Positions 1 to 64,000 of a stretch of 64,000 bases of DNA are shown here, one piece after another (positions within the stretch are counted from its first letter, which is position 1; every line of letters begins with the position of its first letter). The notes beneath the pieces were generated by a model. The model saw only the letters and a program-made list of their open reading frames with translations, ran no database searches and had not been told where the DNA came from. A program made the position numbers and the translations under genes. The stretch spans positions 864,001 through 928,000 of the forward strand of contig OY970320.1 in the NCBI GenBank assembly GCA_963716745.1, given 5' to 3'. The DNA comes from an uncultured Gemmatimonadaceae bacterium (GTDB lineage: Bacteria > Gemmatimonadota > Gemmatimonadetes > Gemmatimonadales > Gemmatimonadaceae).

Positions 1-84
1 TGAAAAAACATGGCATACGACTGCGCGCAATGTCGTATGCCATGTGTTGTCATGCATCACCGGTTCCCGGTAACCGGTTCCCGG
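1..84. repeat. Family A palindrome, copy 1 (truncated by window edge)
   Basis: CATGGCATACGAC...GTCGTATGCCATG...ACCGGTTCCCGGTAACCGGTTCCCGG. Confidence 0.9.
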
Positions 85-96
85 CTGTTGCGGTGA

Positions 97-2759
97 TTAT
101 TTCTGCGCTCTCGCCTTCAGCTCCTCGAACCAATGCTCCGTCACCACGAGCAATCCCGACTCGCCCGCCGTCGTCTCGCGCAGCATGAGGAAGCGTTTGT
201 CGTCCGGAGACACGGCGTACGGCGAAACGGTTCCCGTGACGACGAACGGCGTCAATGAAAAGAGCGTCCGCTGCTGCCCCACCGTGAAAGCCGGTACCGT
301 GGTGATCGCGGCGGCCACGAGATCGCCGTTGTTATTCCGGAAGAACAGTTCCCGTCCACTGTGCGACCAGATCGGAGCGGTCCCGCCCGCAGTGGACACC
401 TGCCAGCGCGCGGAAGACACGTTGGGGAATGGGCGCACGTACGTCTCGAACACGCCGGACTCATCCGACGCGTACGCGATCCACTTGCCGTCGGGAGAGA
501 GTGCGGGCGATACCTCGCGCGCCGGCGTCGCAATGATCGGCGCGAGGAGCGTGTCGCCGACGTGGCCGGCGTAGATGTCGCCGTTCCCCGCCTCCCCGAT
601 CACGCGCCGCCCGATCAGCCACTTGCCGTCGGCCGACATGAGCGCCTGCCCCATCGCGATCTTCGGCGAGAGCAGACGCGTTGCCGGACCGATCCCGTCC
701 GCGCGCTTCACGGTCGGCACGCCGCCACCATCGCCGCGGTCGGCAAGGAACATCACATCGGTCCCGCCAGGCACCCACGACGGACGCACGAAGGACGTAT
801 CACCGAACGTGATACGCGAGAATGGCCCACCGTTCAGGCGTTTCACCCAGATATCCGACTTCGCGCCGCGCAGCAGATCCACCGCCACAGACCGGCCGTC
901 GGGTGAGAGCGAAAGCGAATTGATCGTGCCTTCCATCTTCCACGTGGAATCCGTGCGACTGGCCAGCCCCTCGCGCGTCACCCACACCACCTCGCGATCG
1001 GAGGCCTGGCTCGCCGTCTGGAAGACCAGCGTCCCGGTGGCCGACAGTGCGACCTCGGCCCCGAACGGGCTCGGCTCGAGTCCCTCGTACAGACCGATCG
1101 GCGCGCCGGTCAATTCCATCTTGCCCGGGTCGAACGGAATGGCGAGCAACTTCCCCTCGCTCGTCACGACCACGAGATGGCCGCTCGGCGAGTAGCGTGC
1201 GTACACCCCCCTCACGAGGCTGCGCGCTTTTCCCGTGGGGAGCGGCTGCACCATGATCTGGTAATCCGCCGGCGTCTCCGACGCGTGCCGCACGCGGAAG
1301 AGCATTCCCTTCGCGCCAGGCAAGATGACGGGCCACTCTGAGCCGAGCACCTTCTCACCCGCCGGGAAGCGATAAACCGCTTCCGCCTTCCCGCCCGTGG
1401 ATAGGATACGGTCGATCCCGGAATCGACTTCGAAATAGACGTAGCCGTCGCTTCCCCAATCCGCGGCCGTCGCGTTCGCGCTATCGGTGAGGCTCAGTGA
1501 CGAGCCCACCATCGAGCGGAAGGATGCGGACCGTCTTCCCATCCTTGATGAAGCCGAGCTCGCGCCCGTCGGGCGAGAAGAAGGGACTGACCGCGCCCTC
1601 GGTACCGGCGAGCGGCGTCGGGCGGATCTGATCGGCTTCCTTGATCCACAGACGCGTCGTGCCCTCGCCGCGTCCGGTGTACACGATGCGTTTTCCGTCG
1701 GGCGAGATCGCGACGCGGCCGCCGAGTGCGCCGGCGCTCACCGCTTCCAACGGGCGCAGGAACACGGCATAGCGATTCATGAACGGGCGCGGCGCGGGGC
1801 GGAACCATCCCCACGCGGCAAGGATCGCGAGCAGTGTGATCGCGGCGGCCGCGAGCATGCGCGGCTTCTTTGACGCCGGCGCTGCGGCCATCGCGAATCC
1901 GGTGCCCGACGTCATGCTCGCGGTGGCGGGTTCGCTGAGCGCCTTCACGAACGCGTCGGCGGTCGGGAACCGATCGGCCGGCAGTTTCGCCAGCGCGCGA
2001 TGCACCGCGAGCTCGACATTGAGCGGCACCGAGCGTCGTCGCGCGGTGATGCGCTCGGGCTCCTTCGTGACGACGGCGGCGATCACCGCTTGCACCGTGG
2101 GTCCGGTGTGCGGCGGCTCGCCGACGAGCATCTCATAGAGCAGGCAGCCGAGCGAGTAGACATCCGCGCGCGCGTCGAGCGTGCGCTCGCCCGTCGCCTG
2201 CTCGGGGCTCATGTAGCCGGGCGTGCCGAGCGAGAGTCCCGTTTCCGTCATGCGATTGCCGCCCGCGTGCGTGACCGCGAGCGCGATGCCGAAATCGGCG
2301 ACGAGCGCCTGGCCGTCCTGCAGCAGCACGTTCTCGGGCTTGATGTCGCGGTGGATCACGCCGTGCCGGTGCGCGAAATCCAGCGCGCCGCCGATCTCCT
2401 TCGCGAGGCGCACGGCGTCGTCCACCGGCAGCTGATGCTCGCGCTTGAGCCGGTCGCGCAGGACTCTCGCCTTCGACGTACGGCATCACGTAGAAGAGGA
2501 ACCCGTCCGCCTGCCCCGAATCGAAGAGCGGCAGGATATGCGAATGCTGCAGCGCCGCCGTGGTCTTGATCTCCGCGAGGAATCGCTCGGCGCCGATCAC
2601 GGCGGCGAGCTCGGGGCGCAGCACCTTGAGCGCGACCTTGCGGTCGTGCTTCAAGTCGTGTGCGAGATACACCGTGGCCATGCCGCCCGCGCCAAGCTCG
2701 CGCTCGAGACGGTAACGGTCGGCGAGCGCGGCGATGAGACGTTCGGGTGCTTCGGGCAA
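97..2759 (-). CDS. Ser/Thr protein kinase with TM helix and C-terminal PD40/TolB-like beta-propeller (frameshifted at ~2460 and ~1500)
   Basis: ORFs 2133-2759, 1481-2425 and 97-1542 join: ELGAGGMATVY, VALK, HRDIKPEN, DFG, GTPGYMSPEQ, then many SPDG repeats. Confidence 0.9.
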
Positions 2760-2860
2760 GGGACCTCTATTGGGGCGGCGAAGGGCGGCGCTCGGCAGTA
2801 GGCGCTCGGACTACAAACTACGAGACGACGAACGAGTCCGCGAGGAGGGAACGGAAACGA

Positions 2861-2976
2861 CCGGGAACCGATTGCCGGGAACCGGTGATGCATGAAAACA
2901 CATGGCATACGACATCGCGCGATGTCGTATGCCATGTGTTGTTATGCCATACCGGTTCCCGGTAATCGGTTCCCGG
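2861..2976. repeat. Family A palindrome, copy 2
   Basis: Full inverted repeat CCGGGAACCGATTGCCGGGAACCGGT...ACCGGTTCCCGGTAATCGGTTCCCGG. Confidence 0.95.
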
Positions 2977-2985
2977 CGGTTGCAG

Positions 2986-5900
2986 TTAAGGCTCGTCAGT
3001 CTCCTCGTCTTCCGACTCAACGGGCACATTCCCCGTTCCTCTCGCCGCCGCCGCTTTCCCTCCCGATCCCGCCGGGCACTTCGGCGCGGTGACGCCGGTC
3101 GCCGCCGCGATCGGCTTCGCACCGCCCGCACTGAGCGCCGCGTTCAGCGTCGTCAGATCCGCTCCGTTGAGCGTCTTCCATCGAGCCGCCGTCATGCTCA
3201 GGTCATAGCACGCCGACGCATATCCGTCGTTCATCGCCGCCGTCGGCGCCAGGTCGCCGTTCTCCTGCGCGCCGTACTGCCCCGAGAAATTCCCGTACAC
3301 CGAGAAGAAGTTCGGCGCGGGTCGCGCCGGCCCGCGGCCGAATCGGCGTACGCCATTCTCGTTGCCGCCAACGCTGTCGAGCTTCGCGCGGAACGTCGCG
3401 ATCGCTTTCGCGAGATCCGACGTGGAATCTGCGGGCTTCGCCGCATCGAGCGCTGCGCGGATCGCCGCCGCCTGCTGGTACCCGTCCCACGAGAGGCGCA
3501 TGCCGTTCAGGAGATTCGTGAGCAGCGCATACTGCGCCGTCACGTCCTTGGTGCTCGCCGGCGATCGCGGATCGTTCGTGACAGTGAGCGGTTGCGTGTA
3601 CGCCGTGCCGTTCACGGTGAGCTTGATGCTATACGTGCCGGGCGGCACGAGCGCGCCGAGCGGCGACGCGGGCGTGAGATAGGGATTCGCATTGATCTCG
3701 TACGTGTGCATGAACGCGTCCGGCGCGTCGGTGCGCAGGTCCCAGTTCACGCGATTCGTGCCGGCCGCCACCGGCATCGGCTTCGGGATCTCGATCCAGA
3801 AATTCGGCTCGGGCGGCTGCGCGGCCTCCTTCACCGGCGTGATCGGCGCGCTCGACATGTGGCGCACCACGGCGCCCTTCGCATCCGATACTTCCATGGT
3901 GATCTCGCCCGCCGGGTGTGATGCGAGCCAGTAGTAGATGATCGCGCCGTCGGGCGGATTCAGCGCGTGCGGCACATCCGCGGGGAACGGCGTGTTGTAG
4001 CCCACGTTCCGTCGCACGCGCACCGCCGGGTCGGGCTTGAAGAGATGCACGGGTTCCGCGGCGATCGCCGGCGTCATCTGCCGGAGTACTGCCGCGTCGT
4101 CCAGGATCCAGAATGCCGCGGCCATATGAGCCGACGATCAGGTCGTTCGCCGCGAACGTGATGTCGCGGTACGACGTGACGGGCAGATTCAGCTGCAGCG
4201 ATTGCCACTCGTCGCCGTCATTGAACGATACGTACACGCCGCTCTCGGTGCCGACATAGAGCAGTCCGGCGCGCTTGGGATCCGCGCGCACGACGCGCGC
4301 GGTGCTGCCGGCCGGCTCGCCGGTGGGCAATCCGTTCACGATGCTCGTCCACGTCTTGCCGAAATCGCGCGTGCGATAGACATACGGCGAGTAGTCGCCC
4401 ATGCGCGAGACATTCACGACCGCGTACGCGGTGCCCTCCTGCGTCGGCGAAAGCGAGAGGCCCTCGACGAGCGCGCGCGTCGGATAGGGGATCTTGGGGA
4501 TCGACGCGTCGTTCCACGTTTTCCCATTGTCGCGCGTGTACTTGACGAGCCCGTTATTCGTGCCGACCCAGATCGTACCCTTTGCCAGTGAGGACGCGGC
4601 GATCACTTCGATCGCGCCGAGCGTCGCCGCGCCCGGCGGCGGGATCACGGTGTCGGCGAGCGGCGTCACGCCCGCGGGGAACGTGAGGTCGCTGCTGATT
4701 CGCGTCCAATGCGCACCCGCGTCGGTAGTCGTGTACACGTACTGGAATCCGGTGATCAACTCGTGCTTGTCCCACGGAGCCCACACGAGCGGCTGCGACG
4801 ACGTGGTGCGCAAGCGCAGCGACGGATCGGCCGACGGACTCACGGAGATCCACTGCTCGCTCGGGAAACTGATCTTGTTGATGCCGTTGCCACTCGAGTA
4901 CACGGTGTTCGGGTCGAGCGGATCGGGGATCACAGTGCCCCATTCCCATCCGTTCACCGGACTCCAATCCATCGGTGTGATCGCGCCCAAATTGCCGCGG
5001 CTGCGCGTGCGCACCGCGCCGGCGTCCTGCTGCGTGGCGTACACCCAATAGCCGAAGGTGTTGTCGGTGGAGATGTGGTAGACCTGCTCGGTGTTCTGGT
5101 TGTACCACGAGCTCCAGCTCGCGCCGCCGTCGAAGGTGACGATCGCGCCCTGATCGTAGCCGAGGAGGATGCGCTTGCCGTTCGTGGGATCGATCCAGTT
5201 CGCCTGCGGATCGTCGCCGCCTGGCGCGCCCCGGAAACCGGTGAACGTGTTGCCGCCATCGGTGCTCTTGTACGCCGCGGTGTTGAACGTGTAGACGACG
5301 TCAGGATCGGTGGGATCCACGAAGAGTCCGCAGTTGTAGCCGCCCTGTCCGTTCCGGATGCGGCGATCGCTCGCGTCCATCTGGCGCCACGTGGTGCCGC
5401 CGTCGTCGGAACGATAGAGACCATCATTCGTGATGAAGTACACGCGCTGCGCGTTCGTGGTCATCGCGACGGCGATGTAGGTGCGGCCGCTGAAGCGCGG
5501 CAGCCCGCCGCCGGTGAGTTCCTTCCACGTGGCGCCGCCGTCGATCGACTTGTACATGCTCGTACCGGTCGGCGCGTTCGGCGCCGCGACCGGCGGCGCG
5601 GGCGAGATGCCACTCGGCGGCAGCGGTGCGAAGTAGTGCTTGATCGTCGTGGCGAACACGACGTCGGGCCGGTCGTACGCACTCGCGAGCGCTTGCACGC
5701 CCATGGAATCGTTCACGAAGAGTGTTTGCGTGTACGTCGCGCCGCCGTTCGTGCTGCGGTAGATACCACGTGCGTTGCTCTTGGCGTGCAAATTGCCCGC
5801 CGCGGCGACGAGGAAGGTGCCCGGGTCGCGTGGATCGACAAGGATGGCCGGGATCTGCTTGGTGTCCTCGAGACCGATGTGCGTCCACGTGCGGCCGGCG

Positions 5901-6271
5901 TCGATCGACTTGTAGAGTCCGTTGCCCTCGTTGATCGTTCCGCCCGTGACCTGATCGCCGGTGCCCACGTACACCGTGTTCGGATCCGACGGCGCCACCG
6001 CGACCGCGCCGATGGAGGAGACGCCGGGCACCCCGTCGAACACCGGGAACCAGACTTCGCCCGCGCTCGTGGTCTTCCAGACACCACCCGCGGGCGTGCC
6101 CACATAGAACGTGCCTGGTTCACCGATCGCGCCGGATGCGGAGGAGATACGACCGCCACGGAAGGGGCCAATGCTGCGCCAGACCAGACCGTGGAGCATG
6201 TCGGGCGGAATGGGAGTGGCGGCGAGGGCGACGAGAGTGGTGAGAGCGAGAAGCGAACGAAACTTGGTCAT
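2986..6271 (-). CDS. Secreted BNR/Asp-box (sortilin/VPS10-like) repeat protein, frameshift ~4110
   Basis: Signal peptide, WRSIGPFRGGR, many S/TxDGGxTW Asp-boxes; C-terminal part in ORF 2986-4125 (NRVNWDLR, PPGTYSIKL). Confidence 0.85.
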
Positions 6272-6298
6272 TCCGAACTCCCAAGGAATCGGTGAATA

Positions 6299-6437
6299 GA
6301 ACCGCTAGAGGCGGGGTTAGTACCGCTGACGGCGTGTGTGGCCATAGCGTTGGGCACGGCGGCCTCCATGGAGGTTGCCGTTCCCAACGCCAAAGCTAAC
6401 GCGCCGTTAGCGGTACCAACCCCGCCGTCAGCGGTTC
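6299..6437. repeat. Family B palindrome (TAGTACCGCTGA core), divergent
   Basis: GAACCGCT..GGCGGGGTTAGTACCGCTGACGGCG...CGCCGTTAGCGGTACCAACCCCGCC..AGCGGTTC. Confidence 0.8.
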
Positions 6438-6542
6438 CACCGCGCCGCTATGGTCTCCGTACGTCAAATGTAGGCCCCGCGTTGCAATGCGAGTGATCTC
6501 CCTACATACTCTCCCACCACCATTCTACGCCGAGAACGTGCA

Positions 6543-7342
6543 ATGTCTAAGGTCTCCACGAGAGCCACGATCGGACTCAACGGACAGCCGCTCCCGATCC
6601 TGCCGCCGGACCGCGACGCGCGCGTGTGGGCGCGCCTCGTTCGCGTCATGTTCTACACACCCGGTTTCATGGCGATCCTGCTCATCAAGACGGGAGAGCC
6701 AGCCGGTTTCGGCATCTCGGTGGAGCTGCTCATGCTCTCGAGCGCGTCGGCGATCGTGGCCGGTCTGTTCATCGGCACGCAATCCGGGGCGGGCGGCGCG
6801 ACGGCGTCGAGTCGCGTGGGCAACTGGAGCGGGGCGCTGGTGCTCGAGCTGTTGAGCGCGGTGCCGTTCCTCTGCGCCCTGCCCTCGCTCTTCCACGAAC
6901 TCGCGACCAGCAATCTCCTGCACGCGGCCGCGCCCAGCGCCATCGACACCAGCCTCGGCGCGTCGGAGTTGCTGCCGCTCGTCGCGGTGCTGCCTTTCGT
7001 GCTGTACCAGTTGAGCGGCTTCGGCACGATGAGCTATGTGCTGCCGAAGGCGGTGGACTGGCTCGTGAATCTTTCGATCGTGCTGCTCGATCATCGTGAG
7101 TTACTACTTCAATCGCACGATGGATTACGCGAACGAGCGGCACGCGGTGGGGCTGCTCGTGATCATCATGGCGCTCACCGTGATCTTCGGCGTGCTGAAG
7201 CTGCGCAGCCTGCAAGCCGAGTTCGACGCGAACGCGCCGCCGGAAGCCCGAGCCGAAGAAGAAGGACAAGAAGGACAAGAAGGACAAGAAACACAAACAT
7301 GATCACGACGACGACGCGCCCGAGGCTGCGCCGGCGGCGTAG
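6543..7342 (+). CDS. Hypothetical multi-pass membrane protein with K/D/H-rich tail (frameshifts ~7090 and ~7250)
   Basis: Several hydrophobic helices in 6543-7090 and 7096-7250; the tail frame reads KKKDKKDKKDKKHKHDHDDDAPEAAPAA to TAG 7340-7342. Confidence 0.6.
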
Positions 7343-7346
7343 AACA

Positions 7347-7435
7347 AACTGCTTTGACAGGATGAACATGATGGGCATGATGACTGCATTCGAACGCAGT
7401 CATCATGCCCATCATGTTCATCCTGTCAAGCAGTT
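7347..7435. repeat. Family C palindrome (AACTGCTTTGACAGGAT, 9-nt periodic)
   Basis: Near-perfect hairpin between convergent genes. Confidence 0.9.
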
Positions 7436-7438
7436 CGT

Positions 7439-10119
7439 TTACTGCGCTGCGGTCTGCCCCGCGAGTCGTTGTCTCAGTTCCGCGCGCCAATTGTAAACGA
7501 CCTGAAGCTCCGCCTCCTCGGCGGGCTTCATGAACAGGAAATGCTGGCCGTCCGGCGCGACGTCGTAATTCGCGTGTGGCAGAGTGGAGCCGAGGAAATG
7601 GTCCTCGAATAGCTCCTCGTGGCCCGTCACCTCGAAGCCGCCGGCGGTGCGCACGGTGGCGACCGTGAATTTCTGGTTGTCGCGATAGTAGATCCGCTTG
7701 CCGTCGCGCGACCACACCGGTTCGACCCCGCCACCGACAGAGACCTGTGTGCGCGCGCCGGGTCCCGGGAACGGCTGCACGACCACTTGCGGCTCCCCGG
7801 ATTCATCGGTCACGAACGCGACCCAGTTGCCGTCCGGCGAGATGCGCGCCATGTCCTCCACGAACGTCGGCGAATTCGCGATGGCCTTCGGCGCCGTGTC
7901 GCCGGCGAGCGCGCGGTAGTAGACGTCGGCGCCCGTGGTGTCGAGCTGGTAGACCAACCAGCGCGCGTTCGGCGTGATCACGCCCTCGAAGAAACCCGCG
8001 CCCGTCTGCTGGAGCAGCGGCACCGCGGGTTCGCTGAGATCGGCGCGACGCCACCAGAGCGAGGAAAAACCACCCGCGTCGTACCGGAAGAGGATCTTCT
8101 TGCCGTCGGGGGTCCACTCGGGGCGCTCGTTGACGGTGCCTCCCGTCGTCAGCCGGGACGGCGTGCCCGACGCGACGTCGACCACCCAAATGTCACTGCG
8201 ACTCGCCGTGTTGATCCCGATCGCGATCCGCTTCCCGTCGGGAGAGTAGCGCGGATAGTTGTAGCCGCGCTCCTCCGGGATGAGCGGGCGGCCGGCGCCA
8301 TGCGCGTCCACGAGCATGAGCTGTGCGACCGACGAGCCGGATTGGAAGAGGAGCGTCCCGTTGGTCGACACCGCGGCCTGCACCGCGCCCGTGAGCAGGT
8401 TTCCCGCGACATCGGACTGCAGCACCACCGGCGTTCGCACGATCCGCTGCCGTCCGGCGTCGAACGGCGCTGCCATGATGACGCCCGTGGTCGTCGCATA
8501 GATCACCGCGCCGTCGATGACCGCGAGCGGGGAGATCGCCGCCACGTCCAGCACGGACCGCTTTCCCGTCACGAGCGAGAGGACGGCGAGCCGGCCGCGC
8601 ACCGCCGTCGAGGCGTCGAGCTGATGTAGAGGACCGTCGATCCGTCGCCGATGGCCACGGGTTGCAGTTCGACGCCGCCTTGGCCGGCGGTATCGCGTAC
8701 CGGGACCGGGCGCGGTGCCGAGCCGCCGCCCTCGGGCACCGTATACAAGTGCGCGTTGTTCGCGAAGACGATCTGTCCGTTGCGCGCCCATGATATGCCC
8801 TGCACCGTACCCGGGGCCGGGGCCAGTTGTATGGGAGTGCCGCCCCCGAACGGGACCTTCATGATGGCGCCGGCGGCCAGGAAGCCGATCCACTTCCCGT
8901 CGGGAGAGAAGAACACCGCGGTCGCTCCCTCGGTGCCGGTCACGGGGCGCATGTGGACATCGTCGATCGCCCGCACGAAGACGCGCGCGGAGAGATTCTC
9001 GCCGGCACCGATGAACGCGAAGGTGCGGCCATCGGGCGAGATCGCCAGCTTGGTCTGCTGCGTGCTCGACGTCCAGGCGTGCCCGCTGCCCGAGATGTCG
9101 AGCGTGAATCGCACCGTGGTGGCCGGATCGATGCGACGTGCGACGTTCCATTGCCACACTCCAAGACCGAGCCCCGCCGCGGCGAGCACAGCGAGCGCGA
9201 GCACGGCGGGATCCTTGATGCGCGCGCGCCAACCGCTCGCGGGCGGCGCGGCGAAACGCGACACCGTGCCGCGCGCGCCGCTCGCCGACGCCCTGCCCTG
9301 CAGTACCTCGGCGAATTCGCGCGCGGAGGCCCAGCGGTCGGCTGGGATCTTCTCCAGCGCGCGGTCGAGCGCGATCTCGACGTGCTCCGGCAGATTGGGC
9401 CGCATCGAGCGCACGCTGCGCGGGCGGTCGGTGAGCACGCGCGCGATGATCGCCTGCATCGTGTTGCCGGTGTGCGGCGGTTCGCCGGTGAGCATCTCGT
9501 ACGTCACGGCGGCGAGCGAATAGATGTCGCTGCGGCGGTCGATCACGCGGTCGCCCGTCGCCTGCTCGGGGCTCATGTACTGCGGCGTGCCGAGCGAGAG
9601 TCCCGTCTGCGTGACGCGCGCGCCGCCGGCGTTGCTCACCGCGAGCGCGATGCCGAAATCGGCCACCACCGCCTGCCCGCCCTGCAGCAGGATGTTCTCG
9701 GGCTTCAAGTCGCGGTGGATCACGCCGTGCTCGTGCGCGTACTCGAGCGCGCTCGCGACGGCGACCGCGATGCCGATCGCCTCATCGGTGGGCAGTTGCT
9801 TCTCGCGCTCGAGCCGCGCGCGCAGACTTTCGCCATCCACGAACGGCATCACATAGAACAGCAGCCCATTCGCCTCGCCGCTGTCGAACAGCGGCAGCAG
9901 ATGCGGGTGCTGCAAGTTCGCGGTGACCTTGATCTCGCTCAGGAATCGCTCGACGCCGAGCACCGCGCCGAGTTCCGGATTCAGGAGTTTGAGCGCGACG
10001 AGCCGGTCGTGGCGCAGATCGCGCGCGAGGTACACCGTGGCCATGCCGCCGCGGCCGATCTCGCGATCGATCACGTAGCGGCTCGCGAGGTTCATGTTCA
10101 ATTGCGCAATCGGTTCCAT
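7439..10119 (-). CDS. Ser/Thr protein kinase with PD40 repeats, paralogue of 97-2759 (frameshift ~8620)
   Basis: IGRGGMATVY, HRDLKPEN, DFG, GTPQYMSPEQ, TM helix, SPDG repeats continuing in ORF 7439-9232. Confidence 0.9.
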
Positions 10120-10155
10120 GAAGGCGCGATGCTCCCGATCTGGAGGAGAGTTACG

Positions 10156-10335
10156 GCGCGTCTAGGCCTTAGTACCGCTGGAAAGGCGCGTCTGGCAACT
10201 GAGCGTATAGTACGGCATGGCGTGAGTGGTGGAGTGCGTGGAACCTACTCACGCCGAGCAGTACCATACGCTCAGTTGCCAGACGCGCCGTTTCAGCGGT
10301 ACTAGGGCCCACACGCGCTATTACAGCGGTACTAG
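10156..10335. repeat. Family B palindrome plus an extra CAGCGGTACTAG half-site
   Basis: TAGGCCTTAGTACCGCTG...GCAACTGAGCGTAT...ATACGCTCAGTTGC...CAGCGGTACTAG. Confidence 0.9.
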
Positions 10336-10913
10336 TGACTACTCACGCTCTTGATCTCGGCGTCCGTCATTTGGATCATGTCCACCTTGAGCGTGACCGG
10401 CGTCGTCGGCTCGTTGGTCTTGGGGTTCTGGGGCAGCTTCGCGATCGCTTCCACGATATCCATTCCCTTGATCACCTGGCCGTAAATCGTGTAGTGGTCG
10501 TCCAGGCGCTTGAGGCCCTTGGGGTTCGTCACAATGTAGAACTGACAGATCGCGGAGAGCTGCCCGGGATTGTCGTCGCGCCCCGCGGCGAATGATCCGT
10601 ACACGTGGCGGATGCTGTCCCGGAATTCCGGCGCGAGCAGATAGGTCGTGTCGTGGAAACCCGCCGGCGTGTCGGGGCAGCCGCCCTGCGCCACGAAATT
10701 CGGCACCACACGATTCAGCGTGAGCGTGTCGAAGTAGTGGGCGTTCGCGAGCTTCATGAAGCCCGCCTTGTGATGCGGCGTCGCGTCGAAGAGCACGACC
10801 AGTATCTCGCCCTGCGGCACGCGGATGCGAACGACATCGTACGTCTTGGCTCCGAGCGCGGCCGCGAGCATCAGCGGAAGCGCGAGCACGAACAGAAATA
10901 GGGTTCGGCGCAT
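10332..10913 (-). CDS. Cyclophilin-type peptidyl-prolyl isomerase, secreted
   Basis: Signal peptide MRRTLFLF...; NRVVPNFVAQGG, CQFYIV, LDDHYTIYGQVIKGMDIV. Confidence 0.88.
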   Translation of the reverse strand: MRRTLFLFVLALPLMLAAALGAKTYDVVRIRVPQGEILVVLFDATPHHKAGFMKLANAHYFDTLTLNRVVPNFVAQGGCPDTPAGFHDTTYLLAPEFRDSIRHVYGSFAAGRDDNPGQLSAICQFYIVTNPKGLKRLDDHYTIYGQVIKGMDIVEAIAKLPQNPKTNEPTTPVTLKVDMIQMTDAEIKSVSSH

Positions 10914-10989
10914 TCGCGCGAATAACGCGCCGATCGCGGCCCCTCGCAAGTCGCTTGACCGCACTCGCCGCCCGCGATTGATTCTTCCC

Positions 10990-12387
10990 GTGACCAAGGA
11001 CGAACTCACCGACCTGCTGGCGACGATGAAGATCCTCGCCGGCGTGCCGCGCGAGCAACTCGCGTGGCTCGCGGAGCGTGGCGTTCCGACGAAACTGAAG
11101 AAGGGCGAAGCGCTCGCGACGATCGGCAGCCCGATGATCGGCTTCTGGATCGTGCTCGACGGCCACATCGTGATCCGCGTGGACCGGGGCGCCGGCCCGC
11201 ACAAGGTGATGGAGTGGCACACCGGCGAGATGACCGGGATCATGCCGTACTCGCGCATGACCGGCCCGCCGGGGGAGACGAGAGCCGAGGTGGATTGCGA
11301 GCTCCTGCTCATCAAGAAGGAGTACTTCCCCGCCCTCATTCGCGATTGTTACGACGTCACGAACGCGTGCGTGCACGTCATGATCGACCGCGCCCGCCAC
11401 TTCACCTCGAGCGACATGCACGAGGAGAAGATGGCGTCGCTGGGAAAACTCGCCGCGGGGCTCGCGCATGAACTGAACAATCCGGCGTCGGCGGTCGCGC
11501 GCAGCGCCGAGGGGCTGAGCGACCGGCTGCAGGACGTCGAGAGCGCCGCGCGCGCGCTCGGCGCATTGCGCCTGAATGACGCGCAGCTGCACGCGCTCGA
11601 CCGCGCGCGCGACCTGTGCATGAAGGCGGGCGGCGCGACGTTCGGGAGTTCGGCGCTCGCCCAGAGCGACCGCGAGGACGCGATCACCGAATGGCTCGAG
11701 CGGCGGAATGCGAACGTCACGTCCGCGTACTCGCTCGCCGGATCGTCGGTGACGATCGATGCGCTCGACGAACTCGCCGAGCAGCTCGATGGCGAGGCGC
11801 TCGAGACCGCGCTGCGCTGGCTCGTCGCCGGCTGCACCACATTGCAGCTGGCGAAGGAGGTCGAGGTCGCCGCGAGCAAGATCCACACGCTCGTCGCGGC
11901 CGTGAAAGGCTTCACGTACATGGACCAGGCGTCGATGCCGAAGCCGGTGGATGTGGGCAAGGGCATCACCGACACGCTCGCCGTGCTCAACGCCAAGGCG
12001 CGCGGCCGCAACGTGCAGGTGAAAGTGGAAGTCGAGCCCGACCTCCCGCGCGTGCCCGGCTACGGCGGCGAATTGAACCAGGTGTGGGCGAATCTCGTGG
12101 ACAACGCGCTGGATGTCGCGAAGCAGGACATCGCGATCTCGGCGACGCGGCAGGGGCGCAACGTGGTCGTGCGCGTAACCGACGATGGACCCGGGATCCC
12201 CGACGAGATCCGCGCGCGGATCTTCGATCCCTTCTTCACGACGAAGCCCGTGGGCAAAGGCACCGGGCTCGGCCTCGACATCGCGCGCCGTCTCGTGCGG
12301 CATCACCAGGGGGAGATCGCCGTCGAGTCGCACCCCGGCCGCACGGAATTCACCGTGACGCTGCCGGTGGACGCGGGAGCCGTGTGA
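10990..12387 (+). CDS. Sensor histidine kinase with N-terminal cNMP-binding-like domain
   Basis: LAHELNNP H-box, [39 protein letters not shown] start inferred. Confidence 0.9.
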
Positions 12388-12388
12388 G

Positions 12389-14051
12389 ATGACGAAGCCC
12401 GTGATCCTCACGGTGGACGATGATGCCGAAGTGCTCGCGGCGATCGAGCGCGATCTGCGGCAGCAGTACAAGAACGACTACCGGATCATCAAGGCGGGCT
12501 CGGGCCAGGATGCGCTCGAGGCGGCGCGCGAACTCAAGCAGCGCGGCACGGCCGTGGCGCTGTTCCTCGTGGACCAGCGCATGCCGGCCATGACCGGCGT
12601 CGAGTTCCTGCGCGAGGCGCGGAAGCTGCATCCCGACGCGCGCAAGGTGCTGCTCACCGCGTATGCCGACACGACGGCGGCGATCGAGAGCATCAACGAG
12701 GTGGGGCTCGATCATTATCTCATGAAGCCGTGGTCGCCGCCCGCGGAGCGGCTGTATCCGGTGATCGACGAGTTGCTCTCCGAATGGACCGCGCACGTGC
12801 GGCTCCCCTTCGACGGCCTCCGCGTGCTCGGCGCGCGCTGGTCGCGGCAGTGCTACGCGGCCAAGGAATTCCTCTCGCGCAATCACGTGCCGTACCAGTG
12901 GATCGACATCGACCAGGACGCGCCAATGCGCGAGCTGGCGATCTCGCTCACTGGCGATGTCACCAAGCTGCCGGTGGTGCTCTTCGCCGACGGCACGAAC
13001 CTCGTACAGCCATCGAACATCGAGCTCGCGAAGAAGGCCGGACTCCGCACGACCGCCGACAAGCCGTTCTACGATCTCATCATCATCGGCGGCGGACCGG
13101 CCGGGCTCGCGAACGCGGTGTACGGCGCGAGCGAAGGATTGCGCACAGTACTGATCGAGCAGAGCGCGCCCGGCGGACAGGCGGGCACGAGTTCGCGCAT
13201 CGAGAATTATCTCGGCTTCCCCAGCGGCATCTCCGGCGCCGATCTGGCGCAGCGTGCCACGACGCAGGCGCGCCGCTTCGGCGCCGAGATCCTCACGGCG
13301 CAGGAAGTGGTGAGCGTGCGCCGCGAGGACCCGTATCGCATCGTGAAGCTCGCGGACGGGAGCGAGGTGAGCGGGTACGCGGTGCTGCTCTCGACCGGAA
13401 TGGCGGTGAAGAAGTTCGAAGTGCCGGGCATCGATCCGCTGGTCGGCGCCGGCGTGTACTACGGCGCGGCGACCACCGAGGCGGCGGCGTACCGCGGCCA
13501 GGACGTGTGCATCATCGGCGGCGCGAATTCCGCGGGCCAGGGCGCGCTGTTCTTCTCACGCCACGCGCGAAAGGTCGTGATGATCGTGCGCGCGGCGGGG
13601 CTCGAGAAATCAATGTCGCAGTACCTCGTGGCGCGCATCAAGGCCACCGAGAACATCGAGGTGCTGCCGCACGCGGAGGTGAGCTGCGGTGCACGGCGAC
13701 GGCCGCCTCGAGCGCGTGACGACGAAGAACGTCGAGACGGCTGCCGAGTCAACGATCCAGACGGCGGCGATGTTCATCTTCATCGGCGTGGCGCCGCGCA
13801 CGGAGATGTTCGCGGGCTTCGTGGACCGGGATGAGGCAGGATTCGTGGTCACGGGTCCGGACTTGAAGCGTGTGAGCGGCAAGCCGGTGGGATGGACATT
13901 GGACCGGGATCCATTCGTATTCGAGACGAGCGTGCCGGGAGTGTTCGCGGCAGGGGATGTGCGATCCGGCGCGAATCGACGAGTGGCGGCAGCGGTGGGA
14001 GAAGGATCGGCGGCGATATACACGATCCATCGGTACTTGGAGACTGTATAG
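12389..14051 (+). CDS. Response regulator receiver fused to thioredoxin-reductase-like FAD oxidoreductase (frameshift ~13685)
   Basis: LTVDDD...DQRMP receiver; IIGGGPAG, IENYLGFP, GGANSAGQ; C-terminus FAAGDVRSG in ORF 13689-14051. Confidence 0.9.
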
Positions 14052-14056
14052 CCTAA

Positions 14057-14287
14057 AACGGCGTGAGTACCGAGTCGTGCGTGTTCGACCACTGACGGCG
14101 TGAGTACTGAGTCGTGCGTGTTCGACCACAAACTTCGTGAGTACCAAGTCGTGCGTAACTCGGCACTCACGTACTCAGTGGTCGAAGACGCACGACTCGG
14201 TACTCACGCACTCAGTGGTCGAACACGCACGACTCGGCACTCACGCACTCAGTGGTCGAACACGCACGACTCGGTACTCACGCCGTT
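14057..14287. repeat. Family F: three direct plus three inverted 37-bp units forming a ~230-bp palindrome
   Basis: Unit CGTGAGTACCGAGTCGTGCGTGTTCGACCACTGA at 14062/14099/14136 (third truncated), inverted at 14175/14212/14249. Confidence 0.92.
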
Positions 14288-14288
14288 C

Positions 14289-16953
14289 TTAGAGCCCAAA
14301 CCAGTAAGTCGCCTTTATCTCGAACGTGTTCATCGGGTGCACCGAGAACATTGAGTTCACATCCGACCCCGGCGCGAATCCCGAATACGCTTGATCGTAA
14401 TTGTACACGTTCCGCCCGTGGGTCCACACCACGTACAACGTCGATCCGCTCCGGTATTCCCATCGCAGCACGGTGTTCACGTTCAGCTGCTGATAATCGA
14501 AATTGTAGCACGCCACGGTGACCGTAGTGCACGTGCCAAGGTCGGGGTTGTCCTCGGGGATCGGCGTGTACGGGACGTACTCCTTGCTGTACTCCGGCGA
14601 GCGCGGGTCGCCCACCTTCCGCCAATTGTCATAGCGGCCGTCGCTCAGATACGGCTGCGCGTAGAACTGCAGCGTCAGCCGCGGCGTGAACGTCGCATCG
14701 AGGCGCACGATCGCGCTCATCGTGTTCTGATGCAGCGTCGCGATCGTGTAGATCGACTCGGCGGCTAGCGGCGTGCTCGGCGGATAGTGGATGTAGTTCG
14801 CGACCCAATTCACATAGTCCACATCCAGCGCGTATTGCAGCGCGAGCGAAATGCTCAGGCTGCTCGACATGTGATACAGCACGCTCGGCGGAGATGTTGT
14901 AGCCGTGCGATAGGCCACCCGACCCGTCGTAGAGCGAAAAGCCGATACTCGGCACCGCGTTCAGGCGCGGATCGCCCTCGATGTTGAACCATCCATCGTG
15001 ATAGGGGTGTCCGCGCAGCGCCGGCCCGCCGCGCGCCTTGCGATCATCGTACGCGACGAGGAAGCGGTACACATCGCCGCCGGTGTGGATCCACCAGCTG
15101 TTCAGGAATTGCACGTCCGCGCTCACGTACGCGGTGTTGTTGTTCATGTAGGTGCTCGAGAGTCCCTGCGTGGTCCAGCCGTTCGTCTCGCCCAAGTCGA
15201 GGTACATCTGGCGGTAGAACGAACCCGGCTGCGTGATGTCGGTGGAGATGACGTTGTTCCACGCCATCACGCCCGCTTCCTTCAGGTAGCCGAGGTCGTT
15301 GATCTCGAGCCCGGGGCTCACGCGCCCGAAGTTCGTGTTGAAGCGAAGGATGCCGCCGCCGATCTTGCCGAAGCTGATCTTCTCCGCGTCGCCGGTGAGC
15401 GAGGTGCGCGTCGTGTCATAGACGAGTCCGCTGCCGGGGCGCTGGTAGTAGTGCGTACTGTTCGCTTGCGTGAGCGCCATGGCCTGCGGGGAGCCCGACA
15501 CATAACTGCTCACCACCGATCCGGACAGCTGGTACTCACGCGAGCCGAACTCGGTGGTGAAATGCACGCCGCCGACATAGGCGGCGTCGCGCAGCGAGTC
15601 CACCGTGAACGCGTCGAGTTGCCGGTTCGTCGCGGTGACCATCGCGCCGATCTGCGTCTGGCCGTCGCGGAATTCCTGGATCATTTGCGCGGCGAAGTAA
15701 TTCGCCGGCGGCTCGGAGGTGCTCTGCGTGGGGTCGTCGTTCACTTCGCGCGCGGTGAGCGCGTCGAGCACGCCCACCGACAGCCCGCCGTCGGTGCGCC
15801 CGGTGAGCTTGGCGGCACCGTAGATCGACGTGACCGTCGGCGATCCGGCGCCGCCGTCGGTGAGCTGCGGCTGGCGGCCGATGCGGCGCGAATAGAACAG
15901 CCCGCTGCAGGAACCCATGTTGCAGTTCATATCGAAGCGAAAGATGCCGGTCCCTTCGAGGAAGAACGGCCGGCGCTCGGGCAGGAAGGTCTCGAAATTC
16001 GAGAGATTGAGCACCGCGGGGTCGGATTCCACCTGGCCGAAATCCGGATTCACGGTACCGTCGAGCGTGAGGTTGCTCGTGATCCCCCACTTGATGTCGC
16101 CGCCCACGGCGTATTGCTGCTCGCGACCGAACGTGCTGTCCGACGGGCCGCCGCTCGTGCCTCCCGCGTGCGGGAAGGTGATGCTCTTCGCCACGCCGTA
16201 CGGGACGATCTCGAGATGCGGCGCGGTGCCCAGGCCGTCGATGCCGGAGAGCTCGCCGAATTGCGACGCGATCCCGGCGTGACTCATGCGATACACCGGC
16301 CAGCTGTCCTTCTCATTGAAACGCGCGATCTCGCGCGCGATCGCCAGGCCGAACGTGACGTGTGACTTGCGCGTGAAGCGCAGCTGATCGAAGGGGATCC
16401 GGAACTCCGCGGTCCAGCCGAGCGAGTCCACGTTCGTTGCGACATCCCAGATGCCGTCCCAGGATTCGTCCTCGTCGAGATCGTTGTACGTGTACAGATC
16501 GCGCTTCACACCGCGCGGATTCACCGCGAACTCGTAGCCGGTGCGCTTGTCGTGGTAGGAGTCGACGAGGATCTTGATCCAGTCCGACTGCGAATGGAAG
16601 TCGCGCCGGCCGAGCAGGCCGACGATGCTGTCGGGATGCGGATCGTACATGCGCACGAAGACGTAGAGATACCGGTCGTCGTACACGACTTTGGCCGACG
16701 TGCGGAACGTCGGATCGCCATCTTCCTGGGGCGAATACTGGCGGAAGCTTTCGATGATCTGCGCCTGCGCCCAGATCGGATCGTCGTCGATCCCGTCGAG
16801 CACGGGCGCGAGCGGCGCGCGTGTGGCGCTGGCAGCAACCCCGCTGGCCGGCGGCCGCGGCGGCGGCGCGGGAATGTCGATGCTGACGCGCGTCGCCTGT
16901 GCGGCAGCGGCGAAGGGAACGAGCATAGCGAACAGGAAAGAACCGCGACGCAT
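14289..16953 (-). CDS. DUF5916 / CBM9-like outer-membrane protein (frameshift ~14890)
   Basis: Signal peptide, APVLDG..DD..W, WTAEFRIPF, TVNPDFGQVESD, ERRPFFLEG, LFYSRRIG; C-terminal beta strand KATYWFGL. Confidence 0.8.
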
Positions 16954-16984
16954 GAGGGAATCTAACGCGGACGCGGTTGGACTG

Positions 16985-17017
16985 CGCGTTTCAGCGGTAC
17001 TAAGGGCTACTCACGCC
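16985..17017. repeat. Family B half-site
   Basis: GTTTCAGCGGTACTAAGGGCTAC. Confidence 0.6.
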
Positions 17018-17019
17018 TG

Positions 17020-17927
17020 CTAATGGTGACATTGCGCTCCCACCGCCCCATTAAGCGCCGCTACCACTCGATCTGTGAGATCGAAATTCGCGAATGCCGT
17101 GAACGAATCCTCGATCATGTTCCCCGCGACATTGCTGAGCTGTTGCGGCAGCGGATCCAGATGCAGCGCGCCAATGCGCCAGATCTGATGCACCTGGCCC
17201 ATGCTGCCGATCTTGCACTGCTCGAGATCGAGCACGGGATCGAAGTGCAATTCGTAGCGCACATTGTCGGCGCCTCCGCTCACGCCCACGGCGCCGCTGA
17301 AATGACAGGGCTGCATCACGTCGCTCGGATCGGGGCGGAAGCGCAGACTGAATGCGTTCATCGCGACATGCGCAACGGTAAAGGTCAGCACGAGGCCATC
17401 ACCAGCCACGCGCAGATCGGGATCGGGAACGGTCAGTGAGAATTCGCCGGCGTTCACCTTCACTCCGAGGCAGCTGCTGACCATGTACTTGTGGCCGGCC
17501 AGCAGCGAAGTCTGGATCTCGAATCCCTTGAGCGTCATTCACGGCCGCCTTGATGTAGTCGCCGATCTTCGGATCATCTCTGAGCCGCTCGTGCCTGCCC
17601 ATGCGTGTGCGGCGGACTCGCCATGAAGCCGCGGGGCTGCGGCACGACATGCGGATCGGTCTGTCCGTGCGCATTCTCGCTGTCCGCCGACTGGACGCCG
17701 CGAATCGCGCCCATCGTTGTCCCATCAGTAGGCGTGACGTTGGTGTTGACCTTCATCGCGTCGAACGACGGGGTGCTGCCCGTCGCGGTCGTGGTCGGAT
17801 GACTTCCCGTCTTCGGGGCGGGAGCCGGTGCCGCGGGCTTGGCCGTTCCCTGCGCGAGTGCCATGAGCGGCGCCAGCGCAAAGGAGACGAGCAATGCAAG
17901 ACGTGGCGGGATCCGGGAGAGTGTCAT
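17020..17927 (-). CDS. Secreted hypothetical protein (probably one gene split by two frameshifts at ~17540-17590)
   Basis: Signal peptide MTLSRIPPRLALLVSFALAPLMALAQ, P/T/A linker, Cys-containing C-terminal domain in ORF 17020-17538. Confidence 0.55.
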
Positions 17928-17943
17928 TGGCTCGATCCTTGAG

Positions 17944-19353
17944 TCAGGGTGCCTGTGCGGGAGGGTTCTGGAGCGCCGTGTCGGCGAGCTGAGTGAATCC
18001 GTGCAGCGTCGCCGCGAGATCGGTGAGCGAAGTCTCGGGCGCGTGCGCGTCGCCGCTCTGCTTGAGGGCGGCGAACGCACTCTTCGCAGCTGCGGCTTGA
18101 ACGGGCAGTGCGTCCGCCGTGTGGAGTCCGATCAGCACGAGATTGAGATTCCGGTACCTGGCGATGTAGTCGGGCATGAAATGGGCGGCCGTATCGAACG
18201 CGAGTTGCGCCGTGCTGATGCGCTTCGCATCGAGCGATGTGCTCGCGACCGTGAGCTTCTCCATCGCTCCCGCGAAGGCCGTCGGCGGCGGCCCGAATAT
18301 CGGGGCAGCGAGCGCCTGCGGGCGCGAGTACGAGTGCGGCACCACGTGGTACGCGTAGATCATGCCGTGATTGCTCACGACGTACACGCGGTCACGCCGG
18401 GGCGCCGAGATCGCGCGCGGCGACGTCGGGAACGCGAAGATGCGCGACGTCCATCGCGCGCCACCGTCGGCGGTGTAGCTCAATTGCGTCTCGTAGAGGG
18501 AGAACGCGACTTGTGGGTCCGCAAAGGTCAGGCTGTGCGAACCGGCCTTCCCCGGCATGCCATGCCATGTCGCCCCGCCATCGCTCGACGTGGAGATCTG
18601 GCCGTGCGCATCGCAGAGCACCCCGTGCAACGCGTCGGTGAACGTGATCTCTCCGCCCACTCCATTAATGGGATCGTCGATCTGAGGACCGTCGCCGAGT
18701 ATGACGGTCCAGCTGTCGCCGCCGTTGATGGTCTTCGCGATAAAGACCTTGTCCTTCAGATCGCGGTTCCCGCCGAGCGCGAAGCCGACGTCGGCCGAAA
18801 CGAAACTCAGGCTCAAGAGCGTGCACTCGACGCCCTGCACAGCGCACGTGAACGCCTCGCGCCAATCCTTTCCGCCATTCTTCGTCACGAAGATCTGCGC
18901 GCCCACGAGTGCGGCGCCGTGCATTGGCGACGTGAACGCGTAGTCCGAGTACGTATTCGAGAAGACATGCGGGATCGCGCCGATCCGCTCCCAGTGCTCG
19001 CCGTCGGTCGTGCGAAGCAACTTGCTGTCGGTTTGCGGGAACCGTTCCGTCGCCCAGCCGTGCTGCGCGTCGATGAAGCGCAGTCCGTCGAGCGGGTTCT
19101 CAGCGGCGGCGGGGTCGCCGCCGAGCTGCGCGGTCCAATGCGCGCCGCCATCGGTGGTGTGAATGATCGTGCCGTGGTCGCCCGCGACCCAACCGACCAG
19201 CGGCGTGACGAAGAACACCGAGCCGAAATCGATGTCCTGGGAATAGTTCACCGGCTCCCAGATCGCCTTATCCGGATGCGCCGCGGCCTGCGCTCCGGCG
19301 CTCACCGCGAGCGCGAGGATCGCGCCGGCGGCGATGAGGTGGCGCGTCATCAT
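17944..19353 (-). CDS. Secreted YCF48/BNR-repeat beta-propeller protein with helical C-terminal extension
   Basis: Signal peptide; repeats GWVAGDHGTIIHTTDGGAHW, LRTTDGEHW, TKNGGKDW, TINGGDSW; ATGA overlap with upstream gene. Confidence 0.8.
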   Translation of the reverse strand: MMTRHLIAAGAILALAVSAGAQAAAHPDKAIWEPVNYSQDIDFGSVFFVTPLVGWVAGDHGTIIHTTDGGAHWTAQLGGDPAAAENPLDGLRFIDAQHGWATERFPQTDSKLLRTTDGEHWERIGAIPHVFSNTYSDYAFTSPMHGAALVGAQIFVTKNGGKDWREAFTCAVQGVECTLLSLSFVSADVGFALGGNRDLKDKVFIAKTINGGDSWTVILGDGPQIDDPINGVGGEITFTDALHGVLCDAHGQISTSSDGGATWHGMPGKAGSHSLTFADPQVAFSLYETQLSYTADGGARWTSRIFAFPTSPRAISAPRRDRVYVVSNHGMIYAYHVVPHSYSRPQALAAPIFGPPPTAFAGAMEKLTVASTSLDAKRISTAQLAFDTAAHFMPDYIARYRNLNLVLIGLHTADALPVQAAAAKSAFAALKQSGDAHAPETSLTDLAATLHGFTQLADTALQNPPAQAP

Positions 19354-19952
19354 GAGCACACGCACGTCCAGCTGTAGGTGGCGTCCGACCCGTCGGGGTT
19401 CTTCCCGGAGGTGGTCATCGTCGCGAGCGGCACACACGTGTGGCCGCCCTGCGGGAACGTGCTCGCGGCCACGGCATTGCAGCCGGCGATGTGTGCGTCG
19501 TACTCGATCTGCGGCGGACCCACCTTCATCCCGGTGGGACCGATCTTCGTGATCACTCCGCAGCACGCCGTGACGCCGTTCACCGACACCCTGCCGTGCG
19601 CGTTCGCCCAGATCTGCTGGCCAACGTGCAGCGTCGCCGCTCCCTTCTGCGCGTCGATCGGCCCGAAGCCCAATGCCGGCTGCAGCTTCGCTCCATCCAC
19701 GGGACCAAGGCCATCCACGGGGCCGACGCCGAGCTTGGGGTCGAACCAGCCGAACATGAAGTGAAAGGTGGCGCCGGTCGCGATCACCTTCGCGGTGACG
19801 ACGCCGGTGCGCGCATCCACGGACACGACGTCGCAACATGCCAAAGGCTTGAGCGCGCCCGTCTTCTGCGGGATCTGCGCACCGGCGAGCGACGCCGCGC
19901 TCACTGCAGCGCAAGCCAAGAGCGATCCGATCACGATACGAGTGCATGTCAT
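19350..19952 (-). CDS. Secreted Cys-rich hypothetical protein with GP(V/I)D repeats
   Basis: Strong RBS (GGAGGAAGG), signal peptide, two ACC motifs, C-terminal WTCVCS. Confidence 0.7.
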   Translation of the reverse strand: MTCTRIVIGSLLACAAVSAASLAGAQIPQKTGALKPLACCDVVSVDARTGVVTAKVIATGATFHFMFGWFDPKLGVGPVDGLGPVDGAKLQPALGFGPIDAQKGAATLHVGQQIWANAHGRVSVNGVTACCGVITKIGPTGMKVGPPQIEYDAHIAGCNAVAASTFPQGGHTCVPLATMTTSGKNPDGSDATYSWTCVCS

Positions 19953-20028
19953 GGTGGCCTTCCTCCAATGAGTGGCGGGTCATACGTTCGTTCTGCGCGA
20001 AACAGTCTTCCCTCCCGCCTGTATCTCT

Positions 20029-20622
20029 ATGTCGCCGACCGGCCGGGACCGTTACACGCAGGATCGGCCGCCCGGCGCGGAACTCCCCGCCGAACAGGAG
20101 CTCGTCGAGCGCTTCTGGGGTCGCGTGTGCGTGATGGCAGCGCGGCGGCTGCGCGACCCCGCCGCGGCTCAGGATGTGGCGCAGGAAACTCTCCGCCGCG
20201 TGGTGGACGCCATGCGCGCCGGGCGCATCGAGAATCCCGCGGCGCTGCCGGCCTTCGTGTTCCAGACAGCACGCCACATCTGCCTGCATTCGTACCGCTC
20301 CGAAGGGCGCGAGGAACGCGCACTCACGCGGATGAATGCCGAGGGCGACACGCCGGACGACATTCCGAATGCGCTCGGCGCGCTCATTTCCGCGGAGGAC
20401 CGGCTGGCCGTGCGCGGAGCTATGGCGCAACTCACCGAACCGGAGCGTGCGCTGCTCACGATGCTTTACTTCGACGGCCGCGCCACCGACGCCGTTGCCG
20501 CGACACTACAGATCACGCCCGGTGCTCTGCGGGTGAGAAAACACCGCGCGCTCGCCCACCTCGCTGAGCTCATGGGACGCGAAGTGGATGTGAAACGCTC
20601 ACCGCCCATCGGGAACCTATAG
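20029..20622 (+). CDS. ECF-family RNA polymerase sigma factor
   Basis: Region 2 AAQDVAQETL...FVFQTARH; region 4 LTEPERALLTMLYF...TPGALRVRKHRAL; start could also be 19972. Confidence 0.88.
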   Translation: MSPTGRDRYTQDRPPGAELPAEQELVERFWGRVCVMAARRLRDPAAAQDVAQETLRRVVDAMRAGRIENPAALPAFVFQTARHICLHSYRSEGREERALTRMNAEGDTPDDIPNALGALISAEDRLAVRGAMAQLTEPERALLTMLYFDGRATDAVAATLQITPGALRVRKHRALAHLAELMGREVDVKRSPPIGNL

Positions 20623-20624
20623 TC

Positions 20625-21227
20625 ATGGCCGATACCCCTCTCACCTGCGAGATCGTCGACCGCGACGATATCGACCAGCGCTATCTCGCCGGCACGCTGT
20701 CGCCGGACGAAGCCGACGCCTTCGAGGAGCATTTCTTCGGATGCGAGCGCTGCTGGGCATTGGTGCAGCGCGGACTCGCGGTGCGCGCGGCAGGGAATGT
20801 GGGCATGCCCGTCGCGAACGCTCGACGCGCCCCGCGGCCCCAATGGTGGATCGGGCTCGCGGCAGCCGGCGTGCTCGCGGCATCAGTGGCGCTCTGGTAT
20901 TCATCCCGCGGGCGTGCGTTCGATGGCGGGGACGCCGCGCGCGGCTCAGCGGTGGCGATCGGTGCGTCGGCCCTCGTGCGCGGTGATTCGGTGATCGTTG
21001 CCTGGCATCGCGTGGCCGACGCGAGCGACTATCGTGTGCGGATATCGGCCCCGGACGGATCGCCGCTGCTCGAGCGGGTGGTGAGCGATTCCTCGCTCAC
21101 GATCCCCCGCACCGCGCTCGACGGAGCCTCGCCTGAATCGGCATTCGTCAGTGTGATGGCGCGCGATGCCCTCGCGCACCCGCTCGCGCAATCCGCGCTC
21201 ACGCCGCTCGCGCTGCCACGCCGCTGA
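20625..21227 (+). CDS. Zinc-binding (ZAS/zf-HC) transmembrane anti-sigma factor
   Basis: YLAGTLS..E..FEEHFFGCERC (HxxxCxxC), TM helix WWIGLAAAGVLAASVALW, beta-rich extracytoplasmic domain. Confidence 0.85.
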   Translation: MADTPLTCEIVDRDDIDQRYLAGTLSPDEADAFEEHFFGCERCWALVQRGLAVRAAGNVGMPVANARRAPRPQWWIGLAAAGVLAASVALWYSSRGRAFDGGDAARGSAVAIGASALVRGDSVIVAWHRVADASDYRVRISAPDGSPLLERVVSDSSLTIPRTALDGASPESAFVSVMARDALAHPLAQSALTPLALPRR

Positions 21228-21259
21228 ACGCGCGCCGTTCTCTCATCGCGGGCGCGCTG

Positions 21260-23953
21260 TTGGTGCTCTCGGCGTGCGTCGACCGCGCGCCGAGGCCACC
21301 CACGCCGCTCGACCTCGCCTTCCAAGTCGCGGATAGCCTGCGCCTCGAGGGGCGCTTTGCGCAGGCAGCGCCGATCCTGTTGGCCCTGCGTGATTCGCTC
21401 GCGGTGGCCGGCGACACCGCCGGTGTTTGGCGGGCTGACCTTTGGCTGGCCGACGCGCTCATCGGCGTCCGTCAAATGGACAGCGCGCGAACCGAACTCG
21501 CGGCGGCGTTTGCCCTGGCCGGCGCTGATGCCGATCGGGAGGCTTGGATAAGGAACGAGCGCAGCCTGTTGCTCGACCGCCTCGGCAAGTTCGATTCGGC
21601 CACCGCCGAAGCGATGCATGCACGCGAGCTGGCACGCATCGCACATGACTCGATGCTCGAGGCGAAGACGTTCAACGAGACCGCCCGCATCCAGTCGCTC
21701 ACCGGTCACTATCGCGAGGCGATCGCCGACAACCTGCAGGCGCTCGCCATCGATTCTGCCCTCGCGGGACGCGCCGTGCGCGACATGGCGATCGAATGGA
21801 ATGAGTTGGGGATCGGCTATCGTCACCTCGGCCGTTTCACCGATGCCGAGCAAATGCTCGTTCAGGCGCTCGTTCTCGAGCGGGCCCGGCGGAACCCGGA
21901 AGGCATCGCGCGAGCGTCGTTCAATCTCGCGAACGTCTATGTCGCGACCGGCGATGACCGCCGCGCCCTCCCGCTCATGCTCGAGTCGCTTCACACCGTG
22001 GAACCCACCGGCAATGCGCGCGGTGAGATCTTCGTGCGCACGGATCTCGCTGAGCTCTATACGCGCGCGGCTCGTTACTCCGAGGCACGCAAGCACATCG
22101 TGAAAGCGCTCGCGCTGAACAACGGTGCGTTCGCGTATTCGCGCGTGGAACTCCTGGGCGCACTCGCGCGGTTGGAGCTCGCCGAGCGGCGGCCATCGCT
22201 CGCGACGATCCTGCTGGACTCTGCGGTGCGCACCGCCGATTCGTTGGGATACGGCCGGCAGCGCGCGTCAGGACGCGCATCGCTCGCGCGCGCGGCGATA
22301 GCGCTCGGCGAACCCGGTCGCGCGGCGCGATCAGGATCCTCCGCCGTGAGGATCGCCGATTCGCTGGACGATCCCGAAGCGCAAGTCGAGGCCCGAGAGG
22401 CGTACGGTGCGGCGCTCGAGGCGGCGGGGCGCTCGAGCGCGTTGGACGAGTATCGGCGGCACGATCGCGCTCCTCGAGTCGTGGCGCGGACGCGTCGCGC
22501 TCGGCGATCTGCGTATGGGAGTCGCGCAGCCGCGGCTCGGCGCGTACGAAGGGGCGATCCGACTGCTGGTTCGTGAGGGCCGTGCAGGTGATGCCTTCGA
22601 CGTCGCCGAACAGGCGCGAGCGAGGCTGCTGCTGGATCTGATGCGCGATCGTGGCGACGGCCCTTCGCGTTCGCGAGATGAAGCGATCCGGCGCCGGTTG
22701 CGTGAGCGAGGCGACGTACGAGGCGATGCGGAGCCGGCACAGCGCGCCGCGATCGACCGCGAGATCGCCGCGCTCGTCGATTCGATCGGCGGCGGCGCGC
22801 GCGACCCTGACGTGCGCGGCGCGATCGCACGCGACCCGGCGCCGCTCCCGATCCATGACATCCAGGCACGGCTCCTCTCGAAGGACCGCGCAATGCTCGT
22901 GGTGTTCTGGGGCGATCAGGATGTGTACGGCTGGTGGATCACCGCCACATCCGTGCGTGCCGCGCGTCTTGGCCCCGCGGATTCGTTGGCGATGATGGTC
23001 GAGTTCCTGCGCACCGCGGTGGAGGACACAACGGGGCGCGTGCCGTGGAAACCGGCCGCGCGGCGGATGTTCGCCACGATCATCGCGCCGCTCGCCCCCG
23101 ATGCTTCCGCCGAAGTGCTCGTGATCACTGACGGCCCGCTCGCGAACGTTCCGGCCGAAGTATTCCTGCCGCCGGGAGACAGCCTCCCGTGGGGCGCGAC
23201 GCGGCGCATCGGGTACGGTCCCTCGGCGTCGGTGCTCGCGACGTTCATGTCCTCCTCCCGAACGCCCCGCTGGGATCGCGCGATCCTCGCGGTAGGGAAT
23301 CCCGCGCCATCGCCGGGTCGCGCGAGCGCGGGACCGGCCGGCGAACGCGACGGCGCGCGCGCGCCTCTCCCGTACGCGGCGGTCGAGGCACGTGAAATCG
23401 CGACACTGTTCGCCGCCGGCACGAGGGATGTGCTCACCGGCCGAGACGCCACGCTCACGCGATGGCGCGCGCTGGATCCTTCGCGCTATCGCTACCTGCA
23501 TTTCGCAGCGCACACGTCGCTCGTCGGCCGCCGGACGGGCGCGTCCGCTGTGATGCTCGCCGACAGCGCCCTCGATCTCCCGGCGATCCGCGCCCTCGAT
23601 CTGACCGCCGAACTGGTGACGTTGTCAGCGTGCGAGACCGCGTTGGGCGATCGCGTGCGCGGCGAGGGAGTCCTCGGACTTTCGCACGCGTTCCTGTCCG
23701 CCGGTGCGCGCGGCACCGTGGTCACGCTCTGGCCGATCCGCGACCGCTCGGCCGCGGATTTCATGACCGCGTTCTATCGCGCATTGAGCGCCGGCGCGGC
23801 GCCATCGGCGGCACTGCTCACCGTACGGCGCGCGTGGATCGCCGCGGCGGTGCGCGCGCGCAACCGGCGAGATGGGCGCCTTATGTGCTCATCGGAGGAG
23901 CTGCGGCGCACGTGAAACTGAACGGCCGGGAGCCGATTGCCGGGAGCCGATGA
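21260..23953 (+). CDS. TPR-CHAT (caspase-like) protease, putative lipoprotein (frameshifts ~22455 and ~23850)
   Basis: TPR-like helices (NELGIGYRHLG, NLANVY); CHAT motifs YLHFAAH and LVTLSACET, FLSAGARGTVVTLWPI; WAPYVLIG in the shifted frame; N-terminal LSAC lipobox. Confidence 0.85.
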
Positions 23954-24052
23954 GGCATGACAACACATTCCTATAACGACTTCGCGCAGTGTCGTGATGG
24001 AATTTGTTGTCATGCCACATCGGCTCCCGGCAATCGGCTCCCGGCCGTTCAG
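23918..24052. repeat. Family A palindrome, divergent copy (GGGAGCCGA variant)
   Basis: CTGAACGGCCGGGAGCCGATTGCCGGGAGCCGAT...ATCGGCTCCCGGCAATCGGCTCCCGGCCGTTCAG. Confidence 0.9.
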
Positions 24053-24055
24053 CAG

Positions 24056-25712
24056 TCAGCCCGCTCCGATCGCGTCGCCTACGATCGCCTGCGCCTCGGC
24101 GACGATCCTCTCCAAATGCCCGTCGCCCTTGAAACTCTCCGCATAGATCTTGTAAATGTCTTCCGTCCCCGACGGCCTCGCCGCGAACCATCCTGACGCC
24201 GTATTCACGCGCACGCCGCCGATCGGTGCGTCATTCCCGGGCGCACGATCGATCACGCGATCGATCTTCTCCCCCGCCAATTCCCTGGCGTGCACATCCT
24301 TCGCGGAAAGTTTGCCGAGCCGCGCGCGCTGGTCGGCCGTCGCGGGCGCATTCGATCCGCGTGCTCACCGGCGCGCCGATCTCGCGCGTGAGCTCGTCAT
24401 ACAGCTGGCCCGGGTCCCGCCCGGTGCGCACGGTGATCTCCGCCGCGAGCAGCCCGGCGACGATCCCGTCCTTGTCCGTGGTCCACACCTCGCCGTTCCG
24501 GCGCAGGAACGTCGCACCCGCGCTCTCCTCCCCCACGAATCCGAGCGAGCCGTCTGCGAGCCCGTCCACGAACCACTTGAAGCCCACGGGCACTTCGAAC
24601 AATCGCCGCCCGAGCCGCGCCGTCTCGCGATCGATGGTCGCGCTGCTCACAACGGTCTTCCCTACCCCAACCGCCGCTCCCCACGCGGGACGGTGCGTGA
24701 ACAGGTAGTCGATGGCCGCCGTGAGATAATGGTTCGGCGGCAGCAGTCCGGCGCTCTTCGTCACGATGCCGTGCCGGTCATGATCGGTGTCGCACGCGAA
24801 CGCCACATCGAACCCGTCCTTGAGCGCGATCAGCCGCTGCATCGCGTACGGCGACGACGGATCCATCCGAATGCGACCATCCCAATCCAGCGTCATGAAA
24901 CGGAACGTCTCGTCCACTGCATCGCTCACGACGGTGAGATCCAGGTCGTAGCGCTCCGCAATGACTGGCCAGTAGTGCACGCCCGCGCCGCCGAGCGGAT
25001 CGACACCAATGCGGATCGCGCCGCGACGGATGACGCTCATGTCCACCACGTTCTCGAGATCGCGCACGTACGCATCGCGATAGTCGTAGCGATGCGTCGT
25101 CGGCTGCCGTCAGCGCGCTGGCGTGCGGCACGCGCTTCACGCCCGAGAGCGAGCTCTCGAGCAGTTCGTTCGCGCGTTTGCCGATCCAGTCCGTGACCGC
25201 CGTGGCCGCCGGCCCGCCGCTCGGCGGATCGTACTTGAAGCCGCCATCTTCCGGCGGATTGTGCGACGGCGTGATCACGATGCCATCCGCGAGTCGCGTC
25301 GCGCCGCCCGCTGTTGTACGCGATGATCGCATGCGACACGACCGGCGTCGGCGTGAACTCGTCCCCCTCGGCGAGCATCACATCCACTCCGTTCGCCCGC
25401 CAACACCTCCAGCGCGGAGGCGCACGCCGGCGCCGAGAGCGCGTGGGTGTCGAAGCCCATGAACAACGGGCCGTTCGTGCCCTGCGCGCGGCGATACTCG
25501 CAGATGGCCTGCGTGATCGCCAGGATGTGCCACTCGTTGAATGCGCGATCGAACGAGGAACCCCGGTGCCCGGAAGTCCCGAACGCCACGCGCTGCGCCG
25601 GCACGCCGGGATCGGGCCGCTCGGAGTAGTACGCGGTCACGAGCTTCGCGACGTCCACGAGCATCCCGGGCGCCGGCAGTTTGCCGGCGAGCGGACTGAT
25701 CCCCGCGCTCAT
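24056..25712 (-). CDS. pgm: Phosphoglucomutase (several frameshifts)
   Basis: [54 protein letters not shown] spread over 4-5 ORF fragments. Confidence 0.92.
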
Positions 25713-28700
25713 TTGCCGAGTACGACGCGCACGTGATGCGTACCGCCGGTGCACACGATCGGGATGCCGGCCTTCGGATCGGCCGCGGCGCCATCCACTT
25801 CGAGCACGGATACCCCGCGCGACACTCCCTGCGGATTCTCTACCGTGATCTCATAGCGTGACTCGCCGGCGCGGAACGTCATCGTGTACCGCGGCCACGC
25901 CGTGGGGATGCACGGATCGATCACGAGCCGGTCGCCGCGCACACGCAGGCCGAGCATCCACTCGATGCCCGCACGATAGAGCCAACCCGCCGAGCCCGTG
26001 TACCAGCTCCATCCGCCGCGGCCGGAGTGCGGATCGGCGTAGACATCGCCGGGCACCGCGTACGGCTCGATCCGGTAGCGATGCACGCCCGCGGCCGTTG
26101 CCGCGCGGCGCACGGGATTGAGCATGGCCATGAGCTGCGCCGCGCGATCGCCTTGCCCAAGCTCGGCGAATGCGATCACCGCCCACGCCGCGGCGTGCGT
26201 GTATTGTCCGCCGTTCTCGCGCACGCCCGGCACGTAACCCTTGATGTACCCGGGCTCGAGCGGTGTGCGGTCGAACGGCGGCGTGAGCAGCAGCACGAGC
26301 TGATCCTCTTCGCGTACGAGCTTCTCACTCAGCGATCGCATGGCGCGCTGCGCGCGTTCACGCGGTGCCGCTCCCGAGATCACGGACCACGTTTGCGCGA
26401 TGGAATCGATCTCGCACGCATCCGCGCCCTTGGTTCCCAGCGGCGTGCCGTCGTCGAAATAGGCGCGACGGTACCACTCGCCGTCCCACCCTTCGCGCTC
26501 GGCGGCGCCGGCCAGCATGTTCGCGTGCGAACTCCACGCTTCGGCACGCGTGTGCTCCCCGCGCGCGGTCGCGATCGAGGCCCATTTCGTGAGCACGACG
26601 TGCAGGAACCACGCCATCCACACGCTCTCGCCCTGTCCCATTGCGCCGACGTTATTCATCCCGTCGTTCCAGTCGCCTGTGCCCATGAGCGGCAGTCCGT
26701 GCGAGCCCACCGAAAGACTCCGGTCGATCGCGCGCGCGCAGTGCTCGAAGATCGTGGCGCGCTGGTCGGAGACGCGCGGCTCGAAGTACGATTCGAACTG
26801 ACCGGCGGTGAGCACCGGCCCCTCGATGAACGCCGCCTGCTCGTCGAGCAGCTTGGTATCGCCGCTCACGCTCATGTAGTGCTCGGCGACATACGGCAGC
26901 CAGAGCAGATCATCCACGATGCGCGTACGCACGCCGCGTCCCGTACGCTCGTGCCACCAATGCTGCACGTCGCCTTCCACGAATTGCCGGCCGGCAGCGC
27001 GCACGATCTGTTCGCGCGCGAGGTCGGGGCGCGCCACCGCGACCGCCATCACGTCCTGGAGCTGGTCCCGGAATCCGTACGCACCGCTCGCCTGGTAGAA
27101 GCCGGTGCGCGCCCACAACCGGCTCGCGACGGTCTGATACAGGAGCCAGCGATTGAGCATGATGTCCAGCGCGCGGTCGGGCGTCTCCACCTGCACCGTG
27201 CCGAGCAGTTTATCCCACACGCCGAGCGTTTCGGCGAGACTCGCACTGGGGTCCGCGGCGCGCTGGCGCTGCACCACTGCGCGCGCCTCTTCGGCGTTCT
27301 CCCCTTCTCCGAGGAGGAAGACCACCGTGCTCTCCGCACCCTCGGCGAGATCCATCGTGGTCTGCAGGGCGGCGCATGGATCGTACGCCGCCCCGATGCG
27401 TCCCGAGAGGCGATCGCCGCGCACGAGCGCGAGCGGCCGCGCGATGGATCCGTTGCGCCCAATGAATTCCGTGCGATCCCCGGTCACCGAGGTCTGCGCG
27501 CCTGCGAGATCGGCGAACGCCACGCAGTCGCCGAAGTCGGTGTTCCACGCATTGCGCGCGAAGATCGCACCCGTGGTCTCATCGATCTCGGTGACGACGA
27601 AGGGCGCCGAGCCGCTGCGCGATTGCGCCAACACCCATTGCACGAAGGCGGTGACCGACAATCGCCGCGCGCGTCCCGACGTGTTCCGCAGTGTGAGGCG
27701 CGCGATCTTCACGGGATCGGCCGCCGGCACGAATTGCACGAGTTCCAGCGCAATGCCGTGCGCGTCATAGGTGTGCTTCGTGTACCCATGACCGTGCCGC
27801 GCGACGTACTCGCCCTGCGGCTCGCGGATCGGCAGCGGTGTGGCGCTCCAGAATTCGCCGGAATCCTCGTCGCGAATGTACAGCACGTCGCTGGGCGCGT
27901 CGGTCACGGGGTCGTTGGACCACGGGCTGAGCTGGTTCGCTTGGCTGTTCCGCGACCAGGTCATGCCCGACCCCGATTCCGACACGAGGCACCCGAAGCG
28001 CCCATTCGCGATCACGTTCACCCAGGGCGCGGGTGTCCACACGCCCGGCCCGAGTTGAGTCACGTACTCGCGTCCCGAGGCCGCGAAGCCGCCGGTACCG
28101 TTCGCGAACTCGAGATCCTCACGTGCCGCCGCGGGCGGCGGCTCGCGCACGGCATCGCGGTCTTCATCGGTCACGGGCTCCGGCAACAGCGCGCGTATAT
28201 TGCTCACCGGCACGGGCTCGCTGCGGTACGCGCGCGCCACCTGTTCCGCGAGCGGACCGCGACGGCTCGAGAGCTCGATGCGCGCCACACTCTCGAGCAC
28301 TTCCTGCTGGGCCGCCGTCATCTGGTCGGAGCGCATCGTGAAGATCCGGCCCTCCGCGGCGCTTGTGTCGGGCGCCGTCGTGGACTTGCTCGTGCGCACC
28401 AGCGTGTCGAGCAGCGTCTGCAGGTCTTGGAGGTATGACGGCGCGCGGTCGTTGAGAATGACGAGGTCCACCGCCAGGCGCTTCATGCGCCAGTACGCAT
28501 GCGCTTTCAGCAGCTGGCGCACGATGCCCACATCGTCCGCCGCATCGATCTTCACCAGCACGATCGGCAGATCGCCCGAGATGCCGTGCACCCAGAGCGC
28601 CGCGTTGGAGCCGGACTGGTGCGTGCGCGCGGCCGCCGTCGCGACCAGCGCGCGGTCGGCATAGAGGATGGATCCCGCGAGCGTCTGGAACAGATGCGCT

Positions 28701-31700
28701 TCCATCGCGTCGATGCCGAGGTGATGCAGCTGCACCTGCGACTGCGTCCATGCGAGCGTGGCCGCGCGCTCGAACGTGGTGACGTCGTGGTACTTGTCGG
28801 CGAGATCGAGCGCCTCGTCGCGCTTGCCGGCCACGAGCGTGGAGAACGCGACGTGTACCGTGCGCCCGGGGCGGATGCGTATGCGGCGGCGCAGGCTCAC
28901 GATCGGATCGAGCACCGCGCCCGCGCTGTTCGACAAGTGATGTCCCTCTTCCTCCGCCATCGCATGGCGCAGATCGCGCCCGCGTCCGAGGAACAAAGCA
29001 CGGTCGGTCTCCCACTGCAGATCGCCCACCGTCTCCCCTTCCACGGCCATCACGTGCGCCAGCCATACCTCGGTGTCGCTTGGCGAGCGGCGCCGGCGCG
29101 TGACGAGCAACGTGTCGCGCTCGGGCACGGCCTCGGTCTGCACGAAAAGGTTCGAGAACGCCGGGTGCGCGTTGTCGGCCGCCGCCGGCGCCAGCACGAC
29201 CTCGGCGTACGAGGTCACGTCGAGTTCGCGCGTGCGTCCACCGGAGTTCGTGATCGACACGCGGCGCACTTCCGCGTCGTCTTCACTCGAGACGATCACC
29301 TCGAGGCGCGTCGTGATCGCGCCGTCGCGCCGCGTGAATTCGGCGCGATCCTCGGTGAACGCCACCTCGTAGCTCTCGGGCGCGGCCGCCGACGGCTGGA
29401 AGCCGGCGCTCCAGCGCTCGCCGCTCGCCGCGTCGCGGATGAGCACGTACGATCCCATGTCGTCGCACGTCGCGTCCGGGCGCCAGCGCGTCACGGCGAT
29501 ATCGCGCCAGTGGCTGTAGCCCGAGCCCGCCGTGCTCATCATCACGGCGTAGCGCCCATTGCTCAGCAACTGGGTGCGCGGCGCCCCGGTTTGCGGCGTT
29601 TCATAGAATCGCGTGCGCGGCGACACGAGTTCGCGAATGTCCGCCACCGCGAGATTCGCGTCCGCGCGCGGCCGCGCCACGGGCACATCGCGCGGCGTGC
29701 GCTCCTGCAGCAGCAGTTCGGTGGCGCGCACCATTGGCTCGGCGTGGAAGCGGTCCTGCATGCGGCCGCGATGCAGCGCGTTCCCGATCGCGACGATCGC
29801 CATCGCCTGATGATGCGCCATGTACATGCGCACCACTTCGCGCGTTTCCCCTTCGGGCAATCGCGCGGGCGTGTAATCGATCGACTCATAGAAGCCGTAC
29901 TCGCCGTCGCCGCCCTGCGCGGCGAGGGCGCGCAGATTCTCCAATGCGGAGCGCGGATCGAACTGCGCCGCGAGCGCACTCGCGTAGGGCGCGATCACGA
30001 TGTCGTCGCCCAGCCCGCGGCGGAAGCCGAGTCCGGGCACGCCGAAGCTCGCGTACTGGAAGGTCATGCCGAGGTCGCGCGCGAAGTAGCCCGACTCCGA
30101 GACGCCCCACGGCGTACCGCGCTCCTCGCCGTAGTCCATCTGCCGCTGCACCACGAGGCGCGACGTCTGTTCCAACAGGCTGCCCGGCGGCGTGCGCATG
30201 ACGAGCGCCGGCATGAGATACTCGAACATCGATCCCGCCCACGACATGAGCACCGAGTCGCGGCGCACCGGCGTGAGCAGCCGGCCCAGGCGGAACCAGT
30301 GGCGGGCCGGCACGTCGCCCTTGGCGATGGCGATGAAGCTGAGCAATCGCGCTTCGGACGCGAGCAGGTCGTAGCGACTGTCGTCGAGCGCGCGGTCGGT
30401 CATGCGATAACCGATCGCGAAGAGCATGCGCGACGGATCGAACAGGAATCTGAAATCCTGCTCGGCGACCGCGACGCGTGCGGCCGCCGCTTGTGCCTCG
30501 AGCCGGACGCGCAGCGCGTCGATCGCGGCCGCGCTGCGCTCCAGCGCCGAGGCGAGCGCATCGATGCTGCGCAACCGGCCGGCGTTCGCCTCGCCGTCCA
30601 CGACGAGTTCGGCGCGCACCGTGGCCACATCGCTGAGCGCCGCGGCGCACATCGCGGGCACCTCGGCCAGCGGAAGGTCCGGCGTGAATCGTGCGAGCGC
30701 CGGCGCGGCCGCGTCGTCCACGCGCAGACGGCACCACGGGAGCAACGTGTCGAGATCGCGGTCGTGCGTGGCCACCGCGTCGCGCAGCGCGGCGGCGCAC
30801 GACGTGATCGATCGCGGCGACTCCTGGGGCTGCGCGCCGGCCGCATCGCGCGCGCGATCGCTCACGGTGCGCGCCGCCGCCTCGAGTTCAGCGATGCGCG
30901 TGGCGTAGGCGATCGTGCCGGTGGGGGCGTCGGTGAGCAATGTGCTGAACACGCCGAGCGCGGCGTCGAGGCGCTCGAGCGAGCGCTCGTTCCCATCGCC
31001 TTCGTGACGCGCCTGCTCTACCGCCTCGCGCAACAGCAACACCGCATTGGCGATGCCCGAGAGCCGCGCGACGCCGCGAGCGCCGTCGCGCAGCAGCGCG
31101 TCGCAACCATTCGCCACTGCGATCAGCGAGCCCGCGAGATTGCCGCTGTCCACGCTCGACACATAGCGCGGCTCGAGCGCCTGCGCGGTGATCGTGTCGT
31201 ACCAGTTGAAGAGATGGCCGCGATACGTTTCGAGCGACTTGGTCGCGGCCAGTGTCGCCTCCAGGCGGTCCACGGCATCGAGCGTTCCGACCCAACCGAA
31301 GTCGTGCGCCGAGAACACCGAGAGGAGATAGAGTCCGATGTTCGTGGGCGAAGTGCGCGTCGTGACGACCGGGCGCGGCGTCTCCTGGAAATTGTCCGGC
31401 GGCAGCGAATGGTTCCCCGGCGTCACGAACGTCGCGAAGTAGTTCCACGTGCGCCGCGCGATGAGCCGCAGCGCGCGCGCATCCTCTTCGTCGATGTCGC
31501 CCGCGGCGACGGCGGGCAGCGGCCGGCTCAGCCACCACGCGACACCGGGCGCGAACAGCCAGAGCAGCAGGAAGGGCGCCGCGAGCGGCGCGGATGCGGG
31601 CTGCACGAGCAGCACGGCGATCGCCGCGGCCACGGTGATCGCCACCGAGCCCGCCATGCGCCGGTAGAATCCGGGGATCGCACGCGGCGCGCGCGCGGCC

Positions 31701-34454
31701 GCGATGCCGGACGCACGCCACTCGAGCAGATGCCGGTGCGACACGCCGAGCCGCCAGAGCGTGCGCACGATCGCGTGCATCATGAGCCACGCCCCGTTCG
31801 CGATCGTCACCACCTGCAGGCCGATCTGATCCGTCGCGGCCGCGAAGTCGCGAAGCACCGCGCGCACGTGGCTGCGCTTGGAGATGCCGGACATCCGCGG
31901 CCAGATGCCGGCGATCGCGGGAATGAGCGGCGGCACGGCGAGCACGGTGAGAATGAACGCCGTCCAGAGCGCCGGCATCGCGTCGGGCCAGAGCCAACAC
32001 GCGAGCAATAAGCAGAATGCCGACGGGCTGCTCAGCGTGCGGCGCAGATTGTCCAGCATCTTCCAGCGGTGGATGAGCGGGAAGCGCTCTCCCAGGATCC
32101 ATGGCAGCAGTTGCCAATCGCCGCGTGCCCAGCGGTACTGCCGCCCGGCGGCCGACAGATAGTTCGCCGGCGCGCTCTCGAACAACTCCACATCGGTCAC
32201 GAGCCCGGAGCGCGCGAAGAGTCCCTCGAACAGATCGTGGCTGAGCAGCGTGTTCTCGGGCACGCGCCCTTCGAGTGCCGCCTCGAACGCGTCCACGTCG
32301 TAGATGCCCTTGCCCGTGTACGATCCCTCGGCGAACAGATCCTGGTACACATCGCTCACCGCGCCGGCGTACGGGTCCACACCGGTGGGTCCCGAGATCA
32401 TGCGCTGGAAGTGCGATCCGCCGCGCCCGGGCAGCGGCGCCGTCACGCGTGGCTGCAACACCGCATATCCCTCCACCACGCGGCGCGACGCCGGATCGAT
32501 GCGCGGGCGGTTGAGCGGATGCATGATCGTGCCTACGAGACGCCCCACCGCGCCGATGGGAATGCGCGTGTCGGCATCGAGCGTGACGACGCATCGTACG
32601 CCCTGCGGCGCGCCGCCCTCTATGGGCAGGAAGGTCGTGTCGGTGGCGCCGCGCAGTAGACGGTTCAGCTCGTGCAGCTTGCCGCGCTTCCGTTCCCAGC
32701 CGATCCACGCGCCTTCGCTCTCGTTCTTCATGCGGCGGCGGTGCGCGAGCAAGAAACGCGCACCGCCGCCGGGCGCGGGGCCGTGCCGCGCATTGAGCCG
32801 CGCAATGCCCTCGCGAGCCGCCGCGAGAATGGCGGCGTCCCCGGGCATCTGCTCGCTCGGCGCATCGTGGAAGTCGGAGACGAGCGCGTAGTACACATCG
32901 CCTTCGGCGTTGGCGATGAAGTGCACTTCGAGCCGCTCGATCTGTTGCCGCGCGTCCTCCGGGGACGCCAGAAGCGTCGGCACGGCCACAAGCGTGCGGG
33001 CGTTCTCCGGGATCCCGGTTTTCCATTGGAGGCGCGGCAGCAGGCCCGGCATGACGATGGTCGTGATCAGCCGGTTGAGCACGGCGACCGCGAGATCCGA
33101 TGCGGGCACGAGCGCCAGCGCGCCCAGCAGGATGAGGCCGCCAAGTGACACGCCCGCCTGCGCCGAGAGCAGGAGCGGCGCGGCGATGATGGCTGCGGTC
33201 GCCAGGAAGAGCGACCCGAGGTACACGGGCGCCGCGCCATCCAGCAGCATGCGTCGCGCGCGCACGCCGAGCGCGGGACGATGTCCGATGAGCCGCTCGA
33301 ACGCGCGGCGGCCGTTGCCGAGCAGGTAGTAGCCGGGGTCGGCACGCCGCGCGTCGGCATCGGGCGACGGAGTCGCGGTGCGCGACGCCTTCGCCTGCTC
33401 GAGCGCCTGCTGCGCGACGCCGAGCTCCGTGAGCGGACAGCGGCGTGCGAGCGCCTCGATGGCATGGCGGTACCGGTCGCGGCTCACGAAGTCCATCGCG
33501 CCGAAGTCGCTGCCTTCGCGCAGCGCATCGTCCACGAGGCTTACGCTCTCGAAGAACGATGTCCAGTCGATGGCCGACATCAGCCGCATGCTCACGATGA
33601 TATTCCGCACCGTGACCGTCATCGCGGCCTGGCGGCGGTGGTCGAGCTGCGCGATCTCCTCGGCCGTGGTGCCCTGCGCCGCGAGCCGCTCGCGCAGCCA
33701 GACGAGCGCCGGCGTGACGGCCGGATCGCGGTCGCGCAGGCGCTGCACGAGCTCTACGGCGAACGCCGTAACGAGCCGCGGGCTGTCGTCGCGCGACATG
33801 AGATCGGCGAGCGACACAGCGCCGCGCGCGCTCAGCCCCAGCAATTCATCGGCGAGCGCGTCGGCCTGGAGCCGCGCCTCGCGGCTGCGCGCGATCGCGT
33901 CGGCCACGCGCCGCAGATTCTCCACGAGCACCACGCGCAGCGAGATCGCCACGGCCCAGAGTTCGCCGATCGTGAGCGGCTGCACGCGCTGGTATGCGCG
34001 GATGAAACGGCGCAGCGCCTCGGGATCGAACCGGCTGTCGGTGTGCGCCACGAACGCCCACGCGATGCCGAACACGCGCGGGAAGCCTTCGAGATGGCCC
34101 TCCGCGAGCGTGGGCAGTTCGCGGTAGTAGCCCGGGCGGCAGATCCGCGCGGATCTCGCGCAGCTGCTCGTCCACGACGAAGAAATTATCGAGGAGCCAC
34201 TCGGCGGCGGGGGTGATCCACCGCTCTTCCTTCACCGCGTCGGCGATCGCGCGATTCACCCCGCGAAGCACTCTCCCATTCTCCTCGACGCGCGGCAATA
34301 GCGGCTGCCGCGGCGAGTCGCCCTTGTGCACGAGCTGCGCCGCCGCGAGCGACTCGGCGTGCTGCTCGAGTCGCTCTATGCCGAACAGCTCCGCGCGGAT
34401 CGGTTCGTCGAGCGGCGGGAGCGAAGGAAAGAAGATCGGGATCGGGAGACGCAC
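25709..34454 (-). CDS. ndvB: Cyclic beta-1,2-glucan synthase NdvB/ChvB-like (GT84 + glucoamylase-like + GH94), frameshift ~34135
   Basis: ~2900 aa; [77 protein letters not shown]. Confidence 0.88.
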
Positions 34455-34538
34455 GATTCCTTTCTTAATGCGGGTGAGACATGGATATCCTTTTCCTCTC
34501 GAACTCTAGTCGGCTGACGGGCCACGCGGGAGGTACGG

Positions 34539-34650
34539 CGCGGGAAGCGGGAAGCGGGAAGCGGGAAGCGCCGCGGGATGCGAGAAAGGCGCGCGGAGAC
34601 TACGCGCCCTTCTCCGATCCCGCGGCGCTTCCCGCTTCCCGCTTCCCGCG
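34539..34650. repeat. Family G heptamer palindrome (CGGGAAG)n
   Basis: (CGGGAAG)x4-CGCCGCGGGA...TCCCGCGGCG-(CTTCCCG)x3. Confidence 0.88.
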
Positions 34651-34696
34651 TCCGACAGTCTCTTGCGCCCGCCGGCCTCTCGGAACACAATGCCTC

Positions 34697-35347
34697 ATGG
34701 GAATCGCCCCGCCCCCGAAGGAGACTCCAGAGGTCATCGCCTACCAGCAGCTCCGGCTGGTGATCGGGATCCTCGGCCTCGCGCTGCCGATCGTCGTGCC
34801 CATTGGGGCCGCGATCGCGCATTTCCCGCTCCAGAGCTCGCTCAGCAGCTATTACTACACGAACATGGGCGACGTTTTCGTGGGGACGCTGTGCGCGATC
34901 GGCGTGTTCCTGTTCTCGTACAAGGGCTACAGCGACGATAAGGGCGCGCCGGGAAAATGGGCGTGTCTGTTCGCGATCGGCGTCGCGCTCTTCCCCACCG
35001 ATCCCGTGTGTCCCGCCGGTTGCGGCCCGCCGCACCAGTTCAGCGTGCACCTCTTCTTCGCGACCCTGCTCTTCCTCACGCTCACGTATTACTCCGGCGT
35101 GCTCTTCCGGAAGAGCGACCCCGCGGCCACGCCCACGCCACGAAAGATCCTGCGCAACAAGATCTATCTTGTGTGCGCGATCGCAATGGGGCTCAGCATC
35201 GCGCTCATCGCGCTCTGGATCTTCGTGCTCGAGGCGAAGCTGCCGCAGGTCGAGCCGGCACAGCCGGTGTTCTGGCTGGAGGCGATCGCGATCGTCGCCT
35301 TCGGATTCTCCTGGCTCACGAAGAGCGAAGTGATCCTGCCGGGCTAG
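34697..35347 (+). CDS. Membrane protein (DUF998-like)
   Basis: LRLVIGILG, SLSSYYYT, FVGTL, FWLEAIAIVAFGFSWLTK; about 6 TM helices. Confidence 0.7.
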   Translation: MGIAPPPKETPEVIAYQQLRLVIGILGLALPIVVPIGAAIAHFPLQSSLSSYYYTNMGDVFVGTLCAIGVFLFSYKGYSDDKGAPGKWACLFAIGVALFPTDPVCPAGCGPPHQFSVHLFFATLLFLTLTYYSGVLFRKSDPAATPTPRKILRNKIYLVCAIAMGLSIALIALWIFVLEAKLPQVEPAQPVFWLEAIAIVAFGFSWLTKSEVILPG

Positions 35348-36615
35348 CGCGGCGCGCGCCCGCGCGCTTCATCGATTCGAAGGCCCCATCGTCCGCCCTC
35401 GCTACGAATGCGGAGGTTCCGGTACTTCACCAGGTACCGCACGCCCACGGCGGCCGCGGCGAAGCCCGACGCGGCGCCAACCGCCACTCCCCATCGCGGA
35501 CCGAACGTGTCCGCCACCCAGCCGACGATCGGCGCGCCGAGTGGCGTGCCGCCGAGCATTACGGCGAGCAGGATCGCGATCACGCGCCCGCGCATCGCCG
35601 GCTCGGTGGTGAGTTGCACGGTGCCATTCACCGTGGTCGTCACGGTCTGCGCCGACGCGCCGGCGAAGATCAGCGTGAGTCCGAACAGGTAATAGTCCGG
35701 CATCAGCGCGCCCACCGCGCAGCTCACACCGAACACCGCCGCTGCCATTGTGAGCACACCCGGACGCCGGCGCTCCCGCCCCGCGGCGAGCAGCGCGCCC
35801 AATACTGAACCGAACGCCATGGTGGATGTGAGCACGCCGTACTCACCGGCCCCCGCGTGGAACACGCTCACGCTCATCGTCGAGATGTAGATCGGGAAAT
35901 TGAGACCGAACGTGCCGACAATGAACACCATCGCGAACAGCGTCTTGAGGTCCGGACGGTTCCACACATAGCGGAATCCCTCGAGCAGACTGCCCGGCGT
36001 CCGCGGCGCACGCACGCTCAGGTGCAGTTCGTTCACGCGGATCGCCAGGAGCGAGATGATCACCGCGACGAAGCTCACCGCATTGATGATGAACACCCAA
36101 CCCGACCCCACCGCCGCGATGAGTACGCCGGCCACCGCCGGTCCGATCATGCGCGCGGCGTTGAACGACGTGGAGTTGAGCGCCACCGCGTTGGGCACGT
36201 ACTCCTCGATCACCAGTTCCGACACGAATGTTTGCCGAACCGGCGCGTCGAAGGCGCTCACGGTACCCAGCAGGAACGCGAACGCGTACACGTGCCACAG
36301 TTGGACGACGCCCGTGATCGTGAGCACGCCAAGCGCGAGTGCGAGGAGGCCCAGCGAAGATTGCGTCGCCAGCAGCAGCTTGCGACGGTCGAGATGGTCA
36401 GCTGCGTATCCGGTGATCGGCAGGAACAGCACCTGCGGCCCGAACTGCAGCGCCATCACGATGCCCACGGCCGTCGCGTTGTTGTGCGTGAGCTGCGTGA
36501 GCACCAGCCAGTCCTGCGCGATACGCTGCATCCATGTGCCGACGTTCGACACGATGCCGCCCGCCATCCACACGCGATAGTTGAATCCGCTCAGCGAGCG
36601 GAAGGTGCTCCGCAC
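35344..36615 (-). CDS. MFS transporter
   Basis: SNVGTWMQRIAQDWLV, ADHLDRRK, NAVALNSTSFNAARMIGP; about 12 TM helices. Confidence 0.92.
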   Translation of the reverse strand: MRSTFRSLSGFNYRVWMAGGIVSNVGTWMQRIAQDWLVLTQLTHNNATAVGIVMALQFGPQVLFLPITGYAADHLDRRKLLLATQSSLGLLALALGVLTITGVVQLWHVYAFAFLLGTVSAFDAPVRQTFVSELVIEEYVPNAVALNSTSFNAARMIGPAVAGVLIAAVGSGWVFIINAVSFVAVIISLLAIRVNELHLSVRAPRTPGSLLEGFRYVWNRPDLKTLFAMVFIVGTFGLNFPIYISTMSVSVFHAGAGEYGVLTSTMAFGSVLGALLAAGRERRRPGVLTMAAAVFGVSCAVGALMPDYYLFGLTLIFAGASAQTVTTTVNGTVQLTTEPAMRGRVIAILLAVMLGGTPLGAPIVGWVADTFGPRWGVAVGAASGFAAAAVGVRYLVKYRNLRIRSEGGRWGLRIDEARGRAPR

Positions 36616-36623
36616 GTTGGGGC

Positions 36624-37178
36624 TCAGGCGCCGAGGAGGGCGATGATCTCCTGCGTCGTGCCGGTCTCGCCGAGCCGCGGGAAGATGCGCGTGAGGCTAT
36701 TCGTATGCGCGTCGAGATTGAGATCGGTCATGGCATCGGTGGCGAGCGTGACATTGAATCCGAACTCGAACGCCTGTCGCGCGGTGGATTCGACGCCGAT
36801 GCTCGTCGAGATGCCGCAGAGCACAATTTGCGTCACGCCGAGGCGCTGCAGCAGCGCGAGCAGTTCGGTATTCGTGAAGGCGCCCCACGTGCGTTTCGTG
36901 ATCGTGTGATCGCTCGACTGCTGATTCAACTCCGGCACGAGCTCCGACCAATCGGCGGGTCGGCCGGCGGTCGGGCGCGCTTGCTCCACCCGCCCCGGCG
37001 CGCCGCCGGTGACATTCACGAGGATCACCGGCTTCTTCGCCGCGCGAAAGGCCTCGGCCAGTATAGCGGAATACTTTACGATCGTGGCCGACGGGTGCGC
37101 GGTGTTCGCCGAGACAATGCCCTTTTGGAGGTCGATGACGACGAGGGCTGTCTTGGGATCGAGTTGGGTGATTGGCAT
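36624..37178 (-). CDS. Isochorismatase-family hydrolase
   Basis: TALVVIDLQKG, ITKRTWGAF, GISTSIGVESTARQA. Confidence 0.88.
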   Translation of the reverse strand: MPITQLDPKTALVVIDLQKGIVSANTAHPSATIVKYSAILAEAFRAAKKPVILVNVTGGAPGRVEQARPTAGRPADWSELVPELNQQSSDHTITKRTWGAFTNTELLALLQRLGVTQIVLCGISTSIGVESTARQAFEFGFNVTLATDAMTDLNLDAHTNSLTRIFPRLGETGTTQEIIALLGA

Positions 37179-37204
37179 ACAGAATTCTATACGAGGGAGA
37201 GCGA

Positions 37205-37300
37205 AAACAACTGCTTTGACAGGATTAACATGATTGACAGGATTGACCACGCCCGCGGTCAATCCTGTCAATCATGTTAATCCTGTCAAAGCAGTTGTTT
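37205..37300. repeat. Family C palindrome
   Basis: AACAACTGCTTTGACAGGATTAACATGATTGACAGGATTGACC...GGTCAATCCTGTCAATCATGTTAATCCTGTCAAAGCAGTTGTT. Confidence 0.92.
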
Positions 37301-37331
37301 CCCGTAACCCCAATATTTCGTAAGATATCGA

Positions 37332-37766
37332 ATGCGAAAGCACGTCCTTCTCTACGGTATCCTCGGCGGCGCCGTTGTCGTGTTGCTCAAGTTGATCGAG
37401 TATCGCTGGCTCGTCGTGGAGTATTCGGTGGAGATCTACGGCGCGCTGGTGGCCGCGGTCTTCGCTTCGGTGGGTATTTGGTTGGGGCTGCGTCTGACCC
37501 GCCCTACCATAGTACTGCAGCAGGTGCCGGCGCCCGCGGAATTCGTGCGCGACGAGAAGCAGGTGGAGTCGCTGGGCCTCACGCCGCGCGAACTGGAGAT
37601 CCTCGAATTCATCGCGCAAGGGCTGAGCAATAAGGAGATCGCCGAGCGCGCCTTCGTGAGCGAGAATACCGTGAAGACCCATTCCAGCCGGGTATTCGAC
37701 AAATTAGGCGCGCAACGGCGTACGCAGGCCGTACAGCGGGGCAAGGAGTTGCGGCTGATCCCATAG
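37332..37766 (+). CDS. Membrane-anchored LuxR-type HTH regulator
   Basis: Two N-terminal TM helices; LTPRELEIL..IAQGLSNKEIA..VSENTVKTH. Confidence 0.88.
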   Translation: MRKHVLLYGILGGAVVVLLKLIEYRWLVVEYSVEIYGALVAAVFASVGIWLGLRLTRPTIVLQQVPAPAEFVRDEKQVESLGLTPRELEILEFIAQGLSNKEIAERAFVSENTVKTHSSRVFDKLGAQRRTQAVQRGKELRLIP

Positions 37767-37768
37767 GG

Positions 37769-37821
37769 TACGACTTTCGGATGATTTCGTGGCGGACCGT
37801 GAAAATCACCCATTCGGGTGA
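37769..37821. promoter_or_regulatory. Candidate operator pair between the LuxR and DUF4199 genes
   Basis: Palindrome TCACCC-ATTC-GGGTGA (37806-37821) and related TACGACTTTCGGATGA (37769-37784). Confidence 0.4.
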
Positions 37822-37878
37822 CGCGCGTTCGCCGCGCCCGTGGCAGGTTGCGCCGTCCCCAACCTGAGAGGAGTTCCA

Positions 37879-38415
37879 ATGCGTAAGATCATCCTGACCT
37901 TCGGCCTCATCGCGGGCGCCATCCTGGCCGTCATGTTCAGCATCTCGCTGGCATTGCACGACCGGATCGGGCTGGATGCAGGGATGTACATCGGCTACAC
38001 GTCGATGGTGCTGGCGTTCCTCATGGTGTTCTTCGGCGTGAGAGCGTACCGCGACAACGTGGCCGGCGGCAGCGTGAGGTTCGGCCGCGCGTTCCTGGTG
38101 GGGCTGGGCATCACCGCGGTCGCGACCGCGTGCTACGTGGCCACCTGGGAAGTGATCTACTACAAGTTCATGCCCGATTTCTACGACAAGTATGCCGCCG
38201 TCGTGATCGACCGCGCGAAGAAGAGTGGCGCGAGCGAGGCGGCGATCGCCGCGAAGGAGAAGGAGATGGCCGCGATGACGGAAGCCGTGAAGAATCCGCT
38301 GGTGGTCATCGCATACACGACGCTCGAGCCGCTGCCCGTGGGATTGCTGTTCACCCTCATCGCGGCGGGCGTACTGAGCCGCAAGAAGCGGATCAATGGG
38401 TTGGCGACGGCGTGA
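37879..38415 (+). CDS. DUF4199-like membrane protein
   Basis: GYTSMVLAF, FGVRAYRD, FGRAFLVGL, YYKFMPDF; four TM helices; RBS GAGGAG. Confidence 0.75.
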   Translation: MRKIILTFGLIAGAILAVMFSISLALHDRIGLDAGMYIGYTSMVLAFLMVFFGVRAYRDNVAGGSVRFGRAFLVGLGITAVATACYVATWEVIYYKFMPDFYDKYAAVVIDRAKKSGASEAAIAAKEKEMAAMTEAVKNPLVVIAYTTLEPLPVGLLFTLIAAGVLSRKKRINGLATA

Positions 38416-38419
38416 ACTC

Positions 38420-38516
38420 AACTGCTTTGACAGGATTAACATGATGGACATGATGAACAACTAACCGGCGGTTAGTTGTTCATCATGTCCATCATGTTAA
38501 TCCTGTCAAAGCAGTT
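38420..38516. repeat. Family C palindrome
   Basis: Perfect hairpin followed by a T-run; may also act as a terminator. Confidence 0.92.
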
Positions 38517-38543
38517 TTTTCGAAACTATAGGAGGCAAGAACC

Positions 38544-38957
38544 ATGTCGGAAAACAAGACTAAAGCCACGAAGGCGAGCGTCGCGGGCTATCTCGCCGCG
38601 ATCAAGGATCCCGCGCGTCGCAAGGATTGTGAAGTACTCGCGAAACTCATGACCAAAGCCAGCAAGGAAAAACCGGCAATGTGGGGAACGAGCATCGTCG
38701 GATTCGGCAGCTATCACTACAAGTACGACAGCGGCCGCGAGGGCGATTCGTGCATCACGGGTTTCTCCTCGCGTGCGGGCGACATCACGATCTACATCAT
38801 GGCCGAGTTCCCGAAGCGCGAGGCGCTGCTCGGGAAACTCGGGAAGCACAAGACGAGCGGCGGGTGTCTGTACATCAAGTCGATGAGCGACGTCGATCCG
38901 AAAGTGCTGGAGCAAGTGATCGCCGGCGCCGCGGCGGAGCGGAGGGCGAAACATTGA
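38544..38957 (+). CDS. DUF1801 domain protein
   Basis: MWGTSIVGFGSYHYKYDSGREGD, LGKHKTSGGCLYIK. Confidence 0.85.
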   Translation: MSENKTKATKASVAGYLAAIKDPARRKDCEVLAKLMTKASKEKPAMWGTSIVGFGSYHYKYDSGREGDSCITGFSSRAGDITIYIMAEFPKREALLGKLGKHKTSGGCLYIKSMSDVDPKVLEQVIAGAAAERRAKH

Positions 38958-39379
38958 GCCGCGATCATCTGCGACTCATTTTCCACGCGGCGATCGTGCT
39001 GTTCGTGGGCCTCATGTGCGGATTGCCGACCGTCCTCGAAGAAGGGCCTGATGCCTCGCGCCATTGGCATACCGCGCATGAGGCCCTGATCATGATGGGC
39101 GTCTGGATGCTCGCGACCGCCGCCGTGATGCCTGCCCTCTCGCTCGAGCGCCGCGAGATGACCGCGTTGCGCTGGTCGATGCTGGGCGTCGGCTATGGCT
39201 TCATGCTGACGCTGCTCATCCAGGGCGTGACCGGCTTTCCGTCATTCGAACCCGGCGCGTCGCCCATCCGCATCGTGGAGTTTACGGCAAGCATTCTGGG
39301 AATACTCGGCGCGGTGATGACTTCGCTGATCACGCTCCGCGGCGCGAAGGCGGCGCTGGACGGCCGGCCTCGAGAATAA
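38954..39379 (+). CDS. Four-TM membrane protein (styrene-oxide-isomerase-like, tentative)
   Basis: TTG start overlapping the upstream stop; hydrophobic helices, WHTAHEALIMMG. Confidence 0.5.
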   Translation: MSRDHLRLIFHAAIVLFVGLMCGLPTVLEEGPDASRHWHTAHEALIMMGVWMLATAAVMPALSLERREMTALRWSMLGVGYGFMLTLLIQGVTGFPSFEPGASPIRIVEFTASILGILGAVMTSLITLRGAKAALDGRPRE

Positions 39380-39383
39380 GAAC

Positions 39384-39484
39384 GCGGGACTCGGGACTCG
39401 GGACTCGCCGCGGGATTCGAAACGGAAGATGAATCCCCGTCCCCTTCCCGCGTCCCGCGGCGAGTCCCGAATCCCGAATCCCGA
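39384..39484. repeat. Family G heptamer palindrome (CGGGACT)n
   Basis: (CGGGACT)x3-CGCCGCGGGA...TCCCGCGGCG-AGTCCCG-(AATCCCG)x2. Confidence 0.85.
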
Positions 39485-39542
39485 ACACTACCAAGCTTGT
39501 GCTCCCGATGGAGCGCGGAGCGTGACCGACCAGGAAGCGGAT

Positions 39543-40109
39543 TTATCTCTTGTAGACCGCCACCAGCTCCGCCTTCCCCAACATATTCCCATGCAGGTTA
39601 AAGCCCACATACGCCGCCGTCGCGCCGGCCGGAAGATCCAGATGCTCCACCTTCAGCGCGTACACCGTGATCTGATAGTGGTGGTCCTTGGATCCCGGCG
39701 GTGGGCACGGGCCGCCATACCCCGGCGTTCCGAAATCGGTGTTCCCCTGCGTCGCGCCGGTCGGCAACAGATTCTTGCTCGCGTCGCCCGCGCCCGCCGG
39801 CAGTGACGTGGTGCTCGCCGGAATGTTGTACACCACCCAATGCCACCACCCGCTGCCCGTGGGCGCGTCGGGATCGTACATGGTCACGGCGTAACTCTTC
39901 GTTCCCTCGGGCGCGCCCTTCCATGACAGCTCGGGCGACATGTTCTGCCCCATGCATCCCATTCCGCTGTAGACGTTCGCGGCCGGGATCATCTTCCCCT
40001 CGTGCACGTCAGTGCTGCTCAGCTCGAACTTGAACGCCGCGTGGTCGCCCGAGCTCAGCGCGGCCGTGAGCATCGCAATGATCGCGTAGCCAGAAAGTGC
40101 TTTGAGCAT
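39543..40109 (-). CDS. YbhB/YbcL (PEBP / Raf kinase inhibitor-like) protein, secreted
   Basis: SPELSW, YDPDAPTGSGWWHW, YGGPCPP, HHYQITVYAL. Confidence 0.92.
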   Translation of the reverse strand: MLKALSGYAIIAMLTAALSSGDHAAFKFELSSTDVHEGKMIPAANVYSGMGCMGQNMSPELSWKGAPEGTKSYAVTMYDPDAPTGSGWWHWVVYNIPASTTSLPAGAGDASKNLLPTGATQGNTDFGTPGYGGPCPPPGSKDHHYQITVYALKVEHLDLPAGATAAYVGFNLHGNMLGKAELVAVYKR

Positions 40110-40190
40110 GACAATTCTCCTTTCGAGAGACTTTCACTGCTCCGGAAAACTGGAAGAACAACTCCGATTCCGAAAGGCCAGCTGCCCTCC

Positions 40191-40342
40191 GGCGCGTGTA
40201 GGCCTTAGTACCGCTGAAAGGGCGCGTCTAGCAACTGAGCGTATGGTACGGCTCTGCGGGAGTAGGCCCACTCGCGCCGAGCCGTACCATACGCTCAGTT
40301 GCCAAACGCGCTGTTTCAGCGGTACTAGAGCCTACACGCGCC
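40191..40342. repeat. Family B palindrome
   Basis: GGCGCGTGTAGGCCTTAGTACCGCTGAAA...TTTCAGCGGTACTAGAGCCTACACGCGCC. Confidence 0.9.
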
Positions 40343-40383
40343 TGTAGCTTGTGGCGAGTGACCGGCAGCCGCATCTTCGCCAA

Positions 40384-41967
40384 GTGATCCATCGCAGCCC
40401 CTACCCCGACGTCGTGATCCCCGACGTCCCTTTCCATCAATTCGTGCTCGCGCGCGCGAAGGCACTCGGCGACAAGCCCGCGCTCATCGACGGACCAACC
40501 GGCCGCGTGCTGTCGTATGCCTCGCTCGCCGCCGGCGTCGAGCGCGTCGCCGCCGGACTCGCGGCGCGCGGATTCGCGAAAGGCGATGTATTTGCGATCT
40601 TCGCGCCGAATTGTCCCGACTTCGCGCTCGCCTACCTCGGCGCCGCCGCTGCGGGCGGTGTGATCACCACGATCAGCCCGCTCGCGCCACTCGATGATCT
40701 CGCCAAGCAGCTCGCGAATTCGCGCGCACGGTATCTCGTTACGATCCCGCAGTTCCTCGATCGCGCGGCCCCCGCAGCCGATCGCGCCGGCGTCGAGGAG
40801 ATCTTCGTCTTCGAGACCGCCGATAGTGCGACGCCATTCGCATCGCTCGCTGAATTCGACGGCCGCGCCCCCGCGATGATCTTCGATCCCGCCAACGACC
40901 TCGTCGCACTCCCCTACTCCAGCGGCACCACCGGCCTGTGCAAGGGCGTGATGCTCACGCACCGGAACCTGGTCGCGAACGTGCTGCAATCCGCCGCAAT
41001 GCTGCGGATCGGCGAACACGATCGCGCTATCGCGCTCATGCCCTTCTTTCATATCTACGGCATGGTCGTCGTGATGGGCCTCCATCTTTCACAGGGCGCG
41101 ACGCTGGTCACGATGCCGAAGTTCGAGATGGAGACGTTCCTCGCGCACCTGCAAACGCATCGCATCACACACGTGTGCGTCGCGCCGCCGGTGATCGTCG
41201 CGCTCGCCAAGCATCCCGCACTCGGCACGATTGACCTTTCGAATCTCAGGATCCTCTTCTCCGGCGCCGCGCCAATGGACGCCGAGCTGCAGCGCGCGTG
41301 CGCCGCGCGTCTCGGATGTGACGTGATGCAAGGGTACGGCATGACCGAGGCGAGCCCCGTCACGCACGCGACCAGCGCGCTCCCGGGTAAGAATCGTCCC
41401 GGCACCGTGGGCGAAGTCGCGCCGAACACGGAGTGCCGCATCATCGACGTCGCGACGGGCACAGACGCCGCGCCCGGCGCACCCGGCGAACTCTGGGTGC
41501 GCGGCCCTCAAGTCATGAAGGGATACCTCGGCGACGCCGCCGCCACCGCGTTAACGCTCGACGCCGACGGATGGCTGCACACGGGCGACATCGGCTGCGC
41601 CAATGCGGATGGGTATTTCACCATCGTCGACCGACTCAAGGAGTTGATCAAGTACAAAGGATACCAGGTGCCGCCCGCGGAACTCGAAGCGCTGCTGCTC
41701 ACGCATCCGTGCGTGGCGGACGCGGCGGTGATCGGTGTGCCGGATGCAGATGCCGGTGAATCGCCGAAGGCATTCGTAGTGCTCAAGGGCAACGTGAGCG
41801 CGGAGTCGCTCATGGAGTTCGTTGCCGAGCGCGTCGCGCCGTACAAGCGGATTCGGAGCGTTGAGTTCATCGACGCGATTCCCAAGTCGCCGTCGGGGAA
41901 GATACTGCGGCGCATACTGAAGGACCGAACGACTAACAGCCGGGAACCGATTACCGGGAACCGGTGA
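40384..41967 (+). CDS. 4-coumarate-CoA-ligase-like AMP-dependent synthetase
   Basis: YSSGTTGLCKGV, QGYGMTE, GWLHTGD, DRLKELIKYKG, PKSPSGKILRR. Confidence 0.9.
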   Translation: MIHRSPYPDVVIPDVPFHQFVLARAKALGDKPALIDGPTGRVLSYASLAAGVERVAAGLAARGFAKGDVFAIFAPNCPDFALAYLGAAAAGGVITTISPLAPLDDLAKQLANSRARYLVTIPQFLDRAAPAADRAGVEEIFVFETADSATPFASLAEFDGRAPAMIFDPANDLVALPYSSGTTGLCKGVMLTHRNLVANVLQSAAMLRIGEHDRAIALMPFFHIYGMVVVMGLHLSQGATLVTMPKFEMETFLAHLQTHRITHVCVAPPVIVALAKHPALGTIDLSNLRILFSGAAPMDAELQRACAARLGCDVMQGYGMTEASPVTHATSALPGKNRPGTVGEVAPNTECRIIDVATGTDAAPGAPGELWVRGPQVMKGYLGDAAATALTLDADGWLHTGDIGCANADGYFTIVDRLKELIKYKGYQVPPAELEALLLTHPCVADAAVIGVPDADAGESPKAFVVLKGNVSAESLMEFVAERVAPYKRIRSVEFIDAIPKSPSGKILRRILKDRTTNSREPITGNR

Positions 41968-42057
41968 TGCATGACAACGCATGGTGTTACGGCAGTGCGC
42001 GACGTCGTAATACCATGTTTGGTCATGCCACACCGGTTCCCGGCAATCGGTTCCCGG
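41940..42057. repeat. Family A palindrome
   Basis: Full copy overlapping the ligase stop codon. Confidence 0.95.
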
Positions 42058-42098
42058 CAGTTCGAACGAACCCACTCACTCGCGTGTATTGTTAGCAC

Positions 42099-43050
42099 AT
42101 GCCTGGAAACCGCGAAGACGCCGAGTCCATCAGCCGCCGCAACGCGATCCAGACCCTCATCGCGATCGGCGCGGGCTCATTGATCGCGCCCAAGTTCGCC
42201 GAGGCACAAGGGGCGGCCGCGCTCAACACACGCACGATCCCGCATTCGGGCGAGAAACTCCCCGTGGTCGGACTCGGCAGCTGGATCACGTTTAACGTCG
42301 GCAACGATCCGGACGCGCTCAAGAATTGCGCGCAGGTCGTGAGTCACTTCGCCGCGCGCGGCGGCCGGCTTATCGATTCATCGCCAATGTACGGCAGTTC
42401 ACAGGCGACGATCGGCTACGCGCTGCGCACGCTCAAGGACAAGAGCGCCATCTTCTCCGCCGACAAAGTTTGGACCTCGTCGGCGAGCGAGGCCGCGCCG
42501 CAGATCGCGGAGACGCGAGAAACGCTGGGGCGTCGCGAAGCTCGATCTGCTCGAGGTGCACAACCTGGAAGGCTGGGAACTTCATCTTCCAAAGCTCTTC
42601 GCGATGAAGGCCGCGGGTCAACTGCGATACGTGGGCGTCACCACGTCGCACAATCGCCGGCTCGACGAGACCGAGCAGATCATGCGCTCGCAGCCGATCG
42701 ACTTCGTGCAGTTCACGTACAACATCAGTGACCGCGAACCCGAGCAGCGCCTCCTGCCGCTCGCGCAGGAGCGCGGCATCGCGGTGATCACCAACCGTCC
42801 GTTCCAGGAAGGCGAACTCATCCAGCGCTTTCAGGGTCGCCCGCTGCCGCCGTGGGCCGCGGAGATCGGCGCGCCCACATGGCCGCGCTTCCTGCTCAGC
42901 TACATCGTGTCGCACCCGGCGGTCACGTGCGCGATCCCGGCGACGAGCCAGGTGGCGCACGTCGAAGAGAACATGAGCGCCGCGTACGGTACCCTTCCCG
43001 ACGCACCGACTCGCAAACGCATGGCGGCGTACGTCGACTCGCTCTCATGA
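42099..43050 (+). CDS. Aldo/keto reductase with Tat-like signal (frameshift ~42530)
   Basis: SRRNAI, LPVVGLGSW, IDSSPMYG, then VHNL, YVGVT, AIPATS. Confidence 0.85.
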
Positions 43051-43737
43051 GCGAATGGTGGACGTACCGCCCTCACGATCTCCTCATGTACTCGGCGCGG
43101 GCCTATTACGGTCTGTTCGCGCTGGAGAATTCGCGAGTGTGGCCGTTGCAGCTCATGGCCATCGCGATCGGCGCCACCGCGATCGAGTGGCTCTGGCGAG
43201 GACGCGCGCGCGATCAGCGGATCGCGATCGTGCTCATCGCGGTAGCATGGTGCAGCGTGGCGTGGCTGTACTTCGTGAACGAGTACAGCACCATCCACAC
43301 GATGGCCCGCGGCTTCGCGATCGCGTTCGTCGCGCAGGCGGTGCTGCTTGCGATCGCTGCAGGGAGACTCGCACCATCCGATGCGCGCTCGCGCGCCGGA
43401 GTCGCGCTCGCCCTGATCGCACTCGCAGGTATCCCACTCCTAGCGCCACTCACTGGACGCCCGTGGTCACAAGCCGAGCTATTCGCGCTCGCGCCTGACC
43501 CGACCGTCGGCGTCACGATCGGCGCACTGCTCCTGCTGCCCGGGGAGCAGATGGTGGCTCTGGCCCATCCCTCTCCTGTGGACACTCTACAACGGAGCAA
43601 CGTTGTGGCTGCTCCACGCCTACGCCGGCCTGGCGCTGCCGGCGATCGCGGTCGTCGCGTTGTTCACACGCATCATCGGCAGGAATTCAGTCGATGCGGC
43701 CTCCGTCCCATCCGTTCCATCCGTCCGATCCGTGTAG
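43047..43737 (+). CDS. DUF6064-like membrane protein (frameshift ~43545)
   Basis: MSEWWTYRPHDLLMYS, GRPWSQAELFALAPDPT; the shifted frame continues WPIPLLW to TAG 43735-43737. Confidence 0.65.
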
Positions 43738-43893
43738 AATATGAACCGTGATCTCCGCGCGCCCGCAACGATCGATGCGGTTTCGAGGGATCACGGTTCA
43801 TGTTTTGAACGGATCAGACGGATGGAACGGATGGGACGGAGACCGCGTGAAGGGCATCGGCGCGCAAGCAATACTGCATTTTTTGGGAACGGC
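43696..43893. repeat. Family D inverted pair (GATCACGGTTCAT...ACGGATGGA 9-nt periodic)
   Basis: 43696-43753 is the reverse complement of 43789-43846; continues to TTTTTTGGGAAC. Confidence 0.85.
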
Positions 43894-43916
43894 TAGCGCA
43901 TGTTAGGTGGAATTAA

Positions 43917-43954
43917 TTGTCATGCCACACCGGTTCCCGGCAACCGGTTCCCGG
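43917..43954. repeat. Family A right arm only
   Basis: TTGTCATGCCACACCGGTTCCCGGCAACCGGTTCCCGG. Confidence 0.85.
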
Positions 43955-44146
43955 TAGTAAGAACTACGCACTCGTGACATTTCCGAGTCGTGCATCTCTC
44001 CGGTCCCGACAATATCCTTCGAACCCTATCTCACCTCCGGCGCGCCAAGCGCGCCGACGGTCCGGGAGAGCACCGGCACATCCGCCGGCCTCTGGCGTTG
44101 CCCAATCGGCCACCCGGATCGCGCACGAAGAACAATGGGAGGCACC

Positions 44147-44755
44147 ATGCACAACGGAAGCGCAGTGCTCGTGATCGACATGGCGAACGACTTCGTGTTC
44201 CCTTCCGGAGTCATCGCCGGCGCCGGCGGCGCGGAGTACCAGGAGCGCGCCCAGGCGATCATCCCGCGATTGAGCCGATTGCTCGACGCGGCCCGTCACA
44301 ACGGCACGCTCGTCGTGTACGCGACCGACGCGCATACGCCGGACGACGGCGAGCTCAGGAAGTGGCCACCGCATTCCATGAAGGGAACGAAGCTCGCCGA
44401 GATCGTCGACGACCTGCGTCCGGGCCCGGATGATCTCGTGCTGGAGAAGAACACCTACAGCGCGTTCGCTTCCACCGACCTCGAGCGGCTGCTGCGCGAC
44501 CGCGGCATCACGCGCCTCTACATCACGGGGCTGCACACCGATTGCTGCGCTCGACACGCGAGCGCCGATGCGTTCCAGAAGGGATTCGATCTCGTGTGGG
44601 TGACGGACGCGTTGCAAGCGTTCACTGAAGAGGCCCACCGATCGGGGCTGGAGTACATGAAGTCATGGTACGCGACGGATCCGGATAAACAATTCCGGAC
44701 GGCAAGTGAAATCGAGACCGAATGGAGTCGGGTGCCGGAGATGGCAGAAGCGTAA
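44147..44755 (+). CDS. Cysteine hydrolase (isochorismatase/nicotinamidase family)
   Basis: VLVIDMANDF, WPPH, EKNTYSAF, GLHTDCC. Confidence 0.9.
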   Translation: MHNGSAVLVIDMANDFVFPSGVIAGAGGAEYQERAQAIIPRLSRLLDAARHNGTLVVYATDAHTPDDGELRKWPPHSMKGTKLAEIVDDLRPGPDDLVLEKNTYSAFASTDLERLLRDRGITRLYITGLHTDCCARHASADAFQKGFDLVWVTDALQAFTEEAHRSGLEYMKSWYATDPDKQFRTASEIETEWSRVPEMAEA

Positions 44756-44764
44756 CTGCAACGG

Positions 44765-44882
44765 CCGGGAACCGATTGCCGGGAACCGGTGTGGCATGAC
44801 AACGCATTCCTTAACGACATAGCGCGAAGTCGTGATGTCATGCGTTGTCATGCATCACCGGTTCCCGGCAATCGGTTCCCGG
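44765..44882. repeat. Family A palindrome
   Basis: Full copy. Confidence 0.95.
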
Positions 44883-44929
44883 TAGTCGCCGTGTTGCGTG
44901 AACCCGCCGTGGATGGCAAGCTCACGGCC

Positions 44930-45700
44930 ATGCGCGTCACCGTTTGCGAACTCCCTCACGACCCCGTCGCGTTCGCGACAGCCTGGGCCAAGCTGTGCGC
45001 TCACGCCGATCGTCAAGAATCCGAACTCGTGCTGCTTCCCGAGTTCGCGATGGTCGAGCCGTTGTGGGAGACGGAACGATTCGATGCGGCTCGCTGGACC
45101 TCCGCGGAGCAGAAGGGGAATGACTTGCTCGCGCGACTTCCCGAGTTGTGCGCTGGGTTCGTCGTGTGCACACGCCCGGTGACGCGTGACGGGCGGCGAT
45201 TGAACGAGAGTTACATCGCTAGCGCGGGTGCGGTGACGCCCCTGCGCAGCAAGCATTTCTTGCCCGATGAGTCCGGCGGTTGGGAAGCAAAATGGTTCGA
45301 CCGCGGCGACGCCGAATTCCCCGTGTATCATTTTGGCGCGATCCAGTTCGGTCTGAACATCTGCACGGAGCTCTGGGCACTCGAGAGCTACGCCGCGTAC
45401 GCTCGCGACGGTGCGCAAGCCATCCTGTGCCCGCGCGCGACCGCCGCCGCCACCACGCCAAAGTGGATGGCGGCCGGTGTCGTGGCGGCCGTGCGTTCGG
45501 GTGCGTACTGCCTCTCATCGAACCGCGTGGATCCTACCGGGGCGACTGGCGGGGTCGGATGGATCATCGGCCCGGACGGCCAGACGCTCGCAACCACCTC
45601 GCGCGAATCTCCGTTCGCGACGATCGAGATCGATCTCGCGGCGCCCGCGAGAGCGCGCGCGACGTATCCGCGATACGTGTTCCGTGATCCAGCGCACTGA
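44930..45700 (+). CDS. Carbon-nitrogen hydrolase (nitrilase superfamily)
   Basis: Triad motifs LLPE, SKHFLP, ICTE. Confidence 0.88.
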   Translation: MRVTVCELPHDPVAFATAWAKLCAHADRQESELVLLPEFAMVEPLWETERFDAARWTSAEQKGNDLLARLPELCAGFVVCTRPVTRDGRRLNESYIASAGAVTPLRSKHFLPDESGGWEAKWFDRGDAEFPVYHFGAIQFGLNICTELWALESYAAYARDGAQAILCPRATAAATTPKWMAAGVVAAVRSGAYCLSSNRVDPTGATGGVGWIIGPDGQTLATTSRESPFATIEIDLAAPARARATYPRYVFRDPAH

Positions 45701-45723
45701 TCGCTCGCGAAGAGGCGGGGAAA

Positions 45724-46042
45724 GATCACGGTTCATGTTTGAACGGATCTGACGGATGGAACGGATGGGACGGAGACCGCGTGAAGAGCGTTAGCGCGCG
45801 AACAAATGCAAGCGTTGGGAACAGCTCGCGCGAATCGAGATCGAGCAAGGGAGCGGCGGCGCCCCCGGCGCAGCCGCGGCAGCGAAAAGCGAGAGACTCG
45901 CGCGTCGTCTGCGCGAGGCTCGAAGCGGTTTGAGCGAAAGCGGCCTAGCCGGGGGCGTCGCCGCGACCGGCGGCGCGACGACCCCACGCGCGGTTTGAGC
46001 GAAAGCGGCCTAGCCGGGGCGACGCCGCGACCGGCGGCGCGA
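45724..46042 (+). repeat. Family D+E composite element with a tandem-duplicated 3' part
   Basis: Closely matches 49280-49525; CGGTTTGAGCGAAAGCGGCCTAGCCGGGG occurs twice. Confidence 0.88.
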
Positions 46043-46050
46043 AGTCGTAA

Positions 46051-47463
46051 CTATCGCGCCCGCCATATGGTCATCGTGCCGGTCGTCGCATGCCCGTTCG
46101 AACTTCCCTCCGGCATCGCGATGCGCCCGTCCACCACGATCGGGCTGTTCCAGTGCCCCTTGCCGCAGTCCAGCGTTGCGAGCACCGCGCCGGTCGCCGG
46201 CTCGTACACGCGCAGCTTGCCATCCGCGTCGTACACGTACAACAATCCCCCCGCGATCACCGGACTCGTGCCGCCGTTCGCATTCTTCCACTTCAGCTCG
46301 AGCTTCTCGTTCGCGAACGTGAACGCCTCGGTGCCGCCCTTATCCGCCATGAAGATCCACGTCGCGCCGGCGCTGTGCCACACCGCGGGTGACGCGAACA
46401 ACTTTGCGCCGCTCGGCGTGCGCTCCTTCTGCGATTCGCCGCCGGTGTGCGGCGGCAACGCGCGGAACTTCTTCCAGTCGAGCAGTCGCACATCCCCGTC
46501 CTTCCCGGTCTGCACCACCCATCCGTCGAGCAACACGGGACTCGACGAGCCGAGGTCCTGGTCGGAGCTGTCGAGCTGATCGGTGTTCGTCGGCGTGTAC
46601 GCGCCGAGTATGCGCGACGCGTCCGGCGACAGCTCGATCACGGCGTCGCCCCAATGGTACGTGCCATCCCAGAGTCCGTTGCCGGTGGCGACGAAGAGGT
46701 TGCCCGTCGTGCTATCCACCACGGCGCCCGTGCGTCCCCAGATCGCGCTCCCGCTCTCGCCGCACGAACTCGGCGCGATCAATGCCGCCTTATCGCTGCA
46801 CAGCGAGTTCCACACGCTCAGCAATTTCCCGCTCGCGGCGTCGAGGATCGCGACGTGCCCCTGATACGGTGCGGCGTCTCCAATGTAGCCACCTGTCGTC
46901 GCGATCACGTGCCCGTGAAACACATTGATCGCGCTCGCGATCTTCTCGCGACGCGGGAGCATGGTGATCGACGTGCTCCACACGGCACTGCCGTCGGTCA
47001 CTGACAGCTTCTCGATCGTGCCGCCGGGATTCGCCGCGTAGATGAACGCCCGGCTCGCGTCCGCCGCGGGCGTGGCGGTGGTCACCTGCGCCGTACCCAC
47101 CCACGTGTCGTAGTCGGACGGCGAATGCTGCCAGAGGATCATGCCCGAGTCGGCGTCGATCGCGGCGGTGATGCCGTACGACGTGGTAACGAAGAACACG
47201 TCACGCTTCGCGCCGCGCACCTGCACCCCATGCAGATACATGGCCGACGCGTCCACCGTGCCGGGCAGCGTGATGTGTCGCACGCGCAGTTGGCTCAGGT
47301 CACCCGCGGCGATGCCGGCGGGCGCCGTCGACGCGTTCGATCCGGCGACGTCGAAGCCGAAGCGCGGCCAATCGTGCGTGGCGTCGCCATCGGCGACGGG
47401 AAGCAACACCGCGCCGAACGCGAGGAGCGCCGCCGCGAGGCGCCAGTCATGTGTGTGAGTCAT
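46051..47463 (-). CDS. Secreted PQQ-like beta-propeller protein
   Basis: Signal peptide, DWPRFGFD, AIDADSGMILW, ATGNG, DQDLGSSSP. Confidence 0.78.
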   Translation of the reverse strand: MTHTHDWRLAAALLAFGAVLLPVADGDATHDWPRFGFDVAGSNASTAPAGIAAGDLSQLRVRHITLPGTVDASAMYLHGVQVRGAKRDVFFVTTSYGITAAIDADSGMILWQHSPSDYDTWVGTAQVTTATPAADASRAFIYAANPGGTIEKLSVTDGSAVWSTSITMLPRREKIASAINVFHGHVIATTGGYIGDAAPYQGHVAILDAASGKLLSVWNSLCSDKAALIAPSSCGESGSAIWGRTGAVVDSTTGNLFVATGNGLWDGTYHWGDAVIELSPDASRILGAYTPTNTDQLDSSDQDLGSSSPVLLDGWVVQTGKDGDVRLLDWKKFRALPPHTGGESQKERTPSGAKLFASPAVWHSAGATWIFMADKGGTEAFTFANEKLELKWKNANGGTSPVIAGGLLYVYDADGKLRVYEPATGAVLATLDCGKGHWNSPIVVDGRIAMPEGSSNGHATTGTMTIWRAR

Positions 47464-47876
47464 GGTGATAGCTCCGCTCGAGTGGGCAGCAGTTCCCGCA
47501 GTCTCGGCTCGCGTGGCCAGAGTCCCGCCCACACGAGAACGCCGAGCACGACCGGAAGGACGCTCAACCCGACCGGCATGCCGGCGTGGAAGTTCGCTTC
47601 GGTGGCGCCGCCCAGATAACCGGTGAGGAGCAGCGCGCCGAGCACGGCGGTGCGCGGGAAGACGTAGAGCACGAGACAGACGAGCAGCGTGATGCCGATG
47701 CCGAAGATGTAGGCCGGAGAGAATCCGTTCTTCGCCGACGCGGCGAGCACCGCGGGCACCTGCAGGATCTTGGTGAGGCAATCGAAGAGCAGGAACAACA
47801 CGACGAGCGTGGTGATTATCCGGCCGGCCCAGATCTGGGCCTTGCTGGGCTGATAGGCAGTGGGAGTGAGTTGCAT
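47460..47876 (-). CDS. DoxX-family membrane protein
   Basis: PRTAVLGALLLTGYLGGA motif. Confidence 0.88.
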   Translation of the reverse strand: MQLTPTAYQPSKAQIWAGRIITTLVVLFLLFDCLTKILQVPAVLAASAKNGFSPAYIFGIGITLLVCLVLYVFPRTAVLGALLLTGYLGGATEANFHAGMPVGLSVLPVVLGVLVWAGLWPREPRLRELLPTRAELSP

Positions 47877-47977
47877 TCGTGATCCTCCGGGTTCGAGAGA
47901 GGACTGTTCCGAATGATACACCTATCGGATCGGACTGGCATCAAGGTGTGCGCTGATCGATCCCGTGAGACCGGAGG

Positions 47978-48062
47978 GATCACGGTTCATGATCTGAACG
48001 GATCTGCGCATGGAGACGGATCGAGCCGCGGAATGCTCGTGCGCAAGGAACTTCTTGGGAAC
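47978..48062 (+). repeat. Degenerate family D copy fused to a family A half
   Basis: GATCACGGTTCATGATCTGAACGGATCTG...TTGGGAAC. Confidence 0.7.
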
Positions 48063-48072
48063 TACTCTCGCC

Positions 48073-48128
48073 GTGTCGTGATGTAATGCGTTGTTATGCC
48101 TCACCGGTTCCCGGCAACCGGTTCCCGG
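48073..48128. repeat. Family A right arm only
   Basis: GTCGTGATGTAATGCGTTGTTATGCCTCACCGGTTCCCGGCAACCGGTTCCCGG. Confidence 0.85.
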
Positions 48129-48184
48129 TAGTCGCATGGCGAGCGGCACTGGACGAATTCGCCAGTCGCATTTAGAGTAAGAGC

Positions 48185-49084
48185 ATGAAGTGGTCCCCGG
48201 TTCTCCTCATCGCGCTCGTCGCGTGTTCGCAGAAGACTGCGAAGGATGCCAAGTCGATCTCGAAGTCGCAGATCGACTCGGCGATGGACGCGCTCAACAA
48301 GAAATTCGCGGACACGCTTCACCCCTTCGCCGCGGGCGCGCACAAGTACGGGCCGCCCACGGGCAAGATCCGAGTCGCGAACATGATCGAGATCAACGGC
48401 ACGCCGGCCGGTCCGGTGGACCTGTACGACGTGTCGCGCCCCGACTCCGCGGCGGTGCCGCTCATCAAGAACTTGGCGTACGGGCAGATCTCGGACTACG
48501 TGTCGCCGCGCGCGGGCGATTCTGCGGCGCCGCGCAGCAATCTCTGGATGTTCCCCGCGGGAACGAAGCAAGCGGCGTTCCCGTACGGCACGAACATCGA
48601 CCACGCCTTCTATGAGCCCGACGACCAGATCACCGTCGCGCCCGGGCCAACGTCAATGGTCGGCTCGATCGGCTACCCGGACCTCGTCGAAGGAGGAAAG
48701 CGCAAGAACTCCTACCGCGACTCGTTGCGCATCATCCCCGCGGGCCAAGCACTGCTCGTCGTGCTCCAATCGAACGTGAATGCCGATTCGTTGCCTGGAC
48801 TGTATCTCATGATCGACGGCGTGTGCCCGCTCACGACCGTGTTCCCCAAGAACACGCATCCCACGGGTCTCGGCACGGACATCAACTTCGGCGTGACACC
48901 CGGCACGCACACGCTGGGCATCATCACGGCGAAGCGCGGATTCGGGCTGCTGAACTGCAACGGCTTGAAGCCCGGGCCAACGACATCGATCACCGTCGAT
49001 GCCGGACATCGGTACGTGGTGCTCGTGTACGGGCTCGCGAAGGACGGGTTCCGGATACTGACGGCGCCGATCGCGGGGCAATAA
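48185..49084 (+). CDS. Hypothetical lipoprotein (DUF4397-like)
   Basis: Lipobox LVAC; IRVAN..GPVDLY..NLAYGQISDY; VDAGHRYVVLVYG. Confidence 0.65.
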   Translation: MKWSPVLLIALVACSQKTAKDAKSISKSQIDSAMDALNKKFADTLHPFAAGAHKYGPPTGKIRVANMIEINGTPAGPVDLYDVSRPDSAAVPLIKNLAYGQISDYVSPRAGDSAAPRSNLWMFPAGTKQAAFPYGTNIDHAFYEPDDQITVAPGPTSMVGSIGYPDLVEGGKRKNSYRDSLRIIPAGQALLVVLQSNVNADSLPGLYLMIDGVCPLTTVFPKNTHPTGLGTDINFGVTPGTHTLGIITAKRGFGLLNCNGLKPGPTTSITVDAGHRYVVLVYGLAKDGFRILTAPIAGQ

Positions 49085-49131
49085 CGAACGGCCGGTTGCC
49101 CGAGGCATCATTCTAGGCCGGACTGACATCA

Positions 49132-49525
49132 AGGTTCAAGTTTCGACCGGATCAACCGGATGATACGGATCATCCGGATACTTCATCGCGCGTGGAAGGC
49201 TCGTGTGCGCGACTACCTCTGATTTTTTTGGGAACGGCCGAAGCGCGACGCGCCGATCGATTCCAGCGAGGCCAGTACAGATCACGGTTCATGTTTTGAA
49301 CGGATCTGACGGATGGAACGGATGGGACGGAGACCGCGTGAAGAGCGTAAGCGCGCGAAGAAGTAAGACTTGGGAACAGCCCGCGCGAAACGAGATCGAG
49401 CGAGGGAGCGGCGCGGCCCCGGCGCAGCCGCGGCAGCGAAAAGCGAGAGACTCGCGGCGCAGTTCAGCCGCGAGGCTCGAAGCGGTTTGAGCGAAAGCGG
49501 CCTAGCCGGGGCCGCGCCGCGACCG
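49132..49525 (+). repeat. Degenerate D copy (49132-49238) followed by a full D+E element (49280-49525)
   Basis: GATCACGGTTCATGTTTTGAACGGATCTGACGGATGGAACGGATGGGACGGAGACCGCGTGAAG...CCTAGCCGGGGCCGCGCCGC. Confidence 0.85.
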
Positions 49526-49538
49526 TCCGCGCGACCTA

Positions 49539-51353
49539 CTACCCACTCACTCGCGCGCGCATTTTCGCCAACGCAATGATCGCGTCCATCTCCGACCGGT
49601 GCTTCGTGAACGTGTCGTCCACCACTTGCAGCGTCGGGATCCGATCGGGCGTGAGGCTCAGCGTTTGCACATCGAACTTGGAGAATCCCGACTCGTGCAC
49701 GCCGCTGCTGCCCCGCCCCGGCGCGGGGCTGCTCAGGTGCTGGTAGTACCGTGAGTACTTGAGCCAGCGCGGCGAGAAACCCGCTTGGTACATCGGGATG
49801 AAACCGTGCAGCGCGTCGTACGGCATCTCCCCCACGGGCGCGACGCCCGGGAATTTCTCGCGCAAGTTCTTCACCAGGCGCTGCGTGCCCTCGTGCATGT
49901 CGCCGTTCGTGCTGTTCACGTGACCGCCGACGATATCCAGGAAATACGCGTCCACCTCGTATCGTTCGATCGTCTCCGCGATGCGCCCCTCGAGATGACC
50001 CCGCCACGCATCGGCGCCAAGATTCATATAGGCGAGCCACCCGTCCTGATGGCGGTCGTTGTTCCAGTCCACCCATGAGATGTCGTACGCGTTGCCGTCG
50101 ATCTTCTGCGTCTGCGCGGCCGCAATATTTCGCCACACGGGCTGTTTCCGGTTCGCGGCGTTGGTACCGAACATCGGCATGATCCTGAAGCCGAGTGCGC
50201 GTGCGCCGGTGATGAGCGCCCGGAACGCGCCTTCGCCGCCCATGCGCGCGGGCACGGTGTAATTCGGATAATCCCAGTAGTAGCGGCCGTCCCACGCGGG
50301 GAGGAAGACGAGCACGCGCGCCGGCGGGATGCGCTCCGATATCCATTTCAGGATCGCGAGCTGCTGGGTGAAATCGTTGAAGATGAATCCGGTGTAGTGC
50401 ATGCCGTGCAGCGTCACGACGAGTGCGATGTCGCGCATCCACGCGGGCACGTCGGTGCGTTTGTCCCACGACACGAGACCGAATGCGCGTTCGGTCTGGT
50501 CCCAGTGCGCGTCGAGCGCGGCGTCGAGCGACGGCGCGCGACCAATGCGCCACGCGGGCACGGTGACCTGCGTATCGTCGCGCCAGCCGTCGTGCTCGTA
50601 CACGGCTTCCACGCGATACGCGCGCTCGCCCGCCTGGAAATAGTACCGCTTGGGACGCACGCGATCGTCGCGCGAATCGATCCACCAGACGTCGCGATCC
50701 CCCGCCTGCACCGCGGCCACCGGCGTGCTCATGCTCGCCGGCACTTCGTCGCCGTGCAGATCGCCGGCGCAGAACGGATAGCCGCCGATCACATCGTCAT
50801 CGCCGTGATCTCTCAGCGCTCCGCCGCCGAGCGAGATCTTGCCGCGCGGCACATCGCGGATCACAGTCGTGACGCTCCTGATGGGTCGTTCCATCTGCGC
50901 GCGGATCGTCCACTCGATGGTGGACCCGGTTCGAGTGAACTCCGCGCGTACTTGTCCCGCCAATTCCTGCTGCCCGCCCGCGAACACCAGCCGGTCGCAC
51001 GTGAGCACGAGCGCCTCGCCGTTCCCCTCGGCGCGCATGCTCGGCAAGTGCAATCCGTAGGTGTTCTCCGCGGTGAACAGCAAGAAGCTGAACCGGTGCC
51101 CACCGAACGCGACGGCCGGCTCAGGGAAATCGAAGCTGAACTTCATCCACGAATCGCCTCTGGGCGGGATGAACACGTCGCTCGTGGAATGCAGATCGAT
51201 GATCGCGCCGGCGCTGTACCGCGGCGTCAGCGAGATGGTGGCCTTGAGGGGAGAAACGAGTTCGGCAGCCATTTTACTGAACGGCACGAACGCGCTCGCG
51301 CTGGCGGCACTCAGTGTTTTCAGCCAATCCCGTCGCGACCAGCGATCACTCAT
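49539..51353 (-). CDS. Tat-exported hypothetical protein, possible TIM-barrel glycoside hydrolase
   Basis: SRRDWLK signal; WDGRYYWDYP, FRALITGARALGFRIMP, VDAYFLD. Confidence 0.6.
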   Translation of the reverse strand: MSDRWSRRDWLKTLSAASASAFVPFSKMAAELVSPLKATISLTPRYSAGAIIDLHSTSDVFIPPRGDSWMKFSFDFPEPAVAFGGHRFSFLLFTAENTYGLHLPSMRAEGNGEALVLTCDRLVFAGGQQELAGQVRAEFTRTGSTIEWTIRAQMERPIRSVTTVIRDVPRGKISLGGGALRDHGDDDVIGGYPFCAGDLHGDEVPASMSTPVAAVQAGDRDVWWIDSRDDRVRPKRYYFQAGERAYRVEAVYEHDGWRDDTQVTVPAWRIGRAPSLDAALDAHWDQTERAFGLVSWDKRTDVPAWMRDIALVVTLHGMHYTGFIFNDFTQQLAILKWISERIPPARVLVFLPAWDGRYYWDYPNYTVPARMGGEGAFRALITGARALGFRIMPMFGTNAANRKQPVWRNIAAAQTQKIDGNAYDISWVDWNNDRHQDGWLAYMNLGADAWRGHLEGRIAETIERYEVDAYFLDIVGGHVNSTNGDMHEGTQRLVKNLREKFPGVAPVGEMPYDALHGFIPMYQAGFSPRWLKYSRYYQHLSSPAPGRGSSGVHESGFSKFDVQTLSLTPDRIPTLQVVDDTFTKHRSEMDAIIALAKMRARVSG

Positions 51354-51410
51354 CGAGTGCTCCATTCGAAACGGGAACCAGCGCCCCCGACAACTTACGC
51401 CCTCCCAGCC

Positions 51411-51473
51411 GCGCGCAATGTCGTGACACCATTCGTCGTCATGCCTCACCGGTTCCCGGTAACCGGTTCCCGG
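51411..51473. repeat. Family A right arm only
   Basis: GCGCGCAATGTCGTGAC...CATGCCTCACCGGTTCCCGGTAACCGGTTCCCGG. Confidence 0.85.
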
Positions 51474-51558
51474 CAGTCAGCCGTTCGGACGCTTTCCATC
51501 CCCTATCAAATAGGGTATAAATAGGTGCTGTCGCCACAACCTCAACCACGAGGCTACC

Positions 51559-52023
51559 ATGAGACGTTCCATTCTCGCCGCGACACTGCTGTTCGCCGGC
51601 GCCTCCCTCTCGGCTCAAGCCGCCCCCGCCGCCGCGCCCGCACTCAAGTGGGGACCCGCGCCGCCAGTCTTCCCCGCCGGCGCGCAGATGGCCGTCGTAT
51701 CGGGCGACCCGTCGAAAGCGGGACCGTTCGTGATCCAGCTCAAACTGCCTGATGGGTACACGATCGCGCCGCACTTCCACCCGACGATGGAAAGCGTGCA
51801 GGTCATCTCGGGCATGTTCATGGTCGGGATGGGAGATACGGTGAAGACCGCCGACATGAAGATGTTCATGGTCGGCCAGAGCGGGAGCATCCCGGCGACC
51901 ATGCACCATTACGCACGCGCCCAAGGCCCCACGATCGTGCAGGTGACGTCGACGGGCCCGTTCGCGCTCACGTACGTGAATCCGGCGGACGATCCGTCGA
52001 AGATGGCGAAGCCGGGACAGTAA
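51559..52023 (+). CDS. Secreted cupin-domain protein
   Basis: GDPSKAGPF, PHFHP..E..VISG, PATMHHYA. Confidence 0.85.
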   Translation: MRRSILAATLLFAGASLSAQAAPAAAPALKWGPAPPVFPAGAQMAVVSGDPSKAGPFVIQLKLPDGYTIAPHFHPTMESVQVISGMFMVGMGDTVKTADMKMFMVGQSGSIPATMHHYARAQGPTIVQVTSTGPFALTYVNPADDPSKMAKPGQ

Positions 52024-52033
52024 CTGCTAACTA

Positions 52034-52151
52034 CCGGGAACCGATTGCCGGGAACCGGTATGGCATGAACACGCATGGCATCACGACTTCGCCCAATGTC
52101 GTGATGCCATGCGTTGTTATGCCTCACCGGTTCCCGGCAATCGGTTCCCGG
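52034..52151. repeat. Family A palindrome
   Basis: Full copy. Confidence 0.95.
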
Positions 52152-52186
52152 CTTGCTCACGCCATGTGACAATCCCCGGAGGCCCA

Positions 52187-52774
52187 ATGAATCGCACGCG
52201 CGCCATTGCGGCGGCACTCGTCCTCGGCGCTCCAACAATGCTGTTCGCGCAACAGCCGATGGCGCCCGTGCCCAGCGGCCCAGGCATGGTGATCACGGGA
52301 ACCATGCACACCTCCGCCATGTTATACGGCGGGTGGCTGAAAACAGCCTTCGATTCGATCCCGGCGAGCAAGTTCGGGTTCCGTCCGACGCCGCAACAGC
52401 AGACCATCGGATATATCGCCCAGCATCTCGAGGCCGCGAACTATCTGCTCTGCTCGCGCTTCGGCGGCCTGACGCCGCCGATGACCGCCAGAGATTCACT
52501 CGCGGACACGATCAAGGCTCAGTGGCCGAAGGACACCCTGGTAGCTCGCCTCAAAGCGTCGCTCGAGTTCTGCCATCGCGCGTTCGCGACGGTCAACGAC
52601 GCGAATCTCACCGACTCGATCCCCGCGGGCCCGCCGGGCTCGGGGCGCAAGAGCGTGAGAGTCCGCGCGGTGCAGATCTTCGTGCTCGACCTCGCCGATC
52701 ACTACAGTCAGCTCGCGAATTACATGCGGCTCAATGGAATGGTGCCGCCGTCGTCGTTTCCGCCGCTCAAGTGA
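52187..52774 (+). CDS. Secreted DinB-family protein
   Basis: FGFRPTP, IAQHL, DHYSQLANYMRLNGMVPP. Confidence 0.85.
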   Translation: MNRTRAIAAALVLGAPTMLFAQQPMAPVPSGPGMVITGTMHTSAMLYGGWLKTAFDSIPASKFGFRPTPQQQTIGYIAQHLEAANYLLCSRFGGLTPPMTARDSLADTIKAQWPKDTLVARLKASLEFCHRAFATVNDANLTDSIPAGPPGSGRKSVRVRAVQIFVLDLADHYSQLANYMRLNGMVPPSSFPPLK

Positions 52775-52796
52775 AGAGGCGGGGCTGCTGGTACTG

Positions 52797-52914
52797 CCGG
52801 GAACCGATTACCGGGAACCGGTGATGGCATGAAACGCATGGCATCACGACTTCGCCCGATGTCGTGATGCCATGTGTTTTCATGCCACACCGGTTCCCGG
52901 AAATCGGTTCCCGG
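52797..52914. repeat. Family A palindrome
   Basis: Full copy. Confidence 0.95.
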
Positions 52915-52926
52915 TAGTTGAGTAGT

Positions 52927-53951
52927 TCACCATCCCGCCACTTCGATGATCGCATCCGCGAACGCCTTCGGCGCTTCCTGCGGCAGATCGTGCCCATGCC
53001 GCCGTCGATCACCCTGTGCGCGTACTTGCCGGTGAATTTGTTGGCGTAGGTGCTCGCGTCCCCGTGCGGCGCCCCGTTCGCATCGCCTTCCAGGGTCATG
53101 GTGGGCACGGCGATCGTCGGCAACTTGGCCAGCTGCGCGTCGATCGCGTCGTACTTGGGATCGCCTTGGACCAGCCCGAGCCGCCAGCGGTAATTGTGGA
53201 TCACGATGCGAACATGATCCGGATTGTCGAACAATGCCGCCGTGCGATCGAACGTGGCATCGTCGAATCGCCACTTGGGCGACGCGAGCTGCCAGATGAG
53301 CTTGTTGAAATCGTGCCGGTACTTGTCGTATCCGGCTTGGCCGCGGTCGGTCGCGAAGTAGAACTGATACCACCACTGCAACTCCGCTGCGGGCGGCAGC
53401 GGCACTCTGCCGGATGCTTGACTGCCGATCAGGTAGCCGCTCACGGACACCATCGCCTTGCAGCGTTCGGGCCAAAGTGCCCCGATGATGTTCGCCGTTC
53501 GCGCTCCCCAGTCGAAGCCGCCGATGATCGCCGTCTGGATCTTGAGCGCATCCATCAGCGCGACGATGTCCAGCGCGACCGCCGAGGGTTGTCCAGTGCG
53601 GAACGCGTCGCTCGACTGGAACTTCGTCGTGCCGTATCCACGCAGATACGGCACGATGACCCGGAAACCCGCGGCCGCCAGCAACGGAGTCACATCGTCG
53701 AACGCGTGAATGTCGTACGGCCAGCCGTGCAGCAGGATCACCGCGCGGCCGCCGGCGGGACCGGCTTCCGCGTAGCCCACGTTGAGAACGCCGGCATCGA
53801 TCTGCTTTACGGGGCCGAGTGGCGTGGTCGGGCCGAGAGTCACGCTGCTTCGGCTGCGGGCAAGATCGAACTCGCCAAGCCTTGCGGCGGCGATCGCCGC
53901 AGCCGCCGCTACCAGAAAGTCGCGGCGCGCTTCATCGATCACGTTGGACAT
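52927..53951 (-). CDS. Alpha/beta hydrolase (epoxide-hydrolase-like) with Tat-like leader (frameshift ~52995)
   Basis: LLHGWP, PYLRGYG, GFDWGA; C-terminal GHDLPQEAPKAF in the shifted frame. Confidence 0.88.
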
Positions 53952-54034
53952 GGGGCGCTCAGGAAAAAGAGAGATTCCACGATATGATTCGATCGAGAAT
54001 AAGGCAAGCGTGCTCTCACTAGAAGATCGAACTA

Positions 54035-54152
54035 CCGGGAACCGATTGCCGGGAACCGGTGATGCATGACAACGCATGGCATCACGACATCGTGCGAAGT
54101 CGTGATGCCATGCGTTGTCATTCCATACCGGTTCCCGGAAACCGGTTCCCGG
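54035..54152. repeat. Family A palindrome
   Basis: Full copy. Confidence 0.95.
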
Positions 54153-54214
54153 CTGTTTGTCCTTAGCGTCGCCTCGCTATACTAATACTCACGGACTTCG
54201 ATCAGGAGTATTCC

Positions 54215-54694
54215 ATGTCGCAATCAGCCAAAGTGGGCGAGCCGGCGCCCGATTTCGAGCTGGCCACCGCGGACGGCAAGCGCATGTCGCTGCGCAGTCT
54301 TCGGGGCAAGCCGGTGATCCTCGTCTTCTATCCGGCCGACTGGAGCCCCGTGTGTGGCGACCAGTTGGCTCTCTACAATGAAGTACTGCCCGAGTTCGAG
54401 CGCTCCGGCGCGCAACTCGTCGGGATTTCTGTAGACAGCATGTGGTGTCATCGCGCGTTCACGGGCGATCGCAAATACCATTTCCCCCTACTCGCGGATT
54501 TCGAGCCCAAGGGTGCGGTCGCCCGGCAGTACGGCGTGTACCATACGAAGGACGGCACGAGCGAGCGCGCGCTCTTCGTGATCGATGCGAACGGCGTGAT
54601 CCGCTGGCGTTACGTGTCGCCGATCGACGTGAATCCCGGCGCCGACGGCATTCTGAAAGCGCTCGACGCACTGACGGCGAAGGTGACGTCATGA
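54215..54694 (+). CDS. AhpC/TSA-family peroxiredoxin-like redoxin
   Basis: APDFEL, FYPADWSPVC, GISVDS, ERALFVID. Confidence 0.88.
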   Translation: MSQSAKVGEPAPDFELATADGKRMSLRSLRGKPVILVFYPADWSPVCGDQLALYNEVLPEFERSGAQLVGISVDSMWCHRAFTGDRKYHFPLLADFEPKGAVARQYGVYHTKDGTSERALFVIDANGVIRWRYVSPIDVNPGADGILKALDALTAKVTS

Positions 54695-55239
54695 CCCGAC
54701 GCGCATCGGTGGTGCAGCTCACGGTGCCGGTATCGAAGCGCGATCACCTCATCGGGCCGGACACGGCGCCCGTGACACTGCTCGAGTACGGCGACTACGA
54801 ATGCCCCTACTGCGGCCGTGCGTTCCCGATCGTCCAGGAAGTGCGGAAGCGCCTGGGCGACAAACTACGATTCGCGTTCCGGAATTTCCCGCTCACGCAG
54901 GTGCATCCGCACGCCGAGCACGCGGCCGAGGTGGCCGAAGCGGCGGACGCGCAGGGGAAATTCTGGGCGATGCACGACTGGATCTACACGCACCAGGAGA
55001 CGCTCGAAGATGAAGAGCTGCTGGACGGCGCGCGCGAAGTAGGACTCGACGCCGATCGCGTGGCACGAGAGCTGGCGGACGGCACGCATCGATCACGCGT
55101 GCACGACGATTTCGCGAGCGGCATAAGGAGCGGCGTGAACGGCACGCCCACGTTCTACATCAACGGAGCACGGCACGACGCGGATTATAATTTCGCGACG
55201 CTTATGGGGGCGATAGAGAAGGCTGGGGGAAAGAAATAA
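54691..55239 (+). CDS. DsbA-family thioredoxin-fold protein
   Basis: EYGDYECPYC, RNFPL, GVNGTPTFYING; ATGA overlap with the redoxin gene. Confidence 0.9.
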   Translation: MTRRASVVQLTVPVSKRDHLIGPDTAPVTLLEYGDYECPYCGRAFPIVQEVRKRLGDKLRFAFRNFPLTQVHPHAEHAAEVAEAADAQGKFWAMHDWIYTHQETLEDEELLDGAREVGLDADRVARELADGTHRSRVHDDFASGIRSGVNGTPTFYINGARHDADYNFATLMGAIEKAGGKK

Positions 55240-55242
55240 CTA

Positions 55243-55359
55243 CCGGGAACCGATTACCGGGAACCGGTATGGCATGAACACGCATGGCATCACGACTTCG
55301 CCGATGTCGTGATGCCATGCGTTGTCATGCATCACCGGTTCCCGGAAACCGGTTCCCGG
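55243..55359. repeat. Family A palindrome
   Basis: Full copy with AACTA...TAGTT flanks. Confidence 0.95.
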
Positions 55360-55363
55360 TAGT

Positions 55364-57292
55364 TCAGGTCCTTTCGATCCTGAAATACGCCGCGTATCTC
55401 TCCCCGAACACATTCACCAGCGGCACGAACGTCATCGGCGTCCCCTGCCCCACCGTGGTGAACTCGAGCGGCTTTCCCGCCACCGGCGAAAGCCAACTCG
55501 CCGGGTCATCGCTCGGCGCTTTGATCGGCGCGGCGTGGATCTCGGGAATGTCCGGATATTCCGGTATCGTGCGCGGCGCCGTGGGTTTCGCGAGAACATT
55601 CTCGGGCGTGAGGTCCTTCTTCCCCATGAGACCCACGAGCACGAGCGGTCCGTACATGATCGCCTGCATCCGGTGATCGTCGGGCATGGGATGCGCGTGC
55701 AGGTGCATGGGCAGCGTCACCTCGAGCGTGTCGCCCGATTTCCATTCGCGATCGACAACGAGCCAACTCGACGGGCCCGCGAACGCGGTGAGCGGTTTGC
55801 CGTTCACTCTCGCGCTTCCGCCGCGCGTCCAGTACGGAACTCGCACGCGCAACGCGAGTCTCACCGGTTTGTCGGCGATCACGGTGAGCGTCGTCGTGTC
55901 CCCGACCGGGAATTTCGTCTCCTGCCGGATCTTCACGCCCTTCGCCGCCCACGTCACTTCGCTCGGCACGAAAAGATTCACCCACACGCCCGAGTCGTCG
56001 TGGAAGTACACGCTGTCGCCGAGCTTCGAGAAATTCTCGACGCCCGTGCCCTGGCAACACCAGAATCCCTGCTCCGGCGTGCCGAATAGTTTCCAGTATC
56101 CGTCGGCGAGCGGCGTGTAGTAGATCTTCTCGCCATTCGCGGGATCCATGGTCGGCATGATCCCGTTCCAGTACGCGCGCTCGTAATAATCCGCATAGCG
56201 CACGTCGGGGCGCCACGTGAACAGGTGCCGCGTGAGCTTCAGCATGTTGTACGAGACGCACGTCTCCTGCGTGTAGCCGCTGAGCGCGCCCGCGAGCTGG
56301 CCGGGCTCGAATTGCCACTCCTCGCCGTTGCTCGTTCCGCCGGTGGCGTACGCGCGGCGCTCGGTCACATCCTCCCAGAAGAACTCACTCATCCCGCGCG
56401 GACGGTCGTCGCCCGTCATCTCGTGCCATCGCGCGGCGCCGAGCACTTTGGGGACGTTCGTGTTCGCGTGCACCGATTTGAGTTCATCGCGCCCAACGGC
56501 CAGCGGCGCTAGGAACGTCTCCTGATCGAAGCGGCTCGCGATCTTCGCATACTTCGCGTCGCCCGTCGCCTGCGCGAGCTCGCGCAGCGCATCATTCATG
56601 CCGCCGTATTCCGTGTTGAGCAGCGCGTGCCACTGCGTGTCCGGAATGGGTTCGGCGTACGCGATCACCCAATCGCCCATCCCTCTCGCCATCGCGAGCG
56701 CCTGCGCGTTGCCGCCCAGCGTGTACGTGTCGACGAGTCCGGCCAGGATCTTGTGATACGTATAGAACGGCGCCCAAACGCGCCGGCGCTCGGCGAGGCG
56801 CTCGAAATATTCTTTCGGGAACGCGCTCAGATACCCGCCGCCGAGCGCGGCTTGGCAGGGCGCGAGCTGCGCGACGATCAGATCGCCGCGCGCTTTGATC
56901 GTGGCGTCGCCCGTCTGCGCCGCCATGAGCGCACACGCGCTCATGTAGTGACCCACGAAGTGACCGCGCAGTTCGTTGTTGGGCGCTTCCCACCCGCCAT
57001 ACGGTTTCGCATCGCTCGCGATGCCGGCATTCACGCGGAACACGTGGAGCAGCCGGTCGGGATCGAGCGCGAGCATGTACTTGCGATTGATCTCCAGCGC
57101 GGTGAGCTGCGGCCCCGGAAGCAATCGCACGTCGTGCAGATCGAACGGCAGCGCCGCGAATGTGATCGGCGCCGCGGCGAACTCGCGGGCAAGACGGGAG
57201 AGGCGCGCGAGATGCGACTCGGCGCTCTGGAGCACCGGAAGCGCCGCACCCGCGATCGCGGCCTTTTCGAAGAATTCTCGACGATTGATCAT
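55364..57292 (-). CDS. GH127/GH146 beta-L-arabinofuranosidase-like protein, Tat-exported
   Basis: NRREFF, YGGWE, LRGHFVGHY, WAPFYTYHK, EYGGMN, HANT, ETCVSYNMLKL, WCCQGTG. Confidence 0.9.
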   Translation of the reverse strand: MINRREFFEKAAIAGAALPVLQSAESHLARLSRLAREFAAAPITFAALPFDLHDVRLLPGPQLTALEINRKYMLALDPDRLLHVFRVNAGIASDAKPYGGWEAPNNELRGHFVGHYMSACALMAAQTGDATIKARGDLIVAQLAPCQAALGGGYLSAFPKEYFERLAERRRVWAPFYTYHKILAGLVDTYTLGGNAQALAMARGMGDWVIAYAEPIPDTQWHALLNTEYGGMNDALRELAQATGDAKYAKIASRFDQETFLAPLAVGRDELKSVHANTNVPKVLGAARWHEMTGDDRPRGMSEFFWEDVTERRAYATGGTSNGEEWQFEPGQLAGALSGYTQETCVSYNMLKLTRHLFTWRPDVRYADYYERAYWNGIMPTMDPANGEKIYYTPLADGYWKLFGTPEQGFWCCQGTGVENFSKLGDSVYFHDDSGVWVNLFVPSEVTWAAKGVKIRQETKFPVGDTTTLTVIADKPVRLALRVRVPYWTRGGSARVNGKPLTAFAGPSSWLVVDREWKSGDTLEVTLPMHLHAHPMPDDHRMQAIMYGPLVLVGLMGKKDLTPENVLAKPTAPRTIPEYPDIPEIHAAPIKAPSDDPASWLSPVAGKPLEFTTVGQGTPMTFVPLVNVFGERYAAYFRIERT

Positions 57293-57341
57293 GACATTCG
57301 ATTTGCGTGAGCGGATGAGTATTTGCAAGGGGGGAGAACGG

Positions 57342-57458
57342 CCGGGAACCGATTACCGGGAACCGGTGATGCATGACAAAGCATGGCATCACGACATCGC
57401 GCGAGTCGTGATGCCATGCGTAGTCATGCCACACCGGTTCCCGGTAACCGGTTCCCGG
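57342..57458. repeat. Family A palindrome
   Basis: Full copy. Confidence 0.95.
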
Positions 57459-57538
57459 TCGTTCTGCTCTCGCGCTTCCTGGCCCTCTCAACTAAATATT
57501 CACGTTGTCAGTGGTCTCTCAACTGGGGGCCTAATGTC

Positions 57539-58960
57539 ATGATGATCTCTCGTCGAACTGTGATCCTGGGCGGCCTGGTCCTGTTGGCCGAACGCTACAT
57601 CTCGTGGCCTCTTCGAGGTAACGCGCCCGACGAAGAGTCGACCCTGAACGATGCGGTCGATGCCTATCTGTACGGCTATCCTCTGCTCGTCATGGACACG
57701 ATGCGCCGGCAGCTCACCAACGTTCCTTCCGCTGAGCCAGCTCGTGCGCCCATGGGCCAACTGCGCCGGCTGAGGACCTACCCGGCGGTGAACGACCATT
57801 CCGTTCCGGCGCCCAATGCCGACACTCTTTACACCGACGCGTGGCTCGACCTCCGCAAGGAGCCGATGGTCCTGTCCGTGCCGGACATGGGCGATCGCTA
57901 CTTCATGCTGCCCATGCTGAGCGGCTGGACGAATGTCTTTCATGTGCCCGGCACCAGGACCACGGGCGAAAAATCGCAGACGTACGTGATCTCGGGTCCC
58001 GATTGGTCCGGCGCGCTTCCCGCAGGTGCCATCGAGTACAAATCGCCGACTTCGATCGTTTGGATGCTCGGCCGCATCTATTGCACCGCCACGCCCGAGG
58101 ACTACGCCGCCGTCCACGCGCTGCAAGACAAGATGTCGCTGGTGCCGTTAAGCCAATTCGGCAAAGCGTACACGCCTCCGGTGTCTCCCGTGGATCCCGC
58201 GATCGATATGCGCACGTTGCCGCGCGACCAGGTGAACGCGCTCGGCGTCGACGAGTATTTCAAATATCTGGCGGAGTTGATGAAGACCAATCCGCCGCTG
58301 CCGCAGGACGGGCCGATGATCGCACGCATGGCGAGCATCGGGCTGACGCCCGGGCGCGACTTCGATCCGGCCCCGCTGCGTGCGCTCGGTGCGAGTGCCA
58401 TCAGCGACATCCCGAAGATGGCCATGCAGCGCATGCTGGCGCGTTTCGGACAACTGCAGCATGCGAACGTCAACGGGTGGATCTTCTTCGGCCCGAGCAT
58501 CGCGAGCTGGGGCACCGACTACGAACTGCGGGCCCTGTGCAACTTCTTGGGACCGGGGTGGAATCTCCCCGCCGACGCCGCGTATCCCGCCACCGAGAGG
58601 GGCACCGACGGCAAAGAGTATGATGGCAACGGCAAGTACGTGCTCCGCTTCAAGCGGGGCGAGATGCCGCCGGTGAACGCGTTCTGGTCACTGACCATGT
58701 ACGACAGCGATCGCTTCTTTGTGCCCAACGCGCTGAACCGTTACACCATCAGCCAGCGCGATGAACTCGTCGCCAACGCTGATGGCTCAACGGACATTTA
58801 TCTGCAGGCCGATTCGCCCGGCAAGGACCGAGAGGCCAACTGGCTTCCGGCGCCGAAAGGGAAATTCAGCGTCATGCTGCGATTGTACTGGCCGAAGGAT
58901 AAACCGGTTTCGATCCTGAACGGCACGTGGACGCCGCCGAAGGTGGAAGCGGCGGGCTGA
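57539..58960 (+). CDS. DUF1254/DUF1214 domain protein
   Basis: AYLYGYPL, PNADTLY, EPMVLSVPD, PPVNAFWSLTMY, NWLPAP, LRLYWP. Confidence 0.9.
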   Translation: MMISRRTVILGGLVLLAERYISWPLRGNAPDEESTLNDAVDAYLYGYPLLVMDTMRRQLTNVPSAEPARAPMGQLRRLRTYPAVNDHSVPAPNADTLYTDAWLDLRKEPMVLSVPDMGDRYFMLPMLSGWTNVFHVPGTRTTGEKSQTYVISGPDWSGALPAGAIEYKSPTSIVWMLGRIYCTATPEDYAAVHALQDKMSLVPLSQFGKAYTPPVSPVDPAIDMRTLPRDQVNALGVDEYFKYLAELMKTNPPLPQDGPMIARMASIGLTPGRDFDPAPLRALGASAISDIPKMAMQRMLARFGQLQHANVNGWIFFGPSIASWGTDYELRALCNFLGPGWNLPADAAYPATERGTDGKEYDGNGKYVLRFKRGEMPPVNAFWSLTMYDSDRFFVPNALNRYTISQRDELVANADGSTDIYLQADSPGKDREANWLPAPKGKFSVMLRLYWPKDKPVSILNGTWTPPKVEAAG

Positions 58961-58975
58961 CTGCGAGGCACACGG

Positions 58976-59092
58976 CCGGGAACCGGTTGCCGGGAACCGG
59001 TGATGCATGACAAAGCATTGCATCACGACATCGCGCGAGTTGTGATGCCATGCGTAGTCATGCCACACCGGTTCCCGGTAACCGGTTCCCGG
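58976..59092. repeat. Family A palindrome
   Basis: Full copy, nearly identical to 57342-57458. Confidence 0.95.
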
Positions 59093-59102
59093 TAGTTCGC
59101 CT

Positions 59103-61764
59103 CTAAGGCTGCGGCAAGAAGATCGCTCTGGCTCCTTCAGTCTTCATCCCGCCCGCGATGATCACGCGCTCCCCCTCGATCTTGCCGGCCGAAACCAGAT
59201 AATCGAGACAAGCCTTCGCCCGCGCACTGGCCAGTGCGTGCAAGTCGCCCGCCTTCTTGTCCGCGGTCGAGTCCACCGATCCCGCGATCTGGATCTTGAG
59301 CCCCGGATGTTCGTGCATCTCCTTCGCGATCGCGTCCGAGCTTCTTCTTGTCAGCGTCCGTCAGAGCGCGTGGGCTCCGTGCGCGAACTCGACATACGTG
59401 AGATCCTCGTCGCCTCCTCCCTTGCTCAGTCCCAGCAGCGCGAACGGCGACGTCGCGATGCGAATGATCAGGCTCTTGAATTGGTCGTAGACCACTTGCT
59501 CGAGGCGGAAGCTCGGATCGTCCAGATTCCCTTCCACCGGGACCTCGAGCACGATGCGCCCCGACCGGTCGCGCATCACGGTGAACGCGGTCTTCACCGG
59601 GAGCTTGGTGGCGTCGGGGCTGTTCGTCGCATGCGCCCCACTCGAAGCCATTCATCGTGATCTTCGTGTGCGACGTGAGGCGGCGATCGGCCACTCTGTA
59701 CGTGATCGCGAGGCTCAACTTTCCCGCGGCGATCCCGTACCCCACGTGCTTCCCGAAGTACGGGCCGAGCGGCACCATGTCCATCCCCTGCATTCCAACG
59801 GTGAGCTCGCTCCCTTCGCGTTGGTTCAGGAGATTGATGCGCCCTTTCACCGTGAGTGGCGCCGCGTTGTTCACCGCCGCCGTCACTTCGAGCGTGCCCA
59901 CGCCGATCGAGTCGGTGGAGAGTTTTCCGGTGGTGACGTTCAACTTGTTGACGGTCACGGAGAACGGCGGCTTGATCGAACTGTCCGCGACGCCCACGCG
60001 GCCGTTCGTGAGGTTCAGTCCGCCAATGGATATGTGCATCTTCGGCGCGGCGTGCGCCGCGGAGTCCGGCTTGGCGGGAGCGGGCGCACTGTCGGTCGGG
60101 AAGATCAGGCTCGTGCTCGGCGAACCATTCGCGAGCAGCGCGATCTCGACATCCGGCGCATCGAGCGCGATCGCCGCGATGCCGAGTTGGGATTTCCGCT
60201 GCGAGAAATCGATCCCCTTCACGCTGAGCGACGCGAAGGAGACGAACGGACCTTTGACCACCGCGTCCGTCGTCGCGAATTTGTCGACGCGCACATCGCC
60301 GGTGAACACAATGTCCGGCTTCTTCGCGTCCGAAACGTCCATGCGCAGCTTTGCTGTGGCACTCAGCGCGCCATCGCTGATGAGGAGCATCACGCGCGGC
60401 GCGAGATACGCATCGAAGGGCGCGAGTGACATCTTCGACAGAGTGATCGCGAGCTCGCCGCGCTTCTGCCAGATGTTCACCGCGCCCTGGGCACCGAGCG
60501 TGCCGGTGCCCTGCCAGGTGAGCGCGGCGCGGATGCGAGTCGCGGCCGCCGTGTCGCTCGCAATGCCATCCGCCTGCACTGAGAGCCCGGTGATCGCGAA
60601 CTTCGCCGGCCGGCCGGCGGCGGAATCGGTGACGCTCACCGCGAAGCTGTCGAGGGAAACGCGTGACACCGACCAATTCCACGCGGGCGCCGGCTTCGCC
60701 GCTGCCGCCGGCGCGGGAGCGGCCTTCGAGTCGCTCGCAGCCAATTTGCTCAGATTCAGCGTGCCGTTCGCACCGCGCACGACGCTCACTCCACCGCCCC
60801 GCAGATCCACCGCGCTCACGTACGCCGAGTGTTGCAGCGGATCTACGTCGAATGCCAGAGATCTCGAGGCGCCGCAACAGGACAACGCTGTCGGCCATGC
60901 CCGCGGATCATGAGCGCGAGCCGGTCGAGTCGAAGCGTTCCCTCCGTGACGCGAACGATCTCCCGCTTCGGCGTAAGGTCCACCGTGTACTTGGCGCGCA
61001 CGGCGCCGAGTCCGTTCGCGACGTCGAAGCCCACCGCGTTCTCATAGAAAGTCGCCGTACTTGGCGAGCCGAATGCTGTCGAAGGAGAATTCTCCGGTGG
61101 AGCGCACGGGATCGATGGCGAAGCTGCCGGCCAGCGAGAATTTCTCGCCACTCTCGGTGCGCCCGGCGAAGGAGTACTGGTTGTGACTGTCGCTGCGCGT
61201 GGCGAAGTCGCGCAGGTCGATGAACCCGGGCCCGACCGTCGTCGCGAACGGACGCGTTGCCGAGCTGTCGACGAAGGCGACGTGCGCGTCCTCAATGTGC
61301 AGTACGGTTATCGCGAGCACCGGCGGAGGCTTCGGGTTCGGCGGCTCGGGCTCCTTCGGCGCGGCGTTCAGTGAGTCGATGATGTCCGAGATGTTCATCC
61401 GGCCATCCGCGCGGATCGCGATGCGCGCGTACGGTCCCACCAAGCGCACTTCGGCGAAGGTGAATTCGCGCTTGAAAAGCGAAACGAGCTGGAAGTTGAT
61501 GTAGAAGCGGTCGAACGAGAGGAGCGTCGTCGTGTCCCGGTCGGCGACGCGCAGACTGTCCACCGTGAGGGAGAGCGCGAAGGGATTCACGCGCACGCGC
61601 GCGACGGTGACCGTGCGGTGGAGCGTGGCACTGGCCTGCTTCACGAGAATGCCTCTCACGATCCCCGGCGCGACGAAGAAACCGGCGATCGCGTACAGGG
61701 CCAGGAGCACGGCGAGAACAATGAGCACAATGCGCGGCCAGCGGCGCGGTCTTACCTGTGGCAT
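59103..61764 (-). CDS. DUF748 domain protein with OmpA-like C-terminus (multiple frameshifts)
   Basis: N-terminal TM, RVNPFALSL, RADGRMNISD, PYFGKHVGY, LPVK..DRSGRIVLEVPVEGNLDDP, LASARA. Confidence 0.75.
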
Positions 61765-61811
61765 ATGCCCAAAGTATGAAGGGCGCGGCGGTCGCGCTAT
61801 ACGACAAACGG

Positions 61812-61929
61812 CCGGGAACCGGTTACCGGGAACCGGTGTGGCATGAACACACATGACATCAGGACTTCGCGCACTGTCGTGATGCCATGCGTTGTCATGC
61901 CACACCGGTTCCCGGTAATCGGTTCCCGG
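61812..61929. repeat. Family A palindrome
   Basis: Full copy. Confidence 0.95.
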
Positions 61930-62007
61930 CCCTTGCCGTTACCACAGCGCGCGGCCGTTCACGCGCGTATAGTGTAAGAGCTTCAGCGACAAACCCCAGG
62001 AGAATCC

Positions 62008-62898
62008 ATGATGCCGATCCCCCGCCTCGCGCTGATCGCCGCCCTCGCTGCCGCGCTCGCCGCGTGCGGCAGCACCTCCTCCACGGGGCCAGGCAGCAAC
62101 TTCACCGTCATCGGCGACAGCGCAGTCACCATCGGGCCGCCCGGGGGGAGTCTGACCTACGCCGCCGGCATCAACGATTCGGGAACAGTGGTCGGCGTCG
62201 TGGTGGATGATGTCACGAGCATCCAGTATGGCTGGCTGCTCAAGGGTGGCTTCCTGCAATATCTCACGGCCACCATCCCGAGCTCCGCCAACACCACGCC
62301 GCAGACGATCAACGATAGCGGCAACGTGGCAGGGTTCTTCACGGTCGGCACCGTCGCTCACGCCTTCCTCTTCAATGGCACCGCGTACTCCCAGTTCGAT
62401 TATCCAGCCGCGGCGTCGACGGAGGCCGACGGGATGAACGCGTCCGGCACCATCGTGGGCGCCTACTTCGTGAGCGGGTCCGCGAACGGGCACGCCTTCA
62501 AGTTGAGTGGGGGCACCTTCACCAACATCGAGCCGCCGTCCGTCACCTCGTCGGTGGCACTGGGGATCAATGCGCTGGGCGACGTCGTCGGCGAGTTCAC
62601 CGACAACGCCGGCCAGCATGGGTATGTCTGGCTGCACGGCGCGACTGCCCCCACCGAGATCACGCAGAGCGGCGTCGACCAGATCACGCCCTACTCGATA
62701 AACGATACCGGCACGATCGTCGGAAGCTGCACGGTGTCGGGAGTATCGTACGGGTTCCTCCTCGCGGGCACCACATTCAAGATCATCCAGGCGCCGAGCG
62801 CCTCGTCCACGCAGGCGTACGGCATCAACAATGCCGGGGTGGTGGTGGGAGAGTACACGAACTCGGTGAATTACGCGTTCGAGCTGACGACGCAGTAA
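62008..62898 (+). CDS. Lipoprotein with HAF-type extracellular repeats
   Basis: Lipobox LAAC; repeats A.GINDSG.VVG....HAFL. Confidence 0.82.
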   Translation: MMPIPRLALIAALAAALAACGSTSSTGPGSNFTVIGDSAVTIGPPGGSLTYAAGINDSGTVVGVVVDDVTSIQYGWLLKGGFLQYLTATIPSSANTTPQTINDSGNVAGFFTVGTVAHAFLFNGTAYSQFDYPAAASTEADGMNASGTIVGAYFVSGSANGHAFKLSGGTFTNIEPPSVTSSVALGINALGDVVGEFTDNAGQHGYVWLHGATAPTEITQSGVDQITPYSINDTGTIVGSCTVSGVSYGFLLAGTTFKIIQAPSASSTQAYGINNAGVVVGEYTNSVNYAFELTTQ

Positions 62899-62907
62899 CT
62901 ACAACGG

Positions 62908-63025
62908 CCGGGAACCGGTTACCGGGAACCGGTGTGGCATGAACACGCATGACATCACGACATCGCGCAATGTCGTAATGGAATGTGTTGTCATGCATCA
63001 CCGGTTCCCGGTAACCGGTTCCCGG
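62908..63025. repeat. Family A palindrome
   Basis: Full copy. Confidence 0.95.
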
Positions 63026-64000
63026 TAGTTTCCTCGGCCCGCGCCACCAACTCTCCCAGCCTCGCAAGCCCCGCCCCCACATTCTCCTTGAACCGCTGGG
63101 AGGCCGCCTGCACCGCCGGATCCTCGGCCCTCGCGCGTATCCCACGGAATGGATTGAGTCTCGCCGTCTCGAGCCACGCTTGGATGTCGGGTTCCTTCGA
63201 CATCGCGCGATCGGCCCTCGCCTGGATGAGCGTCGAACGCGCCCAGTCGAGCCGCGAATGAAATAGCGGATTCGGCGGGCAGAGCCGGTTCTTCTCGATC
63301 GTATCGTCGCGGTGCGCCTCCACGAATCCGACCAGCGCCCCGTTGAACGTCGGGAGTCCCGCCCGCACCGGTTGCAGCGTGATCCGGTCATTCGCGAAGA
63401 TCGGCACCGCGGGCGGCCGCCGGAGTCCGTCGGCGGCGCAATGCACGTGGAGATGCGTTGGCTTCGTTGGCACTTCGCCGCGCTCGAGCACAATGCGGTT
63501 CCGCTCGATGCGCGTCACGTGGCCGAGCCGCACGACGTTCGTGATGCCGCGCAGCAGCTCGAGTTCCCAGTCGGCGATCGTCGCCGACTTGTACATCGTG
63601 GCCGGCACGCTCTTGTCCACCCGGCGGAACTGATCGCGCGCCCTCGAGGCGCACGAACAGATCCTCCTCACTCTCGGCGTGCGCGGCCGCTTCCATTTGC
63701 GACGCGACGCCATCGAGCAGCGTGCCGACGAGTTCTCCAGCTTGTGAGAAGCGGCGGTTACGGATCCAGGAGTCGCGCGGCTTGATCCACTGGATGCGAT
63801 CCGCGCTCACGCCCTGCTCGAGCAGCCAGACGCACGCGTCCATCGCCGTCTTGCCGCCGCCGATGATGACGAATCGCTCCGGTTGACTCGCGAGGTTGGC
63901 GATCGCGTTCACGGGCACGCACGCGACTCCGTCGGCGACGTCGAACGGAGGCGGAGAATTCGCGGGGATCGAGGGGGAGAGATACGTCGCGTTCACGATT
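62991..64000 (-). CDS. FAD/NAD(P)-binding oxidoreductase, 5' truncated by the window edge, frameshift ~63640
   Basis: FVIIGGGKTAMDACVWLL, WIKPRDSW, HVHCAADG, EKNRLCPP. Confidence 0.75.

Follow-up and report, generated by a model that had tools for sequence, protein, structure and literature searches.

A REPIN-like palindrome array in a Gemmatimonadaceae genome, most likely shaped by ordinary recombination between repeats

A ~118-bp palindrome, here termed family A, recurs 13 times within a 21.1 kb array of the 64-kb stretch of DNA, from an uncultured soil bacterium, analysed in this work (the window), where it lies between genes of unrelated accessory types (Table 1). This raises the question of whether the array is an integron or some other dedicated gene-capture system, a tract colonised by a repeat, or the product of ordinary recombination between copies. 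An earlier note on the window had listed 13 full or half copies in 21 kb and three in the first 41 kb, with a copy in every intergenic space from 51.4 kb onward. All the listed copies are present: those of the array comprise 10 full palindromes and three right arms alone, one of the three further copies in the first 41 kb is truncated by the window start, and from 51.4 to 63 kb each non-overlapping gene junction has a copy. The gene labels proposed there hold as well, namely cupin (weak), DinB_2, alpha/beta hydrolase, AhpC-TSA with DsbA-like, GH127, DUF1254/DUF1214, DUF748 (frameshifted) and HAF. The intergenic spaces at 43.7-49.5 kb also house other hairpin families. Below, G000 is the host genome, and G002 (with contigs C3 and C22) and G004 are assemblies of relatives.

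Table 1. Palindromes, genes and compound slots of the array and its surroundings, in window coordinates
Feature	Position	Strand	Evidence or comparison
Family A palindrome cut by window start	1..88	.	Repeat search
Family A palindrome, outside array	2857..2980	.	Repeat search
Family A palindrome (variant), outside array	23921..24049	.	Repeat search
Family A full palindrome	41935..42062	.	Repeat search, ssDNA fold
Hairpin, second family (9-mer type), same intergenic slot as family A right arm at 43908	43696..43865	.	
Family A right arm alone	43908..43958	-	Repeat search
Isochorismatase-family gene	44147..44755	+	Missing in G004, G002 C22; present in G002 C3
Family A full palindrome	44760..44886	.	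Identical in G002 C3
Carbon-nitrogen hydrolase gene	44909..45700	+	
Compound slot, other repeat families	45720..46042	.	Peptidase and FHA gene pair in G004, G002 C22; different ~1.3-kb gene in G002 C3
PQQ-type beta-propeller gene and DoxX-like gene	46051..47876	-	
Family A right arm alone, adjoining other-family remnants	48074..48132	-	
Probable lipoprotein gene (DUF4397, weak)	48185..49084	+	
Slot with arms of other repeat families	49123..49534	.	
Gene, weak DUF6259 match	49539..51353	-	
Family A right arm, left arm degenerate, divergent genes either side	51418..51477	-	
Cupin-like gene (ChrR-like, weak, below cut-off)	51559..52023	+	
Family A full palindrome	52029..52152	.	
DinB_2 gene	52187..52774	+	Missing in G004, where junction has one family A variant
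Family A full palindrome	52793..52918	.	Repeat search, ssDNA fold
Alpha/beta hydrolase gene, frameshifted in assembly, ends approximate	52920..53950	-	
Family A full palindrome between divergent genes	54030..54157	.	Repeat search, ssDNA fold
AhpC/redoxin (AhpC-TSA) and DsbA-like gene pair	54215..55239	+	
Family A full palindrome between convergent stops	55238..55364	.	
GH127 glycoside hydrolase gene	55364..57292	-	
Family A full palindrome	57338..57463	.	96% identity to copy at 58972
DUF1254/DUF1214 gene	57560..58960	+	Missing in G002, G004; one family A copy at junction there
Family A full palindrome	58972..59097	.	
DUF748 gene, frameshifted in assembly	59103..61728	-	
Family A full palindrome between divergent genes	61807..61931	.	
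HAF-repeat probable lipoprotein gene	62008..62898	+	
Family A full palindrome	62903..63029	.	Repeat search, ssDNA fold

The host genome contains 51 family A loci, comprising 43 full palindromes and 8 single arms. Their density is far from uniform: random placement into intergenic spaces (5000 times) gave maxima of 6 in 21.1 kb and 8 in 50 kb, against the observed 13 and 19. Beyond the window the array runs to 951 kb of G000, past a 17-kb hairpin-free gap. The usual position of a copy is directly after a stop codon; divergent intergenic spaces hold 7 of the 19 array copies versus 1 of 32 outside, counts that are approximate, being based on our own hexamer-model gene calls in a frameshift-rich assembly.

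Family A arms begin AAC-N-R-CCGGG, and the outer arm is made up of three heptads, with GGGAACC in two. When four of the copies were folded as single-stranded DNA, the z-scores ranged from -10 to -18. The element resembles MITEs in having terminal inverted repeats without coding capacity, and REPINs in being an extragenic, hairpin-forming inverted doublet near the 3' ends of genes; the GTAG or CGTC tag that marks REP arms is absent from its arm 5' ends. No target-site duplication was detected, as flanking repeats of at least two bases occur in 6 and 3 of the 43 copies, no more than in shuffled pairs, and no clean empty site for family A was found. Scans for sigma-70 consensus promoters and for terminators gave 4 and 12 matches respectively, as against 3.3 and 11.8 in shuffled sequence, with no promoter match inside any copy, while an Rfam search of the window and a pattern scan of a phage collection returned no matches. 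Family A is restricted to the genus and is REPIN-like. Among 595 pairs of copies, the two that flank the DUF1254 gene are the most alike (96% versus a median of 83%), and identity within the cluster drops with distance (rho -0.44, 120 non-independent pairs). The idea that half copies represent cassettes joined at hairpin centres was rejected; insertion of other families into or over a copy fits them better.

Two independent assemblies, G002 and G004, contain this array in collinear form, which indicates that it is not an assembly artefact. The DUF1254 gene is bounded by two family A copies in G000, whereas both relatives have a single in-register copy; each of the two G000 copies retains, base-exact, the flank that this empty allele has on the respective side, left or right. 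Similarly, the DinB gene has two copies in G000 versus one in G004. The earlier note had proposed a gene-capture or shuffling platform, against which conserved order with no gain or loss would have spoken. Gain and loss of genes do fall exactly on the repeat boundaries. There is no sign of shuffling, however: no reordering or inversion of shared array genes was found in G002 or G004. As 7 of 10 array genes place G004 as the outgroup, gain of DUF1254 in the G000 lineage is the simpler reading; the direction is supported for this gene only, the local trees being mosaic. No DUF1254 donor was found among 301 family genomes, the best match being 54%. Arrival of DUF1254 and DUF748 as one block was rejected because the divergent tract begins mid-gene and the mosaic tracts are not copy-bounded, and a break in G004 at window position 62927 was discarded as an indel, being a contig end. 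G002 includes overlapping contigs (C3 and C22 are ~83-92% alike to each other or to G000) and offers three versions of one locus; as these contigs come from different lineages, its alleles are not those of one strain. The four read runs examined for gene-repeat joints or circles comprised only low-depth, fragmentary contigs, in which no circle and no usable joint could be seen.

The filled allele of gene-scale indels is flanked on both sides by family hairpins in 5 of 5 cases in the array versus 2 of 42 elsewhere, though the former figure is partly circular because every gene block in the array is hairpin-bounded; both of the latter are four-helix-bundle genes within a loop. This strict test, which leaves out events of fewer than 350 non-repeat bases and treats the DUF1254 event as one, replaced after inspection a looser breakpoint test (18 of 46 indels with a hairpin at both ends), because the latter had included hairpin swaps and in-loop genes and scored single slots twice. 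In a control, the hairpin-bounded blocks missing from G004 amount to 3 of 14 in the array versus 2 of 98 elsewhere (p=0.014), a comparison that rests on three events in genes of an accessory type that turn over faster anyway. Nearby indels against G002 C22, involving other families, show the same pattern in 4 of 7 cases. A further clustered family, near 2.3 Mb, shows it in none of 9 and one of 9 indels, and two large insertions adjoining the array (4.6 and 9 kb) have ends without a hairpin.

These observations suggest that the array most likely represents ordinary recombination between repeats and not an integron. Specifically, its copies are probably homologous-recombination junctions, much as in the repeat arrays of Neisseria or the PeSLs of T4, arising from a REPIN-like palindrome that colonised an accessory region, as homologous recombination between near-identical neighbours would give the pattern of gain and loss. 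In this scenario, the inverted arms of a four-helix-bundle (PF05635/TIGR02436) cassette would have joined without the gene to form family A, which then multiplied in a dispensable accessory region, presumably by local copying or conversion, so as to leave adjoining slots with near-identical 118-bp copies. Recombination between two copies, probably by host enzymes, would delete the intervening gene and leave the junction seen in the relatives, and the converse route, by which a circle or a relative's incoming DNA recombines through a copy that it carries, would insert a gene and leave two copies. A palindromic site might allow entry in either orientation, stranding copies between divergent genes. 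The outcome would be a passive cassette platform without an integrase of its own.

The postulated origin of family A draws on the genes found within its arms. In G000 and G005 these enclose a TIGR02436 four-helix-bundle gene, and A-like arms enclose such a gene on a metagenome contig (L126) and at a locus of G001 (L022). The enclosed gene matches TIGR02436 at E 3e-34 and 1e-32, and PDB 2GSC at E 8e-22. It occupies the only split family A copy in G000, and all 7 PF05635 matches in G000 lie between hairpin arms, each of a different family. No A-armed four-helix-bundle gene was found in G002 (63% complete, ~40 family A loci), where the slot holds another cassette. Anatomically, family A corresponds to the arms around a PF05635/TIGR02436 gene joined without that gene, and it probably descends from them. 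The four-helix-bundle protein is not known to be catalytically active.

This linkage also bears on a different reading, which we consider unlikely, namely a dedicated platform in which a trans-encoded protein would recognise either the hairpin fold or the AAC...GTT ends, actively swap the contents of hairpins or the stretches between them and capture cargo in either orientation. Candidates for such a protein include the four-helix-bundle protein with a host enzyme, a GxxExxY nuclease or a tyrosine recombinase. Consistent with this, different hairpin families substitute for one another at fixed slots, most clearly between common AAC and GTT ends, and 113 of the 305 family hairpins end in this way, as against 70 of 5000 random non-coding pairs. 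When 102 hairpins of G000 were compared with G004, the latter had another family in place of 15, unassigned sequence (mostly hairpins) in place of 7 and short or empty sites in place of 4, and the four-helix-bundle cassette itself is exchanged at one slot between species with 95% identical flanks. However, 10 of the 15 swaps are between two possibly related families, all 40 mappable G002 copies (44 examined) have a G000 copy at the same place, gene order is conserved in both relatives, the junctions show no fixed crossover point, and no recombinase gene linked to the array was found. The broader proposal of a transposase-free cassette system in the genus, in which each four-helix-bundle (Avd-like) or GxxExxY protein would recognise its own palindrome family, drive exchange at AAC...GTT slots and capture or release cargo in dense regions in either orientation, making an integron-like platform with symmetric sites, appears similarly doubtful.

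It is also rather improbable that colonisation alone explains the array, with genes arriving by unrelated routes and family A later hopping to new gene ends without a role in gain or loss. The preference for sites after stop codons is in keeping with this, as are the local clustering of 3 of the 12 hairpin families tested, the density of long hairpins of all families across 750-1000 kb of G000 and the hairpin-free recent insertions adjoining the array; the similarity of neighbours would fit local hopping equally well. The base-exact flanks of DUF1254 argue against it, since a colonising copy would have to hit the exact point of insertion, and this within a divergent space, a setting which is rare for copies outside the array.

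The tyrosine recombinases of G000, labelled partly by context, are presumably two XerC/D-like proteins, a third protein belonging to a small integrated element, and an integron integrase that is frameshifted here and intact in G005. None is near the array, where the earlier note had seen no integrase; the integron integrase lies 1.85 Mb away, with its own 93-bp attC at G000 2777326-2777418, and the 25 kb around it contain no family A arm. Genes of integron cassettes share one orientation, whereas the array genes occupy both strands. An attC scan that recovered the true attC scored no family A copy as one, RYYYAAC precedes just 3 of 84 arms, leaving no R''/R' (GTTRRRY) core-site consensus, and there are no conserved extrahelical bases (none of the first 50 arm positions is gapped in more than 2 of 35 copies). 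Judged by the definition of attC sites (PMC12901181), the repeat is not attC-like. Thus, although unrelated accessory genes, intervening single-stranded hairpins with AAC and GTT ends and the gain or loss of a gene with one site recall integrons, an attC array without a local integrase (CALIN), on which the genome's integrase would act, is highly improbable and largely refuted. The alternative named in the earlier note, a REP/MITE family mobilised in trans, comes closer in that family A is REP-like; but no RAYT/Y1 transposase (PF01797) was detected in any of six genus genomes (63-90% complete; the control matched 6 of 14), target-site duplications are lacking, and the linked gene encodes a four-helix-bundle protein. 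For SbcD, of interest for hairpin cleavage by SbcCD, the only match was below the cut-off.

Among the closest known systems, PeSL cassettes of T4-type phages are ~100-bp repeats in variable regions, where a gene between two elements corresponds to a single element in a relative; they are promoter-terminator units for which excision and reverse insertion by recombination were proposed and mini-circles demonstrated (Arbiol et al. 2010, PMC2839356). The family A-flanked DUF1254 and DinB genes are likewise replaced by a single copy in relatives. Unlike PeSLs, family A is chromosomal, symmetric, four-helix-bundle-linked and without sigma-70 promoter or terminator excess. The NIMEs of Neisseria (dRS3/RS) are syntenic but internally dynamic arrays near variable genes, and were proposed to favour recombination with DNA from outside, array-flanked gene insertion among its outcomes (Bentley et al. 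2007, PMC1797815); these are multi-unit arrays of 20-bp dRS3 in one intergenic space, whereas here single long hairpins separate successive genes. With REPIN/RAYT systems, in which hairpin doublets are extragenic, families are inserted into one another and each family's repeats enclose one gene (PMC5581495, PMC3116915), family A shares the doublet, the nesting and the single gene per family, but the enclosed gene differs, no Y1 transposase was found in the six genus genomes (63-90% complete), and REP doublets were reported to be spread more or less at random over extragenic space while family A is clustered. A 5' tag of GTAG or CGTC serves as a criterion for REP arms (PMC3733652). In Coxiella, ORF-bearing 23S rRNA intervening sequences contain a PF05635-type protein within heptamer-bearing terminal inverted repeats (PMC4990558), and in Xanthomonas GGGAATC heptamer repeats form inverted pairs near stop codons, with greater genomic stability reported near the repeats and no match to 'helix bundle' or 'transposase' in the main text of that paper (PMC4692102). 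Family A recalls the former in its protein family and the latter in its heptamer-built pairs near stops; unlike in Coxiella, the gene occupies a slot of an mRNA operon and not of rRNA, and gene-less copies bound cargo genes. In E. coli REP sequences are not favoured at amplification junctions (PMC1428787), a caution that concerns 38-bp REPs, family A being three times longer. No paper on such an array was found in the literature searched (main texts, with few subscription journals).

The array thus provides a countable case in which chromosomal palindromes, and no integron, act as junctions of gene gain and loss, and in which filled and empty alleles are known exactly. The junction sequence is moreover linked to the four-helix-bundle (rRNA intervening sequence/Avd-like) family, with one gene per hairpin family, so that the role of this protein becomes testable with defined substrates. 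If the process is merely RecA-driven, the idea behind PeSLs and NIMEs would extend to a phylum of soil bacteria; should the recombination be driven by the linked proteins, it would represent a new mobility mechanism.

The host genome (3.29 Mb in a single contig, 90% complete, 67% G+C) carries 51 loci of family A, a palindrome of ~118 bp with two inverted arms; an arm-profile search resolves these into 94 arms, 43 of the loci being full palindromes and 8 having one arm alone. The window covers positions 864,001-928,000 of this genome. The same profile recovered all 13 copies that the earlier note had claimed for the 21-kb array, and 19 loci fall within 905-952 kb of the genome. In 5000 random placements into the 1318 intergenic spaces, no stretch of 21.1 kb received more than 6 loci and none of 50 kb more than 8, and the uniform genome-wide density that the note had held against its own reading is thus not seen. 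Four copies fold at -55 to -68 kcal/mol (z -10 to -18). Each arm leads from an AAC-N-R start through a heptamer-like run and a variable 3-base module, at which the two arms mismatch in 28 of 35 copies, to the inner stem. Inside the cluster 7 of 19 copies lie between divergent genes, versus 1 of 32 outside, where stop codons mostly stand closely upstream of the copies. The stop codon of a DUF748 paralog (about 52-55% identity) is likewise directly followed by a copy. Family A is present in four of the five other genomes of the genus, one of them with a single hit, and was found in none of 55 further relatives; in a species-wide scan 41 of 42 loci belonged to three Gemmatimonadaceae genomes.

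The array is collinear in two congeneric genomes, G002 at about 95% and G004 at about 90% identity, and neither shows an inversion within it relative to the host. Gene order is conserved to this extent, as the earlier note had envisaged for the case against exchange, but genes have been gained or lost at family A junctions, and five gene-scale differences separate the array from its relatives. The DUF1254 gene is flanked by two family A copies that are 96% identical, the most similar of 595 pairs, whereas the locus in G002 and G004 has a single copy with both original flanks kept. The DinB gene is missing in G004, where a single variant copy marks the junction, and an isochorismatase gene is missing in G004 and in C22 of G002, whose overlapping contigs C3 and C22 represent different lineages. 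A slot near 45.7 kb holds a peptidase and FHA pair in G004 and G002 C22 and a different gene in G002 C3, both inserts being bounded by other hairpin families. In a strict indel test, family hairpins stood at both ends in 5 of 5 filled array alleles, a partly circular result, versus 2 of 42 elsewhere (about 0.9 Mb), these two being four-helix-bundle genes (PF05635/TIGR02436) within loops. Because of this circularity, a count of hairpin-bounded blocks missing in G004 was added: 3 of 14 in the array versus 2 of 98 elsewhere (p=0.014). Across several families at 823-910 kb, 4 of 7 indels in G002 C22 were hairpin-bounded (one event overlaps the array's five); further samples near 2.3-2.5 Mb gave 0 of 9, 1 of 9 and 0 of 1. 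In the 944-952 kb part, the congener G005 carries other genes between family A copies. Insertions of 4.6 and 9 kb directly beside the array have ends without hairpins, and therefore other gain routes also operate.

Several further observations concern individual genes. Part of the DUF1254 gene shows zero differences in short, low-depth contigs of the read-run sets X4 and X2, whereas the remaining X4 pieces listed show 8-14% difference; this hints weakly that an allele may have been shared recently. G002 C22 lacks a 7-kb block that runs up to a family A copy, and G004 lacks a small integrated element with a primase-like gene and a tyrosine recombinase. Three genes of the window are frameshifted; such breaks are common genome-wide, and these are probably long-read assembly errors.

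Hairpin slots are stable, and families replace one another within them. All 40 mappable family A copies of G002 (44 examined) have a host copy at the same place. At five sites with family A in G005 or G004 the host holds a similar-sized hairpin of another family, and at one further site a short remnant. Compared with G004, 102 host hairpins comprise 64 of the same family, 15 of another family, 7 with unassigned sequence, 4 short or empty and 12 not scorable; 10 of the 15 swaps involve one pair of families, possibly related to each other. Target-site duplications were sought at family A and not found. Two families besides A form clusters of their own, near 0.81 Mb (about 813-863 kb, 11 of 50 copies in 50 kb) and near 2.31 Mb (about 2306 kb, 8 of 30 in 50 kb), with hairpin-bounded gene indels at the first and not at the second. 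When every family is counted, the density of long hairpins is 15-18 per 50 kb across 750-950 kb versus about 4 elsewhere. Given this clustering and density, the array is the extreme of a wider hairpin-rich accessory region; ranked by third-position G+C, 12 of 19 scored array genes belong to the bottom fifth. Four slots of family A in the window hold 9-mer-type and other hairpins, nested or truncated, for which relatives carry other combinations. Nesting is also seen in G005 (C1, L081), where about 160 bp, including a 9-mer-type repeat, splits a family A copy at its loop. One G004 hairpin slot is interrupted by a transposase gene, presumably IS30-like.

Positions of the array, its genes and related loci (G000, host genome; C, contig; L, single locus)
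Feature	Position	Related loci
Array, 13 family A loci	window 41935-63029	
7-kb block	window 16902-23916	family A copy at 23921
DUF1254 gene	window 57560-58960	
DUF1254 part matched in X4 and X2	window 57793-58825	
DinB gene	window 52187-52774	
Frameshifted genes	window 42099-43050, 52920-53950, 59103-61728	
Other hairpins in family A's slots	window 43696-43865, 45720-46042, 47974-48004, 49123-49534	
Small integrated element	G000:C1:511043-515211	
GxxExxY genes	G000:C1:1094823-1095158, 2952907-2953217 (second frameshifted)	
DUF748 paralog	G000:C1:1495582-1498654	
ABC-transporter operon slot, A-armed gene	G000 2133803-2134361	L012, L014, L024, L253
Integron integrase/attC locus	G000:C1:2775534-2777418 (L117)	L116 (G005)
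Hairpin slot with transposase gene	G004:C2:354649-355978	

At an ABC-transporter operon slot of the host, two family A arms enclose a 120-residue gene that matches PF05635 and TIGR02436 and is related to PDB 2GSC. G005 has an A-armed four-helix-bundle cassette in the same slot, 81% identical, and G001, G002 and G004 have a different allele with different heptamer arms, a pattern pointing to the swapping of whole cassettes among close species. A-like arms also surround a four-helix-bundle gene in a metagenome contig (L126) and at a G001 locus (L022). The host has 12 hairpin families with six or more copies, and each of its seven PF05635 matches (one below the cut-off) lies between arms of a different family. 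Because its arms enclose a PF05635 gene and the other matches are likewise armed, family A can be read as a gene-in-a-hairpin element that lacks its gene, and it would stand to the gene-bearing form as REPINs stand to the RAYT locus; RAYT itself was not found in any of the six genus genomes (63-90% complete). G002 and G004 retain family A, yet their slot holds other four-helix-bundle cassettes with other arms, which counts against simple dependence; a split family A copy was not found in these two incomplete genomes. Genes of the GxxExxY type (PF13366) number 13 matches among five genus genomes, and two in the host adjoin 9-mer hairpin families.

Copy identity within the cluster declines with distance (rho -0.44), and local copying or conversion may have left neighbouring copies near-identical. 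Host recombination between copies would then remove or add the intervening gene, and the palindromic site could admit genes in either orientation. We consider it fairly probable that these processes together explain the array. A dedicated enzyme seems unlikely. Mere colonisation by family A, set beside the two-versus-one junctions, appears about as unlikely. That family A is attC is very improbable, and the array as an integron was rejected, since RYYYAAC precedes only 3 of 84 arms, no bulge is conserved and genes lie on both strands. The earlier note was right about both orientations and saw no integrase in view; elsewhere in the genome, at 2.776 Mb, lies a frameshifted integron integrase followed by a canonical attC of 93 bp, with no family A arm found nearby, and its G005 counterpart is intact.

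Under the favoured account of copying, recombination and either-way entry, the array works in like manner to the T4 PeSL cassettes (PMC2839356) and Neisseria repeat arrays (PMC1797815). On the features tested, family A belongs to none of PeSL, REPIN/RAYT, MITE and attC. A search mainly at abstract level turned up no published account of either the link between four-helix-bundle genes and hairpins or an array of this kind. The proposal of an undescribed gene-capture or shuffling platform is supported in part: gain and loss at the repeats are seen, but shuffling is not, and the shared genes keep their order in G002 and G004. The array is real, and on the favoured account it represents a new variety of gene exchange through repeats.

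Follow-up and report, generated by a model that had tools for sequence, protein, structure and literature searches.

The focal hairpin and its neighbours

The window, that is, the whole stretch of DNA analysed here (64,000 nucleotides), spans G000:C1:864001-928000 in the genome of an uncultured Gemmatimonadaceae bacterium, and the feature coordinates below are window positions. An earlier note on this DNA had drawn attention to a family of attC-like palindromes (family A) and to one copy in particular, which it placed correctly: position 44753 reads TAACTGCAACGG, and the TAA found there is the stop codon of the gene at 44147-44755. On either strand the focal copy forms a single long hairpin (z -12 and -14). 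Only one of its ends is AAC, the right one being GTC, and the close genome G002 has an identical copy at the same site. An Rfam scan of the 64-kb window gave no match. The features of the window are as follows, with the strand where one applies.

1..89, family-A copy truncated by the left window edge
2856..2981, family-A copy, arm types GAT/RTG
23921..24049, family-A copy, GAG/RTG; GGGAGCC variant in both arms
41935..42062, family-A copy, GAT/RTG
43908..43959, solo right arm of family A; adjoins a different hairpin family
44147..44755, + strand, isochorismatase-family gene; G000 and G002 have it together with the focal copy, G004 lacks both
44753..44887, focal family-A copy; core CCGGG...CCCGG at 44765-44882; starts inside the TAA stop of the upstream gene; ends AAC and GTC
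44792..44793, + strand, left side of the conserved internal loop in the focal copy (arm positions 27-28, type RTG)
44854..44855, + strand, right side of the conserved internal loop in the focal copy (type GAT)
48068..48133, solo right arm; in G004 another hairpin family lies directly inside
51395..51478, solo right arm and part of the centre; upstream of the gene at 49539-51353
52021..52156, family-A copy, RTG/GAG; begins inside a TAA stop
52187..52774, + strand, DinB_2 gene between two copies; gene and one copy absent in G004
52792..52919, family-A copy
54030..54157, family-A copy; both arms rewritten in the G004 ortholog
55237..55364, family-A copy that overlaps two stop codons, those of a convergent gene pair; both arms rewritten in the G004 ortholog
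57337..57463, family-A copy; 96.6% identity to the copy at 58971..59097 (joint top of 595 pairs)
57560..58960, + strand, DUF1254/DUF1214 gene flanked by two near-identical copies; G002 and G004 lack the gene and have one copy at this place
58971..59097, family-A copy
61807..61934, symmetric copy, RTG/RTG; orthologs GAT/GAG in G002, rewritten in G004
62896..63030, family-A copy that starts within a TAA stop codon; G002 has different arm types here

A second hairpin family (GATCACGGTTCATG...) clusters at 43700-43850, 45720-45800, 47970-48010 and 49276-49356, often beside solo family-A arms. By eye, -35/-10-like spacing can be seen on the minus strand at 51372-51483, after the solo arm and upstream of the gene at 49539-51353. 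Many genes of the window are frameshifted.

Number, ends and position of family-A copies

A profile search of G000 gives 51 merged HMM matches to family A, 20 of which fall in one 100-kb bin around the window. An arm-based search of the same genome gives 44 two-armed copies, 43 of them gene-less, and 6 solo arms (one doubtful). Family A is also present in the same genus, and relatives built of pure (GGGAACC)n occur in G003, G086 and G140; the family-A pattern is found at four loci in metagenome contigs and at none in viral contigs. Like REP and REPIN sequences, family A is an extragenic, multi-copy, lineage-specific imperfect palindrome. It is one of 13 long-palindrome families in the whole of G000, which together take in 257 of 292 hairpins.

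The AAC/GTT ends described in the earlier note are enriched: AAC stands at -5..-3, outside the core, in 62 of 88 arms against a background trinucleotide frequency of 0.9%, and at both ends in 23 of 44 copies, although the focal copy itself departs from the pattern with its right end GTC. An AAC end after a stop is common to 10 of the 13 repeat families in G000 (175 of 397 stops near a repeat against 137 of 2347 elsewhere). In 32 of 44 copies an end has a called stop at -12..+20 nt. Stops at this distance accompany 45 of the 58 arms that face a gene end, compared with 2 of the 30 that face a gene start. Convergent genes enclose 21 of 44 copies, the corresponding figure for gaps being 157 of 1082. 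All these stop and convergence counts rest on our own gene calls in a frameshift-rich assembly. The adjacency to stops, said often to take the form TAAC, holds in that form at 44753, 52021, 55237 and 62896. On the minus strand the sites at 2986, 55364, 52927 and 59103 are ORF ends as claimed, but their stops read TAA, TGA, TGA and TAG, and therefore not every one is a TAAC.

A conserved internal loop

In most full copies the two arms had been said to form a fixed mismatch or staggered bulge. Arm positions 27-28 are mismatched in 40 of 44 copies, where 5000 shufflings of the arms give 31.6 (P=0.001; the copies are not independent), whereas the polymorphic arm positions 13, 20, 39 and 40 are less mismatched than in shuffled arms. 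The mismatch is thus in excess, but it takes the form of a 1x1 or 2x2 internal loop with no bulged base. Because of this excess and the enrichment of AAC ends, the picture that would speak against the earlier note, a bulge no more conserved than other mismatches together with unenriched AAC/GTT ends, is not what the copies present, with the same reservation that they are non-independent. Three arm types are found instead of two (GAT/RTG in 16 copies, GAG/RTG in 12 and GAG/GAT in 6), and the copy at 61812 is indeed a symmetric exception (RTG/RTG). The orientation that the mismatch gives the palindrome tracks neither transcription, replichore nor the polarity of G-T wobbles.

Between genomes, arm types differ at the same orthologous site in 8 of 18 cases in G002 and 8 of 11 in G004. 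In G002, 18 of 19 copies retain the 27-28 mismatch; the figure is 8 of 14 for G004 and 5 of 7 for G005, where at least one of the matches is another family. A protein that reads the folded strand, the general inference of the earlier note, is plausible in view of a loop that stays open at 27-28 while other positions are homogenised, and of the mutational halo in the flanks described below.

A gene-bearing copy and its heptamer arms

One family-A copy, at G000:C1:2133803-2134361, has its arms 499 nt apart, and they enclose a gene for a four-helix-bundle protein of 122 aa, which lies on the minus strand in the region of C1:2133826-2134233. The enclosed gene matches 23S_rRNA_IVP (Pfam, E 8e-35) and TIGR02436 (E 1e-33), and the only PDB match of this family-A IVP is the five-chain structure 2GSC. 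In G005 the same cassette occupies the same site, with a dN of 0.09 and a dS of 1.37 for the IVP gene; IVP genes are under purifying selection. IVP matches also come from 27 plasmid records.

Inverted arms flank all 7 IVP matches of G000, each of another repeat type, and IVP genes lie in long copies of several of the 13 palindrome families. The same arrangement is seen in 36 of 37 IVP rows of the genus, in 22 of 29 order-level IVP loci against 0 of 55 controls, and in 50 of 77 IVP loci from many phyla against 0 of 142 controls (1 of 30 order-level rows and 3 of 80 many-phyla rows having been dropped for short flanks before counting). Among the 50, 47 have arms with period 7, and the median arm is 30 nt. 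Family-A arms are likewise periodic at 7 and 14 nt, with a self-match of 0.52 at lag 7 and 0.61 at lag 14 against 0.13-0.20 at lags 4-5 and 9-12, and they consist of an array of diverged 7-nt units akin to (GGGAACC)n. IVP arms do not in general carry AAC ends (8 of 44 and 16 of 100 against a background of about 5%).

It is therefore very likely that family A is the gene-less, REPIN- or MITE-like, empty form of a palindromic IVP cassette. Across loci, A-like arms are weakly tied to IVP lineage (support 57/66), and G002 (63% complete) and G004 (76%), with about 40-50 family-A matches each, have A arms at none of the IVP loci inspected (10 of 12 and 9 of 9, respectively).

The nearest published relative is the GGGAATC heptamer repeat of Xanthomonas and Nostoc, which, in the parts of the paper covered here, likewise consists of 7-nt units, about four per arm, with the G-rich strand inward, forms inverted pairs near stop codons and has no transposase link (PMC4692102). 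The same parts interpret the repeats as G-quadruplex-forming and contain no IVP-gene link, and family A differs from the repeats described there in its diverged units, long paired centre and AAC ends. Row 15 of supplement 2 of that paper places a 4-unit GGGAATC repeat where XCC0516 begins, which is the gene behind the IVP structure 2GSC; the part of the supplement covered lists neither a partner arm nor a downstream partner for it (PMC4692102). A literature search over titles and the starts of abstracts of papers outside subscription journals returned no link of IVP genes to dispersed repeat arms.

Rewriting and replacement of copies between close genomes

About 0.85, 0.82 and 0.42 Mb of G002, G004 and G005 were compared with G000, to which their flanks are about 93, 90 and 82% identical. 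Over the first 26 arm positions of 11 orthologous sites in G004, 57 changes are matched in both arms against 25 that affect one side, most of them towards one shared G004-type sequence. Within G000, family-A copies less than 5 kb apart have an identity of 0.90 against 0.83 for those more than 200 kb apart. For all families pooled, another hairpin stands at the same site in 6 of 77, 11 of 38 and 9 of 29 mapped sites in the comparisons with G002, G004 and G005, and most cases of "no hairpin" among the mapped sites are a degenerate or half repeat. Swaps that involve family A are found at C1:950038, 1077651, 2174229, 2694698 and 2849053, and a reverse swap at 2285973. The locus at C1:2133871 carries an IVP cassette in five genomes with four arm types, and the IVP genes of the five genomes do not form one clade there (AU p=0.004); the whole cassette, arms and gene, was replaced at this locus. 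As the comparison of genomes shows, copies persist through in-place rewriting, in which both arms change together, neighbours converge and whole copies are replaced by other families.

Genes with one adjoining copy also come and go. The gene at 57560-58960 between its two copies is, by parsimony, a gain in G000; its best matches in G001-G005 reach 66-73% over long stretches, and no close donor is among them. The gene at 52187-52774 with a copy, and the gene at 44147-44755 with the focal copy, are absent in G004, where the place of 43908..43959 holds a solo right arm followed directly by the right flank of the focal copy (this focal difference was found by eye and stands outside the counted indel events). 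Indels with the same family at both ends make up 3 of 27, 4 of 32 and 2 of 27 against a null of 1.8%. A general excess of indels near repeats was considered and rejected: the figure of 11 of 38 is not above the intergenic expectation, and the excess is confined to the class with the same family at both ends. Ordinary homologous recombination between copies explains the gene-plus-one-copy gains and losses. The cassette behaviour suggested earlier has some truth in these varying units, which such recombination explains.

Several irregular sites were seen in the course of these comparisons. Garbled two-family hybrids at G000:C1:1080901 and at the G002 ortholog of C1:2694697 are possibly a mixed-strain consensus in the long-read assemblies; these two sites suggest strain mixture in the assemblies, which may lie behind some hybrids. 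Between G000 and G005, at C1:2393757 and C1:2183329, the arm family differs and the centre is kept (a terminator-like hairpin at the first site), as if arms had been rewritten round a fixed centre. At L058:13003-13291, L225:801-1070 and L226:418-, other hairpin families are nested in a family-A centre, along with a hybrid that has one family-A and one foreign arm. The G005 ortholog of C1:2305808 and G005:C9:228763 are perfect palindromes that reach about 20 bp into the flanking gene, which points to copying by fold-back or to an artefact of assembly. At G000:C1:2783050-2783355 there are some 300 consecutive A and an AT-rich stretch, probably an assembly artefact. Four contig sets from DNA sequencing runs, with small shares, contained no informative joint.

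A mutational halo in the flanks

Family-A copies have a compositional halo. The strand read towards family A is C-poor over about 120 bp, and at fourfold sites G/(G+C) is 0.75 against 0.54 at gene ends facing a copy (n=41 against 1662). The mirror image is found at the starts of genes facing away from family A, with 0.39 against 0.49 (n=23). With all families pooled, synonymous divergence over the last 40 codons near repeats is about 1.5-fold higher in the three comparisons (0.19 against 0.12, 0.23 against 0.16 and 0.42 against 0.29), and the rate of C>x near repeats is 0.21 against 0.10, a doubling of the pace at which C disappears. When family A is taken by itself, the divergence halo comes from 4-13 genes per comparison and is flat in G002 (0.133 against 0.121).

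Comparison with attC sites, REP elements and other classes

The 7-bp cores of attC sites read RYYYAAC and GTTRRRY, and RYYYAAC occurs in 4 of 88 family-A ends. A positive control for attC features is provided by a genuine integron at G000:C1:2775534-2779813, where a frameshifted intI, the only one of the genome, is followed by five attC sites in the same direction, 1.85 Mb from the family-A window. IntI is intact in G005, and there is no intI at the syntenic place in G004, although G004 has family A. Of the 15 nt inside the core, 11-15 are paired straight through in family A against 1-6 in the five true attC sites, in which they do not pair in register because of the unpaired spacer and extrahelical base; the folds of family A have no unpaired central spacer and no L box extrahelical base. 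Family-A copies do not form a co-oriented array, the two orientations numbering 17 against 16 genome-wide and 7 against 4 in the window. Our own attC scanners are weak on true sites (the first found 0 of 5; the second, a strict one, found 1 of 5 with 13 other matches and no family-A copy), and the feature counts were therefore relied on. One of the five true attC sites weakly resembles the inner arm motif (top 1.5% of intergenic windows) and the other four do not at the same setting; shared ancestry of family A with the native attC sites was not accepted on motif scores so weak and inconsistent.

The features of attC sites and CALINs used for this comparison, the 7-bp consensus apart, were taken from PMC4889954. 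In this comparison family A has, in many copies, AAC...GTT near its ends, and it has stop-codon adjacency, a foldable strand and varying gene-plus-site units, but it is without the 7-bp R-box consensus, the unpaired spacer, the extrahelical base and a linked intI, and it occurs in both orientations. It is accordingly extremely unlikely that family-A copies are attC sites in a dispersed array of cassettes (CALIN) on which the IntI of this genome acts as recombinase. The enriched ends, the copies abutting stop codons, the varying units, the presence of an intI in the genome and the weak likeness of one true site are what can be said for it, yet the true array stands apart from family A, the syntenic place in G004 has no intI, 21 of 44 copies sit between convergent genes, and the AAC end is shared by 10 of 13 repeat families. 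The label "attC-like" thus fails as a statement of membership, given RYYYAAC in 4 of 88 ends, 11-15 of 15 nt paired inside the core, both orientations and an intI 1.85 Mb away with its own array.

An element of the REP or REPIN type moved by an HUH enzyme (RAYT or TnpA-REP) is also very unlikely, although family A shares the logic of REPIN-RAYT systems (PMC3116915, PMC3479197): its palindromes are extragenic, genus-specific and present in many copies, a mismatch is retained, and each family has one gene-bearing copy. A search for Y1_Tnp (HUH) found none in six genomes that are 63-90% complete. The 5' GTAG/GTGG at the hairpin foot, one of the REP features described in PMC3479197, is present in 0 of 88 arms (GTAG is on the 3' side in 22 of 88), and family A is one long stem, not two short REP hairpins. 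The alternative raised by the earlier note, recognition by a TnpA-REP enzyme, thus fails for the six genomes and 88 arms searched. The likeness extends to many gene-less palindromes with one cognate gene per family, a stem mismatch and nested insertions into copies; the difference is that the cognate gene of family A encodes a four-helix-bundle protein without a known catalytic site, besides the lack of an HUH enzyme in the genomes searched, the lack of a 5' GTAG and the single long stem (PMC3116915, PMC3479197). Family A works like a REPIN with a cognate gene (PMC3116915), yet on the features tested it belongs to neither attC nor REP-RAYT.

Other known systems share single traits with the IVP cassette. 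In the ORF-bearing intervening sequences of 23S rRNA (S23p), terminal inverted repeats with a mismatch enclose an IVP ORF in their loop, and mobility is put forward as one hypothesis (PMC4990558). The family-A cassette differs from that account in its heptamer arms and dozens of gene-less copies, and it follows the stop codon of a protein-coding gene, which places it outside the 23S intervening sequences (PMC4990558). The DGR accessory protein Avd has a homologous fold (PF05635 / cd16375), and DGR retrohoming likewise overwrites resident sequence in place (PMC10053308). The IVP cassette differs in that an RVT_1 search found none in four genomes, and no template/variable repeat pair was seen. 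A DGR-like retrohoming route, tried on the strength of the Avd homology, is therefore unsupported and was set aside. As for MITE traits, no clean empty site with target duplication was found among the family-A sites inspected, and no transposase flanked by family-A arms was seen.

A proposed mechanism and its alternatives

The explanation we lean towards, whose chances as a whole we put slightly above even, is that family A is an empty IVP cassette rewritten in place by cut-and-copy repair at folded hairpins. Of its parts, rewriting at the DNA level is probable, while a role of the IVP as the reader of the arms is possible but falls short of probable. The hairpin would form in single-stranded or cruciform DNA and would there be nicked or cut by a putative nuclease of the host or one recruited by the cassette. 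The cut hairpin would then be repaired by copying another copy, often a near one, and this repair may leave the flank halo of about 120 bp with its faster, C-losing change. Cutting and repair from another copy would account for the homogenisation, the local clustering and the halo. The open loop at 27-28 may be a shape mark, or it may prevent a perfect palindrome. The IVP ring would be the most likely reader of the heptamer arms, and the gene-plus-one-copy gains and losses would be by-products of homologous recombination between copies. The search for an enzyme acting on family A found no HUH in six genomes and no RT in four. Several observations weigh against this explanation: G002 and G004 keep family A while the IVP loci inspected there have no A arms, the arm-IVP lineage link across loci is weak (57/66), the mismatch is kept in only 8 of 14 G004 copies, the halo of family A alone comes from 4-13 genes per comparison and is flat in G002, and no clean empty site with target duplication is seen for family A. 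In addition, selection on RNA could also yield C-poor gene ends, and the swaps could be whole alleles imported by recombination between strains.

An element that acts as RNA is the foremost alternative, although unlikely. Under it, family A would be a 3'-UTR hairpin (a stabiliser, an RNase III site or a terminator aid) and the IVP would bind the RNA hairpin; selection would keep the copies, gene conversion would homogenise them, and the C-poor flanks would reflect selection on transcripts. Strong stop-codon adjacency and the excess between convergent genes fit such an element, as does the Coxiella 23S intervening sequence, whose S23p ORF sits in a stem of 28 bp that has a mismatch and a bulge and is cut by RNase III (PMC4990558), and so does the resemblance of the IVP to the DGR protein Avd (PMC10053308). 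However, G-U wobbles show no bias to the transcribed strand (17 against 26), the copies are not oriented to transcription, genes starting away from the copy show the halo in mirror image, and substitution near repeats is faster, not slower.

Template switching yields changes in both arms, and the matched changes counted in G004 would fit a neutral by-product as well. The hairpins would in that case be maintained and shuffled by template switching at quasi-palindromes and by homologous recombination, with the IVP a passenger that once rode in one copy. The indels with the same family at both ends (3 of 27, 4 of 32 and 2 of 27 against 1.8%) fit RecA-type recombination, and family A persists where no A-armed IVP is seen. 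This account is nevertheless improbable in the face of IVP genes that lie between heptamer arms in many phyla under purifying selection, of a loop at 27-28 that escapes the homogenisation seen at other positions, and of unrelated families that occupy the same sites.

Implications for the IVP family

The IVP/S23p family is spread over many phyla and has a solved ring structure and no known function, and heptamer palindromes are abundant and unexplained. As a tentative and rather doubtful generalisation of cut-and-copy rewriting, IVP cassettes might be a transposase-free and RT-free class of "overwriting" elements, in which a pentameric IVP ring would read 4-5 heptamer units of its cognate arm, recruit host cutting and repair, and replace its own or rival gene-end hairpins in place. 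Such a class, if true, would give the IVP family a function and the ORF-bearing 23S rRNA intervening sequences an origin, and would explain the heptamer repeats of Xanthomonas and cyanobacteria. If cut-and-copy rewriting of empty cassettes is true, repeats of this kind turn over gene content and alter codons locally across a major soil lineage, and they do so with no transposase dedicated to the task. Symmetric rewriting, the replacement of one family by another at fixed gene ends, a local halo of mutation and the shuffling of genes between copies take the behaviour described here beyond that of attC or REP-RAYT. A repeat family tied to its IVP gene also provides a concrete candidate ligand for binding assays. 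Elsewhere in G000, a GxxExxY gene lies between the arms of a 9-nt family.
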